Source: a virus. From it: 64,000 bases of DNA. The position numbers were made by a program, and so were the translations under genes. The number at the start of each line of letters is the position of its first letter. Within the stretch, counting starts at the first letter, position 1. The notes beneath the pieces are model-generated. The model ran no database searches and was not told the origin of the DNA. It worked only from the letters and a program-made list of their open reading frames with translations. Of this stretch, positions 1 through 64,000 are shown piece by piece. Location of the stretch: the IMG/VR virus record IMGVR_UViG_3300035698_027961, positions 1 to 64,000 of that record; one strand, given 5' to 3'.

Positions 1-566
1 AGCGGAGTTGTTCCAACCGTAATTGGTCCCGGTGTAATTAACCAAAATTTAGTAGTAGCTTGTCCGCCCTCAACTATATAAATTTCAGAACCTGGAATCA
101 GCCTGTCTCCGATATCTGCATCATTAGTTCTTGACCATTGACCGTCTGAGTTTGTTCCGGGAACGTCTACATTATAAATGCCATTAGTTGCCATATTAGT
201 TTGGCGATATACTAGAACCCTGTCTCCGGAACTTAAGCTAACACCATCTAGCTGACTTGGAGCGCCCGATGCTAGGTTTGCAATGTTCTGTGTTGAGGCT
301 GCTCTGGCAGGATTTTTATAACCAAGCCTTAATGAGTCAACTACGGGAGTCCAGCTTAAATTATCCGTTCCGCCAACCAGGCGATATGTTGTCGAATCAC
401 TTTCAACGAATACTAACATTCCTTCTTTTCTATTTAGATCGGGAATTGAATCTCTATCATTAATGTCTTCACGAATCTGATATCCACCCTCTATATGAAT
501 ATCCTCCAGCATCGGAAACAGGCCATTATTTTTAGGCTCAATTTTTGATATTAGATTAACTGGCAT
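1..566 (-). CDS. Phage tail/head fibre-like structural protein (partial, runs off window start; not in ORF track)
   Basis: Manual translation from ATG at 566: MPVNLISKIEPKNNGLFPMLEDIHIEGG...RKEGMLVFVESD...KNPARAASTQNI...LDGVSLSSGDRVLVYRQT...NGIY. Open to the window edge. The DGV.L..GDRVLV..Q....NGIY pattern is typical of phage fibre proteins. Starts 1 nt after the stop of the upstream gene. Confidence 0.7.
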   Translation of the reverse strand, partial: MPVNLISKIEPKNNGLFPMLEDIHIEGGYQIREDINDRDSIPDLNRKEGMLVFVESDSTTYRLVGGTDNLSWTPVVDSLRLGYKNPARAASTQNIANLASGAPSQLDGVSLSSGDRVLVYRQTNMATNGIYNVDVPGTNSDGQWSRTNDADIGDRLIPGSEIYIVEGGQATTKFWLITPGPITVGTTP

Positions 567-567
567 A

Positions 568-1476
568 CTATGACACCACTACGACTGTAGGGCCTAAACC
601 AACATTATCACTTTCGTATAGTGTATAGTCCTCGGTGATTCCAAAATCATTAGTTAGGGATATTGTATCAGAAACTTTAATAAAGCCGCCTTCGAAACCC
701 CCGACTGTAAATGTTGCATTTCCAAAGCCGCTTCTATATGCATAATAAATCTTTTGGCTGGCTCCAGGATTTACGCTGAAAGTTCTAGAGCGGCTGGTCG
801 CAAGAGCGGAGCCGGATAAAGCCTTGATAAAAGCCTGAGAGTTTTGTCCGGCCGCACCAACACCCCAATAGACCTTCTGAGCCCAAGTTTTAGATATGGT
901 GGCAGAATCAGTTTGAAGATTGTCCTCAGCATTTAAAGTCCAGATAACGTTCGCTCCGTAAATACTTCTAATGTATGACTCAGAGTATGAGAAAGAGCCT
1001 GGGGTCGAAATCACATCTTGACTCGGGCCGCTTTGGTTGTCAGACACAGATGCCAGCACCGGTGGCGTTCCGTATGATGCTGAAAATGCTGGTGTAGTCA
1101 GTGTATCACCCAGCTCAATCAATGAACCTCCGGCTACAGAGAATGATAATATTTCAAAATCGGGACATAAGAATGAGGGACGAACACAGCTCCAAACCAT
1201 CTGGCCTATTGGGTTCTCCATTAATACAGCGTACTGCTGACCGATTAATGGCGGTATACTAACTTGATTTATTAAAAATTCTAATGCGTCAAGCCTTTCC
1301 CTAACTGTCTCGTATGAATCACTGCTTGGAAGCACTCCGAGCTCTTTTTCGATGTTAAAGATGGCAGAACGCAATCTGTTAACAGAAATTGCGTCAACTC
1401 TAGTTTTGGTATCCACAACTAAAGGTAGTTGGGCGTAACCATCTATTGCATCAGGATAAACGCTAAAGTCTGCCAC
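568..1476 (-). CDS. Putative virion structural protein
   Basis: 302 aa, GTG start with AAGGAG RBS. N-terminal YPDAIDGY...NRLRSAIFNIEKELG...VRERLDALE helix followed by a beta-rich Ser/Thr/Gly region. Next to the fibre gene. Confidence 0.55.
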   Translation of the reverse strand: MADFSVYPDAIDGYAQLPLVVDTKTRVDAISVNRLRSAIFNIEKELGVLPSSDSYETVRERLDALEFLINQVSIPPLIGQQYAVLMENPIGQMVWSCVRPSFLCPDFEILSFSVAGGSLIELGDTLTTPAFSASYGTPPVLASVSDNQSGPSQDVISTPGSFSYSESYIRSIYGANVIWTLNAEDNLQTDSATISKTWAQKVYWGVGAAGQNSQAFIKALSGSALATSRSRTFSVNPGASQKIYYAYRSGFGNATFTVGGFEGGFIKVSDTISLTNDFGITEDYTLYESDNVGLGPTVVVVS

Positions 1477-1485
1477 TATAGCTCC

Positions 1486-1629
1486 TTACTTTTTACTTGT
1501 CTTTTTTGTCTCGGAAAGCTTTCTTTTTAAAGTTATAAGCGGCAAGCTTCTATTCGTAGAAGTTTTTCCTGTATTATCCGAATTAGTCGTTCGGTTATTA
1601 TTTTTATTTTTTCCACAACCACAGCCCAT
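1486..1629 (-). CDS. Small basic protein with N-terminal MGCGCG motif (47 aa, not in ORF track)
   Basis: MGCGCGKNKNNNRTTNSDNTGKTSTNRSLPLITLKRKLSETKKTSKK*. GGAG RBS upstream. Its stop overlaps the RBS of the next gene. Confidence 0.6.
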   Translation of the reverse strand: MGCGCGKNKNNNRTTNSDNTGKTSTNRSLPLITLKRKLSETKKTSKK

Positions 1630-1654
1630 GGGAAACTCCAACTAAAACTTAATC

Positions 1655-1664
1655 AAAATATTAG
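1655..1664 (-). promoter_or_regulatory. Putative late-promoter motif CTAATATTTT
   Basis: Similar to CTATTAATTTT (48958-48968) and CTATTATTTT (62521-62530). All three lie ~24-30 nt upstream of genes in structural blocks. Confidence 0.35.
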
Positions 1665-1761
1665 CAGTTATTAATTAATCTGTATTAATAGTGAGCCTTA
1701 CTTTTATTGAACTTTAGTATAGCCTCTCAGTTGTTTTAAGTTTTAATTTGGAGGGGGGGTA

Positions 1762-2586
1762 ATGAGTAATTTTAAAAAATTATTTATGTGGTTTTTTGCG
1801 GCATCTATGTTGGCGACTTTGTTTTCGATTCCCGAGGATGGAATGGTTACCTTTGATCGGGTAACAGACTGGAATAATGAGGCCCACCTTATTGATTCTG
1901 ATGACTTAGACTTTTATAGTATTGGCAGCCGAGATGCTAAAACTGTTCAGCCGGTCGTTAAGATTATTTTCGCAGTAGAGATGGCTTTCTTAAGAACTGC
2001 GACAAATTCGGCAACAGGATTTAGTGTCGCTTACGATAAGTCAGAGGACGTAAGCTACATTGTAACTAATGATCACTTTTGCGAACATCATGAAGAATTA
2101 ACTAGCGGAACTAAATTCTTATACCAAAACCATCGGGGTATTATATCGCCCGAAGGTTCGCCGGACCTGAAAGAGCTAACTGTGTACAGAAGAGATAAGT
2201 CTAAAGACTTATGTTTAATGTCAGCGCAAGGATATGTGAGGCCTGCCAAGGTAGCATCGCCAAAATATAAAGTTAGGCAGATGGAGAAGGTTACTACAAT
2301 TGGAAGCCCAGCCGGAGTTTTTCCAGTACTTCTTGAAACCCATATCAGCAATATGTTTAGTCGAGAAGTGGCACCAAAAAGCATGCATGGCGGTAGAAAC
2401 TTGTATTTACTTTCAGAGCAGGTATTTGCAGGGCAGAGCGGAAGTCCAGTTTATAACTCCGAAGGCGAAGTAATCGGAGTTATATTTATGAGCCTATCAA
2501 ATAGAAGCGGCCCGGTATACGGTGGAGTTGCTATACCACTACTAGACCTGATTGAATTCTTAGATGATTCTAAAATAAAGTACTAG
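1762..2586 (+). CDS. Trypsin-like (S1/HtrA-type) serine protease with N-terminal signal or anchor
   Basis: Catalytic triad motifs TNDHFC, KDLCL and GQSGSP, plus GEVIGV. Hydrophobic N-terminus. No PDZ domain. Confidence 0.85.
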   Translation: MSNFKKLFMWFFAASMLATLFSIPEDGMVTFDRVTDWNNEAHLIDSDDLDFYSIGSRDAKTVQPVVKIIFAVEMAFLRTATNSATGFSVAYDKSEDVSYIVTNDHFCEHHEELTSGTKFLYQNHRGIISPEGSPDLKELTVYRRDKSKDLCLMSAQGYVRPAKVASPKYKVRQMEKVTTIGSPAGVFPVLLETHISNMFSREVAPKSMHGGRNLYLLSEQVFAGQSGSPVYNSEGEVIGVIFMSLSNRSGPVYGGVAIPLLDLIEFLDDSKIKY

Positions 2587-2871
2587 TTACCTTCTCTTTA
2601 GTTTTTTAACCTTTTTAACTTTTCGCTCTTTTTCTTTAGGAGCGGAAAGTTTTTTTTCAAGGTCCGTCGCCATGAGCTTTAGAAATGCTGGATCGATTTG
2701 ATTTCCTGACATGACGGTATTCATTATTTTACCCGCCATATCAATGGCCTTCATAGCATTAATTATATCTGGGTTGTCTTCCTCTCCAGCATCGACCTTT
2801 TGACGATACTGGTTAAGAATTTCCAGAGACTCTGCGGATATGGCCGGGGTCTCATTATTGTCACTACTCAT
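2587..2871 (-). CDS. Hypothetical protein
   Basis: 94-aa ORF coupled to its neighbours, with a basic C-terminus. Confidence 0.6.
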   Translation of the reverse strand: MSSDNNETPAISAESLEILNQYRQKVDAGEEDNPDIINAMKAIDMAGKIMNTVMSGNQIDPAFLKLMATDLEKKLSAPKEKERKVKKVKKLKRR

Positions 2872-3064
2872 CTAAGGCAATCTTTGACTTTAGAATAACA
2901 AGCTGCGTAATTAGTTTATCAAGCTGCTCTTGATTAAGATTGGCGGTGATAATAATACTTGACTTATCTAGATTTCTGGCTCTAATAGATAAGTCTATAC
3001 CCTTCTTGAAATTTTCTTTAACTTCAATATAGTCACGAGTTTCATTATCAACCACTATCTTCAT
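2864..3064 (-). CDS. Hypothetical protein
   Basis: 66-aa ORF starting 1 nt after the PhoH stop. Confidence 0.6.
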   Translation of the reverse strand: MKIVVDNETRDYIEVKENFKKGIDLSIRARNLDKSSIIITANLNQEQLDKLITQLVILKSKIALDE

Positions 3065-3065
3065 G

Positions 3066-4397
3066 TTACATTACCTTTGCTGCGTAAGTTGCGAGTGCGC
3101 TTCGTTCACCCTTGATCAATCTAATATGACCAGAGTGAGGAAACTCCTTGAATAGCTCAACTACCGAAGCCAGTCCGGATGACTTTTGGTCAACCGAAGG
3201 TGAGTCAATTTGCTCAAGGTCTCCAAGTAGAATAATTTTTGAGTTATCGCCCATCCTAGTTAAAAGAGCTTTGGCCTCATGATGAGTAATGTTCTGTGCC
3301 TCGTCAACAATAAAGATACAATCAGGCAAAGTTCTTCCTCTAACATAGGCTAGAGACTCTAATTCAATTATACCTTTTTCAATCATTCTATCGATATAAT
3401 CCATTCCCTTACCAGCAGTAATAACACTCAAGTTATCAAATATTGGCTGAAGCCACGGACGAACCTTTTCTTCTTTTGTTCCGGGTAGGAATCCGATATC
3501 CTTACTGGTGCTCTGAGCGGGACGAGCAATGACCAATTTCTTATACTTCTTAGTGTGAATCATACTCATAGCTGAAGCAATAGCGAGCAGCGTCTTTCCT
3601 GAGCCGGCCATTCCAGATATAGAAACCATCTGAATCGCTGGGTCCAGAAGAAGCTCTAAGGCGATAACTTGCTCCTTAGACCTTGGTATAATTCCCTCGA
3701 CTTTGATATCTCTATCTCCGGCATACTTTAGCTTCTTGACAACGTTATTATCGCAAGCAATGGCTAGAGCACTCTTCTTACCAGACTTTAGCACAACTCC
3801 CTGATTTGGATATAGCTTTGGAAAGAAATCATCTTCGCTAAGATGAAGCTCGCCATTAGCATAGAACTCATCAACCATATCAATATCTGCATCGACAGTT
3901 ATCAGGCCATCGTAGAAAATATCATGATCTCTTAAGCCACCCTTAGAAAAGCTCTCAGCGGGTATTCCAAGCGTGTCGCATCTAACCCGAAGTGATATGT
4001 CTCTGCTTACTACGACGGCCTTCTGACCGTCTTTGATGAGCTTTGCAGCTACAGATATGATACGGTTATCATTAGTGTCTGGAAAATTACCGCTAAGCAA
4101 ACCTATATCCGAAAAGTTTGCGACAAAAATTGTCTGTTTGCCATCAACCTTAACGCCTTTAACTAGGCTTCCCTGCTCTCTTAGGCCGTCTAGATACTTA
4201 TTTACATATCTACAGTTGCCTCCGACAGTATCCATTCTAACCTTAAGGTTGTCGAGCTCTTCGAGAACCTCTAGGGGAATATAAACATTATGACCCTCAA
4301 AGCTATGTATCGATTCGCCATGATAAGCGAGAACCGATGTGTCAAGAACATAATTTTTTCTCTTCGAGGAAGGTGATGGCATATAATAAATCTCCAC
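3066..4397 (-). CDS. phoH: PIN-PhoH fusion (PhoH2/YlaK-like ATPase)
   Basis: N-terminal PIN domain (YVLDTSVL, EELD, NDNRII, SRDISLR). PhoH domain with Walker A GMAGSGKT, IGFLPG, RGRT, DEAQN and LGDLEQID. Confidence 0.92.
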   Translation of the reverse strand: MEIYYMPSPSSKRKNYVLDTSVLAYHGESIHSFEGHNVYIPLEVLEELDNLKVRMDTVGGNCRYVNKYLDGLREQGSLVKGVKVDGKQTIFVANFSDIGLLSGNFPDTNDNRIISVAAKLIKDGQKAVVVSRDISLRVRCDTLGIPAESFSKGGLRDHDIFYDGLITVDADIDMVDEFYANGELHLSEDDFFPKLYPNQGVVLKSGKKSALAIACDNNVVKKLKYAGDRDIKVEGIIPRSKEQVIALELLLDPAIQMVSISGMAGSGKTLLAIASAMSMIHTKKYKKLVIARPAQSTSKDIGFLPGTKEEKVRPWLQPIFDNLSVITAGKGMDYIDRMIEKGIIELESLAYVRGRTLPDCIFIVDEAQNITHHEAKALLTRMGDNSKIILLGDLEQIDSPSVDQKSSGLASVVELFKEFPHSGHIRLIKGERSALATYAAKVM

Positions 4398-4414
4398 TTA
4401 ATTGTTATCTCTAA

Positions 4415-4759
4415 CTAGACAGTATCTATATCTTCTTCCATTAAAGACCAGGCTTCAACTTCAATTTGATAATACAAACTACCTGACTCGGAATCTTCTT
4501 TTAAAGTCCAATTCCCAAATACAAGCTCTCCTACCATCTCTTCGTCTTTTTTTACGCAGAGTGCAGTAAGTTGTGGATATTCTATTATATCAAGTTTATG
4601 CTCATTGGCCAAGATATCTAAGAATTTACCGGAGTCAACTTCTTTGGCAATATGTATATCAACGCCCAGATAAATCAAAATTGATTCCAGCCATTGTTCT
4701 TTAAACTCATCAATCGCTTTCTGTGTTCCAAAGCGATCTGCCATTAAAGTTAATTTCAT
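4415..4759 (-). CDS. Hypothetical protein
   Basis: 114-aa acidic ORF upstream of phoH on the same strand. Confidence 0.6.
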   Translation of the reverse strand: MKLTLMADRFGTQKAIDEFKEQWLESILIYLGVDIHIAKEVDSGKFLDILANEHKLDIIEYPQLTALCVKKDEEMVGELVFGNWTLKEDSESGSLYYQIEVEAWSLMEEDIDTV

Positions 4760-4955
4760 TTTTCCCCAATATTTGAAGAACTTTCCAGATCCACATATTT
4801 ATTCTACTCCTTTTAATAGAAAAGGCCGTGTCTATTATCCTCGTCCGAGAAGCCTACGAGCCTATATTGGCCCCGTAAATCAAAGCCAAAGTATACTTTA
4901 TTATTTTCAGTAGAAACTATTTATATTTTTAGCTTAACGAGAGGCCATAGAAATT

Positions 4956-5945
4956 ATGAACAAAGAATTATATGAACTTATGAGTTTTTTAATTAAAAAT
5001 AATGAAAAAGATTACGCGCATATGGTTGCATCATTAATTAAAAATGCAAATAAAATTATGAGCAGAGAAGAACTTATGGCCAGCCAAAAACTTGAAGGGA
5101 AGTTACAATATATGATTAGACATATCGCAAAAGATATGCTCGGATTTGAAAATAATGATGATATTGATGAATTCACGGAAAGTGTGTATCATGAAGTTTA
5201 TGATTTTGTTTCTGAATTTATACTTAATTGTTCTTCTAATTTTGGGCTTGAGAACAAAATCGATCTTAATGAAGAGGCTGAGGATATGTCCGCATATTGG
5301 CTATTTTTAAATTATGACTTGAAGCCGATCGTCCTGCACGCCCTCCGACAAGGAGGCCTAATTAGCGGCGATCATGATATTGAAGACTCAGATTATATTA
5401 GCTCCATATTTGCTGAATACTTCTCATACCAGGAATACGCATTACCCAGAGATAAAAATATTTATATGATTAAGTCGCTAGACGACATTAAGAAAGCCTC
5501 TGAGGCAGCGGAAGTTAGATATAATAACTATATCAGAAGCAGCCTGGTTAAGCAGGATGATAATCTTGTCTGGATCTTTGAGAACGAAGATTGGAAGGTT
5601 TGTGAGGCTCACTCTTACTTTGCGGCCGTCAAGGCCGGATGGGGAACTAAGTGGTGTACCACAGATAGAGTTAACGGAGAGGCAGATTTCATGAATCACT
5701 ATAGGCCGGACTCACCTTTGGTTATTTTTATGAGCAAAAATAACCCTAAAGAAAAATATCAAGCTACATATTGGGAAAATGCGTTTCATGATGCTGAAGG
5801 TAATCCGGTTCGGGATAAGTATAAGATATACAACCTTTCAAAATTGATTGCCGACAGACCCTACGTTGATTTAAACGCGATAAAAAATAGGCTTGGAATA
5901 GATGTTGGCGGTGGCTATGTATCTTCCGAGAAAATTAATCCTTGA
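4956..5945 (+). CDS. Hypothetical phage protein with GTKWCT motif
   Basis: 329 aa, GAGG RBS. C-terminal W...EAHSY.AA...GWGTKWCTT...PLVIF...KYQ block of a kind common in large-phage hypothetical proteins. Confidence 0.65.
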   Translation: MNKELYELMSFLIKNNEKDYAHMVASLIKNANKIMSREELMASQKLEGKLQYMIRHIAKDMLGFENNDDIDEFTESVYHEVYDFVSEFILNCSSNFGLENKIDLNEEAEDMSAYWLFLNYDLKPIVLHALRQGGLISGDHDIEDSDYISSIFAEYFSYQEYALPRDKNIYMIKSLDDIKKASEAAEVRYNNYIRSSLVKQDDNLVWIFENEDWKVCEAHSYFAAVKAGWGTKWCTTDRVNGEADFMNHYRPDSPLVIFMSKNNPKEKYQATYWENAFHDAEGNPVRDKYKIYNLSKLIADRPYVDLNAIKNRLGIDVGGGYVSSEKINP

Positions 5946-7419
5946 CCCAAAGCCTCTGGCCGGCATCGTATATCTTATACCACCCTTTCTCTTCGGCGTA
6001 TTCTCTTTCCGACAAACACCTGGGATCCATATTGGCTCGGCAGCTGAGCCTATTAAATGTATTAGCGCCATCGGTCCACTTCCACCCCAGGGTATCTCTC
6101 TGCTTCTCAAACCCGAGAGCCTTAAGATAGTTACCTGTCCCATACCTTAAGTCAGCCCAGTAATGAATTGGTAGACCATGAAGATTTTGAATTGCATAAA
6201 GCATCTTGCCTGCCCCTCCAACGACGGTCGTATTGTTTTTAGAGCAGAATCTTTCGATTTTAATTTTATCTTTATAGACTCGATAAGACATCGCCGAGAC
6301 CAATTCTCCGTCATGAAATAAACCAAAAGTTCTGGCATTAACCGATCCCATTAGATGGTTGGTCTCAAAGAACCATGAGTATACATCTCTTGGGACGTTA
6401 TCCAGTTTTGTCTTTCTGGCGAAGATTCTTTTATTCTTGCCAAGTACATTATTTATCATTGATTGTATTATATCAAATTTGTTGAGCACCTCATCTTCCC
6501 TGAACTGAATTATTCTAAGGTTGTCCAGCCCCTCGTAATCAGCCCTCATCTTATAATGATATCGCTTATCTTTATTTTTTTCTGAGTGCCAATAAAGTCC
6601 ATCAACGTTGATAGCAGTTCTATTATCTAATTTGAAGTCTGGCCGATATCTTAACAATGGGTACTTAGAGGCATCAAACAGATAATTATAAGGTTTTAAT
6701 CCTGAACGACTGGAGAATATATTTTCTAGAGCCGTATGCTTAGCTTTAAAATTCTCAGTTGCAGATATAATATCTTTATCGGAAAGGCCATCCGAGATCT
6801 TATAGATTGAGGCAGGAGATATCCCGGAGTCAAGACACATTTCATTTATTGTCTTTCCATTTTCAAGAACCTTAATGCTACCATTCTCAATCTTAGTTTG
6901 AATTACAGATTCTTTAATCTTTAAATTCTTCATCGGGTGCTCTACGCCATATTTACCAAGGCATGTCTCTATGGCTTTATTATTTAGCTCTTCTACATTT
7001 CTTGGATTAGCTGCACCATAGCGCTCAATCATGGTCTCTTTTATCTTCTCTTTAACTTCCTCTGATGAAAAGGCGGACTCCGAACCAAATCTTACAAGAT
7101 TCGACTTCTTCATCTTCTCGACTCTGGATTTCTGAAGAATAGCCGAATCTTTTACTATAGAATTATTTCTTAGAGCGCTAGCTATAGTTGGGTCAGTAAC
7201 GCCAGCTATAGCAGCAATCTCTGTGGTCGTCATATTCAGCTCTATATAGTGATGATGCAGCCACTTGTAATTTAAATAATCTTTAGATTTAGATAAGGAA
7301 AATTCTTTAACTTTACTAGATATATATTTATGGCTTTTATTGGTTATTACTGCAATTTTATTAATGCTAAGATTTTGCTCGATATATAGTTTTTGAAGCC
7401 TATCTTTATCTAAAGTCAA
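5935..7419 (-). CDS. Putative free-standing homing endonuclease (HTH repeats + Vsr/PD-(D/E)xK-like domain + GNAT-like C-terminal domain), copy 1
   Basis: HTH-like repeats (LYIEQNLSINKIA, WLHHHYIELNMTTTEIA), ..RYG.. repeats, YRPDF...AINVDGLYWHS and IIQFREDE. Lies directly after nrdB. Confidence 0.7.
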   Translation of the reverse strand: MTLDKDRLQKLYIEQNLSINKIAVITNKSHKYISSKVKEFSLSKSKDYLNYKWLHHHYIELNMTTTEIAAIAGVTDPTIASALRNNSIVKDSAILQKSRVEKMKKSNLVRFGSESAFSSEEVKEKIKETMIERYGAANPRNVEELNNKAIETCLGKYGVEHPMKNLKIKESVIQTKIENGSIKVLENGKTINEMCLDSGISPASIYKISDGLSDKDIISATENFKAKHTALENIFSSRSGLKPYNYLFDASKYPLLRYRPDFKLDNRTAINVDGLYWHSEKNKDKRYHYKMRADYEGLDNLRIIQFREDEVLNKFDIIQSMINNVLGKNKRIFARKTKLDNVPRDVYSWFFETNHLMGSVNARTFGLFHDGELVSAMSYRVYKDKIKIERFCSKNNTTVVGGAGKMLYAIQNLHGLPIHYWADLRYGTGNYLKALGFEKQRDTLGWKWTDGANTFNRLSCRANMDPRCLSEREYAEEKGWYKIYDAGQRLWVKD

Positions 7420-7431
7420 TTTATACCTCGT

Positions 7432-8394
7432 TTACCAGTTCCATTCTCCACTCATTCCATCTGCACTATAGTCAGTCACCCTTTTCTCAAAAAAGTTAGA
7501 TAAGCTGTCTCCGTTCAGAACCCAGTCTAGCCATGGTAGAGGATTCTCCTCGGTTTTAAAGATTGGCTTTAATCCAATTTGATTTAATCTTCTATCAGCA
7601 ATGAATCTAATGTATTGCTTGACTTCGGCACCTGAAAGGCCGGGAGCATCTCCAAGCTCATAAATAAGATCGATCAGTCCATCTTCTAGCTCAACTGCCT
7701 TTTCAAACATCTCGTAGATACTTGACTTAAATTTATCATTGACAATTCTCGGATGCTCTTTACAGTACTCTAGAAATAATTTGGAGATCCCCTGAACGTG
7801 AAGGGTCTCATCTCTGATGGACCACTCAACAATCGTACACATTCCCTTCATCTTTCCAAACCGTTGGTAGTTTAGCAACATAACGAATGCGGAAAATAAA
7901 CTCATTCCTTCGTTGCAAACCGATTGAGCTAGAGCCAGTCCGAGTCCGGTTGCCGTCCTAACATCATTCTTCTGCATAAACTCAATCTTTGAAACCATCT
8001 CTTTGTACTTTAGAAAAGCTCGATACTCAGACTCATGCATTCCCAGGGTATCATTCAGTAATGCATAAGCCCTCTGATGAATTGCTTCCCTGGAGGCAAA
8101 ACTCATAAGCATTTGCCTGACTTCATGATTCTTAAACTGAGGAAGAAATAGGTCGCAGTAATTAGACGCAACCTGACAGTCCATCTGAGTAAACAATCTT
8201 AAAATCTGAGTAATGTGTTCCTTCTCGACATCATTAATCTCTCCACCCTTCCACTGATTAACGTCTTCCTGAAGTTCGGCCTCCCACTCTCCCCAAAAAA
8301 CTTTATCTGATTGAATTGCATACTCAATTGCCCAGGGGTATTGAAATGGACGATATGACTCTGCGTGATTTACTAGCCCTGGCATGCTAAGCAC
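7432..8394 (-). CDS. nrdB: Ribonucleotide reductase class I beta subunit
   Basis: FTQMD, REAIHQRAY (radical Tyr), NEGMSLF, IRDETLH, NFFEKRVTDY. The true start is probably the ATG at 8385 (MPGLV). Confidence 0.95.
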   Translation of the reverse strand: MLSMPGLVNHAESYRPFQYPWAIEYAIQSDKVFWGEWEAELQEDVNQWKGGEINDVEKEHITQILRLFTQMDCQVASNYCDLFLPQFKNHEVRQMLMSFASREAIHQRAYALLNDTLGMHESEYRAFLKYKEMVSKIEFMQKNDVRTATGLGLALAQSVCNEGMSLFSAFVMLLNYQRFGKMKGMCTIVEWSIRDETLHVQGISKLFLEYCKEHPRIVNDKFKSSIYEMFEKAVELEDGLIDLIYELGDAPGLSGAEVKQYIRFIADRRLNQIGLKPIFKTEENPLPWLDWVLNGDSLSNFFEKRVTDYSADGMSGEWNW

Positions 8395-10151
8395 TCCTCT
8401 TCTTCTGACTTTACGTAATCTGTTAAACTTGCTTTTTCCATTTTCTGACTAACTTTATCTGGGTCTACAGATGATGTCGTTCTTAGGTAGTAAAGACCCT
8501 TAAGGCCCTGCTTCCAGGCCTGAAGATGAACCTTCATAACGAACGACTTATCGGTTCCGTTAGGGAAGAATAGATTGACCGACTGACCCTGGCAGATAAA
8601 TGGCTGCCTATCTGCCGCGTGCTGAACCACCCATTGTTGATCGATTTCAAATGCGGTCTTAAAGACTAACTTTTCATACTCGGATAGAAACTCTAGATGT
8701 TGAGCGCTTCCTGCGTTAGTGATGATTGAGCTCCAAACCTGGGCTCTTTCATCCTCCGGAACTCTGTCATTAACAATCTTTTCTAGATATGGGTTGGTAA
8801 CTAAGTGAGAGCCAATTCTAGTTCTGTGAGTATATGCGTTTGACTTTCTGGGCTCAATTGATGGAGACGTGCAAGCAATAATTGAGCTGTTGGCATTCGG
8901 AGCTATTGCTAGAAGGTGGCTATTTCTTTTATTGTCTAGATCTCCAGCATCAGGATAGGTTCCTCTTTCTTCGGCTAGCTCGACAGAAGAAGCGATAGCG
9001 TCTCGATTAATTCGCTCAAACATTTCCTTATTGATTCCGGTGGCTATCGCGGACTCCCATGGAACTCCCAGCTTCTGAAGGTAAGCGTGAAATCCCATCG
9101 CGCCCAGGCCGAGGGATCTTTCCCTTTGGGCGCTATAAGTAGCTCTACTTAGTGTATCTGGAGCGTTTTCAATAAATGCGTCAAGAACATTATCTAGCAT
9201 TCTAATCATATCCTTGACTAAATTGGTATCTTTCCACTCGTCATACTTTTCTAAGTTAAGGCTGGAAAGGCAGCATACAGCTGTTCTGTCAGCGGATGTC
9301 GGGAGATGAATCTCATTGCACAAATTTGAACCGTTAATCTTTAAGCCCAGAGCCTTAAGTGATGCCGGAAGATGCTTGTTTGCAGTATCAATAAAGTTTA
9401 AGTATGGCTCGCCGGTCTTAAACCTGGTCTCAATTATTCTCTGCATTAAATGACGCGCCTTAACAGCCTCCTTTACTTCTTTGCTGGCAGGATCAATTAG
9501 ATCCCACATATCTCCATTTACTACGGCCTTCATAAAATCATCAGTCAGGTTGACTGCGTTATGAAGGTTAAGGCACTTACGATTCGGGTCTCCACCGGTT
9601 GGGTCTCTGAAGTTAATAAACTCTATGATATCAGGATGGGAAATATCCATATAGGCGGCGTAAGATCCCTTTCGCGTCTTTCCCTGACGAAATGCGTTCA
9701 TATCCGCATCTACTGTTTTTAGGAATGGTATAGGGCCAGGAGACTTATCAGAAATAGATCTGACTTCGCTCCAGTGGCCGCCAACTCCGCCACCCTTGAC
9801 GCTGAGCCATCTTAGCTCCGCACTATGATCGATGATTCCTTCTAAATTATCCGGAACCATGCTTAGAAAACATGATATTGGAAGAGCCTTCCATTTTCCG
9901 CCCGGTGCCGGAGAGTTTGATAAGATGGGGCTAGAGAACATAAAATAGCCTAAAGAAACATAGTCATAAATTCTTTGAGCAAATTCCAAATCACCCTTGG
10001 AGGTAGATGCTGAAGCTCTAGCAAGACCCTCCTGGATGGATTCACCATCAGCTAAGTAGTATTTCCTTAATAGAGTTTGGGAAAATTCATCTAAAAGTGA
10101 ATCTCTATCCTGTTCAATTTTTATTCCATAAATGTAGTTATCCGTAGACAA
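8373..10151 (-). CDS. nrdA: Ribonucleotide reductase class I alpha subunit (no ATP cone)
   Basis: PISCF, GGGVG, SNLCNEI, APNANSS, GLYYLR and C-terminal CLAC. TTG start with GGAGG RBS. Confidence 0.96.
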   Translation of the reverse strand: MSTDNYIYGIKIEQDRDSLLDEFSQTLLRKYYLADGESIQEGLARASASTSKGDLEFAQRIYDYVSLGYFMFSSPILSNSPAPGGKWKALPISCFLSMVPDNLEGIIDHSAELRWLSVKGGGVGGHWSEVRSISDKSPGPIPFLKTVDADMNAFRQGKTRKGSYAAYMDISHPDIIEFINFRDPTGGDPNRKCLNLHNAVNLTDDFMKAVVNGDMWDLIDPASKEVKEAVKARHLMQRIIETRFKTGEPYLNFIDTANKHLPASLKALGLKINGSNLCNEIHLPTSADRTAVCCLSSLNLEKYDEWKDTNLVKDMIRMLDNVLDAFIENAPDTLSRATYSAQRERSLGLGAMGFHAYLQKLGVPWESAIATGINKEMFERINRDAIASSVELAEERGTYPDAGDLDNKRNSHLLAIAPNANSSIIACTSPSIEPRKSNAYTHRTRIGSHLVTNPYLEKIVNDRVPEDERAQVWSSIITNAGSAQHLEFLSEYEKLVFKTAFEIDQQWVVQHAADRQPFICQGQSVNLFFPNGTDKSFVMKVHLQAWKQGLKGLYYLRTTSSVDPDKVSQKMEKASLTDYVKSEEEECLACQG

Positions 10152-10174
10152 GTAGACCTCCGTGTTGTCCTATT

Positions 10175-10204
10175 AAATAAAGGTACCCTGATTGCAGAGT
10201 ACCT
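10175..10204 (-). terminator. Terminator-like hairpin just upstream of the nrdA RBS
   Basis: Minus strand AGGTACTCTG-CAAT-CAGGGTACCT (10-bp stem with one G-U pair) followed by TTATTT. Confidence 0.5.
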
Positions 10205-10327
10205 CTTTAAAAAATTAAACTAATTCGCAAACAAAGCTACAAGTTGTATCGCTTTGATAATATTGCTTTAGTGTATAATATCTCTTCAGATTAGTAGCTA
10301 GTATAAGAAATATTCAGCCCAAAAGTT

Positions 10328-10343
10328 TATCAACATATTGTAT
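10328..10343. promoter_or_regulatory. NrdR-box-like site upstream of nrdAB
   Basis: tatCAACATATTGtat matches the NrdR core CWAYATNTWG. A weaker copy, aagCTACAAGTTGtat, lies at 10234-10249. Confidence 0.4.
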
Positions 10344-10369
10344 ATCAATAACTTTGACTTTGTTTTTTT

Positions 10370-10912
10370 TTATTCATCTTTTTTATCGGGGTTGAATTGC
10401 CCCGTGTACTCTCCGTTCTTCCAAACTCGAACCATATTTGTCTGCTCAGAAAGAGTAAAAACAGCAAGAACATCCTTCCTGGTTGAGAAGGATGCCGCTG
10501 TAATATGTCGGGTTCCGGTACCTTCAGGAATTCCTAATGTTGGATCATCAACAGTTAGATAAACTTTGTCACCTATAACTTGACCATCCTGATTAATAAT
10601 GATGGCTCCATCATCACCCGAGTCAAATATTGTAACGCAATCTTCTTTAAACTGCGGAAAGTTAACATTAACATAAATATCCATCTTATCATTTGTTAAC
10701 TTTCTCATGCCCTCGACCGAAGTTGTATTGGCAGAACCGAAAACACCCAGGACTATCATCGCCCCTACCTTATTCCCCTCTTTAAAATTCTTTTCAGATA
10801 TCTCTGTTAAGTATGTATATATTTTCTTCTCCGTTTTCTCTCTAGCTAAATTAAGCTGAAATGAAAAATCAATTACCGGCCCCCTTCCTGGCGCTACGTC
10901 TTCGGATTCCAT
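10370..10912 (-). CDS. Stand-alone diadenylate cyclase (DisA_N/DAC domain)
   Basis: GAMIVLG, DDGAIII (catalytic DGA), GTGTRHITAA (RHR-like, third residue Ile) and VFTLSEQTNMVRVWKNG. No transmembrane or DisA HhH domain. Confidence 0.85.
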   Translation of the reverse strand: MESEDVAPGRGPVIDFSFQLNLAREKTEKKIYTYLTEISEKNFKEGNKVGAMIVLGVFGSANTTSVEGMRKLTNDKMDIYVNVNFPQFKEDCVTIFDSGDDGAIIINQDGQVIGDKVYLTVDDPTLGIPEGTGTRHITAASFSTRKDVLAVFTLSEQTNMVRVWKNGEYTGQFNPDKKDE

Positions 10913-10929
10913 AAAACCCCCTCGATGTT

Positions 10930-10937
10930 ATAATACC
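10930..10937 (-). promoter_or_regulatory. Putative -10-like promoter motif GGTATTAT upstream of the DAC gene
   Basis: One of five intergenic GGTAHTAT copies (10930, 16350, 23086, 27978, 44354), all on the minus strand upstream of gene blocks. Confidence 0.5.
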
Positions 10938-10986
10938 CCAGGGGTCAGACTGCGTTAGCTCAAACTCAAATGAGGACTGAATTTTG

Positions 10987-12378
10987 TCAATACTTTAGAA
11001 ATCCCTCGTGGTTAAATCCATAGCTGATGGAGTAGCCCCTTTCGTCTTTTGTTTTGATAATTACTTGACCTCCCCATATTTGCTGCAGATACTCAGCAAC
11101 CTTCTCAATATGCTTCGGGTCCAGTGTTCCAACGTCAGCGCTCTCGTGAATAAGCCTTAGTCTTTCCTGGCTTGCTGAATCAATATAAATTAAAGGAGTT
11201 CTGTAGTTATATATTTTTGCAGCTTGGCTCTCAACTACATCTTTTGCACTTCTGCTTTCAATTTTAATATATTCATCTTTATTTCTGTCGTAATCTGTCT
11301 TATAAGTAAACATTTCAAGCCTATCAACAATTTCTTGAGTAAGGTACTTTCTTAGAAATGATATGTCGTCCTCTTCTGAGCAAACCTCTAAGATCTTTTC
11401 AAAACCGGTTATGATTGACTCGCCATGCTTATACTTTAGATCCCACTTCTCTTTTATATCATTCAAAATAGTGAAGCCAAGAAAATAAGGATTTATATCG
11501 AGCTTACTTCCTCCCGGCTGAACAACTCTTTCATGAATCTTGACGAACTCGATATACTCTGATGGCGATAGATGATCTTCTCCCATCAGATACATTAGCT
11601 CAGCATGAATATAGCTAGCTAAGCCCTCGTTCATAATCTTTGTATAGTATTGCGGATAGAAATAAAATGACTCCTCTCTAATAATATTAAAGATGTCCTT
11701 TTCCCATGGCTCTGCGCTAGAATAATTGGCTAAAAACCACAGCAGATCATATTCTTTTGATGGCGGGAAACTATCATTCATAATCTTTTCTTCGTATCCG
11801 AGATTATCAATTCCATATAGATCATCAAACTCACCCTGTTCCTTTTTCTGAAGAACCTTTTTCTTAGGCGCATACTTGGGACGATGAACACCCTTATGCC
11901 AGTCTATATTCTTCTCTAGAGCGAAAGCAATGTCCATAATTCTCTCTACTTTCTCAATTCCATATTGGGATATGTACTCCTCAACCTTTTCCGCCCTCTC
12001 TGCGGCACGCATAACCATGCCACGGTCTGTCTTTTTAAATAGATAATTATTTTTAAAGAAATGGTTATGACCGAGAACGTGAGCTATAACCATGGTGTTG
12101 GCAATATCAGAATTTGACTCAAGAAGAAAAGCTCGGCAGGGATCTGAGTTTAGCACTAATTCATATACCTTAGACGTTCCCATGGTTCCCTGAATCTTCT
12201 GATACTCATAGCTCTGTCCGTAACTCCAGTGCCTAGCTCTAACCGGAAGTCCGTAGCTCATAATCTCTAAAAGAACTTCTTCCGGAACTACTTCCCAGAT
12301 GGTCTCAAACATATCTAGACCCATCTCTTTTGCCTTCTCAACAAACCATTCAGCCCTATCTGCTAAAACTTTCTTCAT
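10987..12378 (-). CDS. spoVR: SpoVR/YcgB family protein
   Basis: YGLPVRARHWSYG, YELVLNSDP, AHVLGHNHFFKNN, YFYPQ..TKIMNEG.ASY.H and NPYFLG. Confidence 0.93.
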   Translation of the reverse strand: MKKVLADRAEWFVEKAKEMGLDMFETIWEVVPEEVLLEIMSYGLPVRARHWSYGQSYEYQKIQGTMGTSKVYELVLNSDPCRAFLLESNSDIANTMVIAHVLGHNHFFKNNYLFKKTDRGMVMRAAERAEKVEEYISQYGIEKVERIMDIAFALEKNIDWHKGVHRPKYAPKKKVLQKKEQGEFDDLYGIDNLGYEEKIMNDSFPPSKEYDLLWFLANYSSAEPWEKDIFNIIREESFYFYPQYYTKIMNEGLASYIHAELMYLMGEDHLSPSEYIEFVKIHERVVQPGGSKLDINPYFLGFTILNDIKEKWDLKYKHGESIITGFEKILEVCSEEDDISFLRKYLTQEIVDRLEMFTYKTDYDRNKDEYIKIESRSAKDVVESQAAKIYNYRTPLIYIDSASQERLRLIHESADVGTLDPKHIEKVAEYLQQIWGGQVIIKTKDERGYSISYGFNHEGFLKY

Positions 12379-13553
12379 TATTTCTTGTCCTTCTTGGAGT
12401 TGTCAATGTTGAAAAACTTTTTAAGACCTGCGTAAACATCGTCATTCTTTTTAAACTGCATCGACATAAATCTGGTTCTTTTAATGTTCTCATTAAAGTA
12501 ATTTGATAGAAGCTTTTCGGGCCTAAACCATGCGCTATCAGTACTCTTATCCAACATTACTTCGCCATAACCCATGGCCCTGACTAGTGGCATTAGCTTC
12601 TCAGCATACTCTAAACATATAATATTGTCATCTGAATAGTTATCACCATCACTGAACTCGAAAACATAATTATTCCACTCATCAGGAGAATGATGAGTTT
12701 TTATATGGTCATAGGCGAACTTGAATGATGAACTGCAGCATGTTCCGCCAGACGCACTAATGGTAAAGAATTCTTTCTCAGTGACTTCAAAAGCTTTAAT
12801 ATCATGAGCCACAAATACCAATTCTATTTTCTTATACTTTCTTCTTAAAAATTGAACCATCCAGAAGTAAAAAGACTTAGCTATATGAGTCTTTTCCTTA
12901 TCCATGGAGCCGCTTCTATCCATCATTAAGTATATTGCTGCATTAGAATGATAATCTTTCTCTTCTTCCCAATCTTTAAACCTTAAATCTTCTTTTTTGA
13001 AGACTCCAACCTTAGGATTGCCTTTGGCCGCGTTTCTCTTTAAGTTTTCTTTCAAACTTCTCCTGATATCTATGCTGGAAAAGGGACCCTTCTTTGAAAT
13101 AGAATTAACTTCATCATTAGTAATCTCTACCTGCGTGTTATTCTTAGGATCAATCCACGGAAGGTCTAGCTCATCCAGCATAATATTGACAAGCTCGTCT
13201 ACAGTAATTTCGGCTTCAAAGATTCTTTCACCATCTTCATTGCCGGCAGGACCATCTTGGTCTCCGTTACCTTTCTTGATTTTAAACTTATCACCTGGCT
13301 GTCCAGCTAGCCCCTGACCAGTTCCCGCTTCATCATTAATTTTCCCGTACTTAAGCCTATACTTATCAAGGAATTTGATTGGCACCTTTATCTTTTTGTC
13401 GCCGTCAGACTGAATGATGTCGTACTCTGTAATGAGCTGCTTACCATTCGTTCTGATAGCCTTCTCGACCAGCTCTTTGTGCCGGTCTGAGTCTCTCTTG
13501 CCTCTCTTTTTAAGGCCCCAGATATCTGAAAGGCTATCATACTTTTGAGTCAT
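12378..13553 (-). CDS. yhbH: YhbH/YeaH (DUF444) vWA-domain protein
   Basis: DSDRH, GTGQG, MIDAS DRSGSM, FVAH, SGGT and FSDGDN. Lies between prkA and spoVR. Confidence 0.92.
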   Translation of the reverse strand: MTQKYDSLSDIWGLKKRGKRDSDRHKELVEKAIRTNGKQLITEYDIIQSDGDKKIKVPIKFLDKYRLKYGKINDEAGTGQGLAGQPGDKFKIKKGNGDQDGPAGNEDGERIFEAEITVDELVNIMLDELDLPWIDPKNNTQVEITNDEVNSISKKGPFSSIDIRRSLKENLKRNAAKGNPKVGVFKKEDLRFKDWEEEKDYHSNAAIYLMMDRSGSMDKEKTHIAKSFYFWMVQFLRRKYKKIELVFVAHDIKAFEVTEKEFFTISASGGTCCSSSFKFAYDHIKTHHSPDEWNNYVFEFSDGDNYSDDNIICLEYAEKLMPLVRAMGYGEVMLDKSTDSAWFRPEKLLSNYFNENIKRTRFMSMQFKKNDDVYAGLKKFFNIDNSKKDKK

Positions 13554-13565
13554 TATAGTTCCTTG

Positions 13566-15470
13566 TTACTTAGAGGCCATTAGGGAGCTTACATATCGAA
13601 GCAGCTGGTTAGCACTTTCAGTATTGTACTGATACTTTTCACATAGGGTTTTGATTACAACGTTGATCTTCTTGAGCTCTTCCTCATCAGGATTTCTGGA
13701 AGATACTGTCATCTTAATAACAGCGGAACGCTCTTGAAATAGCTGCTTCTCTAGGGCATCCTTAAGAGCCGGGTGATCTTGATAATTGGAGTTGCTTCTA
13801 AGCATCTTGCGGAATATCTCCTGACGGAAAGACCTCTTTCCGGATTCGGAAATTCCAACCTTCTCTTCGATGCTTCTCATCAGTGGCTCGCTTGGCTCCA
13901 CTGTATTTCCCCATTCATCAGACACCTGACCTCCGTCTAGGAATGCTTCGGCGTGCTGCATATAATTGGATAGAAGATTCTTAATTTCATCCTCAAAGTT
14001 AACAAAGAAAGCCTTCTGAACATCATTCTTTGCCATCTTCTCGTACTCCTCAAGAACGTATAGAAGAACATTCTCAAGTCTTTCGGATTCCTTCTTATCT
14101 ACCTTCGGATTGCTCTTAAGGCCATCCTTCAGTGATCGAACGATATCTAGAGGAGTGATTGATGATAGATTATCCTCAGATAGCTTTGAAGAAATTCTAT
14201 TGATAACGTATCTAGGTGAAACTCCAACCATTCCCTCATCATCAAATTCTTTTTTAAACTTGGAAGACTCAGCCTTAGTAAAGCCCTCAACGTCCTCATC
14301 ATTATACATCTTCATCTTCTTGAGAAGTGATAGTCCCTGGTTATTAGATTCCTTAAGGCGAGATAAAATTGCAAACATTGCAGCGCAGGTTAGGGTGTGA
14401 GGAGCAATATGCCTTCCTTCAAAGTTTGCCTGGTTAATCAACTTCTCATAGATCTTGACTTCACTGTCAACAGAAAGATTATATGGAACCTTAACAACAA
14501 TAGTTCTATCGTGAAGTGCCTCCATCTCATCCTTGGCTAGAAATCTTTCAAACTCTGTAAAGTTGGTATGAGCTACGACAAACTCATCAGCCCAGATAAG
14601 AGGAAATCTTCCGGTCTTAATATTCTTTTCTTGGGCCAGGGTTAGAAGAACATACAGAAACTTCTGATCAACCTTAAGCATCTCAACGAATTCCATAATT
14701 CCACGGTTAGCTACGTTGAGTTCTCCATCAAAGCGGTAAGCTCTAGGGTCTGATTCGGAGCCATATTCTCCAACGGTACTTAAATCAATGGAGCCAACTA
14801 ACTCTGAAATATCTTGGCTCTTTTTATCGGAAGGAACAAAAGTACCAATCCCGATTCTTCCGCGCTCAGAGAAGAACGTTCTTTTGACTGGCAACTTCAT
14901 AAAGTCACCATGGTACTTCTCCTTCAGAACTAGATCCATAATAGGGCTCAGGTTGCCGTCAATCTTGATGCCATATTCACTGTGAAATGAATGCCTCAGA
15001 TCTTCAGGAATTGCGCACAATGGGTCCTCATGCATTGGAGACTCGGAAAGTGAAAATGTTGCTCCTTCGTCTGTCTTGGAAAATTGCTCAAGGCCCCTCT
15101 TTAGAAGAATGGCTAGCTGAGACTTTCCGGAAGAGGTTGGTCCGTACATTAATAGAATTCTGCGGCTAACTTCACTGCCAGATGCCGCAGCTCTAAGATA
15201 GGACATTAGATCATGAATTGGCTCATCAACTCCGAAGAGGTCTTCTTCGAAGAATTTGTACTTTACAATGTTTCCGGATTCATCTCTATCAACTCCCCTG
15301 GAATCAATCATCCTGAGTACTCTTTGGTGTGCAGTCATATGAATCTTTGGATTATTGGTGACAATTTCTATGTAATCCTTTAGTGTTCCTGACCACTCAA
15401 GGCTCTTACTAGCCTCAGCGTGATCGCTAAGCCTAGATAAAAAATTATCGAATTTACTTATTTGAGCCAT
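13566..15470 (-). CDS. prkA: PrkA/YeaG family AAA+ ATPase (annotated serine kinase)
   Basis: Walker A GPTSSGKS, SPMHEDPL, QDISELVG, DPRAYRFDGELNVANRGIMEFVEMLK, EALHDR and GVSPRY. Confidence 0.95.
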   Translation of the reverse strand: MAQISKFDNFLSRLSDHAEASKSLEWSGTLKDYIEIVTNNPKIHMTAHQRVLRMIDSRGVDRDESGNIVKYKFFEEDLFGVDEPIHDLMSYLRAAASGSEVSRRILLMYGPTSSGKSQLAILLKRGLEQFSKTDEGATFSLSESPMHEDPLCAIPEDLRHSFHSEYGIKIDGNLSPIMDLVLKEKYHGDFMKLPVKRTFFSERGRIGIGTFVPSDKKSQDISELVGSIDLSTVGEYGSESDPRAYRFDGELNVANRGIMEFVEMLKVDQKFLYVLLTLAQEKNIKTGRFPLIWADEFVVAHTNFTEFERFLAKDEMEALHDRTIVVKVPYNLSVDSEVKIYEKLINQANFEGRHIAPHTLTCAAMFAILSRLKESNNQGLSLLKKMKMYNDEDVEGFTKAESSKFKKEFDDEGMVGVSPRYVINRISSKLSEDNLSSITPLDIVRSLKDGLKSNPKVDKKESERLENVLLYVLEEYEKMAKNDVQKAFFVNFEDEIKNLLSNYMQHAEAFLDGGQVSDEWGNTVEPSEPLMRSIEEKVGISESGKRSFRQEIFRKMLRSNSNYQDHPALKDALEKQLFQERSAVIKMTVSSRNPDEEELKKINVVIKTLCEKYQYNTESANQLLRYVSSLMASK

Positions 15471-15480
15471 TAAAATAACC

Positions 15481-15774
15481 TCACTTTTTATATGGATTTA
15501 ACTTGTCACCGTAGATATCATCCATGGCTCGCCTATCGCCAGACCGGACCTTCTCTACAGTTTTTCTAACTTCTTCTTTTGCGTCCATCATTATCTGGTC
15601 GCGGTCCTTGTCAACAGTGCCGCTGACAGCAATTATCTTCTGATATAGTACTCCATTTTCACAAACGGTGCATTTTATTTTCTCTTTTTTTAATCTGACA
15701 AATTCAGGAACGCTGTAATGTCTGGATTGTATATCGTTGCATGATTCGCAACAGAATGTGTATTTAGGCATCAT
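15481..15774 (-). CDS. FmdB-like zinc-ribbon protein
   Basis: MMPKYTFCCESC...KCTVCENG (MP.Y.Y.C..C...C..C pattern). Start moved from 15789 to the ATG at 15774. Confidence 0.7.
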   Translation of the reverse strand: MMPKYTFCCESCNDIQSRHYSVPEFVRLKKEKIKCTVCENGVLYQKIIAVSGTVDKDRDQIMMDAKEEVRKTVEKVRSGDRRAMDDIYGDKLNPYKK

Positions 15775-15952
15775 CGTCTCCGGACACAAATATTATCTTA
15801 TCATTCTCAATGATTAACTTTCCAGATAAAGAGAGATCCCTTAGTATTTTCTTTTTAAACTTAGGGTCAGTAATTGAAACAGTAAGTTCTAAAGAGCCAT
15901 CCTCTTCATTGAAGAGGATGTTTTTAATCTTGCCTACATTATTTTTCTGCAT
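15764..15952 (-). CDS. Hypothetical protein
   Basis: 62-aa ORF overlapping both neighbours. Confidence 0.6.
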   Translation of the reverse strand: MQKNNVGKIKNILFNEEDGSLELTVSITDPKFKKKILRDLSLSGKLIIENDKIIFVSGDDDA

Positions 15953-16253
15953 TTTCTATATAATGCCTAATGGCCTTAATTATATGAGCATTGTCTGAAT
16001 CAAGCATCCAAAGAAATTCGCTCTTGTCCAAAATTTTAATAGCGCTAGAAATACCAATCAGAAAGTCTCTCTCGAAGAAGACGCACGGGGTAATGAATTG
16101 ATTCACATGTTCATTATTATTACTGCTGCTTTCTTCGTTTGCATATGCTAGCCTAATACAGCTCTTATTTATTGATACTACAACATACTTCTCTTCTCCG
16201 ATTTCAATCAAATCATGGGTTTTAAGCTTGCTGATTTTTATTGTTTCTTCCAA
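15939..16253 (-). CDS. Hypothetical protein
   Basis: 104-aa ORF, first gene after the promoter motif at 16350. Confidence 0.6.
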   Translation of the reverse strand: MEETIKISKLKTHDLIEIGEEKYVVVSINKSCIRLAYANEESSSNNNEHVNQFITPCVFFERDFLIGISSAIKILDKSEFLWMLDSDNAHIIKAIRHYIENAEK

Positions 16254-16349
16254 TTTATATGGCCTTCGGTTGTGGGTTTATTAAAATTACTTAATTGCGA
16301 ACACCTAATATGTTAGACGCGTCCTACATGATACATCGTGCATCTCTAT

Positions 16350-16357
16350 ATAGTACC
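16350..16357 (-). promoter_or_regulatory. Putative promoter motif GGTACTAT heading the prkA-spoVR block
   Basis: Member of the recurring GGTAHTAT set. Confidence 0.45.
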
Positions 16358-16421
16358 CGCACTTTCAAATAAGCTATAATTTTTATCACATTGGGTAATG
16401 AGATAATCACAGCAAAATATG

Positions 16422-16437
16422 CACCTATATATAGGTG
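16422..16437. promoter_or_regulatory. Perfect 16-bp palindrome CACCTATATATAGGTG (operator or terminator)
   Basis: Exact inverted repeat ~20 nt after the dnaB stop. Its core CTATATATAG also fits the NrdR-box core. Confidence 0.45.
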
Positions 16438-16455
16438 TCGAGCTCATCCGTAAAA

Positions 16456-17820
16456 TTAACAACCATTTTCGTCACCATTATCATCAACCCAATTATCTGG
16501 AATACTAATCACCTTTGATTTCTCAAATTGCTTGAGTAGTTTAAACTCCCCTTTCGCACCATCTCTGTTCTTAACCACATGCAATGACATATCATCGATA
16601 AGGTGCTCGTCTTCTCGCTGCTCAATTAAAATAACAATGTTTGAGTTATCTCCAATCATCTTGCTTCGGCCAAGGTCATTTAAATCATTGCCGCCATTAT
16701 TCTTGAGCGCCTTATTCTTAGCCTTCCTCTGGGCCGCTGTTAATACAGCCATATTCTTGCTTCGGCAAAATTCATGTAGGTCTGCGGCGGTATGCCCAAC
16801 CTCTAGCCAGTCCTGTCCGAAGTCCCTATTCGGCTTCATAATTCCCAGGTAGTCGACTACCACTAAATCAGGCTCGAACTCTGATATGATGCTATCAAAG
16901 CGGGCTTCCAAATCCAATGTGCGTGAGCCGCGAGGCATGTCGACAATATAAAAGTGCTTATCGTAATTTTTCTGAAATTCCAGAGAAGCCTGCCACCTAG
17001 TTCGTTCTTCATCAGTTAAAAACCCCCTCATTAATGCTTTATGTCTTATGCTGGCAATGCAGGCATCGATTCTTTGCTCTAGCTGCTCCTTACTCATTTC
17101 CAACGTAAAATAGATAACGTTCTTACCATTGGCGAAGTTTTGCTTATTCTTATTGTACGCTATATTGCCACCAAGCCAAGCATTGATTGCATAATTCATC
17201 ATCAGCAGTGACTTACCCGACGAGCTCTCTCCCGAGATAACCATCATCTCTGATTTTTTAATTCCAAACGTATATTCATCAAGCTCCGGATATCCAGATA
17301 GAACACCAGATATAATATCCGGGTTGTTGACTGTGAAGGTATAGTTATTTAATCTAGTATCAGCCGACTTGGTAAAGTCACCTTCAGCGAATACGGCCGA
17401 CCTTCTCAGTCTCTCAATCTTGGATGTTGTCTTTAAGAGATTTGAGTTAAAGTCCTTTATGTCATCGTCATTATTTATCTCCTCTGCAGACTCGGCTAAT
17501 TTCTTAGCCAGTCTTTTATTGAAGCGATTTCTAACCTGGTCGACGTAATAAAGTATCTCGTTCTCTTCGCACTCTACGTCTTCAACTATTCCTGCAAGCT
17601 GAACCATATCGATGTCTTCCGCCAAGTCTTCCTGCAGAATCTTAAAGGAAGGTGGAGTCTTGTATCTTTCAAAATAATTAGTTATGGTTTCTAGCATCGG
17701 CTTGTAATCATAGTCTATCGCTTCTTTGAGAAGCTTTCCATCGATTTCTCTGGATACCTTGTTGTATTCTACCGACCCTTTCATCATCCATGAGAGTATT
17801 TTGTTATCTGCAACTGACAT
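16456..17820 (-). CDS. dnaB: DnaB-like replicative helicase
   Basis: Walker A GESSSGKS, YFTLEMS, VVVDYLGIM, TAAQ and VVKNRDG. Confidence 0.92.
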   Translation of the reverse strand: MSVADNKILSWMMKGSVEYNKVSREIDGKLLKEAIDYDYKPMLETITNYFERYKTPPSFKILQEDLAEDIDMVQLAGIVEDVECEENEILYYVDQVRNRFNKRLAKKLAESAEEINNDDDIKDFNSNLLKTTSKIERLRRSAVFAEGDFTKSADTRLNNYTFTVNNPDIISGVLSGYPELDEYTFGIKKSEMMVISGESSSGKSLLMMNYAINAWLGGNIAYNKNKQNFANGKNVIYFTLEMSKEQLEQRIDACIASIRHKALMRGFLTDEERTRWQASLEFQKNYDKHFYIVDMPRGSRTLDLEARFDSIISEFEPDLVVVDYLGIMKPNRDFGQDWLEVGHTAADLHEFCRSKNMAVLTAAQRKAKNKALKNNGGNDLNDLGRSKMIGDNSNIVILIEQREDEHLIDDMSLHVVKNRDGAKGEFKLLKQFEKSKVISIPDNWVDDNGDENGC

Positions 17821-19268
17821 TATTTTATCTCCAGTGTATATAGTCTCTGCCCGGCATCATAAATTTTAAACCATGAAAGCTCTTCGGCATATGCTCTTTC
17901 GCTTAATTTCCTAGAATCCATATTAGCACGGCACCTCAAACGATTATAGGTTTTATTAAAATCAGTCCACTTCCATCCGAGAGTGTCTCGCTGGTGAACA
18001 AATCCATAATTTTTCAAATGACATCCTGTTCCGTACCGAAGGTCTACCCAGTAGTTTACCCTCTTGGGGGCTAATTTTTTGATACAGTATTTTAGAAGTT
18101 TTGAAAATCCACCAACTACCAAATGATCTAGCTTGGTACTAACTCGCTCTACCTTTAGGTCGTCTCCAATCATTTTGTATGAGAAAACCATAACCAGTTC
18201 GTTTTGATAAGTTAGGCCGATGTGCTTAGACTTGATTGTTCCCATCAGATGGGTTGACTCCAGGAAGTCATTGGCTTCTGACTGAGATAAGCTAACTATC
18301 TCTGTCTTTCTGGCGAATATTCTAGCCGAATGACCCAGGTGATTGTTTACCACCGATTTAACAATATTCATCTTATAATTAATTTGGTCTTCGGTAAATT
18401 GAAATATTCTTAGCCCTAAATCCTCATATTCCTTTCTCATTTCAAAATGATATTTAGCATCTGACTTGTGCGCTGATGAATGCCAGTATAGGCCATCAAC
18501 ATTTGCCGCTGAGTAGGGGGTTAGCTTAAAGTCCGGCCGATACTTTAAGTGCGGATATGACAAGCAATCAAATGCCTTATTATAGAGTGGAAGATCTATG
18601 GTCTGAGAGAATATGTTTTCGATATTTGTTATTTTGGAAGAGTAATTTGCCACATACTCTAAAAACTGCTGCTCGGTATAGTTCGGATTTTTATAGATCC
18701 ACCTATAGAGTATGATATTCGATATTCCAATTTTGGATGCCCACTGGCACAAGCTTTTCTCACAAACAACTATCGTCTCAGAATTTTCATGATGAGCTTT
18801 GGAACCGAGATAGGTTCTGCTGCTATACTTCTTAAGATTGGTGACTTCTCTTTTTCTCTTAACCGATTCAGAAAGATTAAAGTGTTTAACTTTATATTTT
18901 TTTAAAGAAAGCTTCTTAACTCTAGACTTATAAGCTGTAGACTTATCTTCATCTTCTTTGCGAAAATTAAATTTATATAAATAATCAAAGATTGTCCCTC
19001 TATTTACACCGCATGATTCTGCAATTTCTACCGCAGTTTTATTCTGCTCGATATACTGGTTATATAGCCAATTATAATTTGTATAATTTGCTTTGGACAC
19101 TTTCTTGTTATTTTTAGATAGTCCGAAGCGGCTCTTATACCTAGACAGGGTCGACTCACTATAGCCAAACTCTTCGGCTATTTTCTTTATAGTCTTATTT
19201 TTAGTGACGTATTGTTCTTCAAGCCACTCCCTTACCCGGTATTTTTCTGAAGTCTTTTCCTGAGACAT
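17820..19268 (-). CDS. Putative free-standing homing endonuclease, copy 2 (paralogue of 5935-7419)
   Basis: Same architecture as copy 1. YRPDF...ANVDGLYWHS and a shared C-terminus RDTLGWKWTD...NRL.CRANMD.R.LSER.YAEE..W.KIYDAGQRL. Overlaps both dnaC and dnaB. Confidence 0.7.
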   Translation of the reverse strand: MSQEKTSEKYRVREWLEEQYVTKNKTIKKIAEEFGYSESTLSRYKSRFGLSKNNKKVSKANYTNYNWLYNQYIEQNKTAVEIAESCGVNRGTIFDYLYKFNFRKEDEDKSTAYKSRVKKLSLKKYKVKHFNLSESVKRKREVTNLKKYSSRTYLGSKAHHENSETIVVCEKSLCQWASKIGISNIILYRWIYKNPNYTEQQFLEYVANYSSKITNIENIFSQTIDLPLYNKAFDCLSYPHLKYRPDFKLTPYSAANVDGLYWHSSAHKSDAKYHFEMRKEYEDLGLRIFQFTEDQINYKMNIVKSVVNNHLGHSARIFARKTEIVSLSQSEANDFLESTHLMGTIKSKHIGLTYQNELVMVFSYKMIGDDLKVERVSTKLDHLVVGGFSKLLKYCIKKLAPKRVNYWVDLRYGTGCHLKNYGFVHQRDTLGWKWTDFNKTYNRLRCRANMDSRKLSERAYAEELSWFKIYDAGQRLYTLEIK

Positions 19269-19893
19269 ATAGCACCTTTACATATTTTGAGAATAATGAA
19301 TCTATTGCCCTGGAGAAATCACCAGAAAGCACAGTTGCTATGTCAACTGTGTTTGAGCACAATATAGTTGGAAGTCCATTCTGAAACCTCTCTCGAAGAA
19401 TTCTTTCCATAGTCTGGCCAAACAGCTGCTCGGCCTTTTCTGATGGAAACACCCATCGCGAATCGAATTCATCTATACATATAAAGTCAAAATTAGTAAT
19501 TTGTTCTAGGTATTCGTAATTATTCTTTGAAACTTCATTAATAACATCTGACATATTAACGTACATTGCAGTGTGGCCATTAACTATGGCTACCTTTAAT
19601 ATACAGCATGCAGCATATGTCTTTCCTGTTCCGAGGTTTCCAACGAATGCCATGGAGGTTCCGTCTTCATACATAGCATTGACATTTGAAATTCTATCTG
19701 AAACATATTTGCCAAAGTTTGGATCGCCCTGAAAATTTTTAAATGGAAGGCTCCAGTAGCTCTGAGGAATATTGGCGCGGGAATAGCTTTTGTATCTAGC
19801 AAATTTGGCTCTACATTTATTACATCCATCTTCGCATTCGCAACTACTCTGAATCTTCCTCTCTATCAGATTCATCTTCTTCTCTGGAACCAT
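19219..19893 (-). CDS. dnaC: DnaC/IstB-like helicase loader ATPase
   Basis: N-terminal Cys cluster (CECEDGCNKC), Walker A GNLGTGKT, Walker B ICIDE, ERFQNGLPTILCSN and GKDFR. Confidence 0.85.
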   Translation of the reverse strand: MVPEKKMNLIERKIQSSCECEDGCNKCRAKFARYKSYSRANIPQSYWSLPFKNFQGDPNFGKYVSDRISNVNAMYEDGTSMAFVGNLGTGKTYAACCILKVAIVNGHTAMYVNMSDVINEVSKNNYEYLEQITNFDFICIDEFDSRWVFPSEKAEQLFGQTMERILRERFQNGLPTILCSNTVDIATVLSGDFSRAIDSLFSKYVKVLYVSGKDFRKIPGKGVA

Positions 19894-20332
19894 AACTACC
19901 TCTATTTGGATTTGGGTTTACTAGTGAGCTCATGCTCATTGAAAACGTTGTTTGGATACCATCATCATCGCCTATCAGCATATCAGATGGAATTATAGAT
20001 CCATATGCTGAATTGCTTTCTTCATCTCCGGACTCTGCATATGGCCTTTGTCTCACGAACATTGGCGTCGGCAAAGATGAAGAATCAGAATCATCCTCAT
20101 CTTCGTAATCTTGGTAGTGTTTATTTATAATTGAGTCAATCAAAGATTCATCCTCTACATCTTCTATCAACTCTGCTGCAATTAAATTTGCCTTGTAAAC
20201 GATAATCATCTTATCATTTTTGCTTACCACTATAAAGTCATCTTCAATATGCTCTATAACTCCCTTGAGCTCAAATGAGTCTCTGGCGATTATATGTACC
20301 ATTCTTCCGCTAATTTTTAATTTATCATTCAT
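19844..20332 (-). CDS. Hfq/LSm-like Sm-fold protein with a long acidic tail
   Basis: VHIIARDSFELKGVIEHIEDDFIVVSKNDKMIIVYKANL aligns by eye with the Hfq Sm1/Sm2 pattern (V.I....GF.L.G.I..FD.F......Q..VYKHAI). The remainder is Asp/Glu/Ser-rich. Confidence 0.55.
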   Translation of the reverse strand: MNDKLKISGRMVHIIARDSFELKGVIEHIEDDFIVVSKNDKMIIVYKANLIAAELIEDVEDESLIDSIINKHYQDYEDEDDSDSSSLPTPMFVRQRPYAESGDEESNSAYGSIIPSDMLIGDDDGIQTTFSMSMSSLVNPNPNRGSYGSREEDESDREEDSE

Positions 20333-20931
20333 AATATTCCTACCTCTTTTGCCTTCTCAATTACCCTTGCTTCAACCGAATCTGTGCCGAGATCATACAT
20401 CTCAGCATAGTTCTTTATCATTTTGATGTCATCCTCTCTTGAGAGCTGATGATTGTCAAATATCTCCTGAGCTTCTTCGTGGCACCAAGATATTAACTTG
20501 CTCATCTTGGTTTCTCCATTCTTTTTAGCCAGGTAACCATCATACATTCTTTCAAACTCTATGATCAGCGACTGAACGTGAAATAATCTAGTTCCGTTGA
20601 CAGATTGCTGGCCGCTTCTAAACTTATAGTCAAAACACCAGTTTATATAATTATATATTTTAATGTTGATGTTTTTTCTAATCTCTGACTTTTCGTCCCT
20701 AGGTAAATCTGCATAATTATTCGGAGCAAAAGTTCTAAAGAGCTTGGCGAAATCCGCAGCCTCCTTTCCCAGCGTCGGACCCTTCTTCCCCTTTACCAAC
20801 CTGAATCTAACTCCATGCTTATCTTCATACCTCTTACAGAAATGAGCTAGAAGTGTAACATGTGTCCACTCAGATATGTCGGCCTGAACCCATTTATTTA
20901 TGCTGCTGTAAAAAGCTTCCTGATCAATCAA
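20329..20931 (-). CDS. Hypothetical protein in the replication block
   Basis: 200-aa ORF overlapping ung and the Sm-like gene by 4 nt each. Confidence 0.65.
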   Translation of the reverse strand: MIDQEAFYSSINKWVQADISEWTHVTLLAHFCKRYEDKHGVRFRLVKGKKGPTLGKEAADFAKLFRTFAPNNYADLPRDEKSEIRKNINIKIYNYINWCFDYKFRSGQQSVNGTRLFHVQSLIIEFERMYDGYLAKKNGETKMSKLISWCHEEAQEIFDNHQLSREDDIKMIKNYAEMYDLGTDSVEARVIEKAKEVGIL

Positions 20932-21590
20932 TTATCACTCCCTGATTTGCTCCAGTCGATTGGACTCTTTAGTCTTTCATTGGCTATTTTAAAGTGGTCA
21001 CATCCGAACCATCCTTTATTCGCAGATAGCGGTGATGGGTGTGCTGCCTTTAAGACAATATGCTTATTGGCGTCGATTAGAATTGATTTCTTCTTAGCAT
21101 GGTTTCCCCAGAACATAAATACTATGGGCTCATTACGCTTATTTAGCATAGAAATTAAGTGGTCAGTAAACCGCTCCCAGCCTTTATTTTGATGACTATT
21201 CGGCTTGCCATCTCTAACTGACATAACTGTATTTAAAAGCAAGACGCCCTGCTTTGCCCACCCGATCAAGCTTGGGCAATCTGGAGTGCAGCCTAATGAG
21301 TTATTTATTTCTTTAAAAATATTTCTCAAGGATGGCGGAACCTTCTGGTCTTTATTTACAGCAAAGGCAAGCCCGTTAGCTTGCCCCTTACCATGATACG
21401 GATCTTGCCCTATAATGACAACCTTGACATCATTGTAATCAGTTAGCTGCAATGAACGGAAAATATCGTACCGATCCGGATAAATCGTATTATTATCATA
21501 CTCCTCAATCAGAAAAGACTCTAATTTTTCCATATAGTTTTTCTTGAACTCTGGGATTAGCAATGTATGCCAACGCTTTGCTAGTCTCAT
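20928..21590 (-). CDS. ung: Uracil-DNA glycosylase family 1
   Basis: GQDPYH, PPSLRNI, GVLLLN and HPSPLS. Confidence 0.97.
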   Translation of the reverse strand: MRLAKRWHTLLIPEFKKNYMEKLESFLIEEYDNNTIYPDRYDIFRSLQLTDYNDVKVVIIGQDPYHGKGQANGLAFAVNKDQKVPPSLRNIFKEINNSLGCTPDCPSLIGWAKQGVLLLNTVMSVRDGKPNSHQNKGWERFTDHLISMLNKRNEPIVFMFWGNHAKKKSILIDANKHIVLKAAHPSPLSANKGWFGCDHFKIANERLKSPIDWSKSGSDN

Positions 21591-21598
21591 AAATCCTC

Positions 21599-23038
21599 CT
21601 ACTTGACTCTTTTTATGTTAAACTCCTTTTCGGAGCAGGCAGTTTTATATCTAACCTGACTGTGGTCTCGAAGATACTTACACTGGTCATAAAAGTCTAT
21701 AATATAAGCAGAATCCTTGCCAGGGTAGCTTCTGATTACTCGACCTATTCTCTGCAGCATTTTGCCGGTAGACTTGCCGCCGCCCATATTGATTAGGGCG
21801 TCTAGAATTGGAATATCAACTCCAACATCAAATATGGTTGAAGCTAAAATTACATTAACTTCTCCATTTTTAATTTTAAACACTCCGATATCTCTATCTT
21901 TGGTGCTATCTTTACCCGATAGAAATGAATGCTCAATATTGGCATTTGATAGTTTTTCTGATATGATTTCGCCATGGTTGATATTTCTAAATAAAATCAA
22001 AACCTTAAGATCTTTTTTAACAAAGTTTTTGCAAGCCTCAACTGCCATATTATTTCTTTCGTCATTGTTGATAATATACTTAGAATATACCTCGGGGTAG
22101 GTCTTTCCGACACCTCTGATTGGAGAAACGTCCTTGAATACAATATTGGGACGAACCAAGAACCCCTTCTTGATTAGCATACTGGCGCTAACATCAACTA
22201 TCTTTTCTCCAGCGACAGCTTCCAGAAGGATATCATCACCGCTCTCTCTCCATGGAGTTCCGGAGAATAAGAAACGATTGTATGACTTTTTAGATTCCTT
22301 GTCTAAGAACTGAAACGTGTCAGAACCACCATACTGACACTCATCTAAGATAATTACATCGGCCTGTCTAACTAGATTTCTAATATCTTCTTTATTTTTA
22401 ATTTTGCCAGCACTGCAGTCAGTATCTTCAGCATACTTAGTCTCAAGTTTCTTATCAAATGCGGCTCCGGCAGTCCATATGGTCATGACATTGATTTGCT
22501 TAATGTTACAGTGACCGTCACCAATTATTCCGGCATCGATTCCAAAAGAATCTTTTAGCGTGCTAACCATCTGATGAAGTAAGTCGATGCTAACTACATA
22601 GATAATTGACTTAGTATTGTAATGAGCAACAAGTGATGCAATAACAAATGACTTGCCCGATCCGGTACACATCTTAACTATGCCAGAACCCGCAGCAATA
22701 CACTTCTTAATTGTATTTCTCTGATAATCTCTTTCGCTAAACTTAGAGTCAGATATCGGAGACATTGGCTTTCCATAGTTCGGCTTAGTTCTATTGTCCA
22801 CTTTTCGATATGCAATATTCTTTTCGGTAAATATTTCTTCTACCGCCGAGAGCATTCCTACGGGAAAGCATAGAGACTTAGACATCAGCCTTTGCTTTCC
22901 ATCCCATCTATTGGAAATTTTCATAAACCCGAAGCCTTGAACATCATAGCTTAGTCTTTCATCTATTAGCCGAAGAACATTCTGGTCTTCAAAATCTTCA
23001 ATTCTGCATCTAGTAAAATCTATATAAATCGTGGCCAT
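21599..23038 (-). CDS. Superfamily 2 helicase (UvsW/ResIII-like)
   Basis: RDYQ (Q motif), TGSGKS, DECQ, SGTP, GVDIP and QRIGRVIR. Confidence 0.9.
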   Translation of the reverse strand: MATIYIDFTRCRIEDFEDQNVLRLIDERLSYDVQGFGFMKISNRWDGKQRLMSKSLCFPVGMLSAVEEIFTEKNIAYRKVDNRTKPNYGKPMSPISDSKFSERDYQRNTIKKCIAAGSGIVKMCTGSGKSFVIASLVAHYNTKSIIYVVSIDLLHQMVSTLKDSFGIDAGIIGDGHCNIKQINVMTIWTAGAAFDKKLETKYAEDTDCSAGKIKNKEDIRNLVRQADVIILDECQYGGSDTFQFLDKESKKSYNRFLFSGTPWRESGDDILLEAVAGEKIVDVSASMLIKKGFLVRPNIVFKDVSPIRGVGKTYPEVYSKYIINNDERNNMAVEACKNFVKKDLKVLILFRNINHGEIISEKLSNANIEHSFLSGKDSTKDRDIGVFKIKNGEVNVILASTIFDVGVDIPILDALINMGGGKSTGKMLQRIGRVIRSYPGKDSAYIIDFYDQCKYLRDHSQVRYKTACSEKEFNIKRVK

Positions 23039-23085
23039 CTAAAACACCAATAGCTTTGCCAAGTAATTCGACAAAGCATTGGTTT

Positions 23086-23093
23086 ATAATACC
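23086..23093 (-). promoter_or_regulatory. Putative promoter motif GGTATTAT heading the replication block
   Basis: Member of the recurring GGTAHTAT set. Reads TGgTATTAT, like an extended -10 element. Confidence 0.5.
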
Positions 23094-23132
23094 ATTTTTT
23101 AAAAGATTTGCTTATTTTTTCTGTGTGATAAG

Positions 23133-24560
23133 CTATCTTTTGCGTCTCTTATCGATAATCGAATCTCTCTTGGTTCCACCACCCTGCAGCCTATTAAATC
23201 CAGAATTCTTACTCTTAATCTTTCGTTCAATTTCTTCCTTAACACTAGATACCTTATTCTCTTCTAGATCGAGAGTCATAGCTGATGCCCTGGACTTCTC
23301 CTTACCGGCAGCAATTTCAGTCTGAGCCTTGCTCTCTTTCTTTAGAGAATCGATTCTATCTTGAGGCAATCCAAGTCCGGCGAACCAGCTATAAATCTTG
23401 ATACCCTCAACAGATTCGTCAGAGTAAACACCCTGAAAAATGCTAGCTCCGTTAGTTTGCTCAGAAATAACACTGAACATATAGTCGATATTGATTGACG
23501 GCATCTCGCTTAATGCTTCCTCAGAGCCCAAGATGATGACTCCGCCAACTCTTGTCTGAGAGAGATCGAAACCTTCTGCCAACATGTTGCCGCTGAGACT
23601 ATCAATAACTGCTTCGGCCAGTGATGTTTCTTCCATATAGTCTTCTACATCGACAACTCCGTAAACAGAGCAGTCTCCTGCGGAAATTATTCTACCAAAG
23701 TCACTCGGGTCAAGAGAGGTGAACTTAGAAGGCTTGGAGGTTAAAGAGTTGAACAGACTTATGGGTTCAACTATTGCCTCATTTGCCTTGGCCCAGAACT
23801 GAGACTGACTTAGGCGATTGTAAATCTGCTCAATTCTGGCATTATCTACGACGACCAAGCTGGAGATCATATCGCCCGTAGTCATTCTTGCCAGCCTAGA
23901 CAAAGTTTCAATGGAGTTCTTCTTAGACTGAGCATCCTCAGTGGCCTTAGGGAGAACATAGATAACCCCTACGGGCATTCCTGTGCGAAACATGATGTCT
24001 ACCATAGTATCTACTGACGAGCTTCCGGAGCCGCCACCTCCGGAGATTGCTAGGAATAGCATATCATTACCGTCTGCAACCTTAGAAACAAAATCTTCTA
24101 AATCTTCTTCATGGGATGCGAAAATCTCTCTTCCCAGGTCTAGAGACTTACCAGTACCGCCTAATGATCCGGTAAGTAAAAGCTTTTGGCTCGGAAGAAC
24201 ATCAATGAATTCTAGGTCTTGAGCTGAAGTATTGATGACACCAACATCATATCCAAGTCTATGAAACTCTTCCGCAATTCTAGAGCCAGCCTGACCAACC
24301 CCAAGAATGCCCATATTAATACTTACACTTCTCTTGCTTACAACTTCTGGCAAATAATCCTCCCGAACCTCTTGAGATTCCTGTTTCTTTTGTGCTAGCT
24401 TCGCCTTAAGAGCGGCTAACTTGTCTTCATCGACATTTACCTTTCTCTCATAGTCTTCGCCAAATGCTTCTGATAAAACTTTATTATCCATCTCTACCTC
24501 TTCTGGTGTTTTGGGTTTCTTTTTATAAACGTGTTCCGTTATTGTTATTTTTTCATTCAT
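23133..24560 (-). CDS. Tubulin/FtsZ family GTPase (PhuZ/TubZ/CetZ-like)
   Basis: GVGQAGSRIA, INTSAQD, GGTGK, signature GGGSGS, VDN and T7-like LDPSD. Start probably at the ATG at 24560 (GGAG RBS) rather than 24587. Confidence 0.88.
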   Translation of the reverse strand: MNEKITITEHVYKKKPKTPEEVEMDNKVLSEAFGEDYERKVNVDEDKLAALKAKLAQKKQESQEVREDYLPEVVSKRSVSINMGILGVGQAGSRIAEEFHRLGYDVGVINTSAQDLEFIDVLPSQKLLLTGSLGGTGKSLDLGREIFASHEEDLEDFVSKVADGNDMLFLAISGGGGSGSSSVDTMVDIMFRTGMPVGVIYVLPKATEDAQSKKNSIETLSRLARMTTGDMISSLVVVDNARIEQIYNRLSQSQFWAKANEAIVEPISLFNSLTSKPSKFTSLDPSDFGRIISAGDCSVYGVVDVEDYMEETSLAEAVIDSLSGNMLAEGFDLSQTRVGGVIILGSEEALSEMPSINIDYMFSVISEQTNGASIFQGVYSDESVEGIKIYSWFAGLGLPQDRIDSLKKESKAQTEIAAGKEKSRASAMTLDLEENKVSSVKEEIERKIKSKNSGFNRLQGGGTKRDSIIDKRRKR

Positions 24561-24651
24561 CTTATCTCCTAAGCGGAGGCAACCCAAGATAGCGGGTGTC
24601 CCTGATTATACTATTTAAATGCTAAATAATTAAAAAATATAGTTTGCTTTT

Positions 24652-25644
24652 TTAATTATTACCAATATATTTTTTGATTTGCGATAGTAGAGAATCTTCC
24701 GTAATAATGGCGGGACTAACCAGCTTATTTGATTTGGACCAAGAAGCAACTTCGCATAGAAATCTTGTACCTATTTCATTCATTGGTGCGGCGTTAGTTG
24801 TAATAATATCACATCCAGATGCCTTAGCCTCATATAGGCTGAGCCCCAGGCCCTCCTGGCTCGATGGTGCGATAATACAACTAGACTCTCTATATATTTG
24901 ACCCACTTCTTCTCTGGTTAAATCTTTTTCAATAATATTAACTTGAGGAATATTATATTTCGAGTCTAACGGGGATTTCTTAACTCCCGTTATATTTAGA
25001 CTTATATCTGGATATATAATTGCGGCCCGTGAGAAGGCACTTATAACAAGCCTGGTATTCTTGGATGAAAAGTTTGGATTCAGGCTTCCCTGGTGATAGA
25101 ATACAATATTATCAAGCTTCCTTCCCGGATAGAACAAATTGGAATCTGTGAATTTCCAGCTTACCCTTGATACGTTTCTAAGTCCTGCATTATTCAATGT
25201 TTCTTTGGTGAAATCAGTTACAGCCCAAATATCTTTGAATTTATTATAAAGATTTATTAACCTTGGGTTAACCCACTCTATCATCGGAACATCTATAACT
25301 GGTATTCCTATTCCATCAATCCACTGAGATGATTCCATTAGAGTTTCTAATGATATCAATGCCTCCGCTTTATACTTGGATATTACCGACGCTATCTGCT
25401 GCTGATGATCCCTGCCGGAGTCAAAAATTGCGAAGCCATAGCCCTGAGAGTTGTGAGAGTGAAACTCTTTTCTGTAAATGCCATTTTCTTTTATGATTCT
25501 GCCTTTAGGTATCAACCAAACCTGATGGCCCCTATCTTCTAATTCTTTCTTGAGAGTTAGGCCAAGATATAGAAGGCCCGAAGGATGATCATAAGTTTTA
25601 ATCAGAAGTCTTTTTGGTAGATTTTGCAAGGTCCATCCTGTCAA
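24652..25644 (-). CDS. Glycosyltransferase, GT4-like (GT-B)
   Basis: PSSQEGLGLSLYEA (E-x7-E) and PMNE. Confidence 0.85.
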   Translation of the reverse strand: MTGWTLQNLPKRLLIKTYDHPSGLLYLGLTLKKELEDRGHQVWLIPKGRIIKENGIYRKEFHSHNSQGYGFAIFDSGRDHQQQIASVISKYKAEALISLETLMESSQWIDGIGIPVIDVPMIEWVNPRLINLYNKFKDIWAVTDFTKETLNNAGLRNVSRVSWKFTDSNLFYPGRKLDNIVFYHQGSLNPNFSSKNTRLVISAFSRAAIIYPDISLNITGVKKSPLDSKYNIPQVNIIEKDLTREEVGQIYRESSCIIAPSSQEGLGLSLYEAKASGCDIITTNAAPMNEIGTRFLCEVASWSKSNKLVSPAIITEDSLLSQIKKYIGNN

Positions 25645-26320
25645 TAGAGGCTTTTCTTATTTCTTTAATATTCTCTGCGTGCTTAAGCTGAATATCACTT
25701 CTCTGAGTTAGAGAACCGCCATTGGGAATAATTCGATAATAGTACATAACCTTGTGAATATATTCTATTGGGTATAGCTCACTGATTCTTAGCCAGTAAT
25801 CATAATCTTCCGCTATCCAATACTTCTCATTGAATGGTCCAATTTTGTTAAAGACATCCCTTCTAATTGTTGTAGAGCCAGAGGCTACAAAGTTTTGGGA
25901 CATAAGCCTTGAATGATTGATTATTATTTTTTGAGGATAGAACTGCGGCCTGACCCTTCCGTTTACCAATATCTTATAGTTTCCGCATACCATTCCAAGT
26001 TCTGGATTATTAATCATGGCATGAACAGAGCTGAATAATTTGTCTTGATTCATAATATCATCATCATCTAAAAAGCTAATCAAAGGTGCTGTGGTCATGG
26101 ATATTCCATAGTTTCTAGCTCCACCAGGGCCCACATTTTCAGGCGTCTTGATGAAGTTAACCTGAGGATATCTTTTTTTCAAACCAGATATATCTGATGT
26201 TGAGCAATCATCAACTACAGTAAGTTTGTAATCTTTATATGACTGATTTAGGCAACTATCAATAGCTTCGACTATATACGACTTGGGATTATAAGTCGGC
26301 ATAATTATATCAACTTTCAT
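25598..26320 (-). CDS. Glycosyltransferase family 2
   Basis: IIMPTYN, VVDDCS, GGARN, FLDDDD and EDYDYWLR. Confidence 0.93.
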   Translation of the reverse strand: MKVDIIMPTYNPKSYIVEAIDSCLNQSYKDYKLTVVDDCSTSDISGLKKRYPQVNFIKTPENVGPGGARNYGISMTTAPLISFLDDDDIMNQDKLFSSVHAMINNPELGMVCGNYKILVNGRVRPQFYPQKIIINHSRLMSQNFVASGSTTIRRDVFNKIGPFNEKYWIAEDYDYWLRISELYPIEYIHKVMYYYRIIPNGGSLTQRSDIQLKHAENIKEIRKASIDRMDLAKSTKKTSD

Positions 26321-27245
26321 ATTCTAAATACTTCCTCGCGTAATCTATTGGTGAGTTCTTAAGATTGTCTATAACGAATTGCCTTCCGTTGCTTGCAATC
26401 TTATCATAAAGAAGTGAGTCGCTCATTACTTCCTCTATGGCTTCGCAATAAGCATTTAAAGTTTTGGGAACTACTATCCCGTCGTGTCTATTAGATAGCT
26501 CTAAATTTATCTTGGGATGAATGATACACGGAATTTTAGCATAAAGCTGCTCAATTATGGTGCATCCCATTGTCTCGCTCAAGGATGTCGAGAAATAAAT
26601 ATGAGACTGCTTAGCAGAACGAATATGCTCAGAGTAATTATAAGGACTTGGGTAGCCTATAAATTTAAACTTAAACTGAGGAAGATTTTTTGCCACCAAG
26701 AGCGCAAAGTCTACATCCTTAACCATCTGCCTGGAATTACCCTTCCATAGAATGGTTCCATCATCATTGTGAACCGGCTCCCATAGATTTAAATTAGGAG
26801 CTATCCTGAGTAGGTCTATTTTATTATCGTCTATGCCATAGAGCCTGGCTATCTTTGATTTTAATTTATGATTTACCGTTAGTATTTTACTGAAAGCATC
26901 AATTTCAAGATATCTTGATTCTTCTTCTCGATTAACAGTATCTATCAGGTTTGGCCCGGATATTATCTTTATCGAATTATTAAACATTTTAATTATGTTT
27001 ACAAACTCTAATGAAATTCCGCTCCAATGATGTAGAACTTCTGATTTCTTAACAGAGGCTTTTATAGCTTTTGTATCTCGTAAATTCTTGACATTAGGAT
27101 AAGTGCTTGGAATTTTTGAAAAAACATTGACTTCGTAGCCGAGACCTCTGAGTGATTCCGCAAAGCTAACGAGAGAAACGCCGGGGCCATTAAAGTGGCA
27201 TCCGGCGTTTCCATAATTAAAAGTTATTATGGTAACTGTTTTCAA
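26310..27245 (-). CDS. Glycosyltransferase, GT4-like
   Basis: STSLSETMGCTIIE and a C-terminal GT-B pattern. Confidence 0.8.
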   Translation of the reverse strand: MKTVTIITFNYGNAGCHFNGPGVSLVSFAESLRGLGYEVNVFSKIPSTYPNVKNLRDTKAIKASVKKSEVLHHWSGISLEFVNIIKMFNNSIKIISGPNLIDTVNREEESRYLEIDAFSKILTVNHKLKSKIARLYGIDDNKIDLLRIAPNLNLWEPVHNDDGTILWKGNSRQMVKDVDFALLVAKNLPQFKFKFIGYPSPYNYSEHIRSAKQSHIYFSTSLSETMGCTIIEQLYAKIPCIIHPKINLELSNRHDGIVVPKTLNAYCEAIEEVMSDSLLYDKIASNGRQFVIDNLKNSPIDYARKYLEYES

Positions 27246-27246
27246 C

Positions 27247-27564
27247 CTAAGAGTTCCTGTTAAATAAATCCTCTAGGGATTCTTTTCCCTTAAATCCAAC
27301 CATTCTGTCTACTTCCTTTCCGCCTCTAAAAACTATTAGGCATGGAATACTAGTTATTGAATATTGGGCCGAAATTGCTGGAAAATCAGATACATTTACC
27401 TTTCCAATACTAACCGCGCCATCATACTTCTCAGACATTCCGTCAAGAACGGGACCTAGAATCTTACATGGTCCGCACCAAGCGGCCCAAAAATCAACGA
27501 CAACAGTCTTCTCATTTTGGATAAATTCGTTAAAGCTTTCGCTATTTAATTCTTCAACTGCCAT
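27247..27564 (-). CDS. trxA: Thioredoxin
   Basis: VDFWAAWCGPCK and SIP. Confidence 0.97.
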   Translation of the reverse strand: MAVEELNSESFNEFIQNEKTVVVDFWAAWCGPCKILGPVLDGMSEKYDGAVSIGKVNVSDFPAISAQYSITSIPCLIVFRGGKEVDRMVGFKGKESLEDLFNRNS

Positions 27565-27572
27565 AAAATCTC

Positions 27573-27788
27573 CTAGTGGACTTCGTAGTATGAATTAACG
27601 GACATATCTTCCATTATCATGACTAATACGCTATCCTGTTCATCTTTGCTCATTTTGACGAAATCTTCAAAAAGTTCTTTTGCATACTCTGAGGCCAGCG
27701 TTCTTATGTAGTTAGATTCACCACCACTTTTACTGTAAGCTTCCAGTATTCTTAAAGATTCCTCAAATGATCCTTTAGTTAGAAACAT
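27573..27788 (-). CDS. Hypothetical protein (start revised to MFLTKG)
   Basis: The track ORF 27573-27845 overlaps a better-supported ORF at 27775-27933, so the internal ATG at 27788 is preferred. Confidence 0.5.
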   Translation of the reverse strand: MFLTKGSFEESLRILEAYSKSGGESNYIRTLASEYAKELFEDFVKMSKDEQDSVLVMIMEDMSVNSYYEVH

Positions 27789-27933
27789 CTTTTTTATCCC
27801 CCGTATCCTCCTCTGTCTTTTTATCAGAGTCTTCAACAAGGTCATCTACGGTATATCTTTCTTCCTGTGAGGCTGTTTTGGCTCCGTCTTTCTTTACGAA
27901 AACCTTAACCTCTCCATCTTTCTTAAAACTCAT
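27775..27933 (-). CDS. Small charged protein (52 aa, not in ORF track)
   Basis: GGAGG RBS. MSFKKDGEVKVFVKKDGAKTASQEERYTVDDLVEDSDKKTEEDTGDKKDVSN*. Confidence 0.6.
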   Translation of the reverse strand: MSFKKDGEVKVFVKKDGAKTASQEERYTVDDLVEDSDKKTEEDTGDKKDVSN

Positions 27934-27977
27934 TAAGCCTCCTGGCACTATTTACAATAGTATATCCCAATATAAAT

Positions 27978-27985
27978 ATATTACC
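27978..27985 (-). promoter_or_regulatory. Putative promoter motif GGTAATAT
   Basis: Member of the recurring GGTAHTAT set. Confidence 0.4.
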
Positions 27986-28002
27986 GCAAGGATTTGATTT
28001 TT

Positions 28003-29577
28003 TTAGATCAATTTCAAGAACCTGAGGAACTTTAGAAGTAATGATTCCTTGGCGGTAGCAACCGGTTTATTTATATGATCGGAATCCTGGTCAGAAGTGT
28101 TATCCTCCGCGCCAGTCACCGAGTTTTCAAGGGCAGCCTCGTCCTTGGAATTTTGCAGAAAGTTCATTTTTTCTACTTCCAGTAAAATTAATCTAAGTGA
28201 TTCGCGTAGTTTACTGATTTCGATATCTCTAGACTCATCTGAGGTTTCTTTTACATTTTTACCACCAGCCGAACCTAATTTTTCATTAAATGCCCGCACT
28301 AAATCTCTGCCTTTACTATAATCAATTGATCTTTTTATAGCTTTAGCGGGAGTAATCGTGTTTTTGTTCTTTCTAGGGCCATCTTCCGCTAAGGCAAACT
28401 CATCTATCGACTGACTCTCTATAAGTCTTTTCTTAATGAGTATATCCCTACTTTTTTCACGTATCTTTATAAGTTTTTTAGATTCAGATTCAAGAAACTT
28501 AAGGTAAGCATCGCCAGACATGCTCTGTGATAAATCTAGCCTCTCAGAAATATTTATTTTCTTCGGAGAGTCATCGGACGCATCTTCACAGGATAAGCTA
28601 AACCTATTTGCCTTAGCCCTCATGAATGTCTCTGCTGCCTTGCCCCTAAGGCCAGATTTGTAGTACTCGGCAGTCTCTCTCAGCCCATCATCAAAATTCT
28701 TTACAATATGGTATCCAAAAGATTCACTTGCCCAGCCGGTATCCGCCTGAGAGCATCTAACATCACCGGCCCGCTCTTTTCTGTAAAAAGGCTCCATACA
28801 ACCTAACTTTTCGTGTAGCTCATTTACTGTAACTTTAATGCCGGAACCAACATTAAAGACCATATGTTTTAATGGCATTGAAAAAGTTGATGCCAAATAA
28901 TTCGCCTCAACTACGTTATCAACATGAGTGAAGTCACGGTATTGTTCACCATCCCCATGAATGATTGGCCTAATTTTTAATTTATTGCATTCTAAAAATG
29001 AAGATATTACCGAGGCATATGGTGAATCACCTCTCTGACGGTTGCCAAAAACATTAAAATACCTAAGACAAACAGTTTCATTCTTATAAATCTTGGAAAA
29101 AAGTTCGCAAAGTTCTTCGCCAAACTTCTTATGCATTGCGTAAGGAGACTTGGGGCTTAGAGGGGTGTCTTCCGGTGTTGGTAGAATCTGGGATCCTCCA
29201 TAAACCGAAGAAGAGGATGAGAAGATAAATCTAGCACCGTGTTCTTTCGCAAGATTAAGAACATTAACCGTCCCCATAATATTTACATCTGATGTTTCAA
29301 CAGGCTGCTCAACCGAATAATACACTCCGGGAATTGCAGCAAGATGAAATACATAATCAGGCATAAAGCTATCAAAAACTTTCTGTAGTGATTTCATATC
29401 TCTGATATCAACTTGTTCAAAGGAAAGGCGCGGATTATCACTATGCTGGTCTAAATTGGCTAGGTCTCCACGGCTTAGATTGTCAATCACACAGACTTCA
29501 AACCCCTTATACATAAGTTTATCAACTAGGTGGCTTCCTATGAAGCCACATCCGCCAGTAACTATTGCTTTTTTCAT
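28003..29577 (-). CDS. NAD-dependent nucleotide-sugar epimerase/dehydratase (SDR) with a ~210-aa C-terminal extension
   Basis: GGCGFIG, HLAA, SSSSVYG, SPYAMHK (YxxxK), RYFNVFG and RDFTHV. Confidence 0.9.
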   Translation of the reverse strand: MKKAIVTGGCGFIGSHLVDKLMYKGFEVCVIDNLSRGDLANLDQHSDNPRLSFEQVDIRDMKSLQKVFDSFMPDYVFHLAAIPGVYYSVEQPVETSDVNIMGTVNVLNLAKEHGARFIFSSSSSVYGGSQILPTPEDTPLSPKSPYAMHKKFGEELCELFSKIYKNETVCLRYFNVFGNRQRGDSPYASVISSFLECNKLKIRPIIHGDGEQYRDFTHVDNVVEANYLASTFSMPLKHMVFNVGSGIKVTVNELHEKLGCMEPFYRKERAGDVRCSQADTGWASESFGYHIVKNFDDGLRETAEYYKSGLRGKAAETFMRAKANRFSLSCEDASDDSPKKINISERLDLSQSMSGDAYLKFLESESKKLIKIREKSRDILIKKRLIESQSIDEFALAEDGPRKNKNTITPAKAIKRSIDYSKGRDLVRAFNEKLGSAGGKNVKETSDESRDIEISKLRESLRLILLEVEKMNFLQNSKDEAALENSVTGAEDNTSDQDSDHINKPVATAKESLLLKFLRFLKLI

Positions 29578-30572
29578 TTAATTATCCTTTTTAGTGAGCC
29601 AATATCATTTAAATACATTTCTTTCAGAAGTTTCTTCCAGTCATAATTCGATGACCAACCAAGCTTATCGGAAGCCTTACTGGGATCGCCGCGTAAGAAT
29701 AATACCTCGGACGGCCTCATAAATCTAGAATCTTCCCTATATATATCTGAGAAATTTAATTCGGCCAGGCTACAGACGTACTCAAACATCTCTTTAATTG
29801 TAGCACCTGTTCCGGTAGAGATTAGATAATCATCAGGAGAATCTTGCTGAAGCATCATCCACATCGCTTTAACGAAATCCTTGGAGTGACCCTCATCCCT
29901 GAATGCTTCTAGATTTCCCATTCTTACTTCGGACTTAAGACCCAGCTTAACTGAGGCAACCCCCGATGTTATTTTCCTGGTTGCAAAGTCGTGCCCTCTT
30001 CTTGGGCTGGAATGGTTGAATAACATTCCATTGCATGCAAAAATATCATAAGCTTCTCGATAGTTAATCACAGACCAGTATGCGGCAACCTTAGATACGC
30101 CATATGGTGACCTGGGATGAAACGGTGAATCTTCCGTATATCCAGAGTTTGGACATCCGATACCTCCCCACATTTCGCTAGTGCTGGCCTGATAAAAACG
30201 AGTTGACGGAGAGAATTGGCGAATCAATTCTAGCTGATTAATGACAGCCTCAGAGTTAACCCTGAACGTTAATTGCGGCTCACAGAAAGACTGTCCGACA
30301 TTTGACATTGCGGCCAAGTTATACCATTCATGTGGCTGATAATCATGCAGGACTCTTGAGATAAGTGTTGGGTCTAAAATATCACCATATATAATTTTAA
30401 AATTATCATTAGGTAATAGATGCAGAACGTTATCTATACATAGGTATGTACTCTTTCGCCTAGTTATTCCGATAACGGTATAGCCTTTGCTTAGCAAGAG
30501 TTCTGACAGATACGATCCATCCTGACCGGCGACTCCAGTAATTACCGCAGTTAGTCCCTTATGAGTTGTCAA
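29574..30572 (-). CDS. gmd: GDP-mannose 4,6-dehydratase
   Basis: TGVAGQDGSYL, YQASTSE, PRSPYGVSK, FNHSSPRRG..F.TRKI and RPSEV..L.GD.SKA. Confidence 0.95.
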   Translation of the reverse strand: MTTHKGLTAVITGVAGQDGSYLSELLLSKGYTVIGITRRKSTYLCIDNVLHLLPNDNFKIIYGDILDPTLISRVLHDYQPHEWYNLAAMSNVGQSFCEPQLTFRVNSEAVINQLELIRQFSPSTRFYQASTSEMWGGIGCPNSGYTEDSPFHPRSPYGVSKVAAYWSVINYREAYDIFACNGMLFNHSSPRRGHDFATRKITSGVASVKLGLKSEVRMGNLEAFRDEGHSKDFVKAMWMMLQQDSPDDYLISTGTGATIKEMFEYVCSLAELNFSDIYREDSRFMRPSEVLFLRGDPSKASDKLGWSSNYDWKKLLKEMYLNDIGSLKRIIK

Positions 30573-30780
30573 TTATATCTCCTGTGCGACGATCATAAAA
30601 ATAAGCCAATACGTCTTTCAAAACACTCCACACAAGGTGCGCGGCCTTTATCCATATTTGAAATTTTTTCCATGTTATATATTAGGTACCTTATCTCTTT
30701 TCCAATGGCCCCGAAAAAATCATATTTTATTTCTTTTGATATTTAAAATTTAACAATATAGCTTAGGAATCAGAAAATAA

Positions 30781-31167
30781 CTAATCCTCCAGTTCAAAGT
30801 ATTCAACGGCAGCTTTTGAAAATTGACGTGCGGTCATATTAGAAATTTCCTCTAACCTGTCTATATTATAGAGTAGGTATTCTTTTTCCAGCTCGGTAAA
30901 TATAGGAGAATTTGAAATAAGATCAAGAGCCTTGCCTGGGTCTTTTTCTAGCAACTTAATTGAAGCAACCTTATTAATCCAGGCGTATGAAAAATCTTTA
31001 TTTGAATCGTTATTCGAATTAAAATTTTCATAAAATGCACTAGATTTGTAAGCATCCTTTAGCTTATCGACTCTATCATATATATCTGTTTCTTTACCTT
31101 CTGGCTCATCTTTAGAGAATCTAGAGGATTTTTTCTCAACTCTTTTTACAACGCCACCTTTACTCAT
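30781..31167 (-). CDS. Hypothetical protein
   Basis: 128 aa. Shares an EKD......I.....F.E.EK..L motif with the adjacent ORF. Confidence 0.6.
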   Translation of the reverse strand: MSKGGVVKRVEKKSSRFSKDEPEGKETDIYDRVDKLKDAYKSSAFYENFNSNNDSNKDFSYAWINKVASIKLLEKDPGKALDLISNSPIFTELEKEYLLYNIDRLEEISNMTARQFSKAAVEYFELED

Positions 31168-31171
31168 TCGA

Positions 31172-31759
31172 TTATCCTAAGTTATCTTTGATTATTTTTT
31201 TAATTTGTTCTATATTTTCAAACTTGGAAAATAAATAGCCATATTTTCCGAAATTGTTCATAGAAAATATAACGTTAGTCTTTGATTCTTCAGAGATTAA
31301 TATGGATGACATTATAGAAGAGAATGCTTCGGGTTCTTTTAAAGTACTTTCGCAACGATTACCAAGTGCGTTAAAGGGAAATGGAATACTAAGCTGTTTT
31401 TGGTCTTTCATACCAATCACTAATAACGTTGAATTTATTATATCTAATTTCGCTAAATCTGTGATATATTCGTTATTAATTATATCATTTAAATATTTTG
31501 CCATTTTAGAACTAGATGATCCATCTTTATGAAGCTTAATTAAATTATTCTTAAAATCTTGCTTAAGGAGCCCAATTAGATGTTCCGTTAAGATATTCTT
31601 TTCGGTCTCATTGAAAGTTGCCGTAGATAAAATCTCTTTTATAAAAGTTTCTTTATCTTTTTCATTTTTTACTAGCGCATCTTTGAACTCTCTGGCGCAC
31701 GATGATGCCCGAAGCCTTCTTTTCCTCTCTTCGCTATCCAATTCAGTTAAAGTTGTCAT
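31172..31759 (-). CDS. Hypothetical protein
   Basis: 195 aa, tightly packed within the cluster. Confidence 0.6.
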   Translation of the reverse strand: MTTLTELDSEERKRRLRASSCAREFKDALVKNEKDKETFIKEILSTATFNETEKNILTEHLIGLLKQDFKNNLIKLHKDGSSSSKMAKYLNDIINNEYITDLAKLDIINSTLLVIGMKDQKQLSIPFPFNALGNRCESTLKEPEAFSSIMSSILISEESKTNVIFSMNNFGKYGYLFSKFENIEQIKKIIKDNLG

Positions 31760-31763
31760 ATAC

Positions 31764-32597
31764 CTAATCCTTTCTAAATTTATTTCTTTCTTTAATAGCG
31801 GCCTTTAAGACTCTTCTTGGTGTGCCCTTCTTCTTCATAAATTGCAACAAAGCATTTGTATCCTTCGGAAAACACGCCCCGCCATAACTAAGCTTGCCAT
31901 CCGGCCCAGGGACAGATACGTGATTTGAAGAGATCCACGAGTTATCAAGCATCATAGATAATACTTTATTGTAGTCCGCTCCGGTTTCTTCACAGAGGGT
32001 ATAAAATTCATTAAAAATTTGCACTTTAATAGCATAAAATGAATTAGCGAAAAGCTTCATCGACTCTGACTCTTCAGGGCTAGATGTCGAAATCTTAGCA
32101 TTAGGAAATAAGTCTTTATACATGTGAACCATAACTTCTTCATCATCTGAATTAACAGAACCTATGACTATGTGCTTTTGGTTTCTAAAGTCTTCAACCG
32201 CAGTTCTTGCCGTTAGAAATTCTGGATTATGAACCATTCTAAGTCCATATTTTATAGCAAGGTCTCTGGTTGTCTCTGGCTCAACCGTGCTTTTAATAAC
32301 AACAATTCCCTCATATGAGTTATTCTTAAGAATCTTACATGTATCATATATTGCTGACTTGTCAAACCCGACTTTATCAACGTATGGTGTCGGAAGGCAT
32401 AAAAATACAACATCTGTGTTAATAACTCTATCGATACTTCCAATTCCATTGTACTTATCGTAAGCGTTCAAACTATATTTGCCATCAAAGGTCGGAAGCT
32501 TTTCGGACAGCACCATTCTCATAGCCCCTCCGACAAATCCGAGGCCGATGATTCCTATGCGCATACTTAATCCTTTATTTGGTGTAGGCTGATTCAA
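31764..32597 (-). CDS. UDP-glucose/GDP-mannose dehydrogenase family, short form
   Basis: GLGFVG, CLPTP, KSTV.P, NPEFL and YGGACFPKD (catalytic Cys). Ends without the C-terminal UDP-binding domain. Confidence 0.88.
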   Translation of the reverse strand: MNQPTPNKGLSMRIGIIGLGFVGGAMRMVLSEKLPTFDGKYSLNAYDKYNGIGSIDRVINTDVVFLCLPTPYVDKVGFDKSAIYDTCKILKNNSYEGIVVIKSTVEPETTRDLAIKYGLRMVHNPEFLTARTAVEDFRNQKHIVIGSVNSDDEEVMVHMYKDLFPNAKISTSSPEESESMKLFANSFYAIKVQIFNEFYTLCEETGADYNKVLSMMLDNSWISSNHVSVPGPDGKLSYGGACFPKDTNALLQFMKKKGTPRRVLKAAIKERNKFRKD

Positions 32598-33510
32598 ACT
32601 CTTCCATTATAATCCTTAGCTCGTCTTTCTTAACATGACGGTTGTCTGATTTATACGGTGAGTCGAAGTATTCTTTTACTATTTCATATGACGGCCAATA
32701 AAACAAACTTTTACCGGCGTCCTCTGATTCTCTATAGAATTCGTCAATGGCGGACCTTAGTATAGACTTTGATACACTATTTGCAGTAACGCAAGATTTA
32801 TCTCTAAATGTGGCAACAAGCGGAACCGGAGATAGAGAAAATACAACATTTGCATTAGGACGATTCTTTTTTATCAAACTATATATATATTTTATGTTCT
32901 TTTTATTCTCTGAGAATGAGGCGACTTTAAAAGCATGAACCTTTGGGTTAAATTTTTCTTCGGGTATGGACCTCCAGAAGACAGCACCTGACTCTTTATT
33001 ATACCACACTTCGCTAAGCCCAAGGGTTATAATAAACAGGTCAGTCTTATTAAAAACATCGAGAGTCGACTTCCTCAAAGCCTTGCTTCTGGATATCTTA
33101 TTCTTGTCAGATGCGTGCCAAGTCTCTTCTGAGAATTCTTTATTTTCATAGACCCACTCAAAAAGTTGGCGAATAGCAAAGGTGTTATTAACTCCGGCCC
33201 TGAAGTCTATTATTTCTCCGGATGATCCACTTGATATAGAGTATCCTTTTTCGACTAAGTAGTTTGATATATTTTCGGCAAAACAGCTTCCGAATGCCAA
33301 AATCTTTGTATCTTTGGATATGAAAGGCTCTTGTGGTAGCCATCCCTTTAGGATATACTTCTTAATGGCTTCGGGTTCTTTTAAATTTGCAAGGCTGGGG
33401 TTAAAATTACAATTTTCTCCGCGATACCAGCTTTTATGAGCCTCTCCGGATATTCCGTCCTTAGTGTAGTATATTTTTCCGTTCTTTCTTTCGGTCTTGT
33501 CGTTGGACAT
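32575..33510 (-). CDS. GSCFA-domain protein
   Basis: FGSCFAENI, FIITLGLSEVW, SLSPVPL, NSVSKSILR, YWPSYEI and DNRHV. Confidence 0.88.
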   Translation of the reverse strand: MSNDKTERKNGKIYYTKDGISGEAHKSWYRGENCNFNPSLANLKEPEAIKKYILKGWLPQEPFISKDTKILAFGSCFAENISNYLVEKGYSISSGSSGEIIDFRAGVNNTFAIRQLFEWVYENKEFSEETWHASDKNKISRSKALRKSTLDVFNKTDLFIITLGLSEVWYNKESGAVFWRSIPEEKFNPKVHAFKVASFSENKKNIKYIYSLIKKNRPNANVVFSLSPVPLVATFRDKSCVTANSVSKSILRSAIDEFYRESEDAGKSLFYWPSYEIVKEYFDSPYKSDNRHVKKDELRIIMEEFESAYTK

Positions 33511-34026
33511 TTAGCCCTCCGGGTACACCAGGATAATGTTTTCCTCTTGGTATACAATACTACCACCAGGCTTTAATAACCTTAGTATGTATTTTTTATT
33601 TTTTTTAAAAAATGCTGCATCGTCAATAATCAATGCGTCTATTGCTCTATTGGGCATTGCCGATAGGCCGTTTAGCTCTTTGTCTTCGGAAATCCTAAAT
33701 ATAAAAGACTTTGGGTGGCTAAGACTTATACTTAAAAGTAAGTCGATATCTTTATCTGCCACCATATATTGCACTTGTAATTTATCAGACAGGGCAGAAA
33801 TATTCTTAAAAGACTTGGAAGATAAGTCTAAGACTACATCATAGTCTTTTAAATTATAAAACCACCAGGATTGCTCCATGATGGCCTCTGTAGACTTTGA
33901 ATACTTTTCTAAACATAGAGTTTCTTCAGCTTTAATTCCAATTATATTTCTATAGATATGCGGGCATAATGCACATCGCTTTTCGCAAAAAATATTAGAT
34001 CCGCAATGACTACATAATAGATCCAT
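33511..34026 (-). CDS. Cys-rich N-terminus plus a degenerate methyltransferase-like fold
   Basis: CSHC..C...CALC, VVLDL and RLLKPGG. Confidence 0.5.
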   Translation of the reverse strand: MDLLCSHCGSNIFCEKRCALCPHIYRNIIGIKAEETLCLEKYSKSTEAIMEQSWWFYNLKDYDVVLDLSSKSFKNISALSDKLQVQYMVADKDIDLLLSISLSHPKSFIFRISEDKELNGLSAMPNRAIDALIIDDAAFFKKNKKYILRLLKPGGSIVYQEENIILVYPEG

Positions 34027-34279
34027 ATCCTTCTCCGAAAATTTTTCTAGATAATTTTAATAAATTTTTATTCCTCAAAAAGAATGATATAAATTTTTTG
34101 TCTTTAGATAATTCTTCCCATCTCTTCAGCACATTCATGCTGGTCGCCTGGCCGTCGAAGGTCTTTCCGTCAAAGCTGCTTCCGCCTCCATGATTAAATT
34201 CAAAATCATTAATTATTTTAGGCATTCTCCAGGGCCCCTCTAATTCTATCTGCGGCCTTCTTCCATGAATTGTTCTCAA
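34010..34279 (-). CDS. Hypothetical protein (start uncertain, perhaps MPKII)
   Basis: Short ORF between cluster genes. Confidence 0.45.
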   Translation of the reverse strand: MRTIHGRRPQIELEGPWRMPKIINDFEFNHGGGSSFDGKTFDGQATSMNVLKRWEELSKDKKFISFFLRNKNLLKLSRKIFGEGYGSIM

Positions 34280-35405
34280 TTAACTTAAGCCTATCGGACT
34301 TGCTAACTAAATTATCTATGTCTGATAAAAACGTATTAAGTATGGATTCTTCACTGCAATCAAATATACGATAATCCATGTAGTCGTCAACTAAATCTTT
34401 TTTAATAAACGGACCATTAAATATCCCGATATCTACATTCTCATAGGGCCCGAGAGAATCGACTCCTAGGCCCTGAGAACCCCACTTTACAAACTTATCT
34501 TCTCCGCTAGGTATATATAGTTTGCATCCTGCCATCAAAGCTTCGATCCCGGTCAATCCACAACTTTCGACATGCGTTACACAGAATATATGGGAGCTAT
34601 TCAGGCACTCGGCTATCTGAAAGATATTACATCCCAGTCCGTCTGCAATTCCATTTCTCTTATCGTATTCAGATTCCCACCATCTAAATGATAAATCATG
34701 AGTCCATTCTTTCAAATCAAAATTGAAGAATTCAAAACCTTTATTAAGTCTGACTAATTTAATCTTTCTGTCCGGAAATATCTCTGAAATTTTAAATATT
34801 GACTTTAGATAAACATCTGTTATATCAGCTCTGAAATCTTGAAGTGCTGCGTGGTCCATTACAATGTTTATCGAATCGTATTTCTTTGAAGATGGATCAA
34901 ATATTTTATGGTCTGCGCACCAGCCCATGTATGTCGGTCGTATTGATTTATTTTTTGAATCATTTACTATGGCATCTAATGCTGCCTGGTTTGGAATTTT
35001 CCTAGCGACAAACAGATAATCTTCGTTATATTTGTTTGGGCCAAAGTGGTCATGAATTGAGCATAGCTTTACGTCGCTATTAATCTTTTTTATAAAGCGA
35101 ATATCAGCGTCATTTAACTTTGCAAACCCTCTTTGAACTGTAGTGAGGCAATAGTCGACATCACTTTTATTCTCATCTAGATGGCTTAGCACTTTGGCGA
35201 CCTGAGCCCTTCTTCGTTCTTTTGTTCCATAGTATTCTGATGATATATACTTAACCCACTCTTCGCTGTCAGCAAGATCCGATGAAGGAATAATGTCAAA
35301 GTGCCTTGATAGATATTTTGATAAGAAAAACGAACAGACATTAGCATGAGTATTGATGTTAATTTTCTTTTTTGGTTGCGGATATATTAAAAGCTTTTTC
35401 TTCAT
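34218..35405 (-). CDS. Divergent GT-B glycosyltransferase
   Basis: THVESCGLTGIEALMAG (E-x7-E) and C-terminal SWKKAA.RI. Confidence 0.7.
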   Translation of the reverse strand: MKKKLLIYPQPKKKININTHANVCSFFLSKYLSRHFDIIPSSDLADSEEWVKYISSEYYGTKERRRAQVAKVLSHLDENKSDVDYCLTTVQRGFAKLNDADIRFIKKINSDVKLCSIHDHFGPNKYNEDYLFVARKIPNQAALDAIVNDSKNKSIRPTYMGWCADHKIFDPSSKKYDSINIVMDHAALQDFRADITDVYLKSIFKISEIFPDRKIKLVRLNKGFEFFNFDLKEWTHDLSFRWWESEYDKRNGIADGLGCNIFQIAECLNSSHIFCVTHVESCGLTGIEALMAGCKLYIPSGEDKFVKWGSQGLGVDSLGPYENVDIGIFNGPFIKKDLVDDYMDYRIFDCSEESILNTFLSDIDNLVSKSDRLKLIENNSWKKAADRIRGALENA

Positions 35406-35406
35406 A

Positions 35407-36087
35407 TTATTCCTTGAAGTATCTATAATAACTAGTCTTACTAAAATATTTTTTAAGCTCTTGATAGTTTAAAATTGAATCGACCAAGGTTCTGCGGTCT
35501 AGCTTCTCAGACCCTCGACCTGAGGTAGATGATACCCTGTATTCATTTAGATTTAAAAAATTAAATATATCTCTTGTGACAGCCTGCTTATCTAGAACTA
35601 AGTCTTCGTATGATACTTTGATATTATCAAGTTTTTCAATAAACTGTAATGCAGATAGCTCATCACTTTCCCAATCTTTAAAAAACTTATGCAGTTTGGA
35701 CTTATCAATAAATATTGGTTTCGTATCGAGTCTGACTTTCGCTGCGTCCGACAGGGCGGCCCCGTTTTTCTCATAACATCCATATTTTCTAGCCATCTCT
35801 TTGGATAAAAATACCTCTAATTTATTGTCTCTAGTTAGAAATATAACCTTTAGCTTCTGCTCTGGTCGGATTCTCTCATGAACCTTGGTTTTGGTTTTCA
35901 AAAGGAATCCGCAAGCTTTACCATTACACCCTGAGAAGCCCTGCTCGAAAGCCCATGAGTCACCATGAGATAGTATATCCGCAGTTTGTGAGTCCGAATT
36001 GCAACAGATATCTGGATGAGAATTTAAAAGGTTCATCAGCATATGACTTCCGACTCTCTGTTGTGAAAGTATTACGAACTTAATCAA
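35407..36087 (-). CDS. Sulfotransferase (Stf0-like)
   Basis: 5'-PSB-like QRVGSHML..LLNSHP, 3'-PB-like IFLTRDNKLEVFLS, YEDL and IFNFL. Confidence 0.82.
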   Translation of the reverse strand: MIKFVILSQQRVGSHMLMNLLNSHPDICCNSDSQTADILSHGDSWAFEQGFSGCNGKACGFLLKTKTKVHERIRPEQKLKVIFLTRDNKLEVFLSKEMARKYGCYEKNGAALSDAAKVRLDTKPIFIDKSKLHKFFKDWESDELSALQFIEKLDNIKVSYEDLVLDKQAVTRDIFNFLNLNEYRVSSTSGRGSEKLDRRTLVDSILNYQELKKYFSKTSYYRYFKE

Positions 36088-36694
36088 CTTTTCTTACCAT
36101 GTAGATTGTTTTAAATATTCGTTCAAATGCTAAGCCGTGAGAGTTAATTTTCTTTAAAAATTCATGTAATTCTTCCTCGGTATCCCTCCTGATGCCAAAC
36201 CTAGAGATATCCATGATGACGCATCCATGGCTCTTAAATGATTCTAGTAGCTTATCGGTATTTTCATTATTATAGGTTGAGACGAAATTAAATGTTATTA
36301 ACAAATCGTACAGATTACTATTTGGAAATCTATCCAATAATAACTTAAACTTGCCTGCATTTTTGAATTTATTAGAAACCATTGACTTTAAATGCTCTGA
36401 ATCATCCAACCTATCCTTTCTGACCTCAATACCTGTAACATTATTAAATCCCAAAGCCGATAGTGCAATAGGTATCTGGCCCATGCCGCATCCAGGTTCG
36501 CATATTGCAGCATTCTTATCAAACTCCTCGCTAATGAATTTGATTATTTCTATTTCGGATTCCCCGAGAGCCATTCCTTGCGAAATTTTTGTAGAGTAGT
36601 AGTTATCGAAAGCTTCTCTAGTCTCACATATATGCTTGATCTGTTCGGTCATAATCTCATTTATCTTTTTAATTTTTTGCATCCCCATCACCAT
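36080..36694 (-). CDS. Class I SAM-dependent methyltransferase
   Basis: ICEPGCGMG and VTGIE. Confidence 0.8.
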   Translation of the reverse strand: MVMGMQKIKKINEIMTEQIKHICETREAFDNYYSTKISQGMALGESEIEIIKFISEEFDKNAAICEPGCGMGQIPIALSALGFNNVTGIEVRKDRLDDSEHLKSMVSNKFKNAGKFKLLLDRFPNSNLYDLLITFNFVSTYNNENTDKLLESFKSHGCVIMDISRFGIRRDTEEELHEFLKKINSHGLAFERIFKTIYMVRKVD

Positions 36695-37790
36695 TATCCA
36701 TAAAGCTTAGAGCTTTAAATACTTCATCTGAAGTTACATATTTTAAACTAACACGAGAGCCATATGCTATCTTGCTTAATTTGTCAAAAATACTATTGAT
36801 ATTATCATCTAATAGCGGAAATTTATATTCCCCATCAACCTCGTACTCTGAAGAAAGACTGTGCGAATATGTCTTGAAAAATAATGTGCCGTTAATGATG
36901 GGTGAGCCTGCGATCATATCATAAATAAACTTACCATGGTTTGATATATTTTCGGCTACAACGTCAGAGTAATTATCAATAGAGCTAGTCGGGTGCTTTA
37001 ATCTTGAGTTCCAAATCGTAATCCTGTTCTTAACCATAACTTTGCTACCAAAATTTATAGCCATCGGATCCGAATTAATATAGTCGTAAGACCGCCATAT
37101 TGAGGGGGTTAGGCATGAAAAAGGACTCCTTATGTGAGGATCGCATTTCTTACGACCAGCCGGAAAAGTAAAGTCGGCACTGCAGCCGGCCCTTCTTAGT
37201 ATATCTAACTCACCCTCCAGCTGACAAACTCTTCTATCTGAAGCATTGAGGCCCCACTTTCCATGAACGAAGTGCCATGTTTTAAAGTCCCTTCCGGTAT
37301 TGTTCCTTAGAAATCTAAGGCACATATTCAAATAAAGCGAAAACCTCTTTTCATCATCGGTCATAGTTCCTGCGTTAATAAGTTCTCTTATCTTCGCATC
37401 CCTTGCCGGCTCCTCACTTCTGGTAAAATGCTCATGATGAATGTGCAGCTGAATGTCCATCTTTGTCTCTTCAGATATTTTCTTTAGAATTTTTCCAGAA
37501 CTAATCGTGATATCATTTTCTACAAACCCAATGGAGTCATCTTCAAAGAAATGGCCAGAGCCATCATCTTCGTCTCTAGATATTACAGCAAAAGTTGGTC
37601 TAAAAAATAGACTCATCTTTCTAGTATGTTTCTGAGAATTAGATTTCTCTATGAAAGAATCTATATGCCTTTCCTCAATAATTTTATTCGAGTCTAACGT
37701 TGTTGGTTCAAAATGATCTATATGAAAGCATAATATTTTCTTAATTCCTCTTGAATATAGTAAATCAGAAATTTCTTTATCCGTGTACAT
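36669..37790 (-). CDS. His-rich putative metallo-hydrolase (polysaccharide deacetylase-like)
   Basis: HIDHFEP, QLHIHHE, FVHGKWGLN and GCSADFTFP. Confidence 0.5.
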   Translation of the reverse strand: MYTDKEISDLLYSRGIKKILCFHIDHFEPTTLDSNKIIEERHIDSFIEKSNSQKHTRKMSLFFRPTFAVISRDEDDGSGHFFEDDSIGFVENDITISSGKILKKISEETKMDIQLHIHHEHFTRSEEPARDAKIRELINAGTMTDDEKRFSLYLNMCLRFLRNNTGRDFKTWHFVHGKWGLNASDRRVCQLEGELDILRRAGCSADFTFPAGRKKCDPHIRSPFSCLTPSIWRSYDYINSDPMAINFGSKVMVKNRITIWNSRLKHPTSSIDNYSDVVAENISNHGKFIYDMIAGSPIINGTLFFKTYSHSLSSEYEVDGEYKFPLLDDNINSIFDKLSKIAYGSRVSLKYVTSDEVFKALSFMDNGDGDAKN

Positions 37791-38878
37791 TATATTATTC
37801 CGTTTATACTTCTTAGCAGAGAGCCGAAATCATGGTTAATTTCTACTCTACTCTCTGACTTTATCAGTGACGCTGACTTTTCAACCCACTCATCTACATC
37901 ATATATATCACTACAAACAGAGCTATCAGGATATAGTTCGCTCCATCCGCAATTATTAGAAACTAAAATATTTGAACCTGCCATAATTGCCTCCTTAATA
38001 ACGTTCGGAGAGGCGTCGTAATATGATGTGCAAATAACTAATTTTGAATTTTGAATTATTTTAATAACTTCAGTTTGATTCATCAGGTTATACTTTTTGC
38101 AGTTACTAACTCCTGCAAAAATATTGCTCCCTTCACCTATAACTACTTTTTTATTGCTTTTGAACGATTTATTTGACATCAATTTTAAAGCCAACTTTGA
38201 ATTTTTAACTGGCCTATTTAGATTAGAGCATATGAACGCTATGTCTATTTCCCTATCTGAGAATTTTTTCCCAATTTCTATTTTATGATTAAATGCCATA
38301 GATGTATCTATCGGTTGCTTAATTTTTTTATTTTTCCCGTAGTTCTTAATTAGTATTTTTGATGCCTGATGGCTATTGGGAATTACTAAGTCTGCCTTTT
38401 TAACACAGGATGCCTCGGGAGCAAAAAATAAAGGTTCCATTCTTGATTCTGTATAGCTGACGGATGATATATTTCTAGATGATAATTCAGACATCTGTGG
38501 CGAACCTGTTACTAGATAAACATTTTTTACCCCAGGAAACATAGGCCCTGAAATAACCGGGGCAGCATAGTTTTTTGACAAAATTATATCAGGAGTACCC
38601 TTCAGATACTTTTCAATTATCTTTACAGCCATCTGTTTACTGTCTCTATCGCCAATTCTAAAAACTCCACCTATGTTGTCTATATCTACAACCACGTCTT
38701 TGTTTTCAAAGAAAATACAGGCAACGGTGTGGCCGTGAAATCTTAGATACTTTACTAAAGCATAAGAGTTTGTAGCTGCGCCACCATAATAAGGATACTG
38801 AGTGCTAGTAATTAATATTTTAGACATTATATTTTTATAAACTCGATAAAAGCTCGACTTCTTAATTCCCATGACCAA
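37790..38878 (-). CDS. Glycosyltransferase, GT4-like
   Basis: PYYGGAA, IPNS, RPVKN and TSYYDASPNVIKEA. Confidence 0.85.
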   Translation of the reverse strand: MVMGIKKSSFYRVYKNIMSKILITSTQYPYYGGAATNSYALVKYLRFHGHTVACIFFENKDVVVDIDNIGGVFRIGDRDSKQMAVKIIEKYLKGTPDIILSKNYAAPVISGPMFPGVKNVYLVTGSPQMSELSSRNISSVSYTESRMEPLFFAPEASCVKKADLVIPNSHQASKILIKNYGKNKKIKQPIDTSMAFNHKIEIGKKFSDREIDIAFICSNLNRPVKNSKLALKLMSNKSFKSNKKVVIGEGSNIFAGVSNCKKYNLMNQTEVIKIIQNSKLVICTSYYDASPNVIKEAIMAGSNILVSNNCGWSELYPDSSVCSDIYDVDEWVEKSASLIKSESRVEINHDFGSLLRSINGII

Positions 38879-39738
38879 TTCTGTTCTATTTGGTCTCGAA
38901 GATAAATTCCATTTTTAGAAACCTGCTCACTGGTGGTTGAAATGATGGTCTTTTTTAATGCAGCTTCTGTTGAGACGATTGCTATGTCTTTATTCCTATT
39001 AATTAGCTGAGGAACATTTCCAACATTGGTTGATATAATGTTTCTACCACATGATGCCGCTTCAAGAATTGGATTTGGTGTTCCCTCGGAAGTGCTAAAG
39101 CAAATTAATGTGCCTATCGAGTTATAAAATTTATTCATTTCTTGACGGCCGTATCCACTCTTATGAGTCGCAATCTTAAGTGTTGATTTAACATCTTTTA
39201 ATGCAAATATTTTTTCAATTACATCAAATCTCTTCACATCCCTATCACGATTTCCAACCCAACCAAAAACACTAGCATACTCTGATGGATCGCTGATGGG
39301 CTTAAAAAAATCTGATTCGACGCCAAAGGGAGTATTAAATATTTTTATACCAAGGCTAGCGCATGGCTGCTTAAACTCATTATACAAATAATTACTCGAA
39401 GTACTTATTGCGTCATATATAATAAAAGACTTAGCCATCTTATCAGCCTTCGGTCTTCCGACATGGCTTGATACGGTAGTAATTAACCTATAGGATCTCT
39501 TGCCTCTGGGATCTAGATACTTATTTATAATTCCATATATTGGCCAGTTTAGAAGATAAACTATGTCGAACCCGTCTAGATCGGACCTTGACTTAATCTC
39601 TTTAAAGTGAGTTATTTTGCTTGTATGTTCAGGAAGGTACTTAACCAGTGCATTTGCCCTGCTTGATAATGCCCAATTATAACTATCAACTACATAGAGT
39701 ACATTTTTCATACGGCATCGCCAAGAACTGACTCCCAC
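38827..39738 (-). CDS. Glycosyltransferase, GT4-like
   Basis: PFGV, GWVGN and STSEGTPNPILEAASCG..IISTNVG. Confidence 0.88.
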   Translation of the reverse strand: MGVSSWRCRMKNVLYVVDSYNWALSSRANALVKYLPEHTSKITHFKEIKSRSDLDGFDIVYLLNWPIYGIINKYLDPRGKRSYRLITTVSSHVGRPKADKMAKSFIIYDAISTSSNYLYNEFKQPCASLGIKIFNTPFGVESDFFKPISDPSEYASVFGWVGNRDRDVKRFDVIEKIFALKDVKSTLKIATHKSGYGRQEMNKFYNSIGTLICFSTSEGTPNPILEAASCGRNIISTNVGNVPQLINRNKDIAIVSTEAALKKTIISTTSEQVSKNGIYLRDQIEQNWSWELRSRAFIEFIKI

Positions 39739-40628
39739 GATGATATAAAATCCTTGATGTGAAAATGCTTAATAGCTATTTCGCGAGCTGAGTTGCCAAA
39801 ATCATTTCTCATCATAGATGAGCCAAGAAGTCTCTTTATTTCCAGAACTATTTCTTTATCATCATTTGATAAAATAGCGTTCTTTTTATGAGCAAAGTAC
39901 TTAGATATTTCGTAATTATTTGTAGATACAATTGGCATTCCGCACATAGCTGCTTCGGCTCGACTTCTCGGCATGGCGGAAGAGTGAGTTGGATTAAAAT
40001 ATACACTGTAAGAGTTATATATTCTTATCAGCTGTTCAAAATCTTCAGCCTGTCTATCTACTTTATATAGATCCAGGTTGCCATGCCCAACTACGTCAGC
40101 TATCTGAAGTTTGGAAGAAACCCTATCCCATAGCGGAAATCCCATAACATGAGATCTTGACCTGAAAGCATTTGCTACTGTAAGAATTCTTTTATTTTTT
40201 TCCAAATTTAAATTACAAAATTCTTCAGGATCATATCCATGAACTATATAATAGTGCCTTTTATCTGGAAACTTTTTGCTGTAGTTAGTCATAACATCGA
40301 GAGAGTTCCACACAACATGCCGACAGTAGCTAGGTATGTCAAATGGGGTGGTGGTTTGAACTACCGCTATAGGAACTGCACCTTTCTTAACGAAGTATGA
40401 AACTCTTTCACGCTGAACTGGAGATCTGACAATAACTACATCAAAATTTTCATCTCTTAGGCTTGCCTCATCGGATAATGTTATATTTTCATTAAGAGGT
40501 CGGTGTTTTTCGTTCCAGCTTGGAATCTTTTTATTTGCACCAACCAAGCATATATCATGATTTATTTTGGCAAATTCTCTCTGATGCCCCTGATGAACAT
40601 ACCAGTCTAAAATCTTAAGTCTTGTCAT
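39708..40628 (-). CDS. Glycosyltransferase, GT4-like
   Basis: VHGYD and YFNPTHSSAMPRSRAEAAMCGMPIVS. Confidence 0.8.
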   Translation of the reverse strand: MTRLKILDWYVHQGHQREFAKINHDICLVGANKKIPSWNEKHRPLNENITLSDEASLRDENFDVVIVRSPVQRERVSYFVKKGAVPIAVVQTTTPFDIPSYCRHVVWNSLDVMTNYSKKFPDKRHYYIVHGYDPEEFCNLNLEKNKRILTVANAFRSRSHVMGFPLWDRVSSKLQIADVVGHGNLDLYKVDRQAEDFEQLIRIYNSYSVYFNPTHSSAMPRSRAEAAMCGMPIVSTNNYEISKYFAHKKNAILSNDDKEIVLEIKRLLGSSMMRNDFGNSAREIAIKHFHIKDFISSWESVLGDAV

Positions 40629-41725
40629 ATTTTTATAATCTCCATCTCTATAAGTTTTGATACATTTTCAACGCTCATAGAATTTGCAATTTCGGAACAT
40701 AAAGTACCTTTATCTTTATATTTTTTATGATTGATATATACATCTTTTAGTAATTCGGACAAGTGCAACTCGCTTGGATATGCCCACCTCTGATAATTTC
40801 CATATAGGTGGGACCACTCCATATCTGATACGGGGCCCAGGTTATGATTTATAATGTGGGCAGAATTATTATCCAGGTATTCCGTAACGCCGCCATACTT
40901 GGTTGTCACAATCTGCTTACCCATTCTCATAGCGTCATGAATGGGCATGCCCCAGCCCTCACCATGATGCGGGGCAACATAGCAGTCTCCAGTATTATGA
41001 AGCATCTTAATAAATCTGCTGGAAATAACCTTGCTTGAAAGATATATGGGTGGATAGTATTTTAAATTAAGCTCTCTCTTTAAATTTATGATATCTGGCC
41101 TTATCAAGTCTTCTGTGTGCCCGGCTATATTTAGAGGGTTTACTTTTAATATTAAGATAACATCGTCTTTTTTAGAAAAAGCTTTATAGTACGAGCGAAG
41201 TAGGGTCTTCCAATTCTTTCTATTCTGCCATTGAAATATTGAATAAAATTTATAAGTCTCATCGCTAACTACGTAATCTCTTGAAAAGCCTGACGGAATT
41301 TGAATTTTCTCTTTAGCTGTCCAGTCGTTACATGGCGTTGGAATTACTTTAATCTCACCCCTGTACTTTGAAGCTATGCAGGCTTCTTTAACTAATTCGC
41401 ATGGAACCCACAATTCGTCGACCTGATTAATACTATGAGACCACGACCTAGGAAGCCTGTCAGCTTCCCAATAAAAGTAGCCAACCTTATAAGAATTACT
41501 CTTATGCCTGTTATATGGTGGGCAGTGAAGATAAAAGTCTATTTCAGTTTTTCCCTCATAATTATTTAGCTTAGATATGACCGAATTTTTGTCACTTACG
41601 GGTGATAGTTGAAATTTTGTATTTACGCTCGAAATAGCAAAAGCTTTTGCAAAGTTAGCAACAGCGTTGCCATAACCCGTATGAGAGCTTAATGGGCCAA
41701 AAAATCTAACCGCCTTCATTGCCAC
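40625..41725 (-). CDS. Glycosyltransferase, GT4-like
   Basis: TGYG, WE, RKNW..LL and PHHGEGWGMPIHDAM. Confidence 0.88.
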   Translation of the reverse strand: MAMKAVRFFGPLSSHTGYGNAVANFAKAFAISSVNTKFQLSPVSDKNSVISKLNNYEGKTEIDFYLHCPPYNRHKSNSYKVGYFYWEADRLPRSWSHSINQVDELWVPCELVKEACIASKYRGEIKVIPTPCNDWTAKEKIQIPSGFSRDYVVSDETYKFYSIFQWQNRKNWKTLLRSYYKAFSKKDDVILILKVNPLNIAGHTEDLIRPDIINLKRELNLKYYPPIYLSSKVISSRFIKMLHNTGDCYVAPHHGEGWGMPIHDAMRMGKQIVTTKYGGVTEYLDNNSAHIINHNLGPVSDMEWSHLYGNYQRWAYPSELHLSELLKDVYINHKKYKDKGTLCSEIANSMSVENVSKLIEMEIIKI

Positions 41726-41728
41726 CTC

Positions 41729-43252
41729 CTATACATATTCGCCTTGCAATATATCTATACTTTTATCGACCTGTGTATATCGTGTCCCTACGGATTCGAG
41801 AATGTCAATAAAGCTTTTCTGTATTGTTTTTATATCGTGATTCCCTGCAACATAATTTCTTGCCGACATAATAACATCCAGCCTATCTATGTTTTTCAAT
41901 ATTAATTCAGCATCCACTTTGGCATCCCCAGATATTGCGAAACATGTTTTGCCATCAGTGAGTATGTCCGGAATGGCGCCGACCATATTTGAAAAGACTG
42001 GAACCCCAGAAGACATAGCTTCCAATATTGATATGGGTGTCCCCTCCATATTAGATGCTAAAACGAAGGCATCAAAAGATGGAACATATTCGTGAACATT
42101 ATTTTTATGCCCTAGAATTTTAAAGTTACTTAGATCTTTTGCTAAAATCTTTAGCGATTTTCTTTCGGGTCCATCACCTATAACCACTATGGTATCGTTT
42201 TTTAAAACTTTAGCTAAGTCTATAAGATACTCTATATTCTTTTCTTTAGATAGCCTGGCCACCGTTCCTATAACACTCCCATTGAAATTTGATAAGTAAT
42301 TATTTTTTACATCAGACGGATAAAATAAATCAGAATCTATTGGTATTGGCAACACAGATCTCTTGAATTCCCCACTTATGTTGGCGGCTAATGATTTGGA
42401 TACCACAATCATATGTTCAAGCTCTTCTCTCGATGTTACCTTTGATAAAGAGCCTGACCATTCAAAATCGCTGTGATAAATCTCCATCAGGTAACTTGAT
42501 ATTTTGCCCTCTTTCTTAAGAGCAATCATCCTTCTATAAATATCCTCACTGTTATAATACAGAACTATATCATAGTCATTGGATATCATGTGACCTGGCA
42601 AATGCACCGGGGACTTTAATAGTACGTGAGATACATTATCCTGCGTGATTAAATTCTGAAGATTGTTTTGCCTGAGATAGACAATCACGAAGTCAATCGA
42701 GTTAGTTTCGGAAATTAAGTTCTTAATATATATCTCTGCTCCGCCACAAATTTGATACGGAACAATAAAGCAGACTTTTCTTTTAAACTTTTCTGATGCC
42801 ACGATATCTAATACATGGGCGTTTTTAGCTATTTGTGGTTCAGACTCCTTACTTAATATGGCTTTTTTTATTTTTTCAGCCACGTCTTCTTCTTGAGATA
42901 TAATAATTCTTCCTATCTCTACGCTTCCGTATATATTCCTGTCTCTAGATATTCTAATTATACACTGCCCGTAATTCTTTTTGACATTCATACTTGCAGA
43001 AAAATTGGCCAAACTTGTGCCAAAATTAATTTCTTGGCTTAATATGATATCATTTTGCCCACTAAGAATCTCTAATAATATCTTGCCATTACCGGATCTC
43101 TTTTTGCCCATGATTTTGATCATATGCTGGCCTGATTTCAAATTAATATCATGATAAAAGCTAGAGGACTTTAGCGCAAGAATACTGTTGCCTCTAATTT
43201 CAAAACTTTTACCAATCCATTTTTTTGCATCTATAGAGTCAAATACTTTCAT
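41729..43252 (-). CDS. Glycosyltransferase, GT4-like, with an N-terminal beta-sandwich domain
   Basis: GGAE, VARLSKEKN and ASNMEGTPISILEAM. The ~120-aa beta-rich N-terminus may bind carbohydrate. Confidence 0.88.
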   Translation of the reverse strand: MKVFDSIDAKKWIGKSFEIRGNSILALKSSSFYHDINLKSGQHMIKIMGKKRSGNGKILLEILSGQNDIILSQEINFGTSLANFSASMNVKKNYGQCIIRISRDRNIYGSVEIGRIIISQEEDVAEKIKKAILSKESEPQIAKNAHVLDIVASEKFKRKVCFIVPYQICGGAEIYIKNLISETNSIDFVIVYLRQNNLQNLITQDNVSHVLLKSPVHLPGHMISNDYDIVLYYNSEDIYRRMIALKKEGKISSYLMEIYHSDFEWSGSLSKVTSREELEHMIVVSKSLAANISGEFKRSVLPIPIDSDLFYPSDVKNNYLSNFNGSVIGTVARLSKEKNIEYLIDLAKVLKNDTIVVIGDGPERKSLKILAKDLSNFKILGHKNNVHEYVPSFDAFVLASNMEGTPISILEAMSSGVPVFSNMVGAIPDILTDGKTCFAISGDAKVDAELILKNIDRLDVIMSARNYVAGNHDIKTIQKSFIDILESVGTRYTQVDKSIDILQGEYV

Positions 43253-44343
43253 GATAATTCCAGTATCTTTCTTGCGGCGTTTTCCCAGGTAAATTCATTG
43301 ACCGTTTTGTCCGCAGAGTCTCTAAAGTTTTCAAATAGGTCTTTGCTTTTATATGCGGAAAGCATAAGCTCTGCAAGATGATCTTGCTTAGGGATAAATG
43401 TTTTTGCACCCTCACTGGGAATCCAATACTGGTATCTTGCGTCTGCCTCTATTTCAGAAACATCACATAGTAAAGAATTTGAATCATTAAGAAAGTCTAA
43501 TTGGCCTGTACACCTTGGCGCTATAACTAGCTTCTTTGCGGCCAGTGCTTCCAGCATTGGCATACCGAAGCCTTCTGATGATGAAGCGCTGACTAGAGCG
43601 TCACAGGCATTGTATAAGGGTGTCATACTCGGAAGCCTATCACGAACTACCTCTACAGACGGGAGGCCTCCTGGCCTGCCCATATGCCTCTTCTGGGCAG
43701 AGATAATTATATCCCTAACATTAACCTCGAATTGATATTTTCGCTTGCTGGGTTCAAGCTTGGTCTTAAGAACTAGGCAGGTATCGTCCTGGTCTGAAAA
43801 TGCAGAGTAATAAGCGTTAAGAACTACGTCGATATTTTTTCTATAATGAGGTATCGATATATTTAAGAATTTAAATCTACGCCCTGAGCTCAGCCTATAC
43901 TCAGAATTATCTTTAAAATCCTCAATATTAATTCCATGTGGAACTACTATGCATTTTTCCTCAGGCCATCCGGCCTTGGTAAAGACTTCCTTGGAGAAGT
44001 TACTTGACGGAAGAACGAAGTCTACAAATCGGTGACTACCTTTCCAGTGCTCGGGAAGTATGTCGGTCTCATAGTTATAAATAGCCATCTTATTCTTGGA
44101 TGACTTTCTAAATCTAGATTCAAAATTTCTAGGAAGTGTATAACAAATATCTATGTCTGGGTTACTAAGCTCTTTATCTAGTCTAACCATAAGTTCTTTT
44201 GGAATTAATGAAGTTCCATTGGTTGATTTTAAATACAAATTATGATTTAGCCTTCTAAACTGAAGCAATATATTTCTCATGACAACCGACCATGAGTGGT
44301 CAGTCCCCAGCATAGTACAAGATCTTATATTCATCAGGTCCAC
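43249..44343 (-). CDS. Glycosyltransferase, GT4-like
   Basis: VPHGI, RKNID, SSSEGFGMPMLEA and FTWENAA. Confidence 0.9.
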   Translation of the reverse strand: MDLMNIRSCTMLGTDHSWSVVMRNILLQFRRLNHNLYLKSTNGTSLIPKELMVRLDKELSNPDIDICYTLPRNFESRFRKSSKNKMAIYNYETDILPEHWKGSHRFVDFVLPSSNFSKEVFTKAGWPEEKCIVVPHGINIEDFKDNSEYRLSSGRRFKFLNISIPHYRKNIDVVLNAYYSAFSDQDDTCLVLKTKLEPSKRKYQFEVNVRDIIISAQKRHMGRPGGLPSVEVVRDRLPSMTPLYNACDALVSASSSEGFGMPMLEALAAKKLVIAPRCTGQLDFLNDSNSLLCDVSEIEADARYQYWIPSEGAKTFIPKQDHLAELMLSAYKSKDLFENFRDSADKTVNEFTWENAARKILELS

Positions 44344-44353
44344 CTTAAGACAA

Positions 44354-44361
44354 ATAATACC
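44354..44361 (-). promoter_or_regulatory. Putative promoter motif GGTATTAT heading the glycan cluster
   Basis: Member of the recurring GGTAHTAT set. The inverted repeat AAAGTACT-TT-AGTACTTT lies just upstream at 44382-44399. Confidence 0.5.
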
Positions 44362-44398
44362 TTGGCGGCCTAAAAAACTCTAAAGTACTTTAGTACTT

Positions 44399-47300
44399 TT
44401 ATGGAAATTTAAGCTCACAGTCGAATGGCCCCTCTACTAGAGTTCCGGTAGCGGTGTTTCCAACTATGAAATAGCACTCATCTTCTGTTATTGGCTGCGT
44501 ATCAAAGCAGGTACCAATTCCCACTCTTGATAGCTCATTAATTGATATCTTGATGTCCTGATTCTTGAATCCTGACTTCTTGAGGTAAATTCCAAAGTTT
44601 AAAACAGTTCTATTTACTTCGGATAACGCATCGAATAATATATTCTTTGTATTTAGAGTTACAATGCCCGTAGAAGAATCAATATTCATTCCAACCTTGT
44701 AAACAACCCCAGTTGTCTCATCTAGATACTCTATAGTTAATAAGACGTTGGGCTCAAAAGTAAATTCAGAATCTGCGGTCTCATCAGGTTCGATTACAAG
44801 ACCCTTTATGAAGCCGGGAAGATGTCCGCTTCTTGATATTAGATAAGCGCTCATCGAAGTTATATCGATGTCGATTAATCCACCAACTGAAACTGCGCCA
44901 GGGGTAAATGACTTGATTAGCGATAAATCCTGCTCCAACGGAAGGTTAAATATTCTTCCGATGTTATCGGCATTTAGAATGCTGATTGGAATGATGTTAA
45001 ATATATCACTTATAACACCGCTAGTTTGAGATGTTAGGCTTAAATTTGCAGATAATATTGAAGTTCTTCTCGGAAGCTTATATGGAAGAGTTATAGTTGC
45101 CCTATCTGTCTCGTTGGTTAGGCTATCTCTTCCGACGGTCATAGAGGTGGTTGCAACCACTGACTGATAATCAGAATTAACAATAACTTCCATTAGGCTG
45201 GAGACGAATGATAGACCTGGCGTTGGAGAGTTTGATTGAGATACTTCATAACTAAATGAGGCAGTTCCGGTTCCTGGGTGCATATCGGGATTGGAACCGA
45301 TGCGAACAAACTGCCCAAATCTATCAATTGAAACTTCAGAAAGCTTGCCCGGTATAATATAATATGCTGAAACTACATCATTTATTCTTCTAAGTCTAAA
45401 GAGAACTTCGTCTCCGGTAAGATCTGGAGCATCTATTTCGTAATCAAAGTTGCTTATAATTACAGAAAGATTATTCCTTATAACTCCAGAGTAGAATAAT
45501 TTTGTGCCAAGGCTTCCTACGTTCTTCCATCCTAGCTTTAAGGTGGCGGTACTTCCATCCATATTTGTAATTATTACACTTCCAAATGCTTCAACTCTTC
45601 CATTAACTAGACTAGAAGAGTCCCAAACAACCCTAGAGGCTTTAAAATCTAATATAAAATCTCCGGAAAATGACTGAATGTCTACAGGGCCATCCAATCT
45701 TCCGAATCTATCACCCGAAGCCGAAGATGTTGCAAGATCTAATATTGCAGGCTCATTAAGACCAACTGCATTAGTTATAGTTGTTATTGCATTATCATTA
45801 AAAGGATTTAGGGCCCAAGATGAAAATGAGGTGTAAGAGAAGTCAATGAAGTTTTCAGAGATAGATTCAATTGCGCTAGCTGCAATTTGAGAATTTTGGA
45901 ATTCAGTATAGCCATCGGAATAGCCATCTACTGCGGCGTCTACAAATAAGCTACATATAGCTTTTGAAAACTTTATCCTTCCCTTGGATATGTCGGTATC
46001 AAAACCCACATCCTGGCAGCCAACGAGGGTTCCATCAGAGAACCTCATTGCATTAAAACCGGCGGCGGTCTGGCAAGAACCGTCTACCGACTTAATGAAT
46101 GTGTTATATAAGTCTACCGAACAATCTTCTATTGATCCTGGCGGAAGCGGTATTGTGATATTCACATACTCGAAATCTCCGTGGTGCGGAACTCCAGGTG
46201 CGGATAGTATATCGCCAGACGGAAGATATAGGTCTCCTGGTAGATATGATTGATTCTTATAAACTGGAGAACAATCTATTCCAGGAAGACATTCCGGCTC
46301 GACACATTCGCATGGCTCAGATGACTTCTCTTCAACAAAGCTAGTCTCGACCATTCTTCTTAGGTCACAGACATCTACGAATCTTTGATCAAAAGCTGAG
46401 TCAACGAAGTCTATTCTATATTCAAATGGTGAATAAGGTATTCTAATTAGATTTAAGTTATCTGCATATAAGTTCACTTGGCTTGAACTAGTGACTACAA
46501 CATTAAATCCAGATGAACCAATAAAGCTAACTGAATCTCCGTTGAGCGCAGTTACCGTTACAGAGACATTAGTTCCGCCAGGAGATACACTTCTTGAGGA
46601 TATAACATAATCTCCGGCATCCAATGATGGAGCAGGTATGGATATAATATCATCTATCTGAATTGCCAATGATTCTTTTAGATCTGATGTTACAAATGCT
46701 ATTTGAGAAGTTGCCGCAATAGAAGAGCCGGAGGACAGAGTATCCTCAAATATTATAGGATTATTATCTTCTTCAAATATATTCTCTAGATTTAGCCTTA
46801 TAGCTCTTATTTCTTTGGGTATTGAGAAGTTTACATATCCGTCAATTGCGTCCTCTAGAAGCTCTATGTCGGTACCATCGACAGTCCCGTCATTATTAAG
46901 ATCGGACTTAATGAAGTCTATAATCGATAGCTCTCCTCCGAAGATGGATGCCTGAGTTACCGTAGAGTTAATTGTATTTCCAACCAAATCCAAAAGCCTT
47001 GACAAATCGGATACAGTGAGTTTATCATCTGAATTTAAATCTCCAGCTTTAAAGTTAAAGCATTCGACGCTTGCTATTCTATAGAATGCGTTGCAGTTAC
47101 ATCCCGTATCTGGTATAATAATTCTATTGACCAGGTTTGAAGATAGCAATGATTGACCCGGATTTAAAATTAAAATCGAGCTAACTTCTGCAAGTCCTGG
47201 CTTGTCCATTGTGCCGGTTATTGGCTGCGCATCTCTGACATTCTTATCGGATACCTTGGCCAAGATAATCGGAGGATAATCTCTAGATAATACGGATAAT

Positions 47301-48934
47301 TCTTCTGCTGTTACTACCGAGAAATATGGGGCATCAACTATTCTGGTATATACAAAGTTGTTTGTTCTGGGGTGTGTTCCGGGGTCTGTAAACTTTTGAA
47401 CCTGATTCATAACTAGATAGTTAGTGGAACCTTCAGATACATTTCTAAGTGGTATATTTCTTCTATATAGTGGCGCTCTAGTTTCTCCTATAAATGTTTC
47501 AGTTTTTTCTAATGTTACGGCTACGCCGTTTGATGTATACGCAGTTCCATTAGTAACCTCAAGATCGTCAGAATAAACTATATGCCATAGTGAAGAATTG
47601 GAATCATTAACGAATCTCTTAGTGGCCGGATCATACTGAAAGAATTTTGACTCTTGCTTTAGGAATCTTTCAGTGACAGTTAGCGGTACGCCATCTTCTG
47701 ACTTTTTAAATACCTTGTCAAATCCTAGGTCTATAACGATTGTTCCGGTTCTATTGTCTCCCCTTCTGCTGACAGAAAATGCATAGAATCTTCCGGGAAC
47801 TAATGAAGGCTCTATGTTTGGGTTAGCAAGAAGTGTCCCTGCGAAATTAAAGCTAACAACTTGTGATGTCTCGTTTAGCTTGAATCCAAGAATTTCCAAA
47901 TCGTTTTGTCCGACAGATACTTCTGCCAATGGAGTTATTTCTGGATCGAAGTCTATCATATCATTGGGTACAAAATTTGTAGAACAGTTGATTTCAGTCT
48001 GAAGCTCATAAACTGATAAGACAAGATCTCCTGAGAAATCTAGCTGCTGATCTAGTGGTAAAGACAGGTCTCTCTCAACTGCCATTAGAATGTCTATGCG
48101 CTGAAGGTTATTAGACTTTGATAAAAACTTTTGTCCGTAAGAAATAGATGACGCCCCACCTTTTTCAAATTTTATTTTTGACTTACCTTCTGTCTCAAGA
48201 TACAAGTCTCCTATAGAGTCTGATGCGCCTAGCGCTAACTCAATCTCATCTCTAATCGTTCTAAGAGGGCTTGAGGTTACGAAGTTAATTAAATCTAAAT
48301 TGGGGGACTCATCCTGGTATGTATTTCTGGAGTATGAAAAAGCCTTTAGAGGTTCGGCTTCCGTGATAACAATCTTTCCGCCATCGGATATTAAATTGAG
48401 ATTATCTGCAGAAGATAAGGTCTCGGTTCTTCCGGATCCGCCAGAAAAATTATTGGTAAATATACCAATGACTCTTTGGTAGTAATACTTGGATAGTTTA
48501 GTTTTATTATCTAAGAATTCCATAAACTCTATAACTAATTCGGAATTAGAAGAATCACCACTGTAAGCTTTTCCAAGTATCATAATTTTAGGATGCCTTC
48601 TTCCCAAAATACTAACATTGGATGTCGTGACTTCAATTCTATTTCCAAACTCGGGGTCTGATGGCTGAACATCAGCTCTGATTACCTTGCCATCATAATT
48701 TCCGCTATTTATATCAAAAATAGAAGGGTTTGAAGATAATGGAGAGCTTGTATCTAGCAGAACTCTCATTGATAGTGGATTATCTTTTACGACACCACTT
48801 CCATGAAAATCTATAGCTAAGTTAGAAACTATAGAATTATTATGTATTTGCTCTGTATCTAGGTCCGACTCAGTAACCCTCTGGCCATCATAAATATTAA
48901 CTTTCTTAGTTACAAGTCGTTGTTTTTTAAGCAT
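44399..48934 (-). CDS. Large virion (baseplate/tail-associated) protein with a dockerin-like EF-hand pair
   Basis: 1511 aa. N-terminal YDGQRV.ESDL..EQ. GDLNSDDKLTVSDL...SDLNNDGTVDGTDI. Follows the baseplate genes. Confidence 0.7.
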   Translation of the reverse strand: MLKKQRLVTKKVNIYDGQRVTESDLDTEQIHNNSIVSNLAIDFHGSGVVKDNPLSMRVLLDTSSPLSSNPSIFDINSGNYDGKVIRADVQPSDPEFGNRIEVTTSNVSILGRRHPKIMILGKAYSGDSSNSELVIEFMEFLDNKTKLSKYYYQRVIGIFTNNFSGGSGRTETLSSADNLNLISDGGKIVITEAEPLKAFSYSRNTYQDESPNLDLINFVTSSPLRTIRDEIELALGASDSIGDLYLETEGKSKIKFEKGGASSISYGQKFLSKSNNLQRIDILMAVERDLSLPLDQQLDFSGDLVLSVYELQTEINCSTNFVPNDMIDFDPEITPLAEVSVGQNDLEILGFKLNETSQVVSFNFAGTLLANPNIEPSLVPGRFYAFSVSRRGDNRTGTIVIDLGFDKVFKKSEDGVPLTVTERFLKQESKFFQYDPATKRFVNDSNSSLWHIVYSDDLEVTNGTAYTSNGVAVTLEKTETFIGETRAPLYRRNIPLRNVSEGSTNYLVMNQVQKFTDPGTHPRTNNFVYTRIVDAPYFSVVTAEELSVLSRDYPPIILAKVSDKNVRDAQPITGTMDKPGLAEVSSILILNPGQSLLSSNLVNRIIIPDTGCNCNAFYRIASVECFNFKAGDLNSDDKLTVSDLSRLLDLVGNTINSTVTQASIFGGELSIIDFIKSDLNNDGTVDGTDIELLEDAIDGYVNFSIPKEIRAIRLNLENIFEEDNNPIIFEDTLSSGSSIAATSQIAFVTSDLKESLAIQIDDIISIPAPSLDAGDYVISSRSVSPGGTNVSVTVTALNGDSVSFIGSSGFNVVVTSSSQVNLYADNLNLIRIPYSPFEYRIDFVDSAFDQRFVDVCDLRRMVETSFVEEKSSEPCECVEPECLPGIDCSPVYKNQSYLPGDLYLPSGDILSAPGVPHHGDFEYVNITIPLPPGSIEDCSVDLYNTFIKSVDGSCQTAAGFNAMRFSDGTLVGCQDVGFDTDISKGRIKFSKAICSLFVDAAVDGYSDGYTEFQNSQIAASAIESISENFIDFSYTSFSSWALNPFNDNAITTITNAVGLNEPAILDLATSSASGDRFGRLDGPVDIQSFSGDFILDFKASRVVWDSSSLVNGRVEAFGSVIITNMDGSTATLKLGWKNVGSLGTKLFYSGVIRNNLSVIISNFDYEIDAPDLTGDEVLFRLRRINDVVSAYYIIPGKLSEVSIDRFGQFVRIGSNPDMHPGTGTASFSYEVSQSNSPTPGLSFVSSLMEVIVNSDYQSVVATTSMTVGRDSLTNETDRATITLPYKLPRRTSILSANLSLTSQTSGVISDIFNIIPISILNADNIGRIFNLPLEQDLSLIKSFTPGAVSVGGLIDIDITSMSAYLISRSGHLPGFIKGLVIEPDETADSEFTFEPNVLLTIEYLDETTGVVYKVGMNIDSSTGIVTLNTKNILFDALSEVNRTVLNFGIYLKKSGFKNQDIKISINELSRVGIGTCFDTQPITEDECYFIVGNTATGTLVEGPFDCELKFP

Positions 48935-48957
48935 TTAAAGCTCCGTACTTTTCTTTT

Positions 48958-48968
48958 AAAATTAATAG
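48958..48968 (-). promoter_or_regulatory. Putative late-promoter motif CTATTAATTTT
   Basis: Similar to the motifs at 1655 and 62521. Confidence 0.35.
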
Positions 48969-48985
48969 ACGATATGCCTGATGCT

Positions 48986-51900
48986 TTAGCACTTTGGCTT
49001 TTTAAATCTAACTAAGGCATTGGTATGTGCAGGCTTAAGTCTATTAACTAAGTCTACAATCAAATCTTCAATAGCGCCATCATCTACTCCAATTACTCTG
49101 TCAAAATTATCGTAAACTTCTACATCAAAGTTATATATACCGCTAACTGGGTCAATAACGGTAGCAAAGTTATCTACAACATTTAGGCTTGCATCAAAAT
49201 CAAGAATAAATGTGGTGGCGTCGTCAAGTATGACTGGAACTGCAGAGCTAAGATTCGAAGAGTATCCGAGATCAACATAATCACCATTTGACGCCCTGAA
49301 CACATCCCTAATTACTCTGCTAAATCTTAAGTTATCTATTCTAGATCTGCAGTTATTATACCCCATCGTATCAGAGCCTATGGCGATTAATTTCAAATCA
49401 TTGCTAAGTGGGATATTGAACTTTCTGGTTCTAATCTGGCCTGGCCTGGATATATACTGGCCATATACAAATCCTGTACCATAAACGATTCCAGTTCCGT
49501 ACTTAATAAATCCACCCTCTTGGCCGTCAACAAACATTCTCATCGAGTCATTATCGGTTCCGGTTCTGTAAGTACACATTATTCTGTGCCATGTATTCTT
49601 TTTCCAGTCTACATCAACTGAAATAACATTATCTATGCCACCAGCAGTTATTGAAAAGACAATATTATTATCTTCAGTTTTAAATATCGAAACCCTATCT
49701 TTGCTGGAGCCTAGCGGTATGTAGGTTACAATAACATCTACATTATTTTTGGGTAGAGATTCCGCCAACTTAATGACCTTTCCATCAGCAGAAAGAACAC
49801 TATGGGAGCCGAAGTTTTTCAGACTTCCGGTTCCGCCCTCAAGCCTTCCTGATAGTTTACTTCTTGATATTTCATCAAATAATATAGTTCCTCTTTCAAC
49901 CTCTGAATAAAATTCTCTATACTCTGAGGATGAGCTAACTAGAGTGACACTTATAATTTCAGAGGCTGCGTTTGGAAGGACGATGGTATTAGAGTCTCTA
50001 GATATAACTCTCTCTCTTGATGCGGAAGATATATCAACATAATACCTTCTCTCACGATCCACAAATGTATCAACTGTTGGGCTGATCCACAATTCTATGG
50101 TTCCCTGTGGGCTTCTGAACTTTCCGTCATTATTAAGATATACTAAGCCACGACCAGTAGAAAAGTTTCCAGATAGTCCAAATTTAGAGTTAACACTCTT
50201 ATCACTTCTTGGAAATTCATTAACGTTCTGATAAAAGTTAGCTGTATTGAATATAGGTCCTCCATCAGCCATATGAGTCTCGACATAAGCCCTATTAGAG
50301 TCATCCGGAGAGTATCCGAAGTTCATCATGGCTCTGAAAAACTCTTCATAGTTATTAACAAGCGGCAGCAGCGTATCCTTCTCCCTTCTGTTAAGGCCGA
50401 AAGATTCGTTTAGCTGCGTGTCTAGAAATCTTAGCCTTCTGAGTCTTCTTGACTGTAAATCGAAAGGACTATCAAATGGTATTAGGGCTAAGGTTTTACT
50501 GTCTGCGCAATATGGTGTGGACAAGTTAAAATCATCAGTTACGCTTCTAGTTCCCGATGTTTCTAGCTCAGCAACTCTGGTGTCAGATGACATTTCTGAT
50601 ATAATTCTGAATTGGTCAATAATTCCGCCGAAATTATTCATCCTTTTGTAATCCGACCCTATCTGAATCTTATCGCCAAGGCTATTGAGAGTTATATTTA
50701 AATAAGATGGGTACTCCACAGTGTAATATCCTGGTGGAATTTCAAATGGACTCTCAGAGTCAGAACCGGATACCGATAGAATAAAGTGACCGTTCTTATA
50801 ATCATAGACTTCAGCACTTTCTCCTCCGTTATTGGGAGTGCTAATTGGGTCAGTCTCTATAATCTTAATCATTCCCGATTCTGAGTAATCGTTATCAATA
50901 GTTAGCAATGACCCATATACTTCATCAACCCTTATGAAGAACTTAGAGCCATCAATTTGGCCATTCTTGGATATCAGAAAGGTTTCAAAATTTGAACCAT
51001 CGGTAGTCTCACCGGTTATGGTTATTGTACTGGAGGCTTCGGTGTATCCGTCATATCCATCAAAGTCGCAGAAGTCTACGTTATCAGAGTCAAAGACTAC
51101 CGATAGTTTTCTTCCGAGGTTCTGTTTTATTAGTTGACCAGATTCTGAAGTTAGCTTGTTATATCCAAGCTCTGATTCGAGTGGAAAGTTAAAATCTATC
51201 AGGTATCGATCTCCAGAAATAATTGGCTCGGATGATTCTATAATTGTGTTCTCCATAACGATTCTTCTTATGGAGACATCTTTTAATGATATCGGCTCCT
51301 TACCTCTAGTTCTGATCACACTCATTTCATTAAATATATCAGATTTCTGAGATACGTATGATGATGTAGTTAATCCTAATGTAAATTTGCAATTTTCAAT
51401 ATTAAGACCGAATGTCTTTATGCTAACTTCTGCATCCGACAGAAGTACGGTTTGAAAATAATTGCAGTCTTCATCTCTTCCGATAAATTCTATAACCCTT
51501 GTATCAATATTGTACCTGAACTTTGGATTAGTAGCATTAAATCCTGATACGACGCTGTACTCTCCATCGACAACCTGATAGCCTACTCCGGCCATCTCCT
51601 CCTTGGCTCCATCCTGAGCTTTCCTGAATATTGCAAACTTGACATTCCTCAAATCAGTCAAAATCTTATTGCTTAGTCCGGCAGTAGGTGGTAATTCAAA
51701 TTCTATATCACTTGTAGATACCTGGAATGTAATTAGACTAAGGTTATCTCCAGAACCAAAGGTAACCTGGTTAGAATCGATAACACTTCTTATTATATAT
51801 TCCTGTCCTATTAGGGAGCCTGCAATAGTTGAGTTTTTAATTATAACAGAGCGGCCAATCATATCCTGGCTGAATATCGGCTGTGGTGACTGAAAGATAG

Positions 51901-54900
51901 AGCTTCCTGCGGAAACAACGCCCATAGTGTAGCTTTTGCAAAAGTCTATATTGTTGGTAAAAAAGTCGTAAAGAACCTCTCTTGATACATCTCTAAATTT
52001 ATCATTAAGCTTAACGGGTACTTTGCCACCGAACTTAAAGATATTGGGTGCCTCTTGGCCATCGATGAATAGATGCATCTCATCCTTCTCATCGACACTA
52101 TTAAACTTCCAGCTGGCCGCAATATGATGTACCTCTCCCGCTACAAAATTCTTAATATTGGTCGCTAAGTTGTATACCGACATATCCTTACCATTGGAGC
52201 GTGATGCATCAACTATTCTAAAATTCAAGAAACCTTTTCCATCCTTAAAGATAGAGAATCTTTGCTCATCATTATTCTTGGAGTCAACCAGGTACCTTAT
52301 CTTATCTGAACATAGAAGCATCTCATCGATACCCATATCTAAGCTATATCCATCGTAGGCATCATAAGCGTCGTAAGCGTCCAGATATCCATCAAGACCG
52401 TCGATATTAAACTCAAATTCAACCTTAGAGTCTGTAGAAATTATAACATCCGAAGACTCTAGCTTTGAGTTAGAAAACTCTTCGTAAAAATCTCCGTAGA
52501 TCAGGTCTATATCTATAATATTGCCCGAGTTAAAAAGGTAGAATTCTGAAGGGTCTACTGTTTCGCTATCTAGCAGCGTAACTCCAACCATTGGGTTGCT
52601 GCTAGGAACTACGAAGTCAGAAATCATAAACTCAAAAGCGATAAGCTGATCGACATAAATACTCACTCTATTATCTTCAGTATTGCAAACCATTCTATAC
52701 TCATGAAAACCTGAATCATTCCAATTATACGGTACGGTTCCAAGTATCTCATTTATTTCGGAATCAATTAAGCATATCAGATGGCTTCCTCCACTATCGA
52801 ATGCTAATTGAAGTTTAGCATTAATAACTTTATTTGAAATTACGATGGGGGATATTCCGGTTAGATTTCCCGAGTAAATGCCTGTAAATGAACCAGAAGA
52901 CATGCCGATGATATTATCACCAACATCTATAACCCTCATTGATATTGTATAATCAAAGTTATCGGAAGATATTATGTCGGCAACTAATCTTGATTGTCCG
53001 CCTAGGCACTCAAGACCTTCGGTTGATGGGCCGGCTCTATATATACCATCCTGAGTTGATGTATCAAAATCTCCATCCTTATTCCATGACTCAACGCTCG
53101 TATATCTTCCGCCAACAATTACATTTATAAGTTCTGATTCAGAATCTTCTATTTTTGACCAGCCGCCTTCCTCAAGTAATCCATTACCGCAGAACTTAAA
53201 CTTAGCTCTTTTGGAGCTATCAGGCGAGCAAAGATCGGAATCTTCTCTAGACCTAACGACTGATGAAAATTCTCCGTCTGTTGTTATGACTCCGGAAAAT
53301 TTATGATAAGAAGGTACCGTCTCGTAAAGGATATTGTAATTATCTTGAGATATTTCAACATCAAACGGTGTAATAGCAGACTTATTAGACTTAGTTTTAA
53401 AAACCCACTGTCCTGCTTGGCGCTCTGAATTAATTGAGCAAAGATCGTCAAACCAGACAAATATGCCTTCGCTATCAAATAGGTTGTTTGGCTGGCCAAT
53501 AACTTCTACACTTGAGTCATTTTTGCTTATCGAGAATGTAGAGCTGTCAGGATTGAATGACTCCGGACCTATGTATACATCCTTATTAGAAAATCTATTA
53601 GTCACAGTTCCGTAAAATTGAGATAAGTTGATATCGGATATATAGTTGCCATCAAGATTGCCAACTATAAATCCTGACAGGCTTTCTGAATCTATGTCTA
53701 GATCGATTTGAAAGTTGCACAAGTAAAATAGGTCAGTATAGAATAGCTTGCCACTATACTTATTTATACTGAAATAGACTTGATTGGTTTTAATATTCTT
53801 TTGAATATAAAGTTCGGTATCATGTCCCCAGTTAACTAGGTGGAACTTCTTAAACCCAAAAAATTGGCTTGACTTTGAATGATCAAACTTAGTTAATACC
53901 TCGACGTTCTTAAACATCATTCTTAGGTATCCCAAAGGCATACTGCTATTTATTTCTTCTGAATTTAAATTTCTAAGAGCCTGATTATTTTCGGCAAACT
54001 TTTTAACTAAAACTCCCGTAAATAAATCTGGTATCGAATCAGTAATCAAATCCGTGTTATTATAAAATCCAATAACTTGGTATAGTGATCCATTCTGATC
54101 TGATATCATAAAGATACTTGGCGAGTTGTCAATAATGTTGACTGCTGATTTAAAATCAGATAAGTCGAACCCGGAGACCATATCTATTCTGATAGATAAA
54201 TCATTAAATCCCGAAAGATTATCTACCGATGAAACAACTTCGCACTTGCAGCTTCTTAGAGAGTAAGGGCCGGAAAAATTATCTATTTCATCTCCACTTA
54301 TCTGGTCTACCTGAAGGTCAAAGTTTGGCACCTCGGTCAAGTTAAGGTTAAACCCGCCGACCTTATAGGTGTCCGCAAATAATACGGAGCCTGAACTATA
54401 TCTAGTTACAGGATTAAACAGCTGGAATGGCCATGGGCCATCTACAATGTTTGATGGGCCATGAATACCTACCGTGAAGAATACTTCGTCTGGAGTCTCA
54501 TCCTCACATAATACGGACTTATAATTCTCATAGTATTCAATTCTTCTCAGGTCATTAATCTGGGCGCCAAAAGACTCAGACTTCAAGATGGCCCTAAAGC
54601 TCATGTCCTGATTTCTGCCAAGATTGCCCTTTTCTTTGTATAGTGCGAATATTCCAGAGTCAAGACCGCCATCCTGTGTTGAGTCAGACTTATAATTTGA
54701 TATTCTAATTCCAACCCCAGTTGCGTCGGTAGACCCAACGGTAATCGGAGAAGGAAGTAATGACCAGTTGTTGTTAAAATCAAAAGGATCAGAATTTTGA
54801 ATTAAGTTGTCTTTATCTATGCCTATTTTGTCAATTTGAAAAGTGAGCTCTGCATCGTTACTTATTCCTGACCACTCCGGCCTAATCCACATATCTATAG

Positions 54901-57900
54901 TCCCCTGGTCTAGAGATATTGAAGAGACCGATGGAATCTCAACAGAAGTTTCACTATTAAAAATTAGTCCTTCGTCATGCCTTCCCTCTCCGAATGTTAA
55001 GTTTCCAAAAGACTTTGGCTTTCCGGTAGTTAGGTAGTCGCGACCAAGTATCCAGTTTCCAAAAACAAGTTCGTCTATCTCGGGTTCTATCTTGGTAAAT
55101 GATTTTACTAACTCTTTAATGGCCGGAACCGTTGGACCCTTTGGAAATGTCTGAAGTACTCCAGATATGGCACTTCTATATAGCTCACGATCCGTTGAGA
55201 CACCGAAGTTTCTAAAAAATGGAATATTTGTTAATGTTCCAAAGTTTGTGAGAAGCGCATCTCTTAGTGCCCCGTATCTGTAAGATACGTAATAGTTATC
55301 GCCTTCGGAGATTGCACCGCTAATACTCCAATCAATTTCATTATCACCGTACTCATACCAGACAACAATTTCATCCGCTAGATACGAGTAGCTAGCGAAG
55401 ATAAATCCATCCTTGTAGTCAATTGCAAGTTTGGTACCAATCTGTGGTATAAAGCTATTTAGGTATACTATCTCGATTGTATCACCGGCATCAACATTGG
55501 AGTCTCCGGGGATAATTATTGATATTCCGCTGGGAGTTATAGTTGCCGTTGGCTTGACTACGATATCAATTAGTCCAACTTCTGGCTCAAGTACGGTGAC
55601 ATTATTTATCGCCGGAGTTATAACTTCAATAGTGGATAATATAGGATTAGAGTTAGATATCTCAAATACATTACCAAGTGAGTCTCTGACAAAGTCGCTT
55701 CCATCGGTATCGACCAGAGAGTAATCCAGCGTTCCCGAGGCAATAGATATGGTTGCCGTACCTAGTGACTGTATCACGAATACCGACTCTACTTCGGAAA
55801 CTTTTACTAAATTCAACCTATCGTCAAATAATGTCTCACCTGTTTCGGTAGATATTGCCCCCACAAATTGTGTAGCGCTAGAGTCATAAATCTCAATTGA
55901 TAAGTTTGGTCCAGAAACCGAAGTTCTTTTGGCCCTTCTTTTCTTTAGATCTATTATGTTATTTTGAAAAGATATAGAGCTGGGGTCATAGATATTTTTA
56001 CCACCATTCTTTGCGGTGACTGATAGAGAAAGATCTGATGACTCGGGATTTCTATTTGATTCCGAGCTAGAATTTAAATCAGAGCCAAGCAAGTCCTGAA
56101 TCTGATATATTCCAGATATTGACAGAATCTTGCTCGGAAGAGCTATTGTATAGTTCTCAAGAACTTCGCATGTTGGAGTGATAATTCCATCAATAGATAC
56201 GAGAATATCATCTGATGCGAATATAAGGCTCTCATCTAAGTCTTGAATCGTGATTGAGTTTGAGCTAGTACTAACTAAATTATATGTTAAAACTGTATCC
56301 TCAGGCCTGTCGGTTGCTTTTATCTTCTTGTAAACACCCGAAGAAGTTATGATATTTTTAAATCTAGTATTTAAATCTCCATAGCTATAACTGGCGTTTC
56401 CGAGTTCTGTATTCTGAAGCTTAGAAACCGAAGCATAAACAACTCCGTTAGGATAGTCCACAGCGTAATCACCAACTATTCTTAGTCTAGATAAGTTTTT
56501 ATAAAATTCCGTACCTTTGTTATCAAGAAGAGCTCTAGATATTCTACTTTCATCTGTGCTTACAAATCCTTGAAAGCTTGTTGGTCTAAAGTACTTCTCT
56601 CTTTGAAATAGAGATGTGTTCACAAATGATATTGACTTATTAGATAAGTTTCCGATACCATCTAGAGTCTTATTTAATACCTGCTGGTTATCTAGCTTAA
56701 TAACCATGCCCTTAGTACCTATAGTCACTCTAGAGTTTACCGATGGTATCTCTGAGTTCGCAAATATAGCTGCAGATGTAATTATATTATTTGAGTCCGG
56801 AGTTCCAAAGAATCTGATATTGCTATCTTCAACGAAAACATCCTCGCCAATAACCTGCTCCCTAAAAAAGTAGTCTTGTGAGTTCTGGTCTATAATCTCC
56901 GCTGGAATTCCTGGAGAGAATATAATGCTGTTAATAGAGGCATTCGAAATAATCCTAGTTTCAAAGCAAGGTATTATGAATTCTCCTATAACTTTTAGCC
57001 TCTCCTCTTCGGATCTAGAAAAATTAGCTTCCTCGAAGTCTATATTCTTTACCTCCGGAGAGCGATCTCCTGAGAAAGCTATCTCTGTCTTTGTGTGAAA
57101 TAGCGGCTGATAAACCTCTCCAGTTGTTTGGTTTAATATTCTAAATACATCAGTTATGGGAGAGTTGATAGTTGATAGTCTAAAAGACTGCGATAGCCTA
57201 TTCTCAACAAGCTCCGGCATAACTTCTATATGATTCTTTGCCAAGTAGTCAACACCTTCGGCAAAAACTTCATCATACTCTATAACAATCTTAGCTTCGC
57301 TGCCTAACAGATCTCTACCTGGAGCCGGAACTATATCCTGATTATAAATTGTATAGTCTAAATTTTCAATAAACTCCCTTCTGTGAAAGTAGGAGGCAAC
57401 AAAACTTTGTCTATCAGTTCCTTTTGCCGGCTCTGAAGATCCAAATAGAAATACTTCACCAGTCTGATAGTTAACTGAAAACTGACCTGGTTTTGAAGGA
57501 AGACTATTGGCATTAAAGACCAATTCAAACTTAAATTCGTTGGGTATTAGGCTCTCATCATTTGAATATCTAATCTTTACGCCGTTAAGCTTTGGAACTG
57601 AATTGTCAGAGTTAACTATAGGAGCATTTTTCAAGAAGAAATTAGTCGTATTAGTCGGAACTGATTCTCTTGTAACCATATCCACCCTGCTTACGCTAAC
57701 CCTATCCTCAAGAATAAATCTTCCGGAGTTTTTATATAGATACGAAACTACTAGGGTATCTTCAACTGATGGCCTCGGCAGATTTCCAAATTCAGATAGT
57801 AGAAATTGATTATTATCAAGACTCTGAAATTCAAAAGCAAAATCCTGATCGTAAAAGTTGCTCTTTAAAGAGTACTTAAACTTTTCGATGTTATATTCTA

Positions 57901-58729
57901 CGCCTATATCCCCATCACAATCTTCTATCTCATTGCTCTTGATTAGTCTAACCGAAAGGAGTTTGATTACATTTGAATTCCTAAGGGTAACCAAATACCC
58001 ATCGAAAGAGTTTTCTTCTGTTTCAAGTGTTGAACTAATAATCTCATCGACAATCTCTACCTGCTGAAGAGAGATTGGGTAGTATGGTATCTGGCTTATT
58101 CTTGGGCTGATAGAAGAAATAGTGTAGTCTAAAATATCACCACGAGGTATGGATCCGCTTGAAAGCCTAGACACCCTAGTAATATCAAAAGCATTTTCAT
58201 TTGCTAGTCTATCTGTTGATCCGCGAGTTCTTGTCCTTAGTTCGTCAATAACTTCTTCGGAAATATAATTATTACTTAGGGCCTGGCCAATTGATTTTTG
58301 TGCAGTATATAATTCTTCAGCCTGGGCAGATAGTATATCTTTTATTGTTGTATTTTCCAACTCAAACAGGCTAGGGACTGACTCGAACATTCTGTCTCTA
58401 AACGGGTTTATGTTATCAATTCCAACGAAGAATAGCTCCCTGGTCGCGGAGTCAAATGGAATCGTATTTCCGACTAAAGAAGAAAAAGGAACATCTCCGG
58501 TATCAAGCATATTAACTAGGTAATAGTTTCCGGAAACCTGCGGCCGAGTCTTTATTATGGCGACTGCTCCGTCAACCTTAACCCCTATAATTTCAAGATT
58601 AGATACTGATCCATTTAAAGAATCAATTCTAAAATTCAATGAAGTTATTTTCTCTGATAATTGATCACTAAAGGTAATCTTTAGCTCAGAAGTTGACGGT
58701 ATTGAGAATGCGACTGGTCTTAATAGCAT
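48986..58729 (-). CDS. Giant baseplate wedge-like protein with LamG/concanavalin-like domains
   Basis: 3247 aa. Wedge-like block LLTNFG..DRELYR..KGPT..AIKELVK and C-terminal LVNRLKPAHT. LamG-like motifs QGTIDMWIRP, HHIAASW..LFIDG, QGTIELWISP and WHRIMCTY..MFVDG..IDNLRFS. Confidence 0.7.
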   Translation of the reverse strand: MLLRPVAFSIPSTSELKITFSDQLSEKITSLNFRIDSLNGSVSNLEIIGVKVDGAVAIIKTRPQVSGNYYLVNMLDTGDVPFSSLVGNTIPFDSATRELFFVGIDNINPFRDRMFESVPSLFELENTTIKDILSAQAEELYTAQKSIGQALSNNYISEEVIDELRTRTRGSTDRLANENAFDITRVSRLSSGSIPRGDILDYTISSISPRISQIPYYPISLQQVEIVDEIISSTLETEENSFDGYLVTLRNSNVIKLLSVRLIKSNEIEDCDGDIGVEYNIEKFKYSLKSNFYDQDFAFEFQSLDNNQFLLSEFGNLPRPSVEDTLVVSYLYKNSGRFILEDRVSVSRVDMVTRESVPTNTTNFFLKNAPIVNSDNSVPKLNGVKIRYSNDESLIPNEFKFELVFNANSLPSKPGQFSVNYQTGEVFLFGSSEPAKGTDRQSFVASYFHRREFIENLDYTIYNQDIVPAPGRDLLGSEAKIVIEYDEVFAEGVDYLAKNHIEVMPELVENRLSQSFRLSTINSPITDVFRILNQTTGEVYQPLFHTKTEIAFSGDRSPEVKNIDFEEANFSRSEEERLKVIGEFIIPCFETRIISNASINSIIFSPGIPAEIIDQNSQDYFFREQVIGEDVFVEDSNIRFFGTPDSNNIITSAAIFANSEIPSVNSRVTIGTKGMVIKLDNQQVLNKTLDGIGNLSNKSISFVNTSLFQREKYFRPTSFQGFVSTDESRISRALLDNKGTEFYKNLSRLRIVGDYAVDYPNGVVYASVSKLQNTELGNASYSYGDLNTRFKNIITSSGVYKKIKATDRPEDTVLTYNLVSTSSNSITIQDLDESLIFASDDILVSIDGIITPTCEVLENYTIALPSKILSISGIYQIQDLLGSDLNSSSESNRNPESSDLSLSVTAKNGGKNIYDPSSISFQNNIIDLKKRRAKRTSVSGPNLSIEIYDSSATQFVGAISTETGETLFDDRLNLVKVSEVESVFVIQSLGTATISIASGTLDYSLVDTDGSDFVRDSLGNVFEISNSNPILSTIEVITPAINNVTVLEPEVGLIDIVVKPTATITPSGISIIIPGDSNVDAGDTIEIVYLNSFIPQIGTKLAIDYKDGFIFASYSYLADEIVVWYEYGDNEIDWSISGAISEGDNYYVSYRYGALRDALLTNFGTLTNIPFFRNFGVSTDRELYRSAISGVLQTFPKGPTVPAIKELVKSFTKIEPEIDELVFGNWILGRDYLTTGKPKSFGNLTFGEGRHDEGLIFNSETSVEIPSVSSISLDQGTIDMWIRPEWSGISNDAELTFQIDKIGIDKDNLIQNSDPFDFNNNWSLLPSPITVGSTDATGVGIRISNYKSDSTQDGGLDSGIFALYKEKGNLGRNQDMSFRAILKSESFGAQINDLRRIEYYENYKSVLCEDETPDEVFFTVGIHGPSNIVDGPWPFQLFNPVTRYSSGSVLFADTYKVGGFNLNLTEVPNFDLQVDQISGDEIDNFSGPYSLRSCKCEVVSSVDNLSGFNDLSIRIDMVSGFDLSDFKSAVNIIDNSPSIFMISDQNGSLYQVIGFYNNTDLITDSIPDLFTGVLVKKFAENNQALRNLNSEEINSSMPLGYLRMMFKNVEVLTKFDHSKSSQFFGFKKFHLVNWGHDTELYIQKNIKTNQVYFSINKYSGKLFYTDLFYLCNFQIDLDIDSESLSGFIVGNLDGNYISDINLSQFYGTVTNRFSNKDVYIGPESFNPDSSTFSISKNDSSVEVIGQPNNLFDSEGIFVWFDDLCSINSERQAGQWVFKTKSNKSAITPFDVEISQDNYNILYETVPSYHKFSGVITTDGEFSSVVRSREDSDLCSPDSSKRAKFKFCGNGLLEEGGWSKIEDSESELINVIVGGRYTSVESWNKDGDFDTSTQDGIYRAGPSTEGLECLGGQSRLVADIISSDNFDYTISMRVIDVGDNIIGMSSGSFTGIYSGNLTGISPIVISNKVINAKLQLAFDSGGSHLICLIDSEINEILGTVPYNWNDSGFHEYRMVCNTEDNRVSIYVDQLIAFEFMISDFVVPSSNPMVGVTLLDSETVDPSEFYLFNSGNIIDIDLIYGDFYEEFSNSKLESSDVIISTDSKVEFEFNIDGLDGYLDAYDAYDAYDGYSLDMGIDEMLLCSDKIRYLVDSKNNDEQRFSIFKDGKGFLNFRIVDASRSNGKDMSVYNLATNIKNFVAGEVHHIAASWKFNSVDEKDEMHLFIDGQEAPNIFKFGGKVPVKLNDKFRDVSREVLYDFFTNNIDFCKSYTMGVVSAGSSIFQSPQPIFSQDMIGRSVIIKNSTIAGSLIGQEYIIRSVIDSNQVTFGSGDNLSLITFQVSTSDIEFELPPTAGLSNKILTDLRNVKFAIFRKAQDGAKEEMAGVGYQVVDGEYSVVSGFNATNPKFRYNIDTRVIEFIGRDEDCNYFQTVLLSDAEVSIKTFGLNIENCKFTLGLTTSSYVSQKSDIFNEMSVIRTRGKEPISLKDVSIRRIVMENTIIESSEPIISGDRYLIDFNFPLESELGYNKLTSESGQLIKQNLGRKLSVVFDSDNVDFCDFDGYDGYTEASSTITITGETTDGSNFETFLISKNGQIDGSKFFIRVDEVYGSLLTIDNDYSESGMIKIIETDPISTPNNGGESAEVYDYKNGHFILSVSGSDSESPFEIPPGYYTVEYPSYLNITLNSLGDKIQIGSDYKRMNNFGGIIDQFRIISEMSSDTRVAELETSGTRSVTDDFNLSTPYCADSKTLALIPFDSPFDLQSRRLRRLRFLDTQLNESFGLNRREKDTLLPLVNNYEEFFRAMMNFGYSPDDSNRAYVETHMADGGPIFNTANFYQNVNEFPRSDKSVNSKFGLSGNFSTGRGLVYLNNDGKFRSPQGTIELWISPTVDTFVDRERRYYVDISSASRERVISRDSNTIVLPNAASEIISVTLVSSSSEYREFYSEVERGTILFDEISRSKLSGRLEGGTGSLKNFGSHSVLSADGKVIKLAESLPKNNVDVIVTYIPLGSSKDRVSIFKTEDNNIVFSITAGGIDNVISVDVDWKKNTWHRIMCTYRTGTDNDSMRMFVDGQEGGFIKYGTGIVYGTGFVYGQYISRPGQIRTRKFNIPLSNDLKLIAIGSDTMGYNNCRSRIDNLRFSRVIRDVFRASNGDYVDLGYSSNLSSAVPVILDDATTFILDFDASLNVVDNFATVIDPVSGIYNFDVEVYDNFDRVIGVDDGAIEDLIVDLVNRLKPAHTNALVRFKKPKC

Positions 58730-58737
58730 GTTTAACC

Positions 58738-61700
58738 TTATGTAATCCTAAAATCTTTTCTTGAAACGGGAGTTATTAGAATTTCTCCAGCTATAATAGA
58801 CTGATTGTCAAGAGCTTTAATCGAACTTCTTCTTCCGGGCTTTCCCGACTCATTGAATAGTGACAAATTAAATGAATCTACACCAGGAACTGAAGTTGCT
58901 GCATTTATAATATCAGAGTAATCTATTGTACTACCTAGTGTCCCACTATTTAAAAGATTTGCTATTGCGTTTGATACATTCTGAACCATACTGGATGTTT
59001 CAGCTATAGCATCTTGGTTTATAATAACCTCTCCGCCTGCATCAACTTCCAATAGTGGACATTCTTTTACCAGAACATCTGCAGTAATAGATCTGACATT
59101 CTCCAGGTTAGCTGTTACATCCTGAATTAGCCGATTTATATTGTACCTAATTGTTAATCTTTCACCCTCTACTGGTGCTGAGAACTTATAATTCGCAAAG
59201 TACGAATCACCGACACCGGGTTGATTCTGAGAGAGTACGGATATGGTACCCAGGAGCGAACCGCCAGGACTTCTAAATCCGGATGATACCGATATGCTCG
59301 ATACTCTGGCAAAGACCTTATTGGTTATAACCCTTCCGCTTGATTGAAAGAAGAGATCCTCAAAGTCATTGTTGTTGTAAATCAAGACGTTTACAACTAG
59401 TCTTTCACCGGGAGTATAAGATAGACTTGAGTTTGCGGAGGTTGGCGGAATCACAAAACTTGCTCTATTGACCAATGCGTCTTCCGCTACAAAACCGAAT
59501 GCATACCTTGAATTATTAACTTTCTGGCCCAAGAGATCAAATGTTTTAGATGAATCTAGTGATTCTATTGAATCAACCCTTGCTATCCCGATGTTATTTG
59601 GAATTGAGGATAATGATAACTCTCCTGCAATTGCAGAAGCCAAATTAAAAGTTCTTCCATTAATTGAGTTACCTGCGGTTATTTGCAAGCTCATTCTTGT
59701 TAACGTTTCTCCGGAAGCCCTAATCTTTCCAGCTCTGGTTGAACCTGAAATATTTACCGATAATCTAGACGGACCAAACCTCATTATACTGAGCGGGTCG
59801 CCCGCAATATCGTACTCAAAAAATAACGGCTGATTTGAAGAGCTTATCGTAGATAGTGATGAATTTAAAAGTTTATTTGTTCCATCAGATCCACTAATCG
59901 GAAGAGATGATAGTGATATTGAAGATACAATATTATTTATCTCTGCAACGTAATCTATAAATACTTCATCTTGCGTTAGAAATAAATCTCTGACATCTTG
60001 AAGTATACCTATAGACTGAAGAAAGTTTTCGGATGGTAGATTGATAATATTATTTGAAAAAGAGCCATCAGATTGCTGAATATTATAAATTTCAAACTTA
60101 TTATATTTGACTATAATATCGGATAAGTTATCAACCGGTGAGTCGGATGGCAAAGTAATAACCCTGTTTGAAAATGAACCATCAAATCTTAGTGTATTGT
60201 ACAGTTCTAGTCCATCAGAAGTTTTTATTGATATTATATTATCAATAACGGGCTGGGAAGATGGTATTGTAACCCTAAAAACACTTAAACCATTCTCAAC
60301 AACCTGGGATACGGCACCGGACGTAGATACTATAGAATGAGCTGATATTACACGGCTAATATCATTTTCAACCACAATTCTATACTCTAGATCGTCCTCA
60401 GTTCTTTCAACTACCGATGACTCGCTAGCGATAAAGGCTGATGTTCCCCAATCAACTGAGTCACCAACCTCTGAGTCTAGTGCCTGTGAAGCATTGAATT
60501 CACCGTTGTAATCTATATACTTATCGTAGAATAGCCTCCATGTGTAATCTACGCTTAGCACGTCGGAGGGGGATGGAAGAGTTTTTCCAGATATTACTAT
60601 CTCGCCCTTCAAATTTAGGCCAGTCTCTGGGTCTATATTTTGAGACTGAATGGTATATATTTCTCCAGTTGAAAAATTTCTAACCCTACTCACTGTTAGG
60701 GCTGGAGAGTGGCTCAGCTGAATAACTCTTCTATCTGAAGACAAAACCTTTGAGTTCTCGGAGGAAATAAATATATCCTGATAAACATTTAGTATTTCAT
60801 CTATGTTTGAAAAGCGAAGAGCATCTATCGAATTTATTGATTTTTTAATTATGTTCTCAGCGCTAACCTCTTTTTCGCCAGAAATAAATCTAATCTTATC
60901 AAATCCAAACGGACTTCCTCCCGTCTCAGGGTTTAAGTCCTTTAGAAGCTGATAGTTTCCATATAGATTACCGTCTGCATCAGTAAAAGCTTCAGCTAGT
61001 ATTCCGGACGAAGTTCCGGTTATAGATATAACTGAATCTGCAGGCTGCGCAGGTAGAATACCCTGCCTAAATGCTCTCAGCCTTCTTTCTTCGGAGGTTA
61101 AAGTTCTATCTAGGGTTCCCTGCCCTAGAATGTAATCATTTCTATCGTCAGTCGGGTTTCCGGTTCCAGACTTATCTGTATAGATATATGACTCTACAAA
61201 TTCTTCCAGCTGGGTTCCTAATATATAGAGATCAACTTTACCACCAGTTCCCGAATTTAAAATTCTAAAACTGCCATCATTAACCTGAATCGTCTCGGTT
61301 CCATCGCGAAGCATTAGCGTGTTACCGGGTGTAATAACTATAGCATCATTTACACCACTAACTGATAAGCCCGCATTTCTATATCCAAATTCAGTTCCAG
61401 TATTTGAGCCGCTAAATACTGAAAAAACTCTGGACCTAAATACGGCATCGCTTTCTTGGTTAGCTCCGCCATTGAAAGATGTTATGTTTGTAATGTTCAT
61501 CGCGTCTTCAAGGTTGCTATCAATTATTTGATAGCTTGCTATATTTCCGGATGTGCCAGGAATATTAGATGAAACTGGAATTTCTATAGCAAAGTTATCC
61601 GTGATTCCAACAACATTAAGCGCTGAACTAATTCTGTTGGCTGTGGCAGAAAACTTACCTCTTTCTGCTGCCGACATAACAAAATTTCCTATGGTCTTGA

Positions 61701-62049
61701 AATTTAAACCATTTCTGGCGGATACCACTGTACCAGCGGGAATTTGAATATCTTCTATTATCTGATTTGTGCTAAATACGACTATACCATTAGAAGGTGT
61801 TCCTGGGGATTTGACTATTCCAAAATTTCTAGCCCACCGGTCTAAATCTTTTCCTGTCGCGGAATCGGGTGATTGTTTTTCCGCGACCAAAGCAACCGAG
61901 GTATGAAGCCGCTCAAGCTGGTCGGCCTGCATATCAATAAATAAATCCCGTGAAACAGTTCCGGGCTTGGTATCCAGGTTGGGCTGGGTCAACCTAAGCC
62001 TTTCAAGCATAGAATTAACAATTTCGCTAAATGATCTAAATATTGCCAA
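58738..62049 (-). CDS. Baseplate J/gp6-like protein with a large insertion
   Basis: PGTVSRDL, ATGKDLDRWA, IPAGTVV, GTSGNI and GGANQESDAVFRSR. C-terminal YSDII..VPGVD. Confidence 0.85.
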   Translation of the reverse strand: MAIFRSFSEIVNSMLERLRLTQPNLDTKPGTVSRDLFIDMQADQLERLHTSVALVAEKQSPDSATGKDLDRWARNFGIVKSPGTPSNGIVVFSTNQIIEDIQIPAGTVVSARNGLNFKTIGNFVMSAAERGKFSATANRISSALNVVGITDNFAIEIPVSSNIPGTSGNIASYQIIDSNLEDAMNITNITSFNGGANQESDAVFRSRVFSVFSGSNTGTEFGYRNAGLSVSGVNDAIVITPGNTLMLRDGTETIQVNDGSFRILNSGTGGKVDLYILGTQLEEFVESYIYTDKSGTGNPTDDRNDYILGQGTLDRTLTSEERRLRAFRQGILPAQPADSVISITGTSSGILAEAFTDADGNLYGNYQLLKDLNPETGGSPFGFDKIRFISGEKEVSAENIIKKSINSIDALRFSNIDEILNVYQDIFISSENSKVLSSDRRVIQLSHSPALTVSRVRNFSTGEIYTIQSQNIDPETGLNLKGEIVISGKTLPSPSDVLSVDYTWRLFYDKYIDYNGEFNASQALDSEVGDSVDWGTSAFIASESSVVERTEDDLEYRIVVENDISRVISAHSIVSTSGAVSQVVENGLSVFRVTIPSSQPVIDNIISIKTSDGLELYNTLRFDGSFSNRVITLPSDSPVDNLSDIIVKYNKFEIYNIQQSDGSFSNNIINLPSENFLQSIGILQDVRDLFLTQDEVFIDYVAEINNIVSSISLSSLPISGSDGTNKLLNSSLSTISSSNQPLFFEYDIAGDPLSIMRFGPSRLSVNISGSTRAGKIRASGETLTRMSLQITAGNSINGRTFNLASAIAGELSLSSIPNNIGIARVDSIESLDSSKTFDLLGQKVNNSRYAFGFVAEDALVNRASFVIPPTSANSSLSYTPGERLVVNVLIYNNNDFEDLFFQSSGRVITNKVFARVSSISVSSGFRSPGGSLLGTISVLSQNQPGVGDSYFANYKFSAPVEGERLTIRYNINRLIQDVTANLENVRSITADVLVKECPLLEVDAGGEVIINQDAIAETSSMVQNVSNAIANLLNSGTLGSTIDYSDIINAATSVPGVDSFNLSLFNESGKPGRRSSIKALDNQSIIAGEILITPVSRKDFRIT

Positions 62050-62059
62050 AGTAAAAATC

Positions 62060-62491
62060 CTATACTAAACGAACTGTTATTGATTCGGTAATAGTTGTTA
62101 TTGCGCCAGTCTGTATACTTATAAATATACTGTAAAGTCTTGGGTCTGTGATGTCTCGCTCAACTGATAGTCCTAGTATAGATAGTATTCTCTCACCTGG
62201 GGATAAGAATTGACGCCTACCCTGGGAAGACTGAAGGGCAATAAGCTTTCGAAGAGCTTCCCTTGCGGAAGACTCAAGATCTATCTCTAGAAGATTCTGA
62301 TCTGCTACAGAACCTATAGTCAGAGAGCCCACATCGCTTCCATACCTAGGATGATACTTGTTTTCACCTAGGGCGGTGAGCATAATCTTAACTATGTCTT
62401 GTCTTAGCTTTTGGTTATCTACAACGATATCAACCAAGCCATCTTGGCTTAGCTTTATGTCGCCATTTTCTATTTTTAAATCAAAAGACAT
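62060..62491 (-). CDS. gp25/W-like baseplate wedge protein
   Basis: DLKI..GDI, LRQDIVKIMLTALGENKYHPRYGS and DPR. Confidence 0.8.
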   Translation of the reverse strand: MSFDLKIENGDIKLSQDGLVDIVVDNQKLRQDIVKIMLTALGENKYHPRYGSDVGSLTIGSVADQNLLEIDLESSAREALRKLIALQSSQGRRQFLSPGERILSILGLSVERDITDPRLYSIFISIQTGAITTITESITVRLV

Positions 62492-62520
62492 GGCTTTGGC
62501 TCACCTCATACTATTTTACT

Positions 62521-62530
62521 AAAATAATAG
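62521..62530 (-). promoter_or_regulatory. Putative late-promoter motif CTATTATTTT
   Basis: Similar to the motifs at 1655 and 48958. Upstream of the gp25-like gene. Confidence 0.35.
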
Positions 62531-62536
62531 AATGAG

Positions 62537-64000
62537 CTAGGTTAAAGGTTCTTCATTTTTAAGATCGGAGATAAATAAATTATAACCATCTATAATTAAT
62601 TGAGTGAGCTCTTCAATAGCCTCTGCTGCATCTTTCTTTGTAGCATCGGCAGGTAGCAAGCCTGAAAACTCTCCAGACTTTATTTTTTCAAACTGCTCTT
62701 TTGATAGCAGGCCCAAAAGGCTGTTCTCTGATATTGTGAATAGCGCTAGAGAAAATACTGCGACATCAATAGTACCTATACCAATATCAACACCAAGTAC
62801 TGTATTTATAGATTGAGCTAGGCCATCTATCTGAATGCCGGATAGGCTCTCTCTTGAAACCTTAAGCTGTCTTTCTTGTTCAATTAATCTTTTTCTCGGA
62901 ACATCTATTATGTTTACCAGGCCGCCCATCATATGAGAATTTTTTATTCCAGAATTTCTCTGTGTCTGAGACTGAAGATCTAAAGCTTCAGAGTTATCTG
63001 CAAGTAAAAACATAATAGAATCTTCAATTAGCCTCTGTTCATTAATTGAGGATTCTTTAATATCATTAACCTTACCTTTGCTCAGGTTACTAAGGTTGAG
63101 CACCCTTTGCTCCCGATTATCCATCGGGCTACTTAAACTTTCATTTTCTTGCTCATAGCTAATTTTAGTCTTATATATTTGATCATTTTGAACAAACTTC
63201 TTTTTAGTCTTCTCTAACTCATCGATAATATTGTCTATGTCATTATACATCTTATAGGCCAAACCCTTAATGGCGCTTCTTAGTCTAAGAATAAATAATG
63301 ATTCCAGTACCCCATAGCTATCAGTGTTTATTTCAGTGCTAACATCGGAAGTTCCGACCAGCTCTCGAAATACCCCTCTTCTTCCGGCGGAAGAGTCTTC
63401 AAATATAGTATCTGTTCCGCTAACTTTGTCTAGACGAATTCTGATGACCGACTCTAATAGTGTGGGCTTGACTTCGTTATTATTAACCTTTCTAACCCTA
63501 GGGTTAGAAAATGGTGGTGCCACCATTTTGCTTGGCTCATTAATTGCGGAAGCTATTTCTATATCCTGTATTGGCGGAATAAGTAAATATGAAAACTTCC
63601 AGAGATCGTCCTCTATTGCGTCTATCTTGGCACTAAAGCCGCTCGCATCAATCTGGCTAAATATTAGATCGACAAAATCTTTATCTATTATAGTTCCTGT
63701 TACTGGGTTTATGTAGCCAGTCTCTTCTTCGTTTAAAGTTATGATCTCAACTTCAATAGTTAGTGGGCTTCCATCTGTATTTAGAACTATATCGTTTTCT
63801 TCATCATATGGCAGCCCTAATAGGGTCGCCCTCTGAAAGTTTGACAGAACTCTGATATTTCTACCAAGCAATGCAATATTATCTTCCTGTATATTATAAA
63901 TGTTGGTATCTATCACTATCCTTCTAGAGTCTTTCTTAACCTTTCTCTCTCTAAGAATAGTTCTCTCCACTTCAGCAAAGGTGGCCTTATATGGAAGTCC
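62537..64000 (-). CDS. Hypothetical (probably virion) protein, 5'-partial
   Basis: The frame stays open beyond the GTG at 63970 to the window edge (GLPYKATFAEVER...). Confidence 0.65.
   Translation of the reverse strand, partial: GLPYKATFAEVERTILRERKVKKDSRRIVIDTNIYNIQEDNIALLGRNIRVLSNFQRATLLGLPYDEENDIVLNTDGSPLTIEVEIITLNEEETGYINPVTGTIIDKDFVDLIFSQIDASGFSAKIDAIEDDLWKFSYLLIPPIQDIEIASAINEPSKMVAPPFSNPRVRKVNNNEVKPTLLESVIRIRLDKVSGTDTIFEDSSAGRRGVFRELVGTSDVSTEINTDSYGVLESLFILRLRSAIKGLAYKMYNDIDNIIDELEKTKKKFVQNDQIYKTKISYEQENESLSSPMDNREQRVLNLSNLSKGKVNDIKESSINEQRLIEDSIMFLLADNSEALDLQSQTQRNSGIKNSHMMGGLVNIIDVPRKRLIEQERQLKVSRESLSGIQIDGLAQSINTVLGVDIGIGTIDVAVFSLALFTISENSLLGLLSKEQFEKIKSGEFSGLLPADATKKDAAEAIEELTQLIIDGYNLFISDLKNEEPLT

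Follow-up and report, generated by a model that had tools for sequence, protein, structure and literature searches.

Why would a bacteriophage carry the genes prkA, yhbH and spoVR as one block, with a gene for a diadenylate cyclase (DAC) directly behind them? The block lies in a 64,000-nucleotide stretch of DNA from a salt lake (positions 1 to 64,000 of IMG/VR virus record IMGVR_UViG_3300035698_027961, hereafter the window), and had been predicted from the letters alone to be a protein-remodeling machine that, with its own second-messenger source, controls host dormancy or starvation physiology. We find that the block is a conserved operon in a clade of jumbo phages from the sea and from salt lakes, and we weigh here what its products may do.

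Organization and viral origin of the locus

On the minus strand the genes are ordered orf62, Znr, PrkA, YhbH, SpoVR and DAC, with dnaB and nrdAB on either side (Table 1). The original prediction described an intact, tightly packed prkA-yhbH-spoVR trio with a zinc-ribbon gene before it and DAC behind it, the whole lying between phage dnaB and nrdAB, and this description agrees with the ORF coordinates, the presence of all motifs and the Pfam matches on both flanks; its gene list is right as given, except that the conserved orf62, ahead of the zinc ribbon, should be added to it. Znr and PrkA are separated by 10 nt and PrkA and YhbH by 12 nt, YhbH and SpoVR overlap by 1 nt, and the end of orf104 overlaps the start of orf62 by 14 nt. 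SpoVR and DAC are set 74 nt apart, and this gap, together with a promoter-like GGGTATTATA in front of DAC in this window, allows separate transcription of DAC. The position of dnaB next to the module is kept in all relatives; the nrdAB flank is inconstant among them, and the neighbor downstream of DAC changes.

Table 1. Genes of the module and its flanks (window coordinates).
Feature	Position	Strand	Remarks
DnaB-type replicative helicase	16456..17820	-	upstream flank; Pfam DnaB_C 5e-32
orf104	15939..16253	-	first gene past dnaB-proximal intergenic region; ORF call
orf62	15764..15952	-	small conserved 62-aa protein, no assigned fold; overlaps Znr, directly upstream
Znr, FmdB-type zinc ribbon	15481..15774 (or 15789)	-	ahead of prkA
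PrkA/YeaG-family AAA+	13566..15470	-	Lon-like ATPase domain and PrkA C-terminal domain
YhbH/YeaH (DUF444)	12378..13553	-	vWA-type MIDAS motif
SpoVR/YcgB	10987..12378	-	zincin-like fold (model-based); HxxxH...NEG metal-site signature
DAC, minimal soluble diadenylate cyclase, 180 aa	10370..10912	-	
Class I ribonucleotide reductase large subunit	8373-10151	-	downstream flank; Pfam match
Class I ribonucleotide reductase small subunit	7432-8394	-	downstream flank; Pfam match

The window contains huge structural ORFs, baseplate gp6-like and gp25-like genes and a PhoH gene reside on the same contig, and the relatives include complete phage genomes of 317-395 kb, one of them with terminal repeats. All junctions from nrdA to dnaB are bridged at ≥99% identity by Logan contigs from three other salt-lake runs. 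In the phylogenetic tree, the phage clade is monophyletic (SH-aLRT 100) and occupies a long separate branch. Thus, the grounds named at the outset for abandoning the original prediction (a chimeric assembly, genes nesting among those of one host with no viral clade, no DAC-trio linkage in related phages) all fail: the contig is not a chimera, the phage genes form their own clade, and related phages do show the linkage. The concern that the block is a mis-binned bacterial fragment or part of a chimeric contig, which draws on the many ~30%-identity trio-bearing "viral contigs" that cluster with genes of proteobacteria and could be pieces of host DNA, and on the IMG/VR class "provirus" of one close relative, can be set aside for practical purposes in view of the junctions spanned in independent runs, the baseplate genes, the synteny in complete phage genomes and the long separate branch.

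The PrkA, YhbH and SpoVR proteins

PrkA matches the Pfam families AAA_PrkA (PF08298; 2e-113, 379.5 bits) and PrkA_C (PF06798; 2e-61, 208.5 bits) far above the cut-off of 25, as well as phrog_22605 (4e-140), and its family profile finds PDB entry 9xip, "serine protein kinase", at 1e-137. A Walker A motif GPTSSGKS (K116), a Walker B-like MEFVEM and a sensor-1 AHTN are present and invariant in the family alignment, and the AAA+ domain gives weak profile matches to Lon. With 60-75% identity across the clade, prkA is the most conserved gene of the neighborhood. YhbH is a DUF444 protein (PF04285; 3e-80, 270.8 bits) with a MIDAS motif (DxSxS) in the form DRSGS, D212-S216, and is 45-60% identical in relatives. 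Its best NCBIfam match is the sporulation-type model TIGR02877 spore_yhbH (354 bits vs a cut-off of 468), and no NCBIfam equivalog cut-off is reached.

SpoVR (PF04293; 2e-103, 346.7 bits) harbors the motifs H100-V-L-G-H104 (H100xxxH104) and N250-E251-G252, and in a 35-sequence alignment H50, H100, H104, N250, E251, G252, H258, H282 and H411 are invariant. In the AF2 model (pLDDT 86), the NEGxA motif is located on helix 224-269. A Foldseek search with the model yielded no significant match. By contrast, nearly all of the top 50 VIA-align matches are zincin peptidases or structural-genomics proteins, among them the catalytic domains of M1, M32, M3, M4, M49 and DUF885 proteins, with 150-200 residues aligned at Z of 12.5-6.5, values that helical models can also reach by chance. 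The VIA-align search lends some backing to the zincin-like reading of the original prediction, and SpoVR is best described, at the level of a structural model, as having a probable zincin-like fold with a metal-site signature. Assignment as a canonical HExxH gluzincin was rejected, since the residue after H100 is Val in this protein and no conserved Glu occupies that position in the family; lacking this Glu, SpoVR may not be a peptidase. Relatives carry inteins in SpoVR after H100, H104 and A254, exactly at the HxxxH and NEGxA motifs, and in PrkA at sensor-1. These intein positions and the probable zincin-peptidase-like fold of SpoVR are new observations of this work.

A minimal diadenylate cyclase

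The DAC domain is recognized by Pfam (PF02457; 2.9e-13, 49.9 bits, cut-off 27) and contains the motifs DGA, GTRH(I) and SEQT. Across 30 family members, DGA, GTRH and SE(E/Q)T are fully or almost fully conserved, with DGA, GTRH, S155 and E156 invariant. The AF2 model (pLDDT 80.6) consists of a long N-terminal helix followed by the DAC domain, and the 180 aa include neither a sensor nor a membrane or DNA-binding domain; in Foldseek the model retrieves DacM, CdaA and DisA (E 6.5e-8, probability 1.0). The protein as modeled has the c-di-AMP synthase fold and catalytic motifs without any regulatory domain, and is predicted to synthesize c-di-AMP.

Neither CdaA nor DisA describes this enzyme, as it lacks N-terminal TM helices and a C-terminal HhH domain and scores only 20-25 bits against cut-offs of 189-201. 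The best-scoring NCBIfam DAC subfamily is DacZ/CdaZ (NF041371), but the phage DAC does not qualify as a DacZ equivalog: it lacks the N-terminal PK_C-like sensor, matches profile positions 136-268 only and scores 45.6 bits where the cut-off is 430. Likeness to the archaeal enzymes is nonetheless apparent: the phage DAC-family profile gives 41 bits for a Thermoplasmata DAC and 16 bits for a bacterial CdaA, the helix before the DAC domain is shared, and an archaeal DAC, like the phage protein (Ile), has a non-Arg residue at the third position of the RHR motif. The sole longer relative that we found has a PK_C+DAC architecture.

Coupling of DAC to the trio

Eighteen IMG/VR contigs of 21-395 kb, some of them complete, encode this type of DAC, and in 18/18 SpoVR lies directly upstream wherever sequence exists, so that the predicted stable coupling of DAC to the trio in related phages is borne out. 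The adjacency persists down to 36% identity in DAC and 60% in PrkA, with the stop and start codons overlapping or a gap of ≤11 nt in four relatives. IMG/VR yielded no member of this DAC family away from the trio. Conversely, 80 cellular loci and 45 other viral contigs have no DAC closer than 10 kb to prkA; the DAC gene lies at least ~80 kb from prkA in three cellular genomes. Among the loci covered, the placement of DAC directly after the trio is confined to this phage clade, in which the module genes are intact, tightly packed, co-inherited and under purifying selection (dN 0.06-0.15 with dS saturated in the closest pair). Adjacency by itself is no proof of a common pathway.

The trio as such resembles the cellular prkA(yeaG/spdA)-yhbH(yeaH)-spoVR(ycgB) genes in families, order, tight packing and motifs; the nearest cellular PrkA proteins are 45-49% (Chloroflexota, Acidobacteriota) and 42% (Thermoplasmata) identical. 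What the phage module adds is orf62 and the zinc ribbon in front, for neither of which a counterpart was seen at that place in the closest cellular loci, and DAC behind. The trio is also annotated, though never functionally studied, in Thermus phage phiYS40/TMA (YS40_056, 057 and 059, in a gene order differing from that here) and in Ralstonia jumbo phage RsoM2USA (ORF30-28), and PHROG families exist for its proteins. Both are separate acquisitions: in the tree, RsoM2USA is nested among the proteobacterial YeaG sequences, whereas a long isolated branch holds phiYS40. DAC was not found in the whole records of these two phages or of three other large trio-bearing contigs. The claim that no characterized phage system has this combination stands for the DAC and zinc-ribbon additions, but not for the trio, which is already known in phages; we found no description of the DAC-trio link. 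None of the six proteins matched a PADLOC-DB anti-phage defense model at E ≤ 0.01.

Proposed function and alternatives

Our preferred, still tentative reading is that the module combines an ATP-driven machine for recycling host protein with unregulated c-di-AMP that acts on host osmotic or starvation signaling. PrkA (AAA+, Lon-like), YhbH (a vWA/MIDAS adaptor) and SpoVR (zincin-like) would together form an ATP-driven protein-turnover machine, a counterpart of FtsH-like AAA+/zincin proteases split into separate polypeptides. FtsH, in which the AAA+ domain is fused to an M41 zincin, and Lon serve as analogies only for an AAA+ ATPase acting with a zincin-fold domain: compared with FtsH, the phage components are separate and include a vWA protein, the motif is HxxxH rather than HExxH, and there is no membrane anchor. 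Expressed with the replication and nucleotide genes, such a machine might break down the cytoplasmic protein of the host wholesale, releasing amino acids and energy for phage synthesis, as YeaG/SpdA does in starving E. coli. The DAC, being unregulated, could flood the cell with c-di-AMP, which in hosts using this messenger would shut K+/osmolyte uptake and damp starvation signaling, such that an osmolyte-loaded, protein-digesting cell could stay intact and translating. The slow protease activity reported for PrkA counts against a role in protein turnover. On the signaling side, PstA/DarA, RCK_C and CBS domains are not encoded in four complete relatives and one partial relative, which likewise counts against this reading.

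A somewhat unlikely alternative, though one to be taken seriously, is that DAC is a separate accessory gene carried along with the trio without a functional tie, its c-di-AMP acting alone on the host, for example by influencing osmotic control ahead of lysis in salty water or by interfering with nucleotide-based defense. The 74-nt spacer with its promoter-like motif fits this alternative, as do the trios that other phages acquired independently, which work without DAC, and the fact that we found no fusion of DAC to any trio protein. It accounts poorly for an adjacency that stays invariant among deeply diverged relatives even as the gene on the far side of DAC changes, for the tight spoVR-DAC junctions in four relatives and for the lack of family members away from the trio.

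The original prediction of dormancy or sporulation control, in which the trio and c-di-AMP would drive the host into a dormant, sporulation-like or stationary condition or else keep it from entering one, is partly supported and yet not the best fit; we consider it improbable. It is in keeping with the establishment of prkA, yhbH and spoVR as Bacillus sporulation genes and of yeaG/yeaH as E. coli starvation genes, and with the best score of YhbH being to a sporulation-type model; c-di-AMP, moreover, gates Bacillus sporulation and germination. Against it stand the salt-lake habitat and marine relatives, the wide occurrence of the trio in non-sporulators, nearest cellular homologues from lineages that are not endospore formers, and the harm that dormancy would normally do to a lytic jumbo phage. 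The molecular phenotype of YeaG/PrkA is now proteolysis: in B. subtilis, PrkA acts as an ATP-dependent protease (PMC9512850), and E. coli YeaG/SpdA is needed for starvation-induced bulk proteolysis supplying amino acids and ATP (PMC13684143); these two are the only family members known to have such a role. It is because of this tie to ATP-dependent, starvation-induced proteolysis that we favor host-protein recycling over a dormancy switch.

The trio might instead remodel phage proteins in the manner of MoxR/vWA systems and mature or assemble components of the virion or of a replication compartment. Pairs of AAA+ and vWA proteins are frequently assembly chaperones, the module sits among replication genes, and very large phages, of which the huge structural ORFs of the window are a reminder, assemble in complex ways. 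We nevertheless give this role a low probability, as unrelated phages with different virion genes acquired the trio independently, the cellular homologues target bulk cytoplasmic protein, and in no relative is the trio linked to structural genes.

There is, lastly, a slim chance that the trio itself is a c-di-AMP effector, with the private messenger of the phage DAC switching on or retargeting the phage proteolytic machine, possibly in hosts without c-di-AMP signaling. If true, the machine would be a c-di-AMP receptor of a kind not recognized before and a bulk protease gated by a nucleotide.

Small genes ahead of prkA

Within the preferred recycling machine, the zinc ribbon and orf62 may act as phage-specific adaptors or regulators. 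The gene orf62, found in 10/11 relatives examined at 35-56% identity and with dN/dS of ~0.16 in the closest pair, had no match in family searches; the Atlas offered no more than structural leads for it. For orf104, which has no Pfam or PHROG match, blastp detected just two weak relatives (23-29% identity), and this weak conservation makes its membership in the module doubtful. Znr is kept in 9/11 relatives at 27-51% identity (dN/dS 0.09-0.4), and no ORF with a CxxC pair precedes prkA in the 21 nearest cellular loci examined; its place before prkA is a phage-specific addition. Its translation shows CxxC...CxxC followed by a charged C-terminal helix, and in the Atlas its features match viral clusters that carry PF09723 Zn_ribbon_8 (score 0.92-0.93).

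Organization of the phage-borne module

Consistent with the original prediction, which described an intact phage-borne prkA-yhbH-spoVR trio followed by a diadenylate cyclase (DAC) gene and read it as a host dormancy or stress-control system, ORF calls place all genes of the module on the minus strand of the window. From the weakly conserved orf104 through the conserved 62-aa orf62, the FmdB-type zinc-ribbon gene (Znr), PrkA (AAA+), YhbH (DUF444, vWA/MIDAS) and SpoVR, neighboring genes overlap or are separated by at most 12 nt, and the predicted 74-nt spacer between SpoVR and DAC is reproduced by the coordinates. The motifs named in that prediction are found in the translations of PrkA (Walker A GPTSSGKS, MEFVEM and sensor-1 AHTN), YhbH (MIDAS DRSGS), SpoVR (H100-V-L-G-H104 and N250-E251-G252) and DAC (DGA, GTRH(I) and SEQT), and orf62 returned no usable feature match in the Atlas.

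The window gave no Rfam match at the gathering cut-off and by this measure contains neither a ydaO-type riboswitch nor a tRNA; aragorn detected no tRNA on the whole contig, the PADLOC defence models had no match, and a scan for sigma-70 promoters and terminators produced a signal no higher than in shuffled sequence. A GGGTAYTATA-like motif occurs in intergenic positions 5' of DAC, orf104 and a helicase gene and is a possible phage promoter element, with an overall enrichment that is not significant (12 matches observed vs 8.3 expected).

Coordinates of the module, its surroundings and the inteins of related loci (window positions unless a locus of a phage relative, L056 to L066, is named; identity is to the window protein across relatives)
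Feature	Position	Strand	Identity	Remarks
dnaB	16456-17820	-	33-55%	first in 5'-3' order; 202-nt intergenic region, then orf104
orf104	15939-16253	-		ORF
orf62	15764-15952	-		ORF
Znr	15481-15774	-		frame open from TTG 15789; start in public record ATG 15771
PrkA	13566-15470	-	60-75%	Pfam AAA_PrkA 2e-113, PrkA_C 2e-61; most conserved gene of the neighborhood
YhbH	12378-13553	-	45-60%	Pfam DUF444 3e-80
SpoVR	10987-12378	-	49-64%	Pfam SpoVR 2e-103
DAC	10370-10912	-	36-55%	Pfam DAC 2.9e-13; 49.9 bits, cut-off 27
nrdA	8373-10151	-	59-66%	218-nt spacer between DAC and nrdA
nrdB	7432-8394	-		next after nrdA
HNH-type homing endonuclease	5935-7419	-		494 aa; phrog_3339 1.7e-54; directly 3' of nrdB
PhoH-like protein	3066-4397	-		phrog_2765 1.4e-98
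482-aa HTH protein	17820-19268	-		adjoins dnaB
GGGTAYTATA-like motif	10929-10938, 16349-16358, 23085-23094	-		intergenic
PrkA intein	L062:3213-6242			in-frame LAGLIDADG/Hint
SpoVR inteins	L056:7309-9963; L059:7310-9919; L062:7432-9918; L066:7419-9992			in-frame LAGLIDADG/Hint

Viral origin and integrity of the contig

The window is taken from an IMG/VR record of 79 kb, of which it makes up the first 64 kb, and its viral nature is borne out by baseplate genes (gp6-like and gp25-like) and a PhoH gene on the same contig as the module, and by four related contigs that are phage genomes of 317-395 kb and 94-100% completeness, one of them with direct terminal repeats and one classed as 'provirus' by IMG/VR. 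Searches of the contig and of four relatives with Pfam Terminase_6C and Gp23 gave no match, Gp23 as a control being likewise matchless everywhere. The PhoH-like gene is located a few kb away from the module; PhoH is a common auxiliary gene in marine phages.

DNA matching the window at ≥99% identity is present in Logan contigs from three further salt-lake metagenome runs of different studies, in which short contigs span each junction of the series nrdA-DAC-SpoVR-YhbH-PrkA-Znr-orf62-orf104-dnaB, and a chimeric assembly is thereby excluded.

Linkage of DAC to the trio

The occurrence of the trio in phages is already known; annotations exist for the Thermus phage phiYS40, for relatives of that phage and for the Ralstonia jumbo phage RsoM2USA, as do PHROG families. 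To this the present phages add the DAC gene. An IMG/VR scan with PrkA yielded 52 loci, six of them close (67-75% identity), and all six retain the order dnaB, orf62, Znr, PrkA, YhbH, SpoVR, DAC. Utilizing an alignment of the DAC family as query (a single DAC sequence matched none), 18 IMG/VR contigs of 21-395 kb were retrieved, and the synteny anticipated for related phages is found in them: in 16 the trio is complete and immediately 5' of DAC, and the remaining two start inside SpoVR and inside DAC, respectively. Even the most divergent contig (identities of 36% for DAC, 60% for PrkA and 33% for DnaB) has the same gene order. SpoVR and DAC overlap or are at most 11 nt apart in four relatives and are separated by 54-77 nt in others and in the window; the 3' neighbor of DAC varies, being nrdAB, a distant ribonucleotide reductase (RNR), or neither within 10 kb.

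No DAC was detected within 10 kb of the trio in 45 other viral contigs (~30% identity) or of prkA in 80 cellular loci. These searches used the phage-DAC profile and, because that profile alone detects CdaA poorly, also jackhmmer with three seeds, two of them CdaA proteins of bacteria and one a DAC of an archaeon. In three cellular genomes with the nearest PrkA homologues among those listed, a DAC gene lies ~80 kb or more from prkA. The whole records of phiYS40, RsoM2USA and three large IMG/VR trio contigs contain no DAC, and the INPHARED phages gave no match to DAC by megablast or tblastn. The conserved set of genes is an observed property of these genomes, and the DAC-trio linkage is thus a stable feature specific to one phage clade.

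Phylogeny and selection

A PrkA tree of 52 rows was generated with IQ-TREE in quick mode, from a sampling in which the Firmicutes and Thermus lineages are absent. The DAC-bearing phages group together with an SH-aLRT of 100, and the stem of their clade is long. Among the matches listed, this clade lies inside a PrkA subfamily of Chloroflexota, Acidobacteriota and Thermoplasmata and outside the proteobacterial YeaG branch; its sister is a Thermoplasmata archaeon (support 93), but long branches meet here and this placement is not to be relied on. Most of the other "viral" contigs, together with RsoM2USA, fall in the proteobacterial branch and phiYS40 forms a long separate branch, indicating that phages acquired the trio several times. 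For the closest pair of relatives dN is 0.06-0.15 with dS saturated, so dN/dS values for most genes are upper bounds only; two short genes with computable dS gave 0.09-0.16.

A putative diadenylate cyclase lacking sensor domains

The DAC protein (180 aa) belongs to a family of 95 metagenomic members, mostly of ~165-210 aa with a few shorter fragments, encoded on contigs as long as 422 kb with Tara Oceans samples among the sources. Invariant in 30 aligned sequences are D101, G102, T134, R135, H136, S141-F-S143, T153-L-S-E156 and also several positions in the N-terminal helix; A103 and G133 come close to invariance. The AlphaFold model of the protein (pLDDT 80.6) shows the DAC fold preceded by a single long helix (residues 17-45), and Foldseek matches it to DacM, CdaA and DisA with probability 1.0. 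Among DAC subfamily models haloarchaeal DacZ is best, matching the C-terminal half only with a score far under cut-off, and the one longer relative found, of the PK_C+DAC type, is a 458-aa metagenomic protein (P0097; DAC, PK_C and PTS_EIIA_2). The latter has a DacZ-like sensor architecture, whereas the phage protein is without such domains. Together, these similarities suggest that the phage DAC resembles a DacZ-type catalytic domain, and judged by sequence it looks like one from which the sensor has been lost; the predicted cyclase is probably constitutively active. No fusion of DAC to a trio protein was found, in a search that is itself weak evidence.

Nothing relevant was found in the literature on diadenylate cyclases of phages, jumbo phages or huge phages; if active, DAC would be a phage-encoded c-di-AMP synthase, for which we found no earlier description. 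The c-di-AMP receptor families PF06153, PF02080 and PF00571 are absent from five relatives, four of them 94-100% complete, which points to a host protein or a protein of novel type as receptor. This leaves room for a more novel hypothesis, in which c-di-AMP might be sensed by the trio itself.

SpoVR as a candidate zincin

Neither the SpoVR sequence profile nor the YhbH sequence matched a PDB structure. A SpoVR model from a 35-sequence alignment (pLDDT 86.3) had no Foldseek match in the PDB at E ≤ 0.001; in an exhaustive VIA-align search, however, the top 50 were nearly all zincin peptidases or structural-genomics proteins, including DUF885, M1 aminopeptidases, M32, M3, M49, thermolysin, M30 and M61 (Z 12.5 to 6.5 over 150-200 aligned residues, values that helical models can reach by chance). 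Since such scores can arise by chance, we regard the zincin-like fold, already proposed in the original prediction and in agreement with the HxxxH/NEG signature, as likely rather than proven. In the model, helix 91-110 carries the two histidines at a distance of one turn, and NEGxA, which is similar to the third-ligand motif of NEG type in M1 peptidases, is on helix 224-269. The signature appears compatible with a gluzincin metal site, although the catalytic Glu of HExxH is absent.

LAGLIDADG inteins in the relatives provide independent support for these sites: they interrupt SpoVR after H100 (L066), H104 (L062) and A254 of NEGxA|S (L056 and L059), and PrkA of L062 between H301 and T302 of sensor-1 (AH|TN). 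The module genes of the window are free of inteins. Chloroflexota homologues (L074, L089, L090 and L093) share the A254 intein position in SpoVR and have inteins at two additional positions in PrkA; InBase already lists an intein in SpoVR of Chloroflexus (bioRxiv 10.1101/2025.01.02.630785). Intein sites and zincin-like fold together suggest H100, H104 and E251 as candidate catalytic residues. As for PrkA, a 692-aa 'serine protein kinase' in PDB 9xip, 9xiq and 9xir (30 chains in total) matches the PrkA profile at 1e-137, so a PrkA/YeaG-family structure has already been solved; our literature search found no paper describing 9xip.

Proposed role

B. subtilis PrkA has been reported to be an ATP-dependent, Walker-A-dependent protease (PMC9512850), and in E. 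coli YeaG, now named SpdA, is needed for the largely non-specific breakdown of bulk protein that starvation sets off and that provides the cell with amino acids and ATP (PMC13684143). We tentatively propose, at somewhat less than even confidence, that the trio constitutes an ATP-driven protein-turnover machine and that the sensor-less DAC resets host signalling by c-di-AMP. The phage would make the machine together with its replication and nucleotide genes, the machine would convert host protein into precursors and energy, and DAC would raise c-di-AMP and so readjust the signalling by which the host handles K+/osmolytes and starvation; the activity, the targets and a DAC-trio contact, if any, are what we infer here. 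A whole YeaG-type module in a phage suggests that large phages of nutrient-poor waters may digest the host proteome for building blocks, which would parallel the recycling of host DNA through the adjoining nrdAB. The module is both compact and portable and lends itself to tests in E. coli.

Mobile genes are found around the module as well. The 494-aa HNH homing endonuclease adds a further selfish element to the nucleotide-metabolism block. Homologues of the 482-aa protein, which has N-terminal HTH motifs, occupy varied sites in relatives (the PrkA/YhbH gap, the YhbH/SpoVR gap, after nrdB and before dnaB); by this pattern the gene behaves as a free-standing mobile element of homing-endonuclease type would, inserting again and again in the PrkA-YhbH-SpoVR module.

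Follow-up and report, generated by a model that had tools for sequence, protein, structure and literature searches.

A glycan-building island of soluble glycosyltransferases in a salt-lake jumbo phage and its possible role in cytoplasmic glycosylation of virion proteins

Comparison with known systems

To our knowledge, virion glycosylation by phages has been documented only in a few actinobacteriophages, with one to a few glycosyltransferases (GTs). In Che8, Corndog, and Myrna, the capsid and tail-tube proteins are modified in the cytoplasm by soluble phage-encoded GTs; as summarized in later papers, these systems comprise no more than a few GTs, and sometimes a single one, and lack sugar-nucleotide pathways (Freeman et al. 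2023, cited in PMC12363180 and PMC12619734). The 64,000-nucleotide stretch analyzed here (the window), from an uncultured salt-lake jumbo phage, carries an island that likewise encodes soluble GTs, together with sugar-nucleotide enzymes.

The fibril glycosylation clusters of the Megavirinae (Mimivirus and relatives), which comprise 6–33 genes (PMC10117803; reviewed in PMC9614988), resemble this island in their clustered soluble nucleotide-sugar pathways and GTs, rare bacterial-type sugars, clade-specific content, and similar size. The Megavirinae, however, are eukaryotic giant viruses whose glycans have been chemically shown on virion fibrils, whereas the island belongs to a virus of a prokaryotic host and is known from its genes alone. 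It also differs in that its GT blocks are fixed at either end and that a tubulin adjoins or is fused to its last GT.

Jumbo T4-like cyanophages (P-SSM2, S-SCSM1, and S-SCSM2R), which are lytic, carry polymorphic clusters that are rich in GTs (up to 13) and also include epimerases and Kdo genes (PMC12801897, PMC7824862). Their LPS and cell-wall genes are more dispersed, the published interpretation is modification of the host surface, and S-SCSM2R has the export-related PgaA; here, in contrast, a single island with conserved ends lies next to tail genes and TubZ and contains sulfotransferases and no export gene. The initial annotation of this locus called its scale unusual for a phage, which is overstated in view of the 13 GTs among 22 such genes in S-SCSM2R (PMC12801897) and the up to 33 genes of the Megavirinae clusters (PMC10117803).

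Flagellin glycosylation islands and FlmG/Maf-type O-glycosylation are also reminiscent of the island, being hypervariable with nonulosonic-acid pathways (PMC7874193, PMC7591256). In them, a secreted structural protein is glycosylated in the cytoplasm, independently of a membrane, and TPR-GT architectures occur among the bacterial relatives of GTh, the first GT of the island. Unlike in the flagellin systems, no Maf or FlmG homologue was identified here, and the phage GTs are without TPR domains. In ABC-dependent O-antigen assembly (WbdA/WbdD type), soluble GT4 and GT2 enzymes build the polymer at the cytoplasmic face, with methyl-type terminators, and wall-teichoic-acid glycosylation by the prophage enzyme TarP illustrates that a phage-encoded soluble GT can exploit host export. 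In contrast to these systems, the primer GT, Wzm/Wzt or TarGH, and ligase are absent from the tested phage genomes and would have to be supplied by the host.

Gene content and organization

The island spans positions 24652–44343, with all genes on the minus strand and with stops and starts mostly overlapping or abutting. Its Pfam gene content and gene calls confirm the glycosylation and sulfation cluster initially placed at 24652–44361 downstream of the baseplate genes. Baseplate_J (58738–62049) and a sheath-initiator/gp25-like gene (62060–62491) lie upstream, and two giant tail-region proteins of 1511 and 3247 aa (44399–58729, minus strand), the larger with a Laminin_G_3 domain, are situated in between as fixed 5′ neighbors of the island. 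Beyond the initially annotated coordinates, a TubZ-like tubulin (23133–24587, minus strand) is the fixed 3′ neighbor of the last GT, GTa, and a UDG-family gene is found nearby (20928–21590).

The intergenic region before the island (44344–44398, minus strand) holds a promoter-like GGTATTAT motif at 44354–44361, about 12 nt ahead of the GTh start and preceded by an AT-rich palindrome and a T-run. Related phages have TGGTATAAT-like motifs in the equivalent position. The motif recurs ahead of the UvsW helicase and the cyclase gene, and not ahead of structural genes. The island thus has its own conserved promoter-like motif, and its adjacency to the baseplate genes need not mean co-transcription.

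Eight ORFs, all on the minus strand, encode GT4-type GT-B enzymes that score above the Pfam cut-off for Glycos_transf_1/Glyco_trans_1_4: GTh (43249–44343), GTg (41729–43252), GTf (40625–41725), and GTe (39708–40628), which form an invariant 5′ block; GTd (38827–39738) and GTc (37790–38878; Glyco_transf_4 plus Glycos_transf_1), which belong to the variable part; and GTb (26310–27245) and GTa (24652–25644) of the invariant 3′ block. Between the last two lies a GT2 enzyme of the GT-A fold (25598–26320, minus strand; Glycos_transf_2, 100.6 bits) with a DDDD (DxD) motif. A 395-aa protein (34218–35405, minus strand) has a weak GT1 match (13 bits) and an orthologue of 46% identity inside the island of the related contig L036, and is counted as a probable ninth GT-B because GT4 clusters in the ESM Atlas are its look-alikes (0.98). 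Of the ten GTs first proposed (nine GT-B, one GT2), eight GT-B enzymes and the GT2 are therefore secure by Pfam, and the ninth GT-B is probable. The Pfam matches of the eight ORFs, the E-x7-E motif read in GTa, and the predicted fold of GTg are those of CAZy GT4-like retaining GT-B enzymes.

GTg (Pfam, 87.7 bits) combines an N-terminal CBM-like β-jelly-roll (residues 1–120) with a GT4 GT-B domain. Its AF2 model matches the GT4 enzymes HepE, PimB′, and BshA in Foldseek (E ~1e-16 to 1e-14), the N-terminal module matches CBM4/6/16/22/61 modules, and its sequence matches include TarM and capsule or O-antigen GTs. For GTh, the best homologues in cultured phages are tandem GTs of actinobacteriophages (Streptomyces phages), at only ~27% identity; virion glycosylation is documented in actinobacteriophages, not for these GTs themselves. 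Outside phages, GTh is closest to giant, soluble multi-GT proteins that contain TPR repeats.

Three sugar-nucleotide enzymes are encoded on the minus strand. GDP-mannose 4,6-dehydratase (GMD; 29574–30572), kept in all relatives, is confirmed by Pfam (344 bits) and scores 335.7 bits on TIGR01472, under the equivalog cut-off of 415. The SDR epimerase/dehydratase (28003–29577) is GalE/TviC-like over residues 1–307 and has a charged C-terminal extension of ~210 aa in this phage only, the orthologues of relatives being 302–319 aa long. The supposed UDP-sugar dehydrogenase (31764–32597) belongs to the UGDH family, with N-terminal and central domains (PF03721, PF00984) and the catalytic motif GGACFPKD, but the C-terminal nucleotide-sugar-binding domain (PF03720) is absent from it and from all five records tested. 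It is therefore a two-domain protein rather than a three-domain UDP-glucose/GDP-mannose 6-dehydrogenase, which weakens the earlier inference of uronic acid in the glycan; the short form is conserved among relatives and widespread.

The sulfotransferase (35407–36087, minus strand; Sulfotransfer_3, 37.6 bits) bears PAPS-binding-like motifs, the 5′-PSB-like QRVGSHM and the 3′-PB-like RDNKLEVFLS, in agreement with the initial assignment. Sulfotransferases are found within the island in three of eight records; no APS kinase was found, so PAPS must be host-supplied. A GSCFA-family protein (32575–33510, minus strand; Pfam, 147 bits), also called correctly at first, is found in the relative G005 too and has taxonomically scattered homologues. 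For the one or two methyltransferases proposed, only sub-threshold class I methyltransferase matches (19 bits vs a cut-off of 30) were obtained, for a 204-aa protein (36080–36694, minus strand). A 171-aa protein with a Cys-rich N terminus (33511–34026, minus strand) has no match in Pfam, NCBIfam, or PHROG and is a putative candidate through the SAM-methyltransferase-like VVLDLSS and LKPGGSIV seen by eye. The deacetylase-like protein (373 aa; 36669–37790, minus strand) has polysaccharide-deacetylase look-alikes in the ESM Atlas (0.95) but no Pfam match, and its assignment is a lead only.

No candidate membrane segment was found in any island ORF by a Kyte-Doolittle scan (19-residue window, threshold 1.6), which did flag a tape-measure-like protein elsewhere in the record; the cluster is thus free of multi-pass membrane proteins, flippases, polymerases, and initiating phospho-GTs, as first noted. 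Initiating phospho-GTs (PF02397, Bac_transf; PF00953, WecA/MraY) are absent from records G000, G002, G003, G005, and G006, in which controls were detected. The check for export genes acting from elsewhere found no Wzx (PF01943), ABC2_membrane (PF01061), Wzy_C/ligase (PF04932), or PMT_2 (GT-C) in G000 or in the three near-complete relatives (94%, 99%, and 100% complete; positive controls detected). The only multi-pass proteins in whole-genome hydrophobicity scans of G002 and G005 were the tape measure and an M50 protease of 219 aa. The hallmarks of a cell-surface polysaccharide locus, namely an initiating phospho-GT, a flippase or ABC-2 exporter, and a polymerase or ligase, are accordingly missing. 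Soluble GT4 enzymes normally serve lipid-linked pathways too.

Conservation among relatives

All ~10 known relatives, whose genomes reach 335 kb, have an 18–44-kb block of soluble sugar enzymes (~19–45 genes, with nine to eleven GTs) beside tail genes, and every GT1-family gene in each relative sits inside this single island. The comparison across relatives proposed with the initial annotation reveals conserved ends and a variable center throughout the clade. In 14 contigs, GTh, GTg, GTf, and GTe always follow the 1511-aa protein, with GTh at 50–61% identity, and the island closes at its 3′ end with GTb-(GT2)-GTa-TubZ. GTa is fused N-terminally to TubZ in three lineages (G002, G003, and G009), a fusion by which at least one GT is tied to a filament in the cytoplasm. 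The center, of 6–35 genes, contains nonulosonic-acid, Kdo-like, and amino-sugar genes as well as methylation and sulfation functions; some relatives add GlmS, PMM, NeuB/CMP-transferase, KdsA-like, aminotransferase, and acyltransferase genes, and in G005 GTd forms a fusion with a methyltransferase. Because synteny is inherited within a single clade, it does not constitute independent evidence for function.

In the “Moraphage” jumbo-phage lineage, with 25 published genomes, four orthogroups of GTs are reported as core, alongside an Hc1 histone-like gene (PMC12619734). The present clade, which has four invariant GTs and, in three of five relatives, an Hc1 gene, was compared with these published traits. 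No tyrosine integrase was found in eight records, which argues against classical lysogenic conversion.

Proposed function

We favor, at a probability of roughly 0.45, the reading that the island, much as in giant viruses, serves to glycosylate phage proteins in the cytoplasm, and that these are probably proteins of the virion. Modified sugars would come from GMD, the SDR, and the short dehydrogenase; the conserved GTs (GTh, GTg, GTf, and GTe at one end and GTb, GT2, and GTa at the other) would build a core glycan, and the variable center would contribute lineage-specific sugars and methyl, sulfate, and (de)acetyl groups. Since the phage has no enzyme to prime a lipid carrier and no flippase, polymerase, ligase, or exporter, the glycan would most likely be attached to one of the phage's own proteins, made in the cytoplasm. 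Virion proteins would be the likeliest acceptors, the adjoining giant tail-region proteins possibly among them. Virions would thereby acquire a glycan coat specific to the strain, comparable to the coats of giant viruses and some actinobacteriophages.

One of the two marks of a virion-glycosylation machinery of the giant-virus or actinophage type, besides a glycan bound covalently to virion proteins, is a set of soluble GTs encoded by the virus, whether or not nucleotide-sugar pathway genes accompany them, and the island has such GTs. Support for virion proteins as acceptors comes from the lack of membrane segments and export families, the confinement of GT1-family genes to one island whose 5′ block abuts the 1511-aa tail-region gene, and the GTa fusions to cytoplasmic tubulin. 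The conserved ends and hypervariable center with rare bacterial sugars mirror the Megavirinae clusters (PMC10117803), and GTh has homologues in actinobacteriophages, a group with documented virion glycosylation, and soluble, giant TPR-containing multi-GT proteins as its nearest non-phage relatives. The absence of a tyrosine integrase and of a ThyA-type hydroxymethylase points the same way. On the other side, no Ser/Thr-rich tracts were found in structural proteins, and the promoter-like motif is common to the UvsW helicase and cyclase gene rather than structural genes. GT4 enzymes also occur in lipid-linked pathways, the CBM-like module and TarM match of GTg are consistent with any glycan acceptor, host polymers included, and comparable jumbo-cyanophage clusters have been published as host-surface modification (PMC7824862, PMC12801897). 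The earlier proposal of a cytoplasmic glycan on virion proteins is thus supported in part, with the soluble island, the missing export genes, and the improbability of DNA glycosylation in its favor and the lack of Ser/Thr-rich tracts and the separate promoter-like motif against it.

If the island coats virions, complex virus-made glycans are not confined to giant eukaryotic viruses, and the coat, which could affect adsorption, brine stability, grazing, and recognition, would add a further dimension to phage diversity, much as serotypes do in bacteria. A more specific and decidedly speculative version is a hypervariable, serotype-like virion coat that can be sulfated, methylated, and nonulosonic-acid-bearing and that would be built wholly in the cytoplasm by the island, with part of the machinery carried on the phage tubulin filament (GT-TubZ). 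If true, bacterial viruses would have their own equivalent of giant-virus fibril glycosylation, and a glycosylation line coupled to the cytoskeleton would be known for the first time from a prokaryotic virus. In compact form, the island also offers soluble GTs, a sulfotransferase, and a short sugar dehydrogenase that is widespread but unstudied.

Remodeling of the host envelope is a possible, if doubtful, alternative. At the cytoplasmic face, the phage GTs would extend a host lipid-linked primer, such as an Und-PP-sugar or a teichoic-acid-like polymer, and host flippases, ABC exporters, and ligases would display the glycan on the infected or carrier cell, with a benefit such as blocking superinfection or grazing. 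In O-antigen and capsule loci, too, GT4 and GT2 enzymes are soluble or peripheral, GTg resembles some of them and TarM and carries a CBM-like module, and the promoter-like motif is shared with non-structural genes. Methyl and sulfate groups are possible chain terminators, as in ABC-dependent O-antigen systems, and TubZ serves plasmid-prophage partition in some phages. Variable jumbo-cyanophage GT clusters are, moreover, viewed in this manner in the literature (PMC7824862, PMC12801897). However, the host primer, flippase or exporter, and ligase would have to handle glycans that vary greatly even among close relatives, not one membrane component is carried by any phage of the clade, the eight records are without an integrase, and the TubZ fusion joins one GT to a filament protein of the cytoplasm. 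Were the host surface remodeled without a phage membrane protein, this would show the extent to which lytic phages take over host export pathways.

A different cytoplasmic target is unlikely. The product would be a free or released oligo- or polysaccharide (for example, a lysis-released matrix or, in the salt lake, an osmoprotectant-like glycan); alternatively, a host protein or a phage protein outside the virion, such as the TubZ filament or its cargo, would be glycosylated. Soluble enzymes do not need a membrane, and the GTa-TubZ fusion, the salt-lake origin, and the CBM-like domain of GTg, which suits elongation of a free glycan, would all be accommodated, but nine to eleven GTs and hypervariable decoration resemble a surface-exposed, selected structure rather than a metabolite, and no phage precedent is known to us.

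Hypermodification of DNA, in which the GTs would glycosylate modified genome bases to evade restriction, is very improbable: phage GT-B enzymes do act on hydroxymethyl-pyrimidines, multi-sugar DNA glycans are known (Pyle 2024, as cited in PMC12619734), and the UDG-family gene is close by, but a ThyA-type hydroxymethylase (PF00303) is absent from five records, three of them near-complete, with controls detected (Tet/JBP, PF12851, gave no match in a search whose control was silent too), the GDP-mannose, nonulosonic-acid, and Kdo-like pathways, sulfation, and up to 11 GTs go far beyond known DNA glycans, and the DNA assembled normally in four short-read metagenomes.

Additional ORFs of the island

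The remaining ORFs, all on the minus strand, include a 90-aa ORF with no assigned family (27573–27845) and an 89-aa ORF (34010–34279) that overlaps the 395-aa gene. With 40–48% identity over 54–60 aa, the latter is likely a remnant of an island gene encoding 285–294 aa in relatives. Two further ORFs of 195 and 128 aa (30781–31759) have no assigned family, a GC content of 0.30–0.34, and no counterparts in relatives, and are likely a recent insertion. A thioredoxin gene (27247–27564; Pfam), missing from the initial gene list, is present in the relative G007 too.

Genomic Setting and Gene Content of the Island

The window covers the first 64 kb of a 79.3-kb IMG/VR record, and near-identical DNA (mostly at least 99% alike) is present in four salt-lake metagenome runs from 2018–2020. 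Between 79 and 44.4 kb, the minus strand is occupied by tail and baseplate genes, among them those for a 2063-residue tape-measure-like protein, a gp25/sheath-initiator-like protein (62060–62491), and Baseplate_J (58738–62049). Between the baseplate genes and the glycosylation island, also on the minus strand, lie the genes for two giant proteins, one of 3247 residues with a Laminin_G_3 domain and one of 1511 residues. Below the island are found a TubZ-like tubulin (23133–24587), a UvsW-like helicase, and a UDG-family gene.

The island (24652–44343) comprises 23 ORFs of at least 89 residues, all on one strand and for the most part overlapping or abutting. Eight GT4-type GT-B glycosyltransferases score above the Pfam cut-off, a ninth GT-B of 395 residues is probable, and a single GT2 is recognized by Pfam/NCBIfam. 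The 395-residue protein returned no relatives as a query in the related-locus search. The sugar-nucleotide enzymes are a GDP-mannose 4,6-dehydratase (GMD), a GalE/TviC-like SDR whose C-terminal tail is charged, and a short UGDH-family dehydrogenase. The remaining proteins include a sulfotransferase with PAPS-binding-like motifs, a polysaccharide-deacetylase look-alike, a thioredoxin, a weak methyltransferase match, a GSCFA protein, the homologues of which carry no host signal, and several unassigned proteins. These Pfam/NCBIfam assignments agree with the gene inventory of the initial annotation, which is essentially right, and its statement that the island encodes no multi-pass membrane protein is borne out by a Kyte–Doolittle scan, in which no island ORF gave a candidate membrane segment. 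The GC content is fairly even (0.34–0.41), except in two unassigned ORFs at 30781–31759 (0.30–0.34).

Conserved Ends and Variable Center

Relatives were collected with a TubZ query and a GTh alignment query, yielding 14 IMG/VR contigs from about ten distinct phages. The longest contig measures 335 kb. One contig, with terminal repeats, is rated 100% complete, and the completeness of two others is 94% and 99%. The gene order 3247-residue protein, 1511-residue protein, GTh, GTg, GTf, GTe is kept in all of them. Comparison of cluster content across these phages revealed fixed ends and a variable center in the seven islands that were traced from end to end. All seven begin at the 5′ end with the four glycosyltransferases GTh-GTg-GTf-GTe and close at the 3′ end with GTb, usually GT2, and then GTa and TubZ; the center holds from 6 to about 35 genes, such that island length ranges from ~18 to ~44 kb. 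The short dehydrogenase, SDR, and GMD sit inside the island in each of the seven. When whole records were searched, every Glycos_transf_1 match (6–11 per genome) fell inside the island. In one relative, G002, the conserved GT2 is located at 196060–196530, ~40 kb from the island, and not between GTb and GTa.

In the relatives, the variable part encodes NeuB and CMP-sugar cytidylyltransferases, a DAHP_synth_1 (KdsA-like) enzyme, DegT-type aminotransferases, hexapeptide acyltransferases, FkbM and other methyltransferases, GlmS, phosphomannomutase, a cupin, a GFO/IDH/MocA oxidoreductase, and an asparagine-synthase-like enzyme. Sulfotransferases occur in three of eight records, always within the island. 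The complete relative G005 encodes a 501-residue protein (176240–177745; L048:5240–6745) in which a GTd-like GT4 domain and a class I SAM methyltransferase domain are joined. The 40-kb island of G002 holds a non-glycan insert (L014; G002 246–260 kb) that encodes a 1128-residue PARP-NUDIX protein, a 1122-residue PcfJ-like protein, and an 825-residue DUF5591 protein, accompanied by three small single-pass or hydrophobic proteins and, nearby, a 710-residue multi-HTH (Fis-type) protein.

Mapping of reads from the four salt-lake DNA runs to the island turned up no structural variant, the only irregularities being SNPs and some loose ends. In several runs, metagenome contigs follow the window sequence as far as 27464–27498, 31187–31670, or 33608–33611 before they continue into unrelated sequence; these break-points fall in the thioredoxin gene, a 195-residue ORF, and a 171-residue ORF, which suggests recombination there and coexisting relatives whose islands differ in content.

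Glycosyltransferases GTg and GTh

In an AF2 model (pLDDT 91), GTg comprises a conserved N-terminal β-jelly-roll followed by a generic GT4 fold, and the jelly-roll resembles CBM4/6/16/22/61 modules with TM scores of 0.6–0.75. Given this CBM-like module joined to a GT4 fold, GTg probably grips the glycan, holding it during extension. A TarM/GtfA-like identity was ruled out, as the modeled GT4 domain with its N-terminal jelly-roll lacks the inserted DUF1975.

GTh belongs to a very large family (23,987 homologues). Its closest non-phage homologues (P0245–P0390) are giant soluble bacterial proteins of 1000–5089 residues. Pfam searches of three of these (P0245, P0248, and P0249) found three to six GT4 domains and TPR repeats in each, a GT2 in two, a methyltransferase domain in one, and a match to the family "GT4 in conflict systems" in all three. 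Among cultured phages, GTh is most similar to tandem glycosyltransferases of Streptomyces phages, at ~27% identity.

GTa and the Tubulin TubZ

In three relatives (G002, G003, and G009), GTa is joined to the N terminus of TubZ in a single protein of 807–831 residues. GTa is a separate gene adjoining TubZ in the window phage and in G005, G006, and G007. In these three unfused relatives, the two ORFs overlap by 13–23 nt in different frames (G005 198301–200773, G006 49003–51446, and G007 706–3118), an arrangement that could mark a frameshift site or reflect simple fusion and fission. The genes of the window phage are parted by a 64-nt spacer that holds a TAGTATAAT motif. Among relatives, TubZ is 62–72% identical, compared with 33–42% for GTa. 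A complex prediction for TubZ and GTa gave a score of 0.00, which speaks neither for nor against binding.

Short Dehydrogenase, SDR, and GMD

The UGDH-family gene (31764–32597) and its counterparts in six relatives (G002, G003, G005, G006, G007, and G009) encode a two-domain short form of 262–281 residues that retains the catalytic Cys motif and lacks the C-terminal nucleotide-sugar-binding domain. A split or frameshifted C-terminal domain was ruled out, as the neighboring ORFs are unrelated and a separate PF03720 gene is absent from every record tested. The database holds 4959 homologues; the best 120 of these all measure 257–331 residues and share this two-domain makeup, and contigs of 40–430 kb carry many of them. 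Judged by these homologues, the short two-domain form is a widespread, unnamed family. The SDR (28003–29577) ends in ~210 additional residues, charged and of low complexity, that are missing from all relatives' orthologues (302–319 residues). The GMD of G005 is 714 residues long (189723–191867; L049:3723–5867), and its halves are separated by a LAGLIDADG-type insert that looks like an intein or a homing-endonuclease insertion.

Transcription of the Island

A promoter-like (extended −10-like) TGGTATAAT/GGTATTAT motif lies 8–12 nt ahead of the GTh start in the window phage (44354–44361) and several relatives (L034 and L036, at about 9984). It recurs before the starts of the UvsW helicase and diadenylate cyclase genes (23086–23093 and 10930–10937), and its distance from the start is 8–18 nt across the three genes. 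A generic sigma-70 and terminator scan gave nothing above chance. Given the motif before GTh, the island is probably transcribed as a separate unit, rather than simply as the end of the structural operon, and its first gene is probably nearly leaderless. The recurrence of the motif would imply nearly leaderless transcripts and one promoter class common to the island and non-structural genes.

Target of the Glycosyltransferases

The most economical reading is that phage proteins, most likely virion proteins, are glycosylated in the cytoplasm; we place the probability of this reading at roughly 0.45 because the acceptor is putative. The reading accommodates five facts at once: complete genomes show no membrane step, all glycosyltransferases are gathered in one island beside the tail genes, conserved ends flank a hypervariable center with rare sugars, one glycosyltransferase is tied to a cytoplasmic filament, and the phages have a lytic look. 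The adjacency is inherited within one clade, and a candidate promoter of its own loosens the island's connection with the structural genes. Searches of the structural proteins found no Ser/Thr-rich acceptor tracts and no fusion to a glycosyltransferase, and the 1511-residue protein has no match among cultured phages or to the giant multi-glycosyltransferase protein P0248. The working analogy is with the fibril glycosylation clusters of Megavirinae, which are clade-specific and hold 6–33 genes (PMC10117803). Within phages, the analogy is with virion glycosylation in actinobacteriophages.

In the main rival, which we rate as less probable, the phage makes use of host carriers and exporters to alter the cell surface, the usual reading of comparable cyanophage clusters (PMC7824862, PMC12801897). 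Across the window phage's own record and the relatives searched, Bac_transf, Glycos_transf_4 (WecA/MraY), Polysacc_synt (Wzx), and ABC2_membrane had no match in five records, and Wzy_C and PMT_2 none in eight; control genomes were matched in both searches. When all ORFs of G002 (316 kb) and G005 (335 kb) were scanned for hydrophobic segments, more than one such segment was seen only in the tape measure, in a handful of very small proteins, and in a 219-residue M50 protease of G005. Thus, export genes elsewhere in the phage genomes, which the initial annotation had named as evidence against its soluble virion-glycosylation cluster, were detected neither by profile nor by hydrophobicity. Host export genes may possibly serve the island, but several membrane proteins of the host would then have to handle glycans that differ widely. 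In a third, unlikely reading, the target is a free glycan or a protein outside the virion.

Also tested (ALTERNATIVES) were DNA glycosylation, lysogenic conversion, and PAPS supply. Modification of phage DNA by the glycosyltransferases is highly improbable, since a ThyA-family hydroxymethylase is absent from five records and the pathway content of the island goes far beyond known DNA glycans; a Tet/JBP search gave no matches, with its control silent as well. The absence of a tyrosine integrase from eight records argues against lysogenic conversion; in view of TubZ, the phage may have a plasmid-like carrier state. No APS kinase was found among the phage genes, so sulfation would rely on host PAPS.

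Relation to Known Phages

Large glycosyltransferase clusters are already known in big phages. Cyanophage S-SCSM2R has been reported with 13 glycosyltransferases (PMC12801897), and a 2025 moraphage paper noted, and did not analyze, four core glycosyltransferase orthogroups (PMC12619734). The literature searched held no description of the combination seen here: a single island with invariant glycosyltransferase blocks at both ends; a hypervariable center with predicted nonulosonic-acid, Kdo-type, amino-sugar, methyl, and sulfate chemistry; the lack of any membrane partner in complete genomes; and a tubulin fusion. Hc1 histone H1-like genes are present in three of five relatives (G002 163130–163249, G003 27614–27739, and G008 20839–20964), a trait also reported for the moraphage lineage (PMC12619734), with which the present clade may be identical or to which it may be sister.
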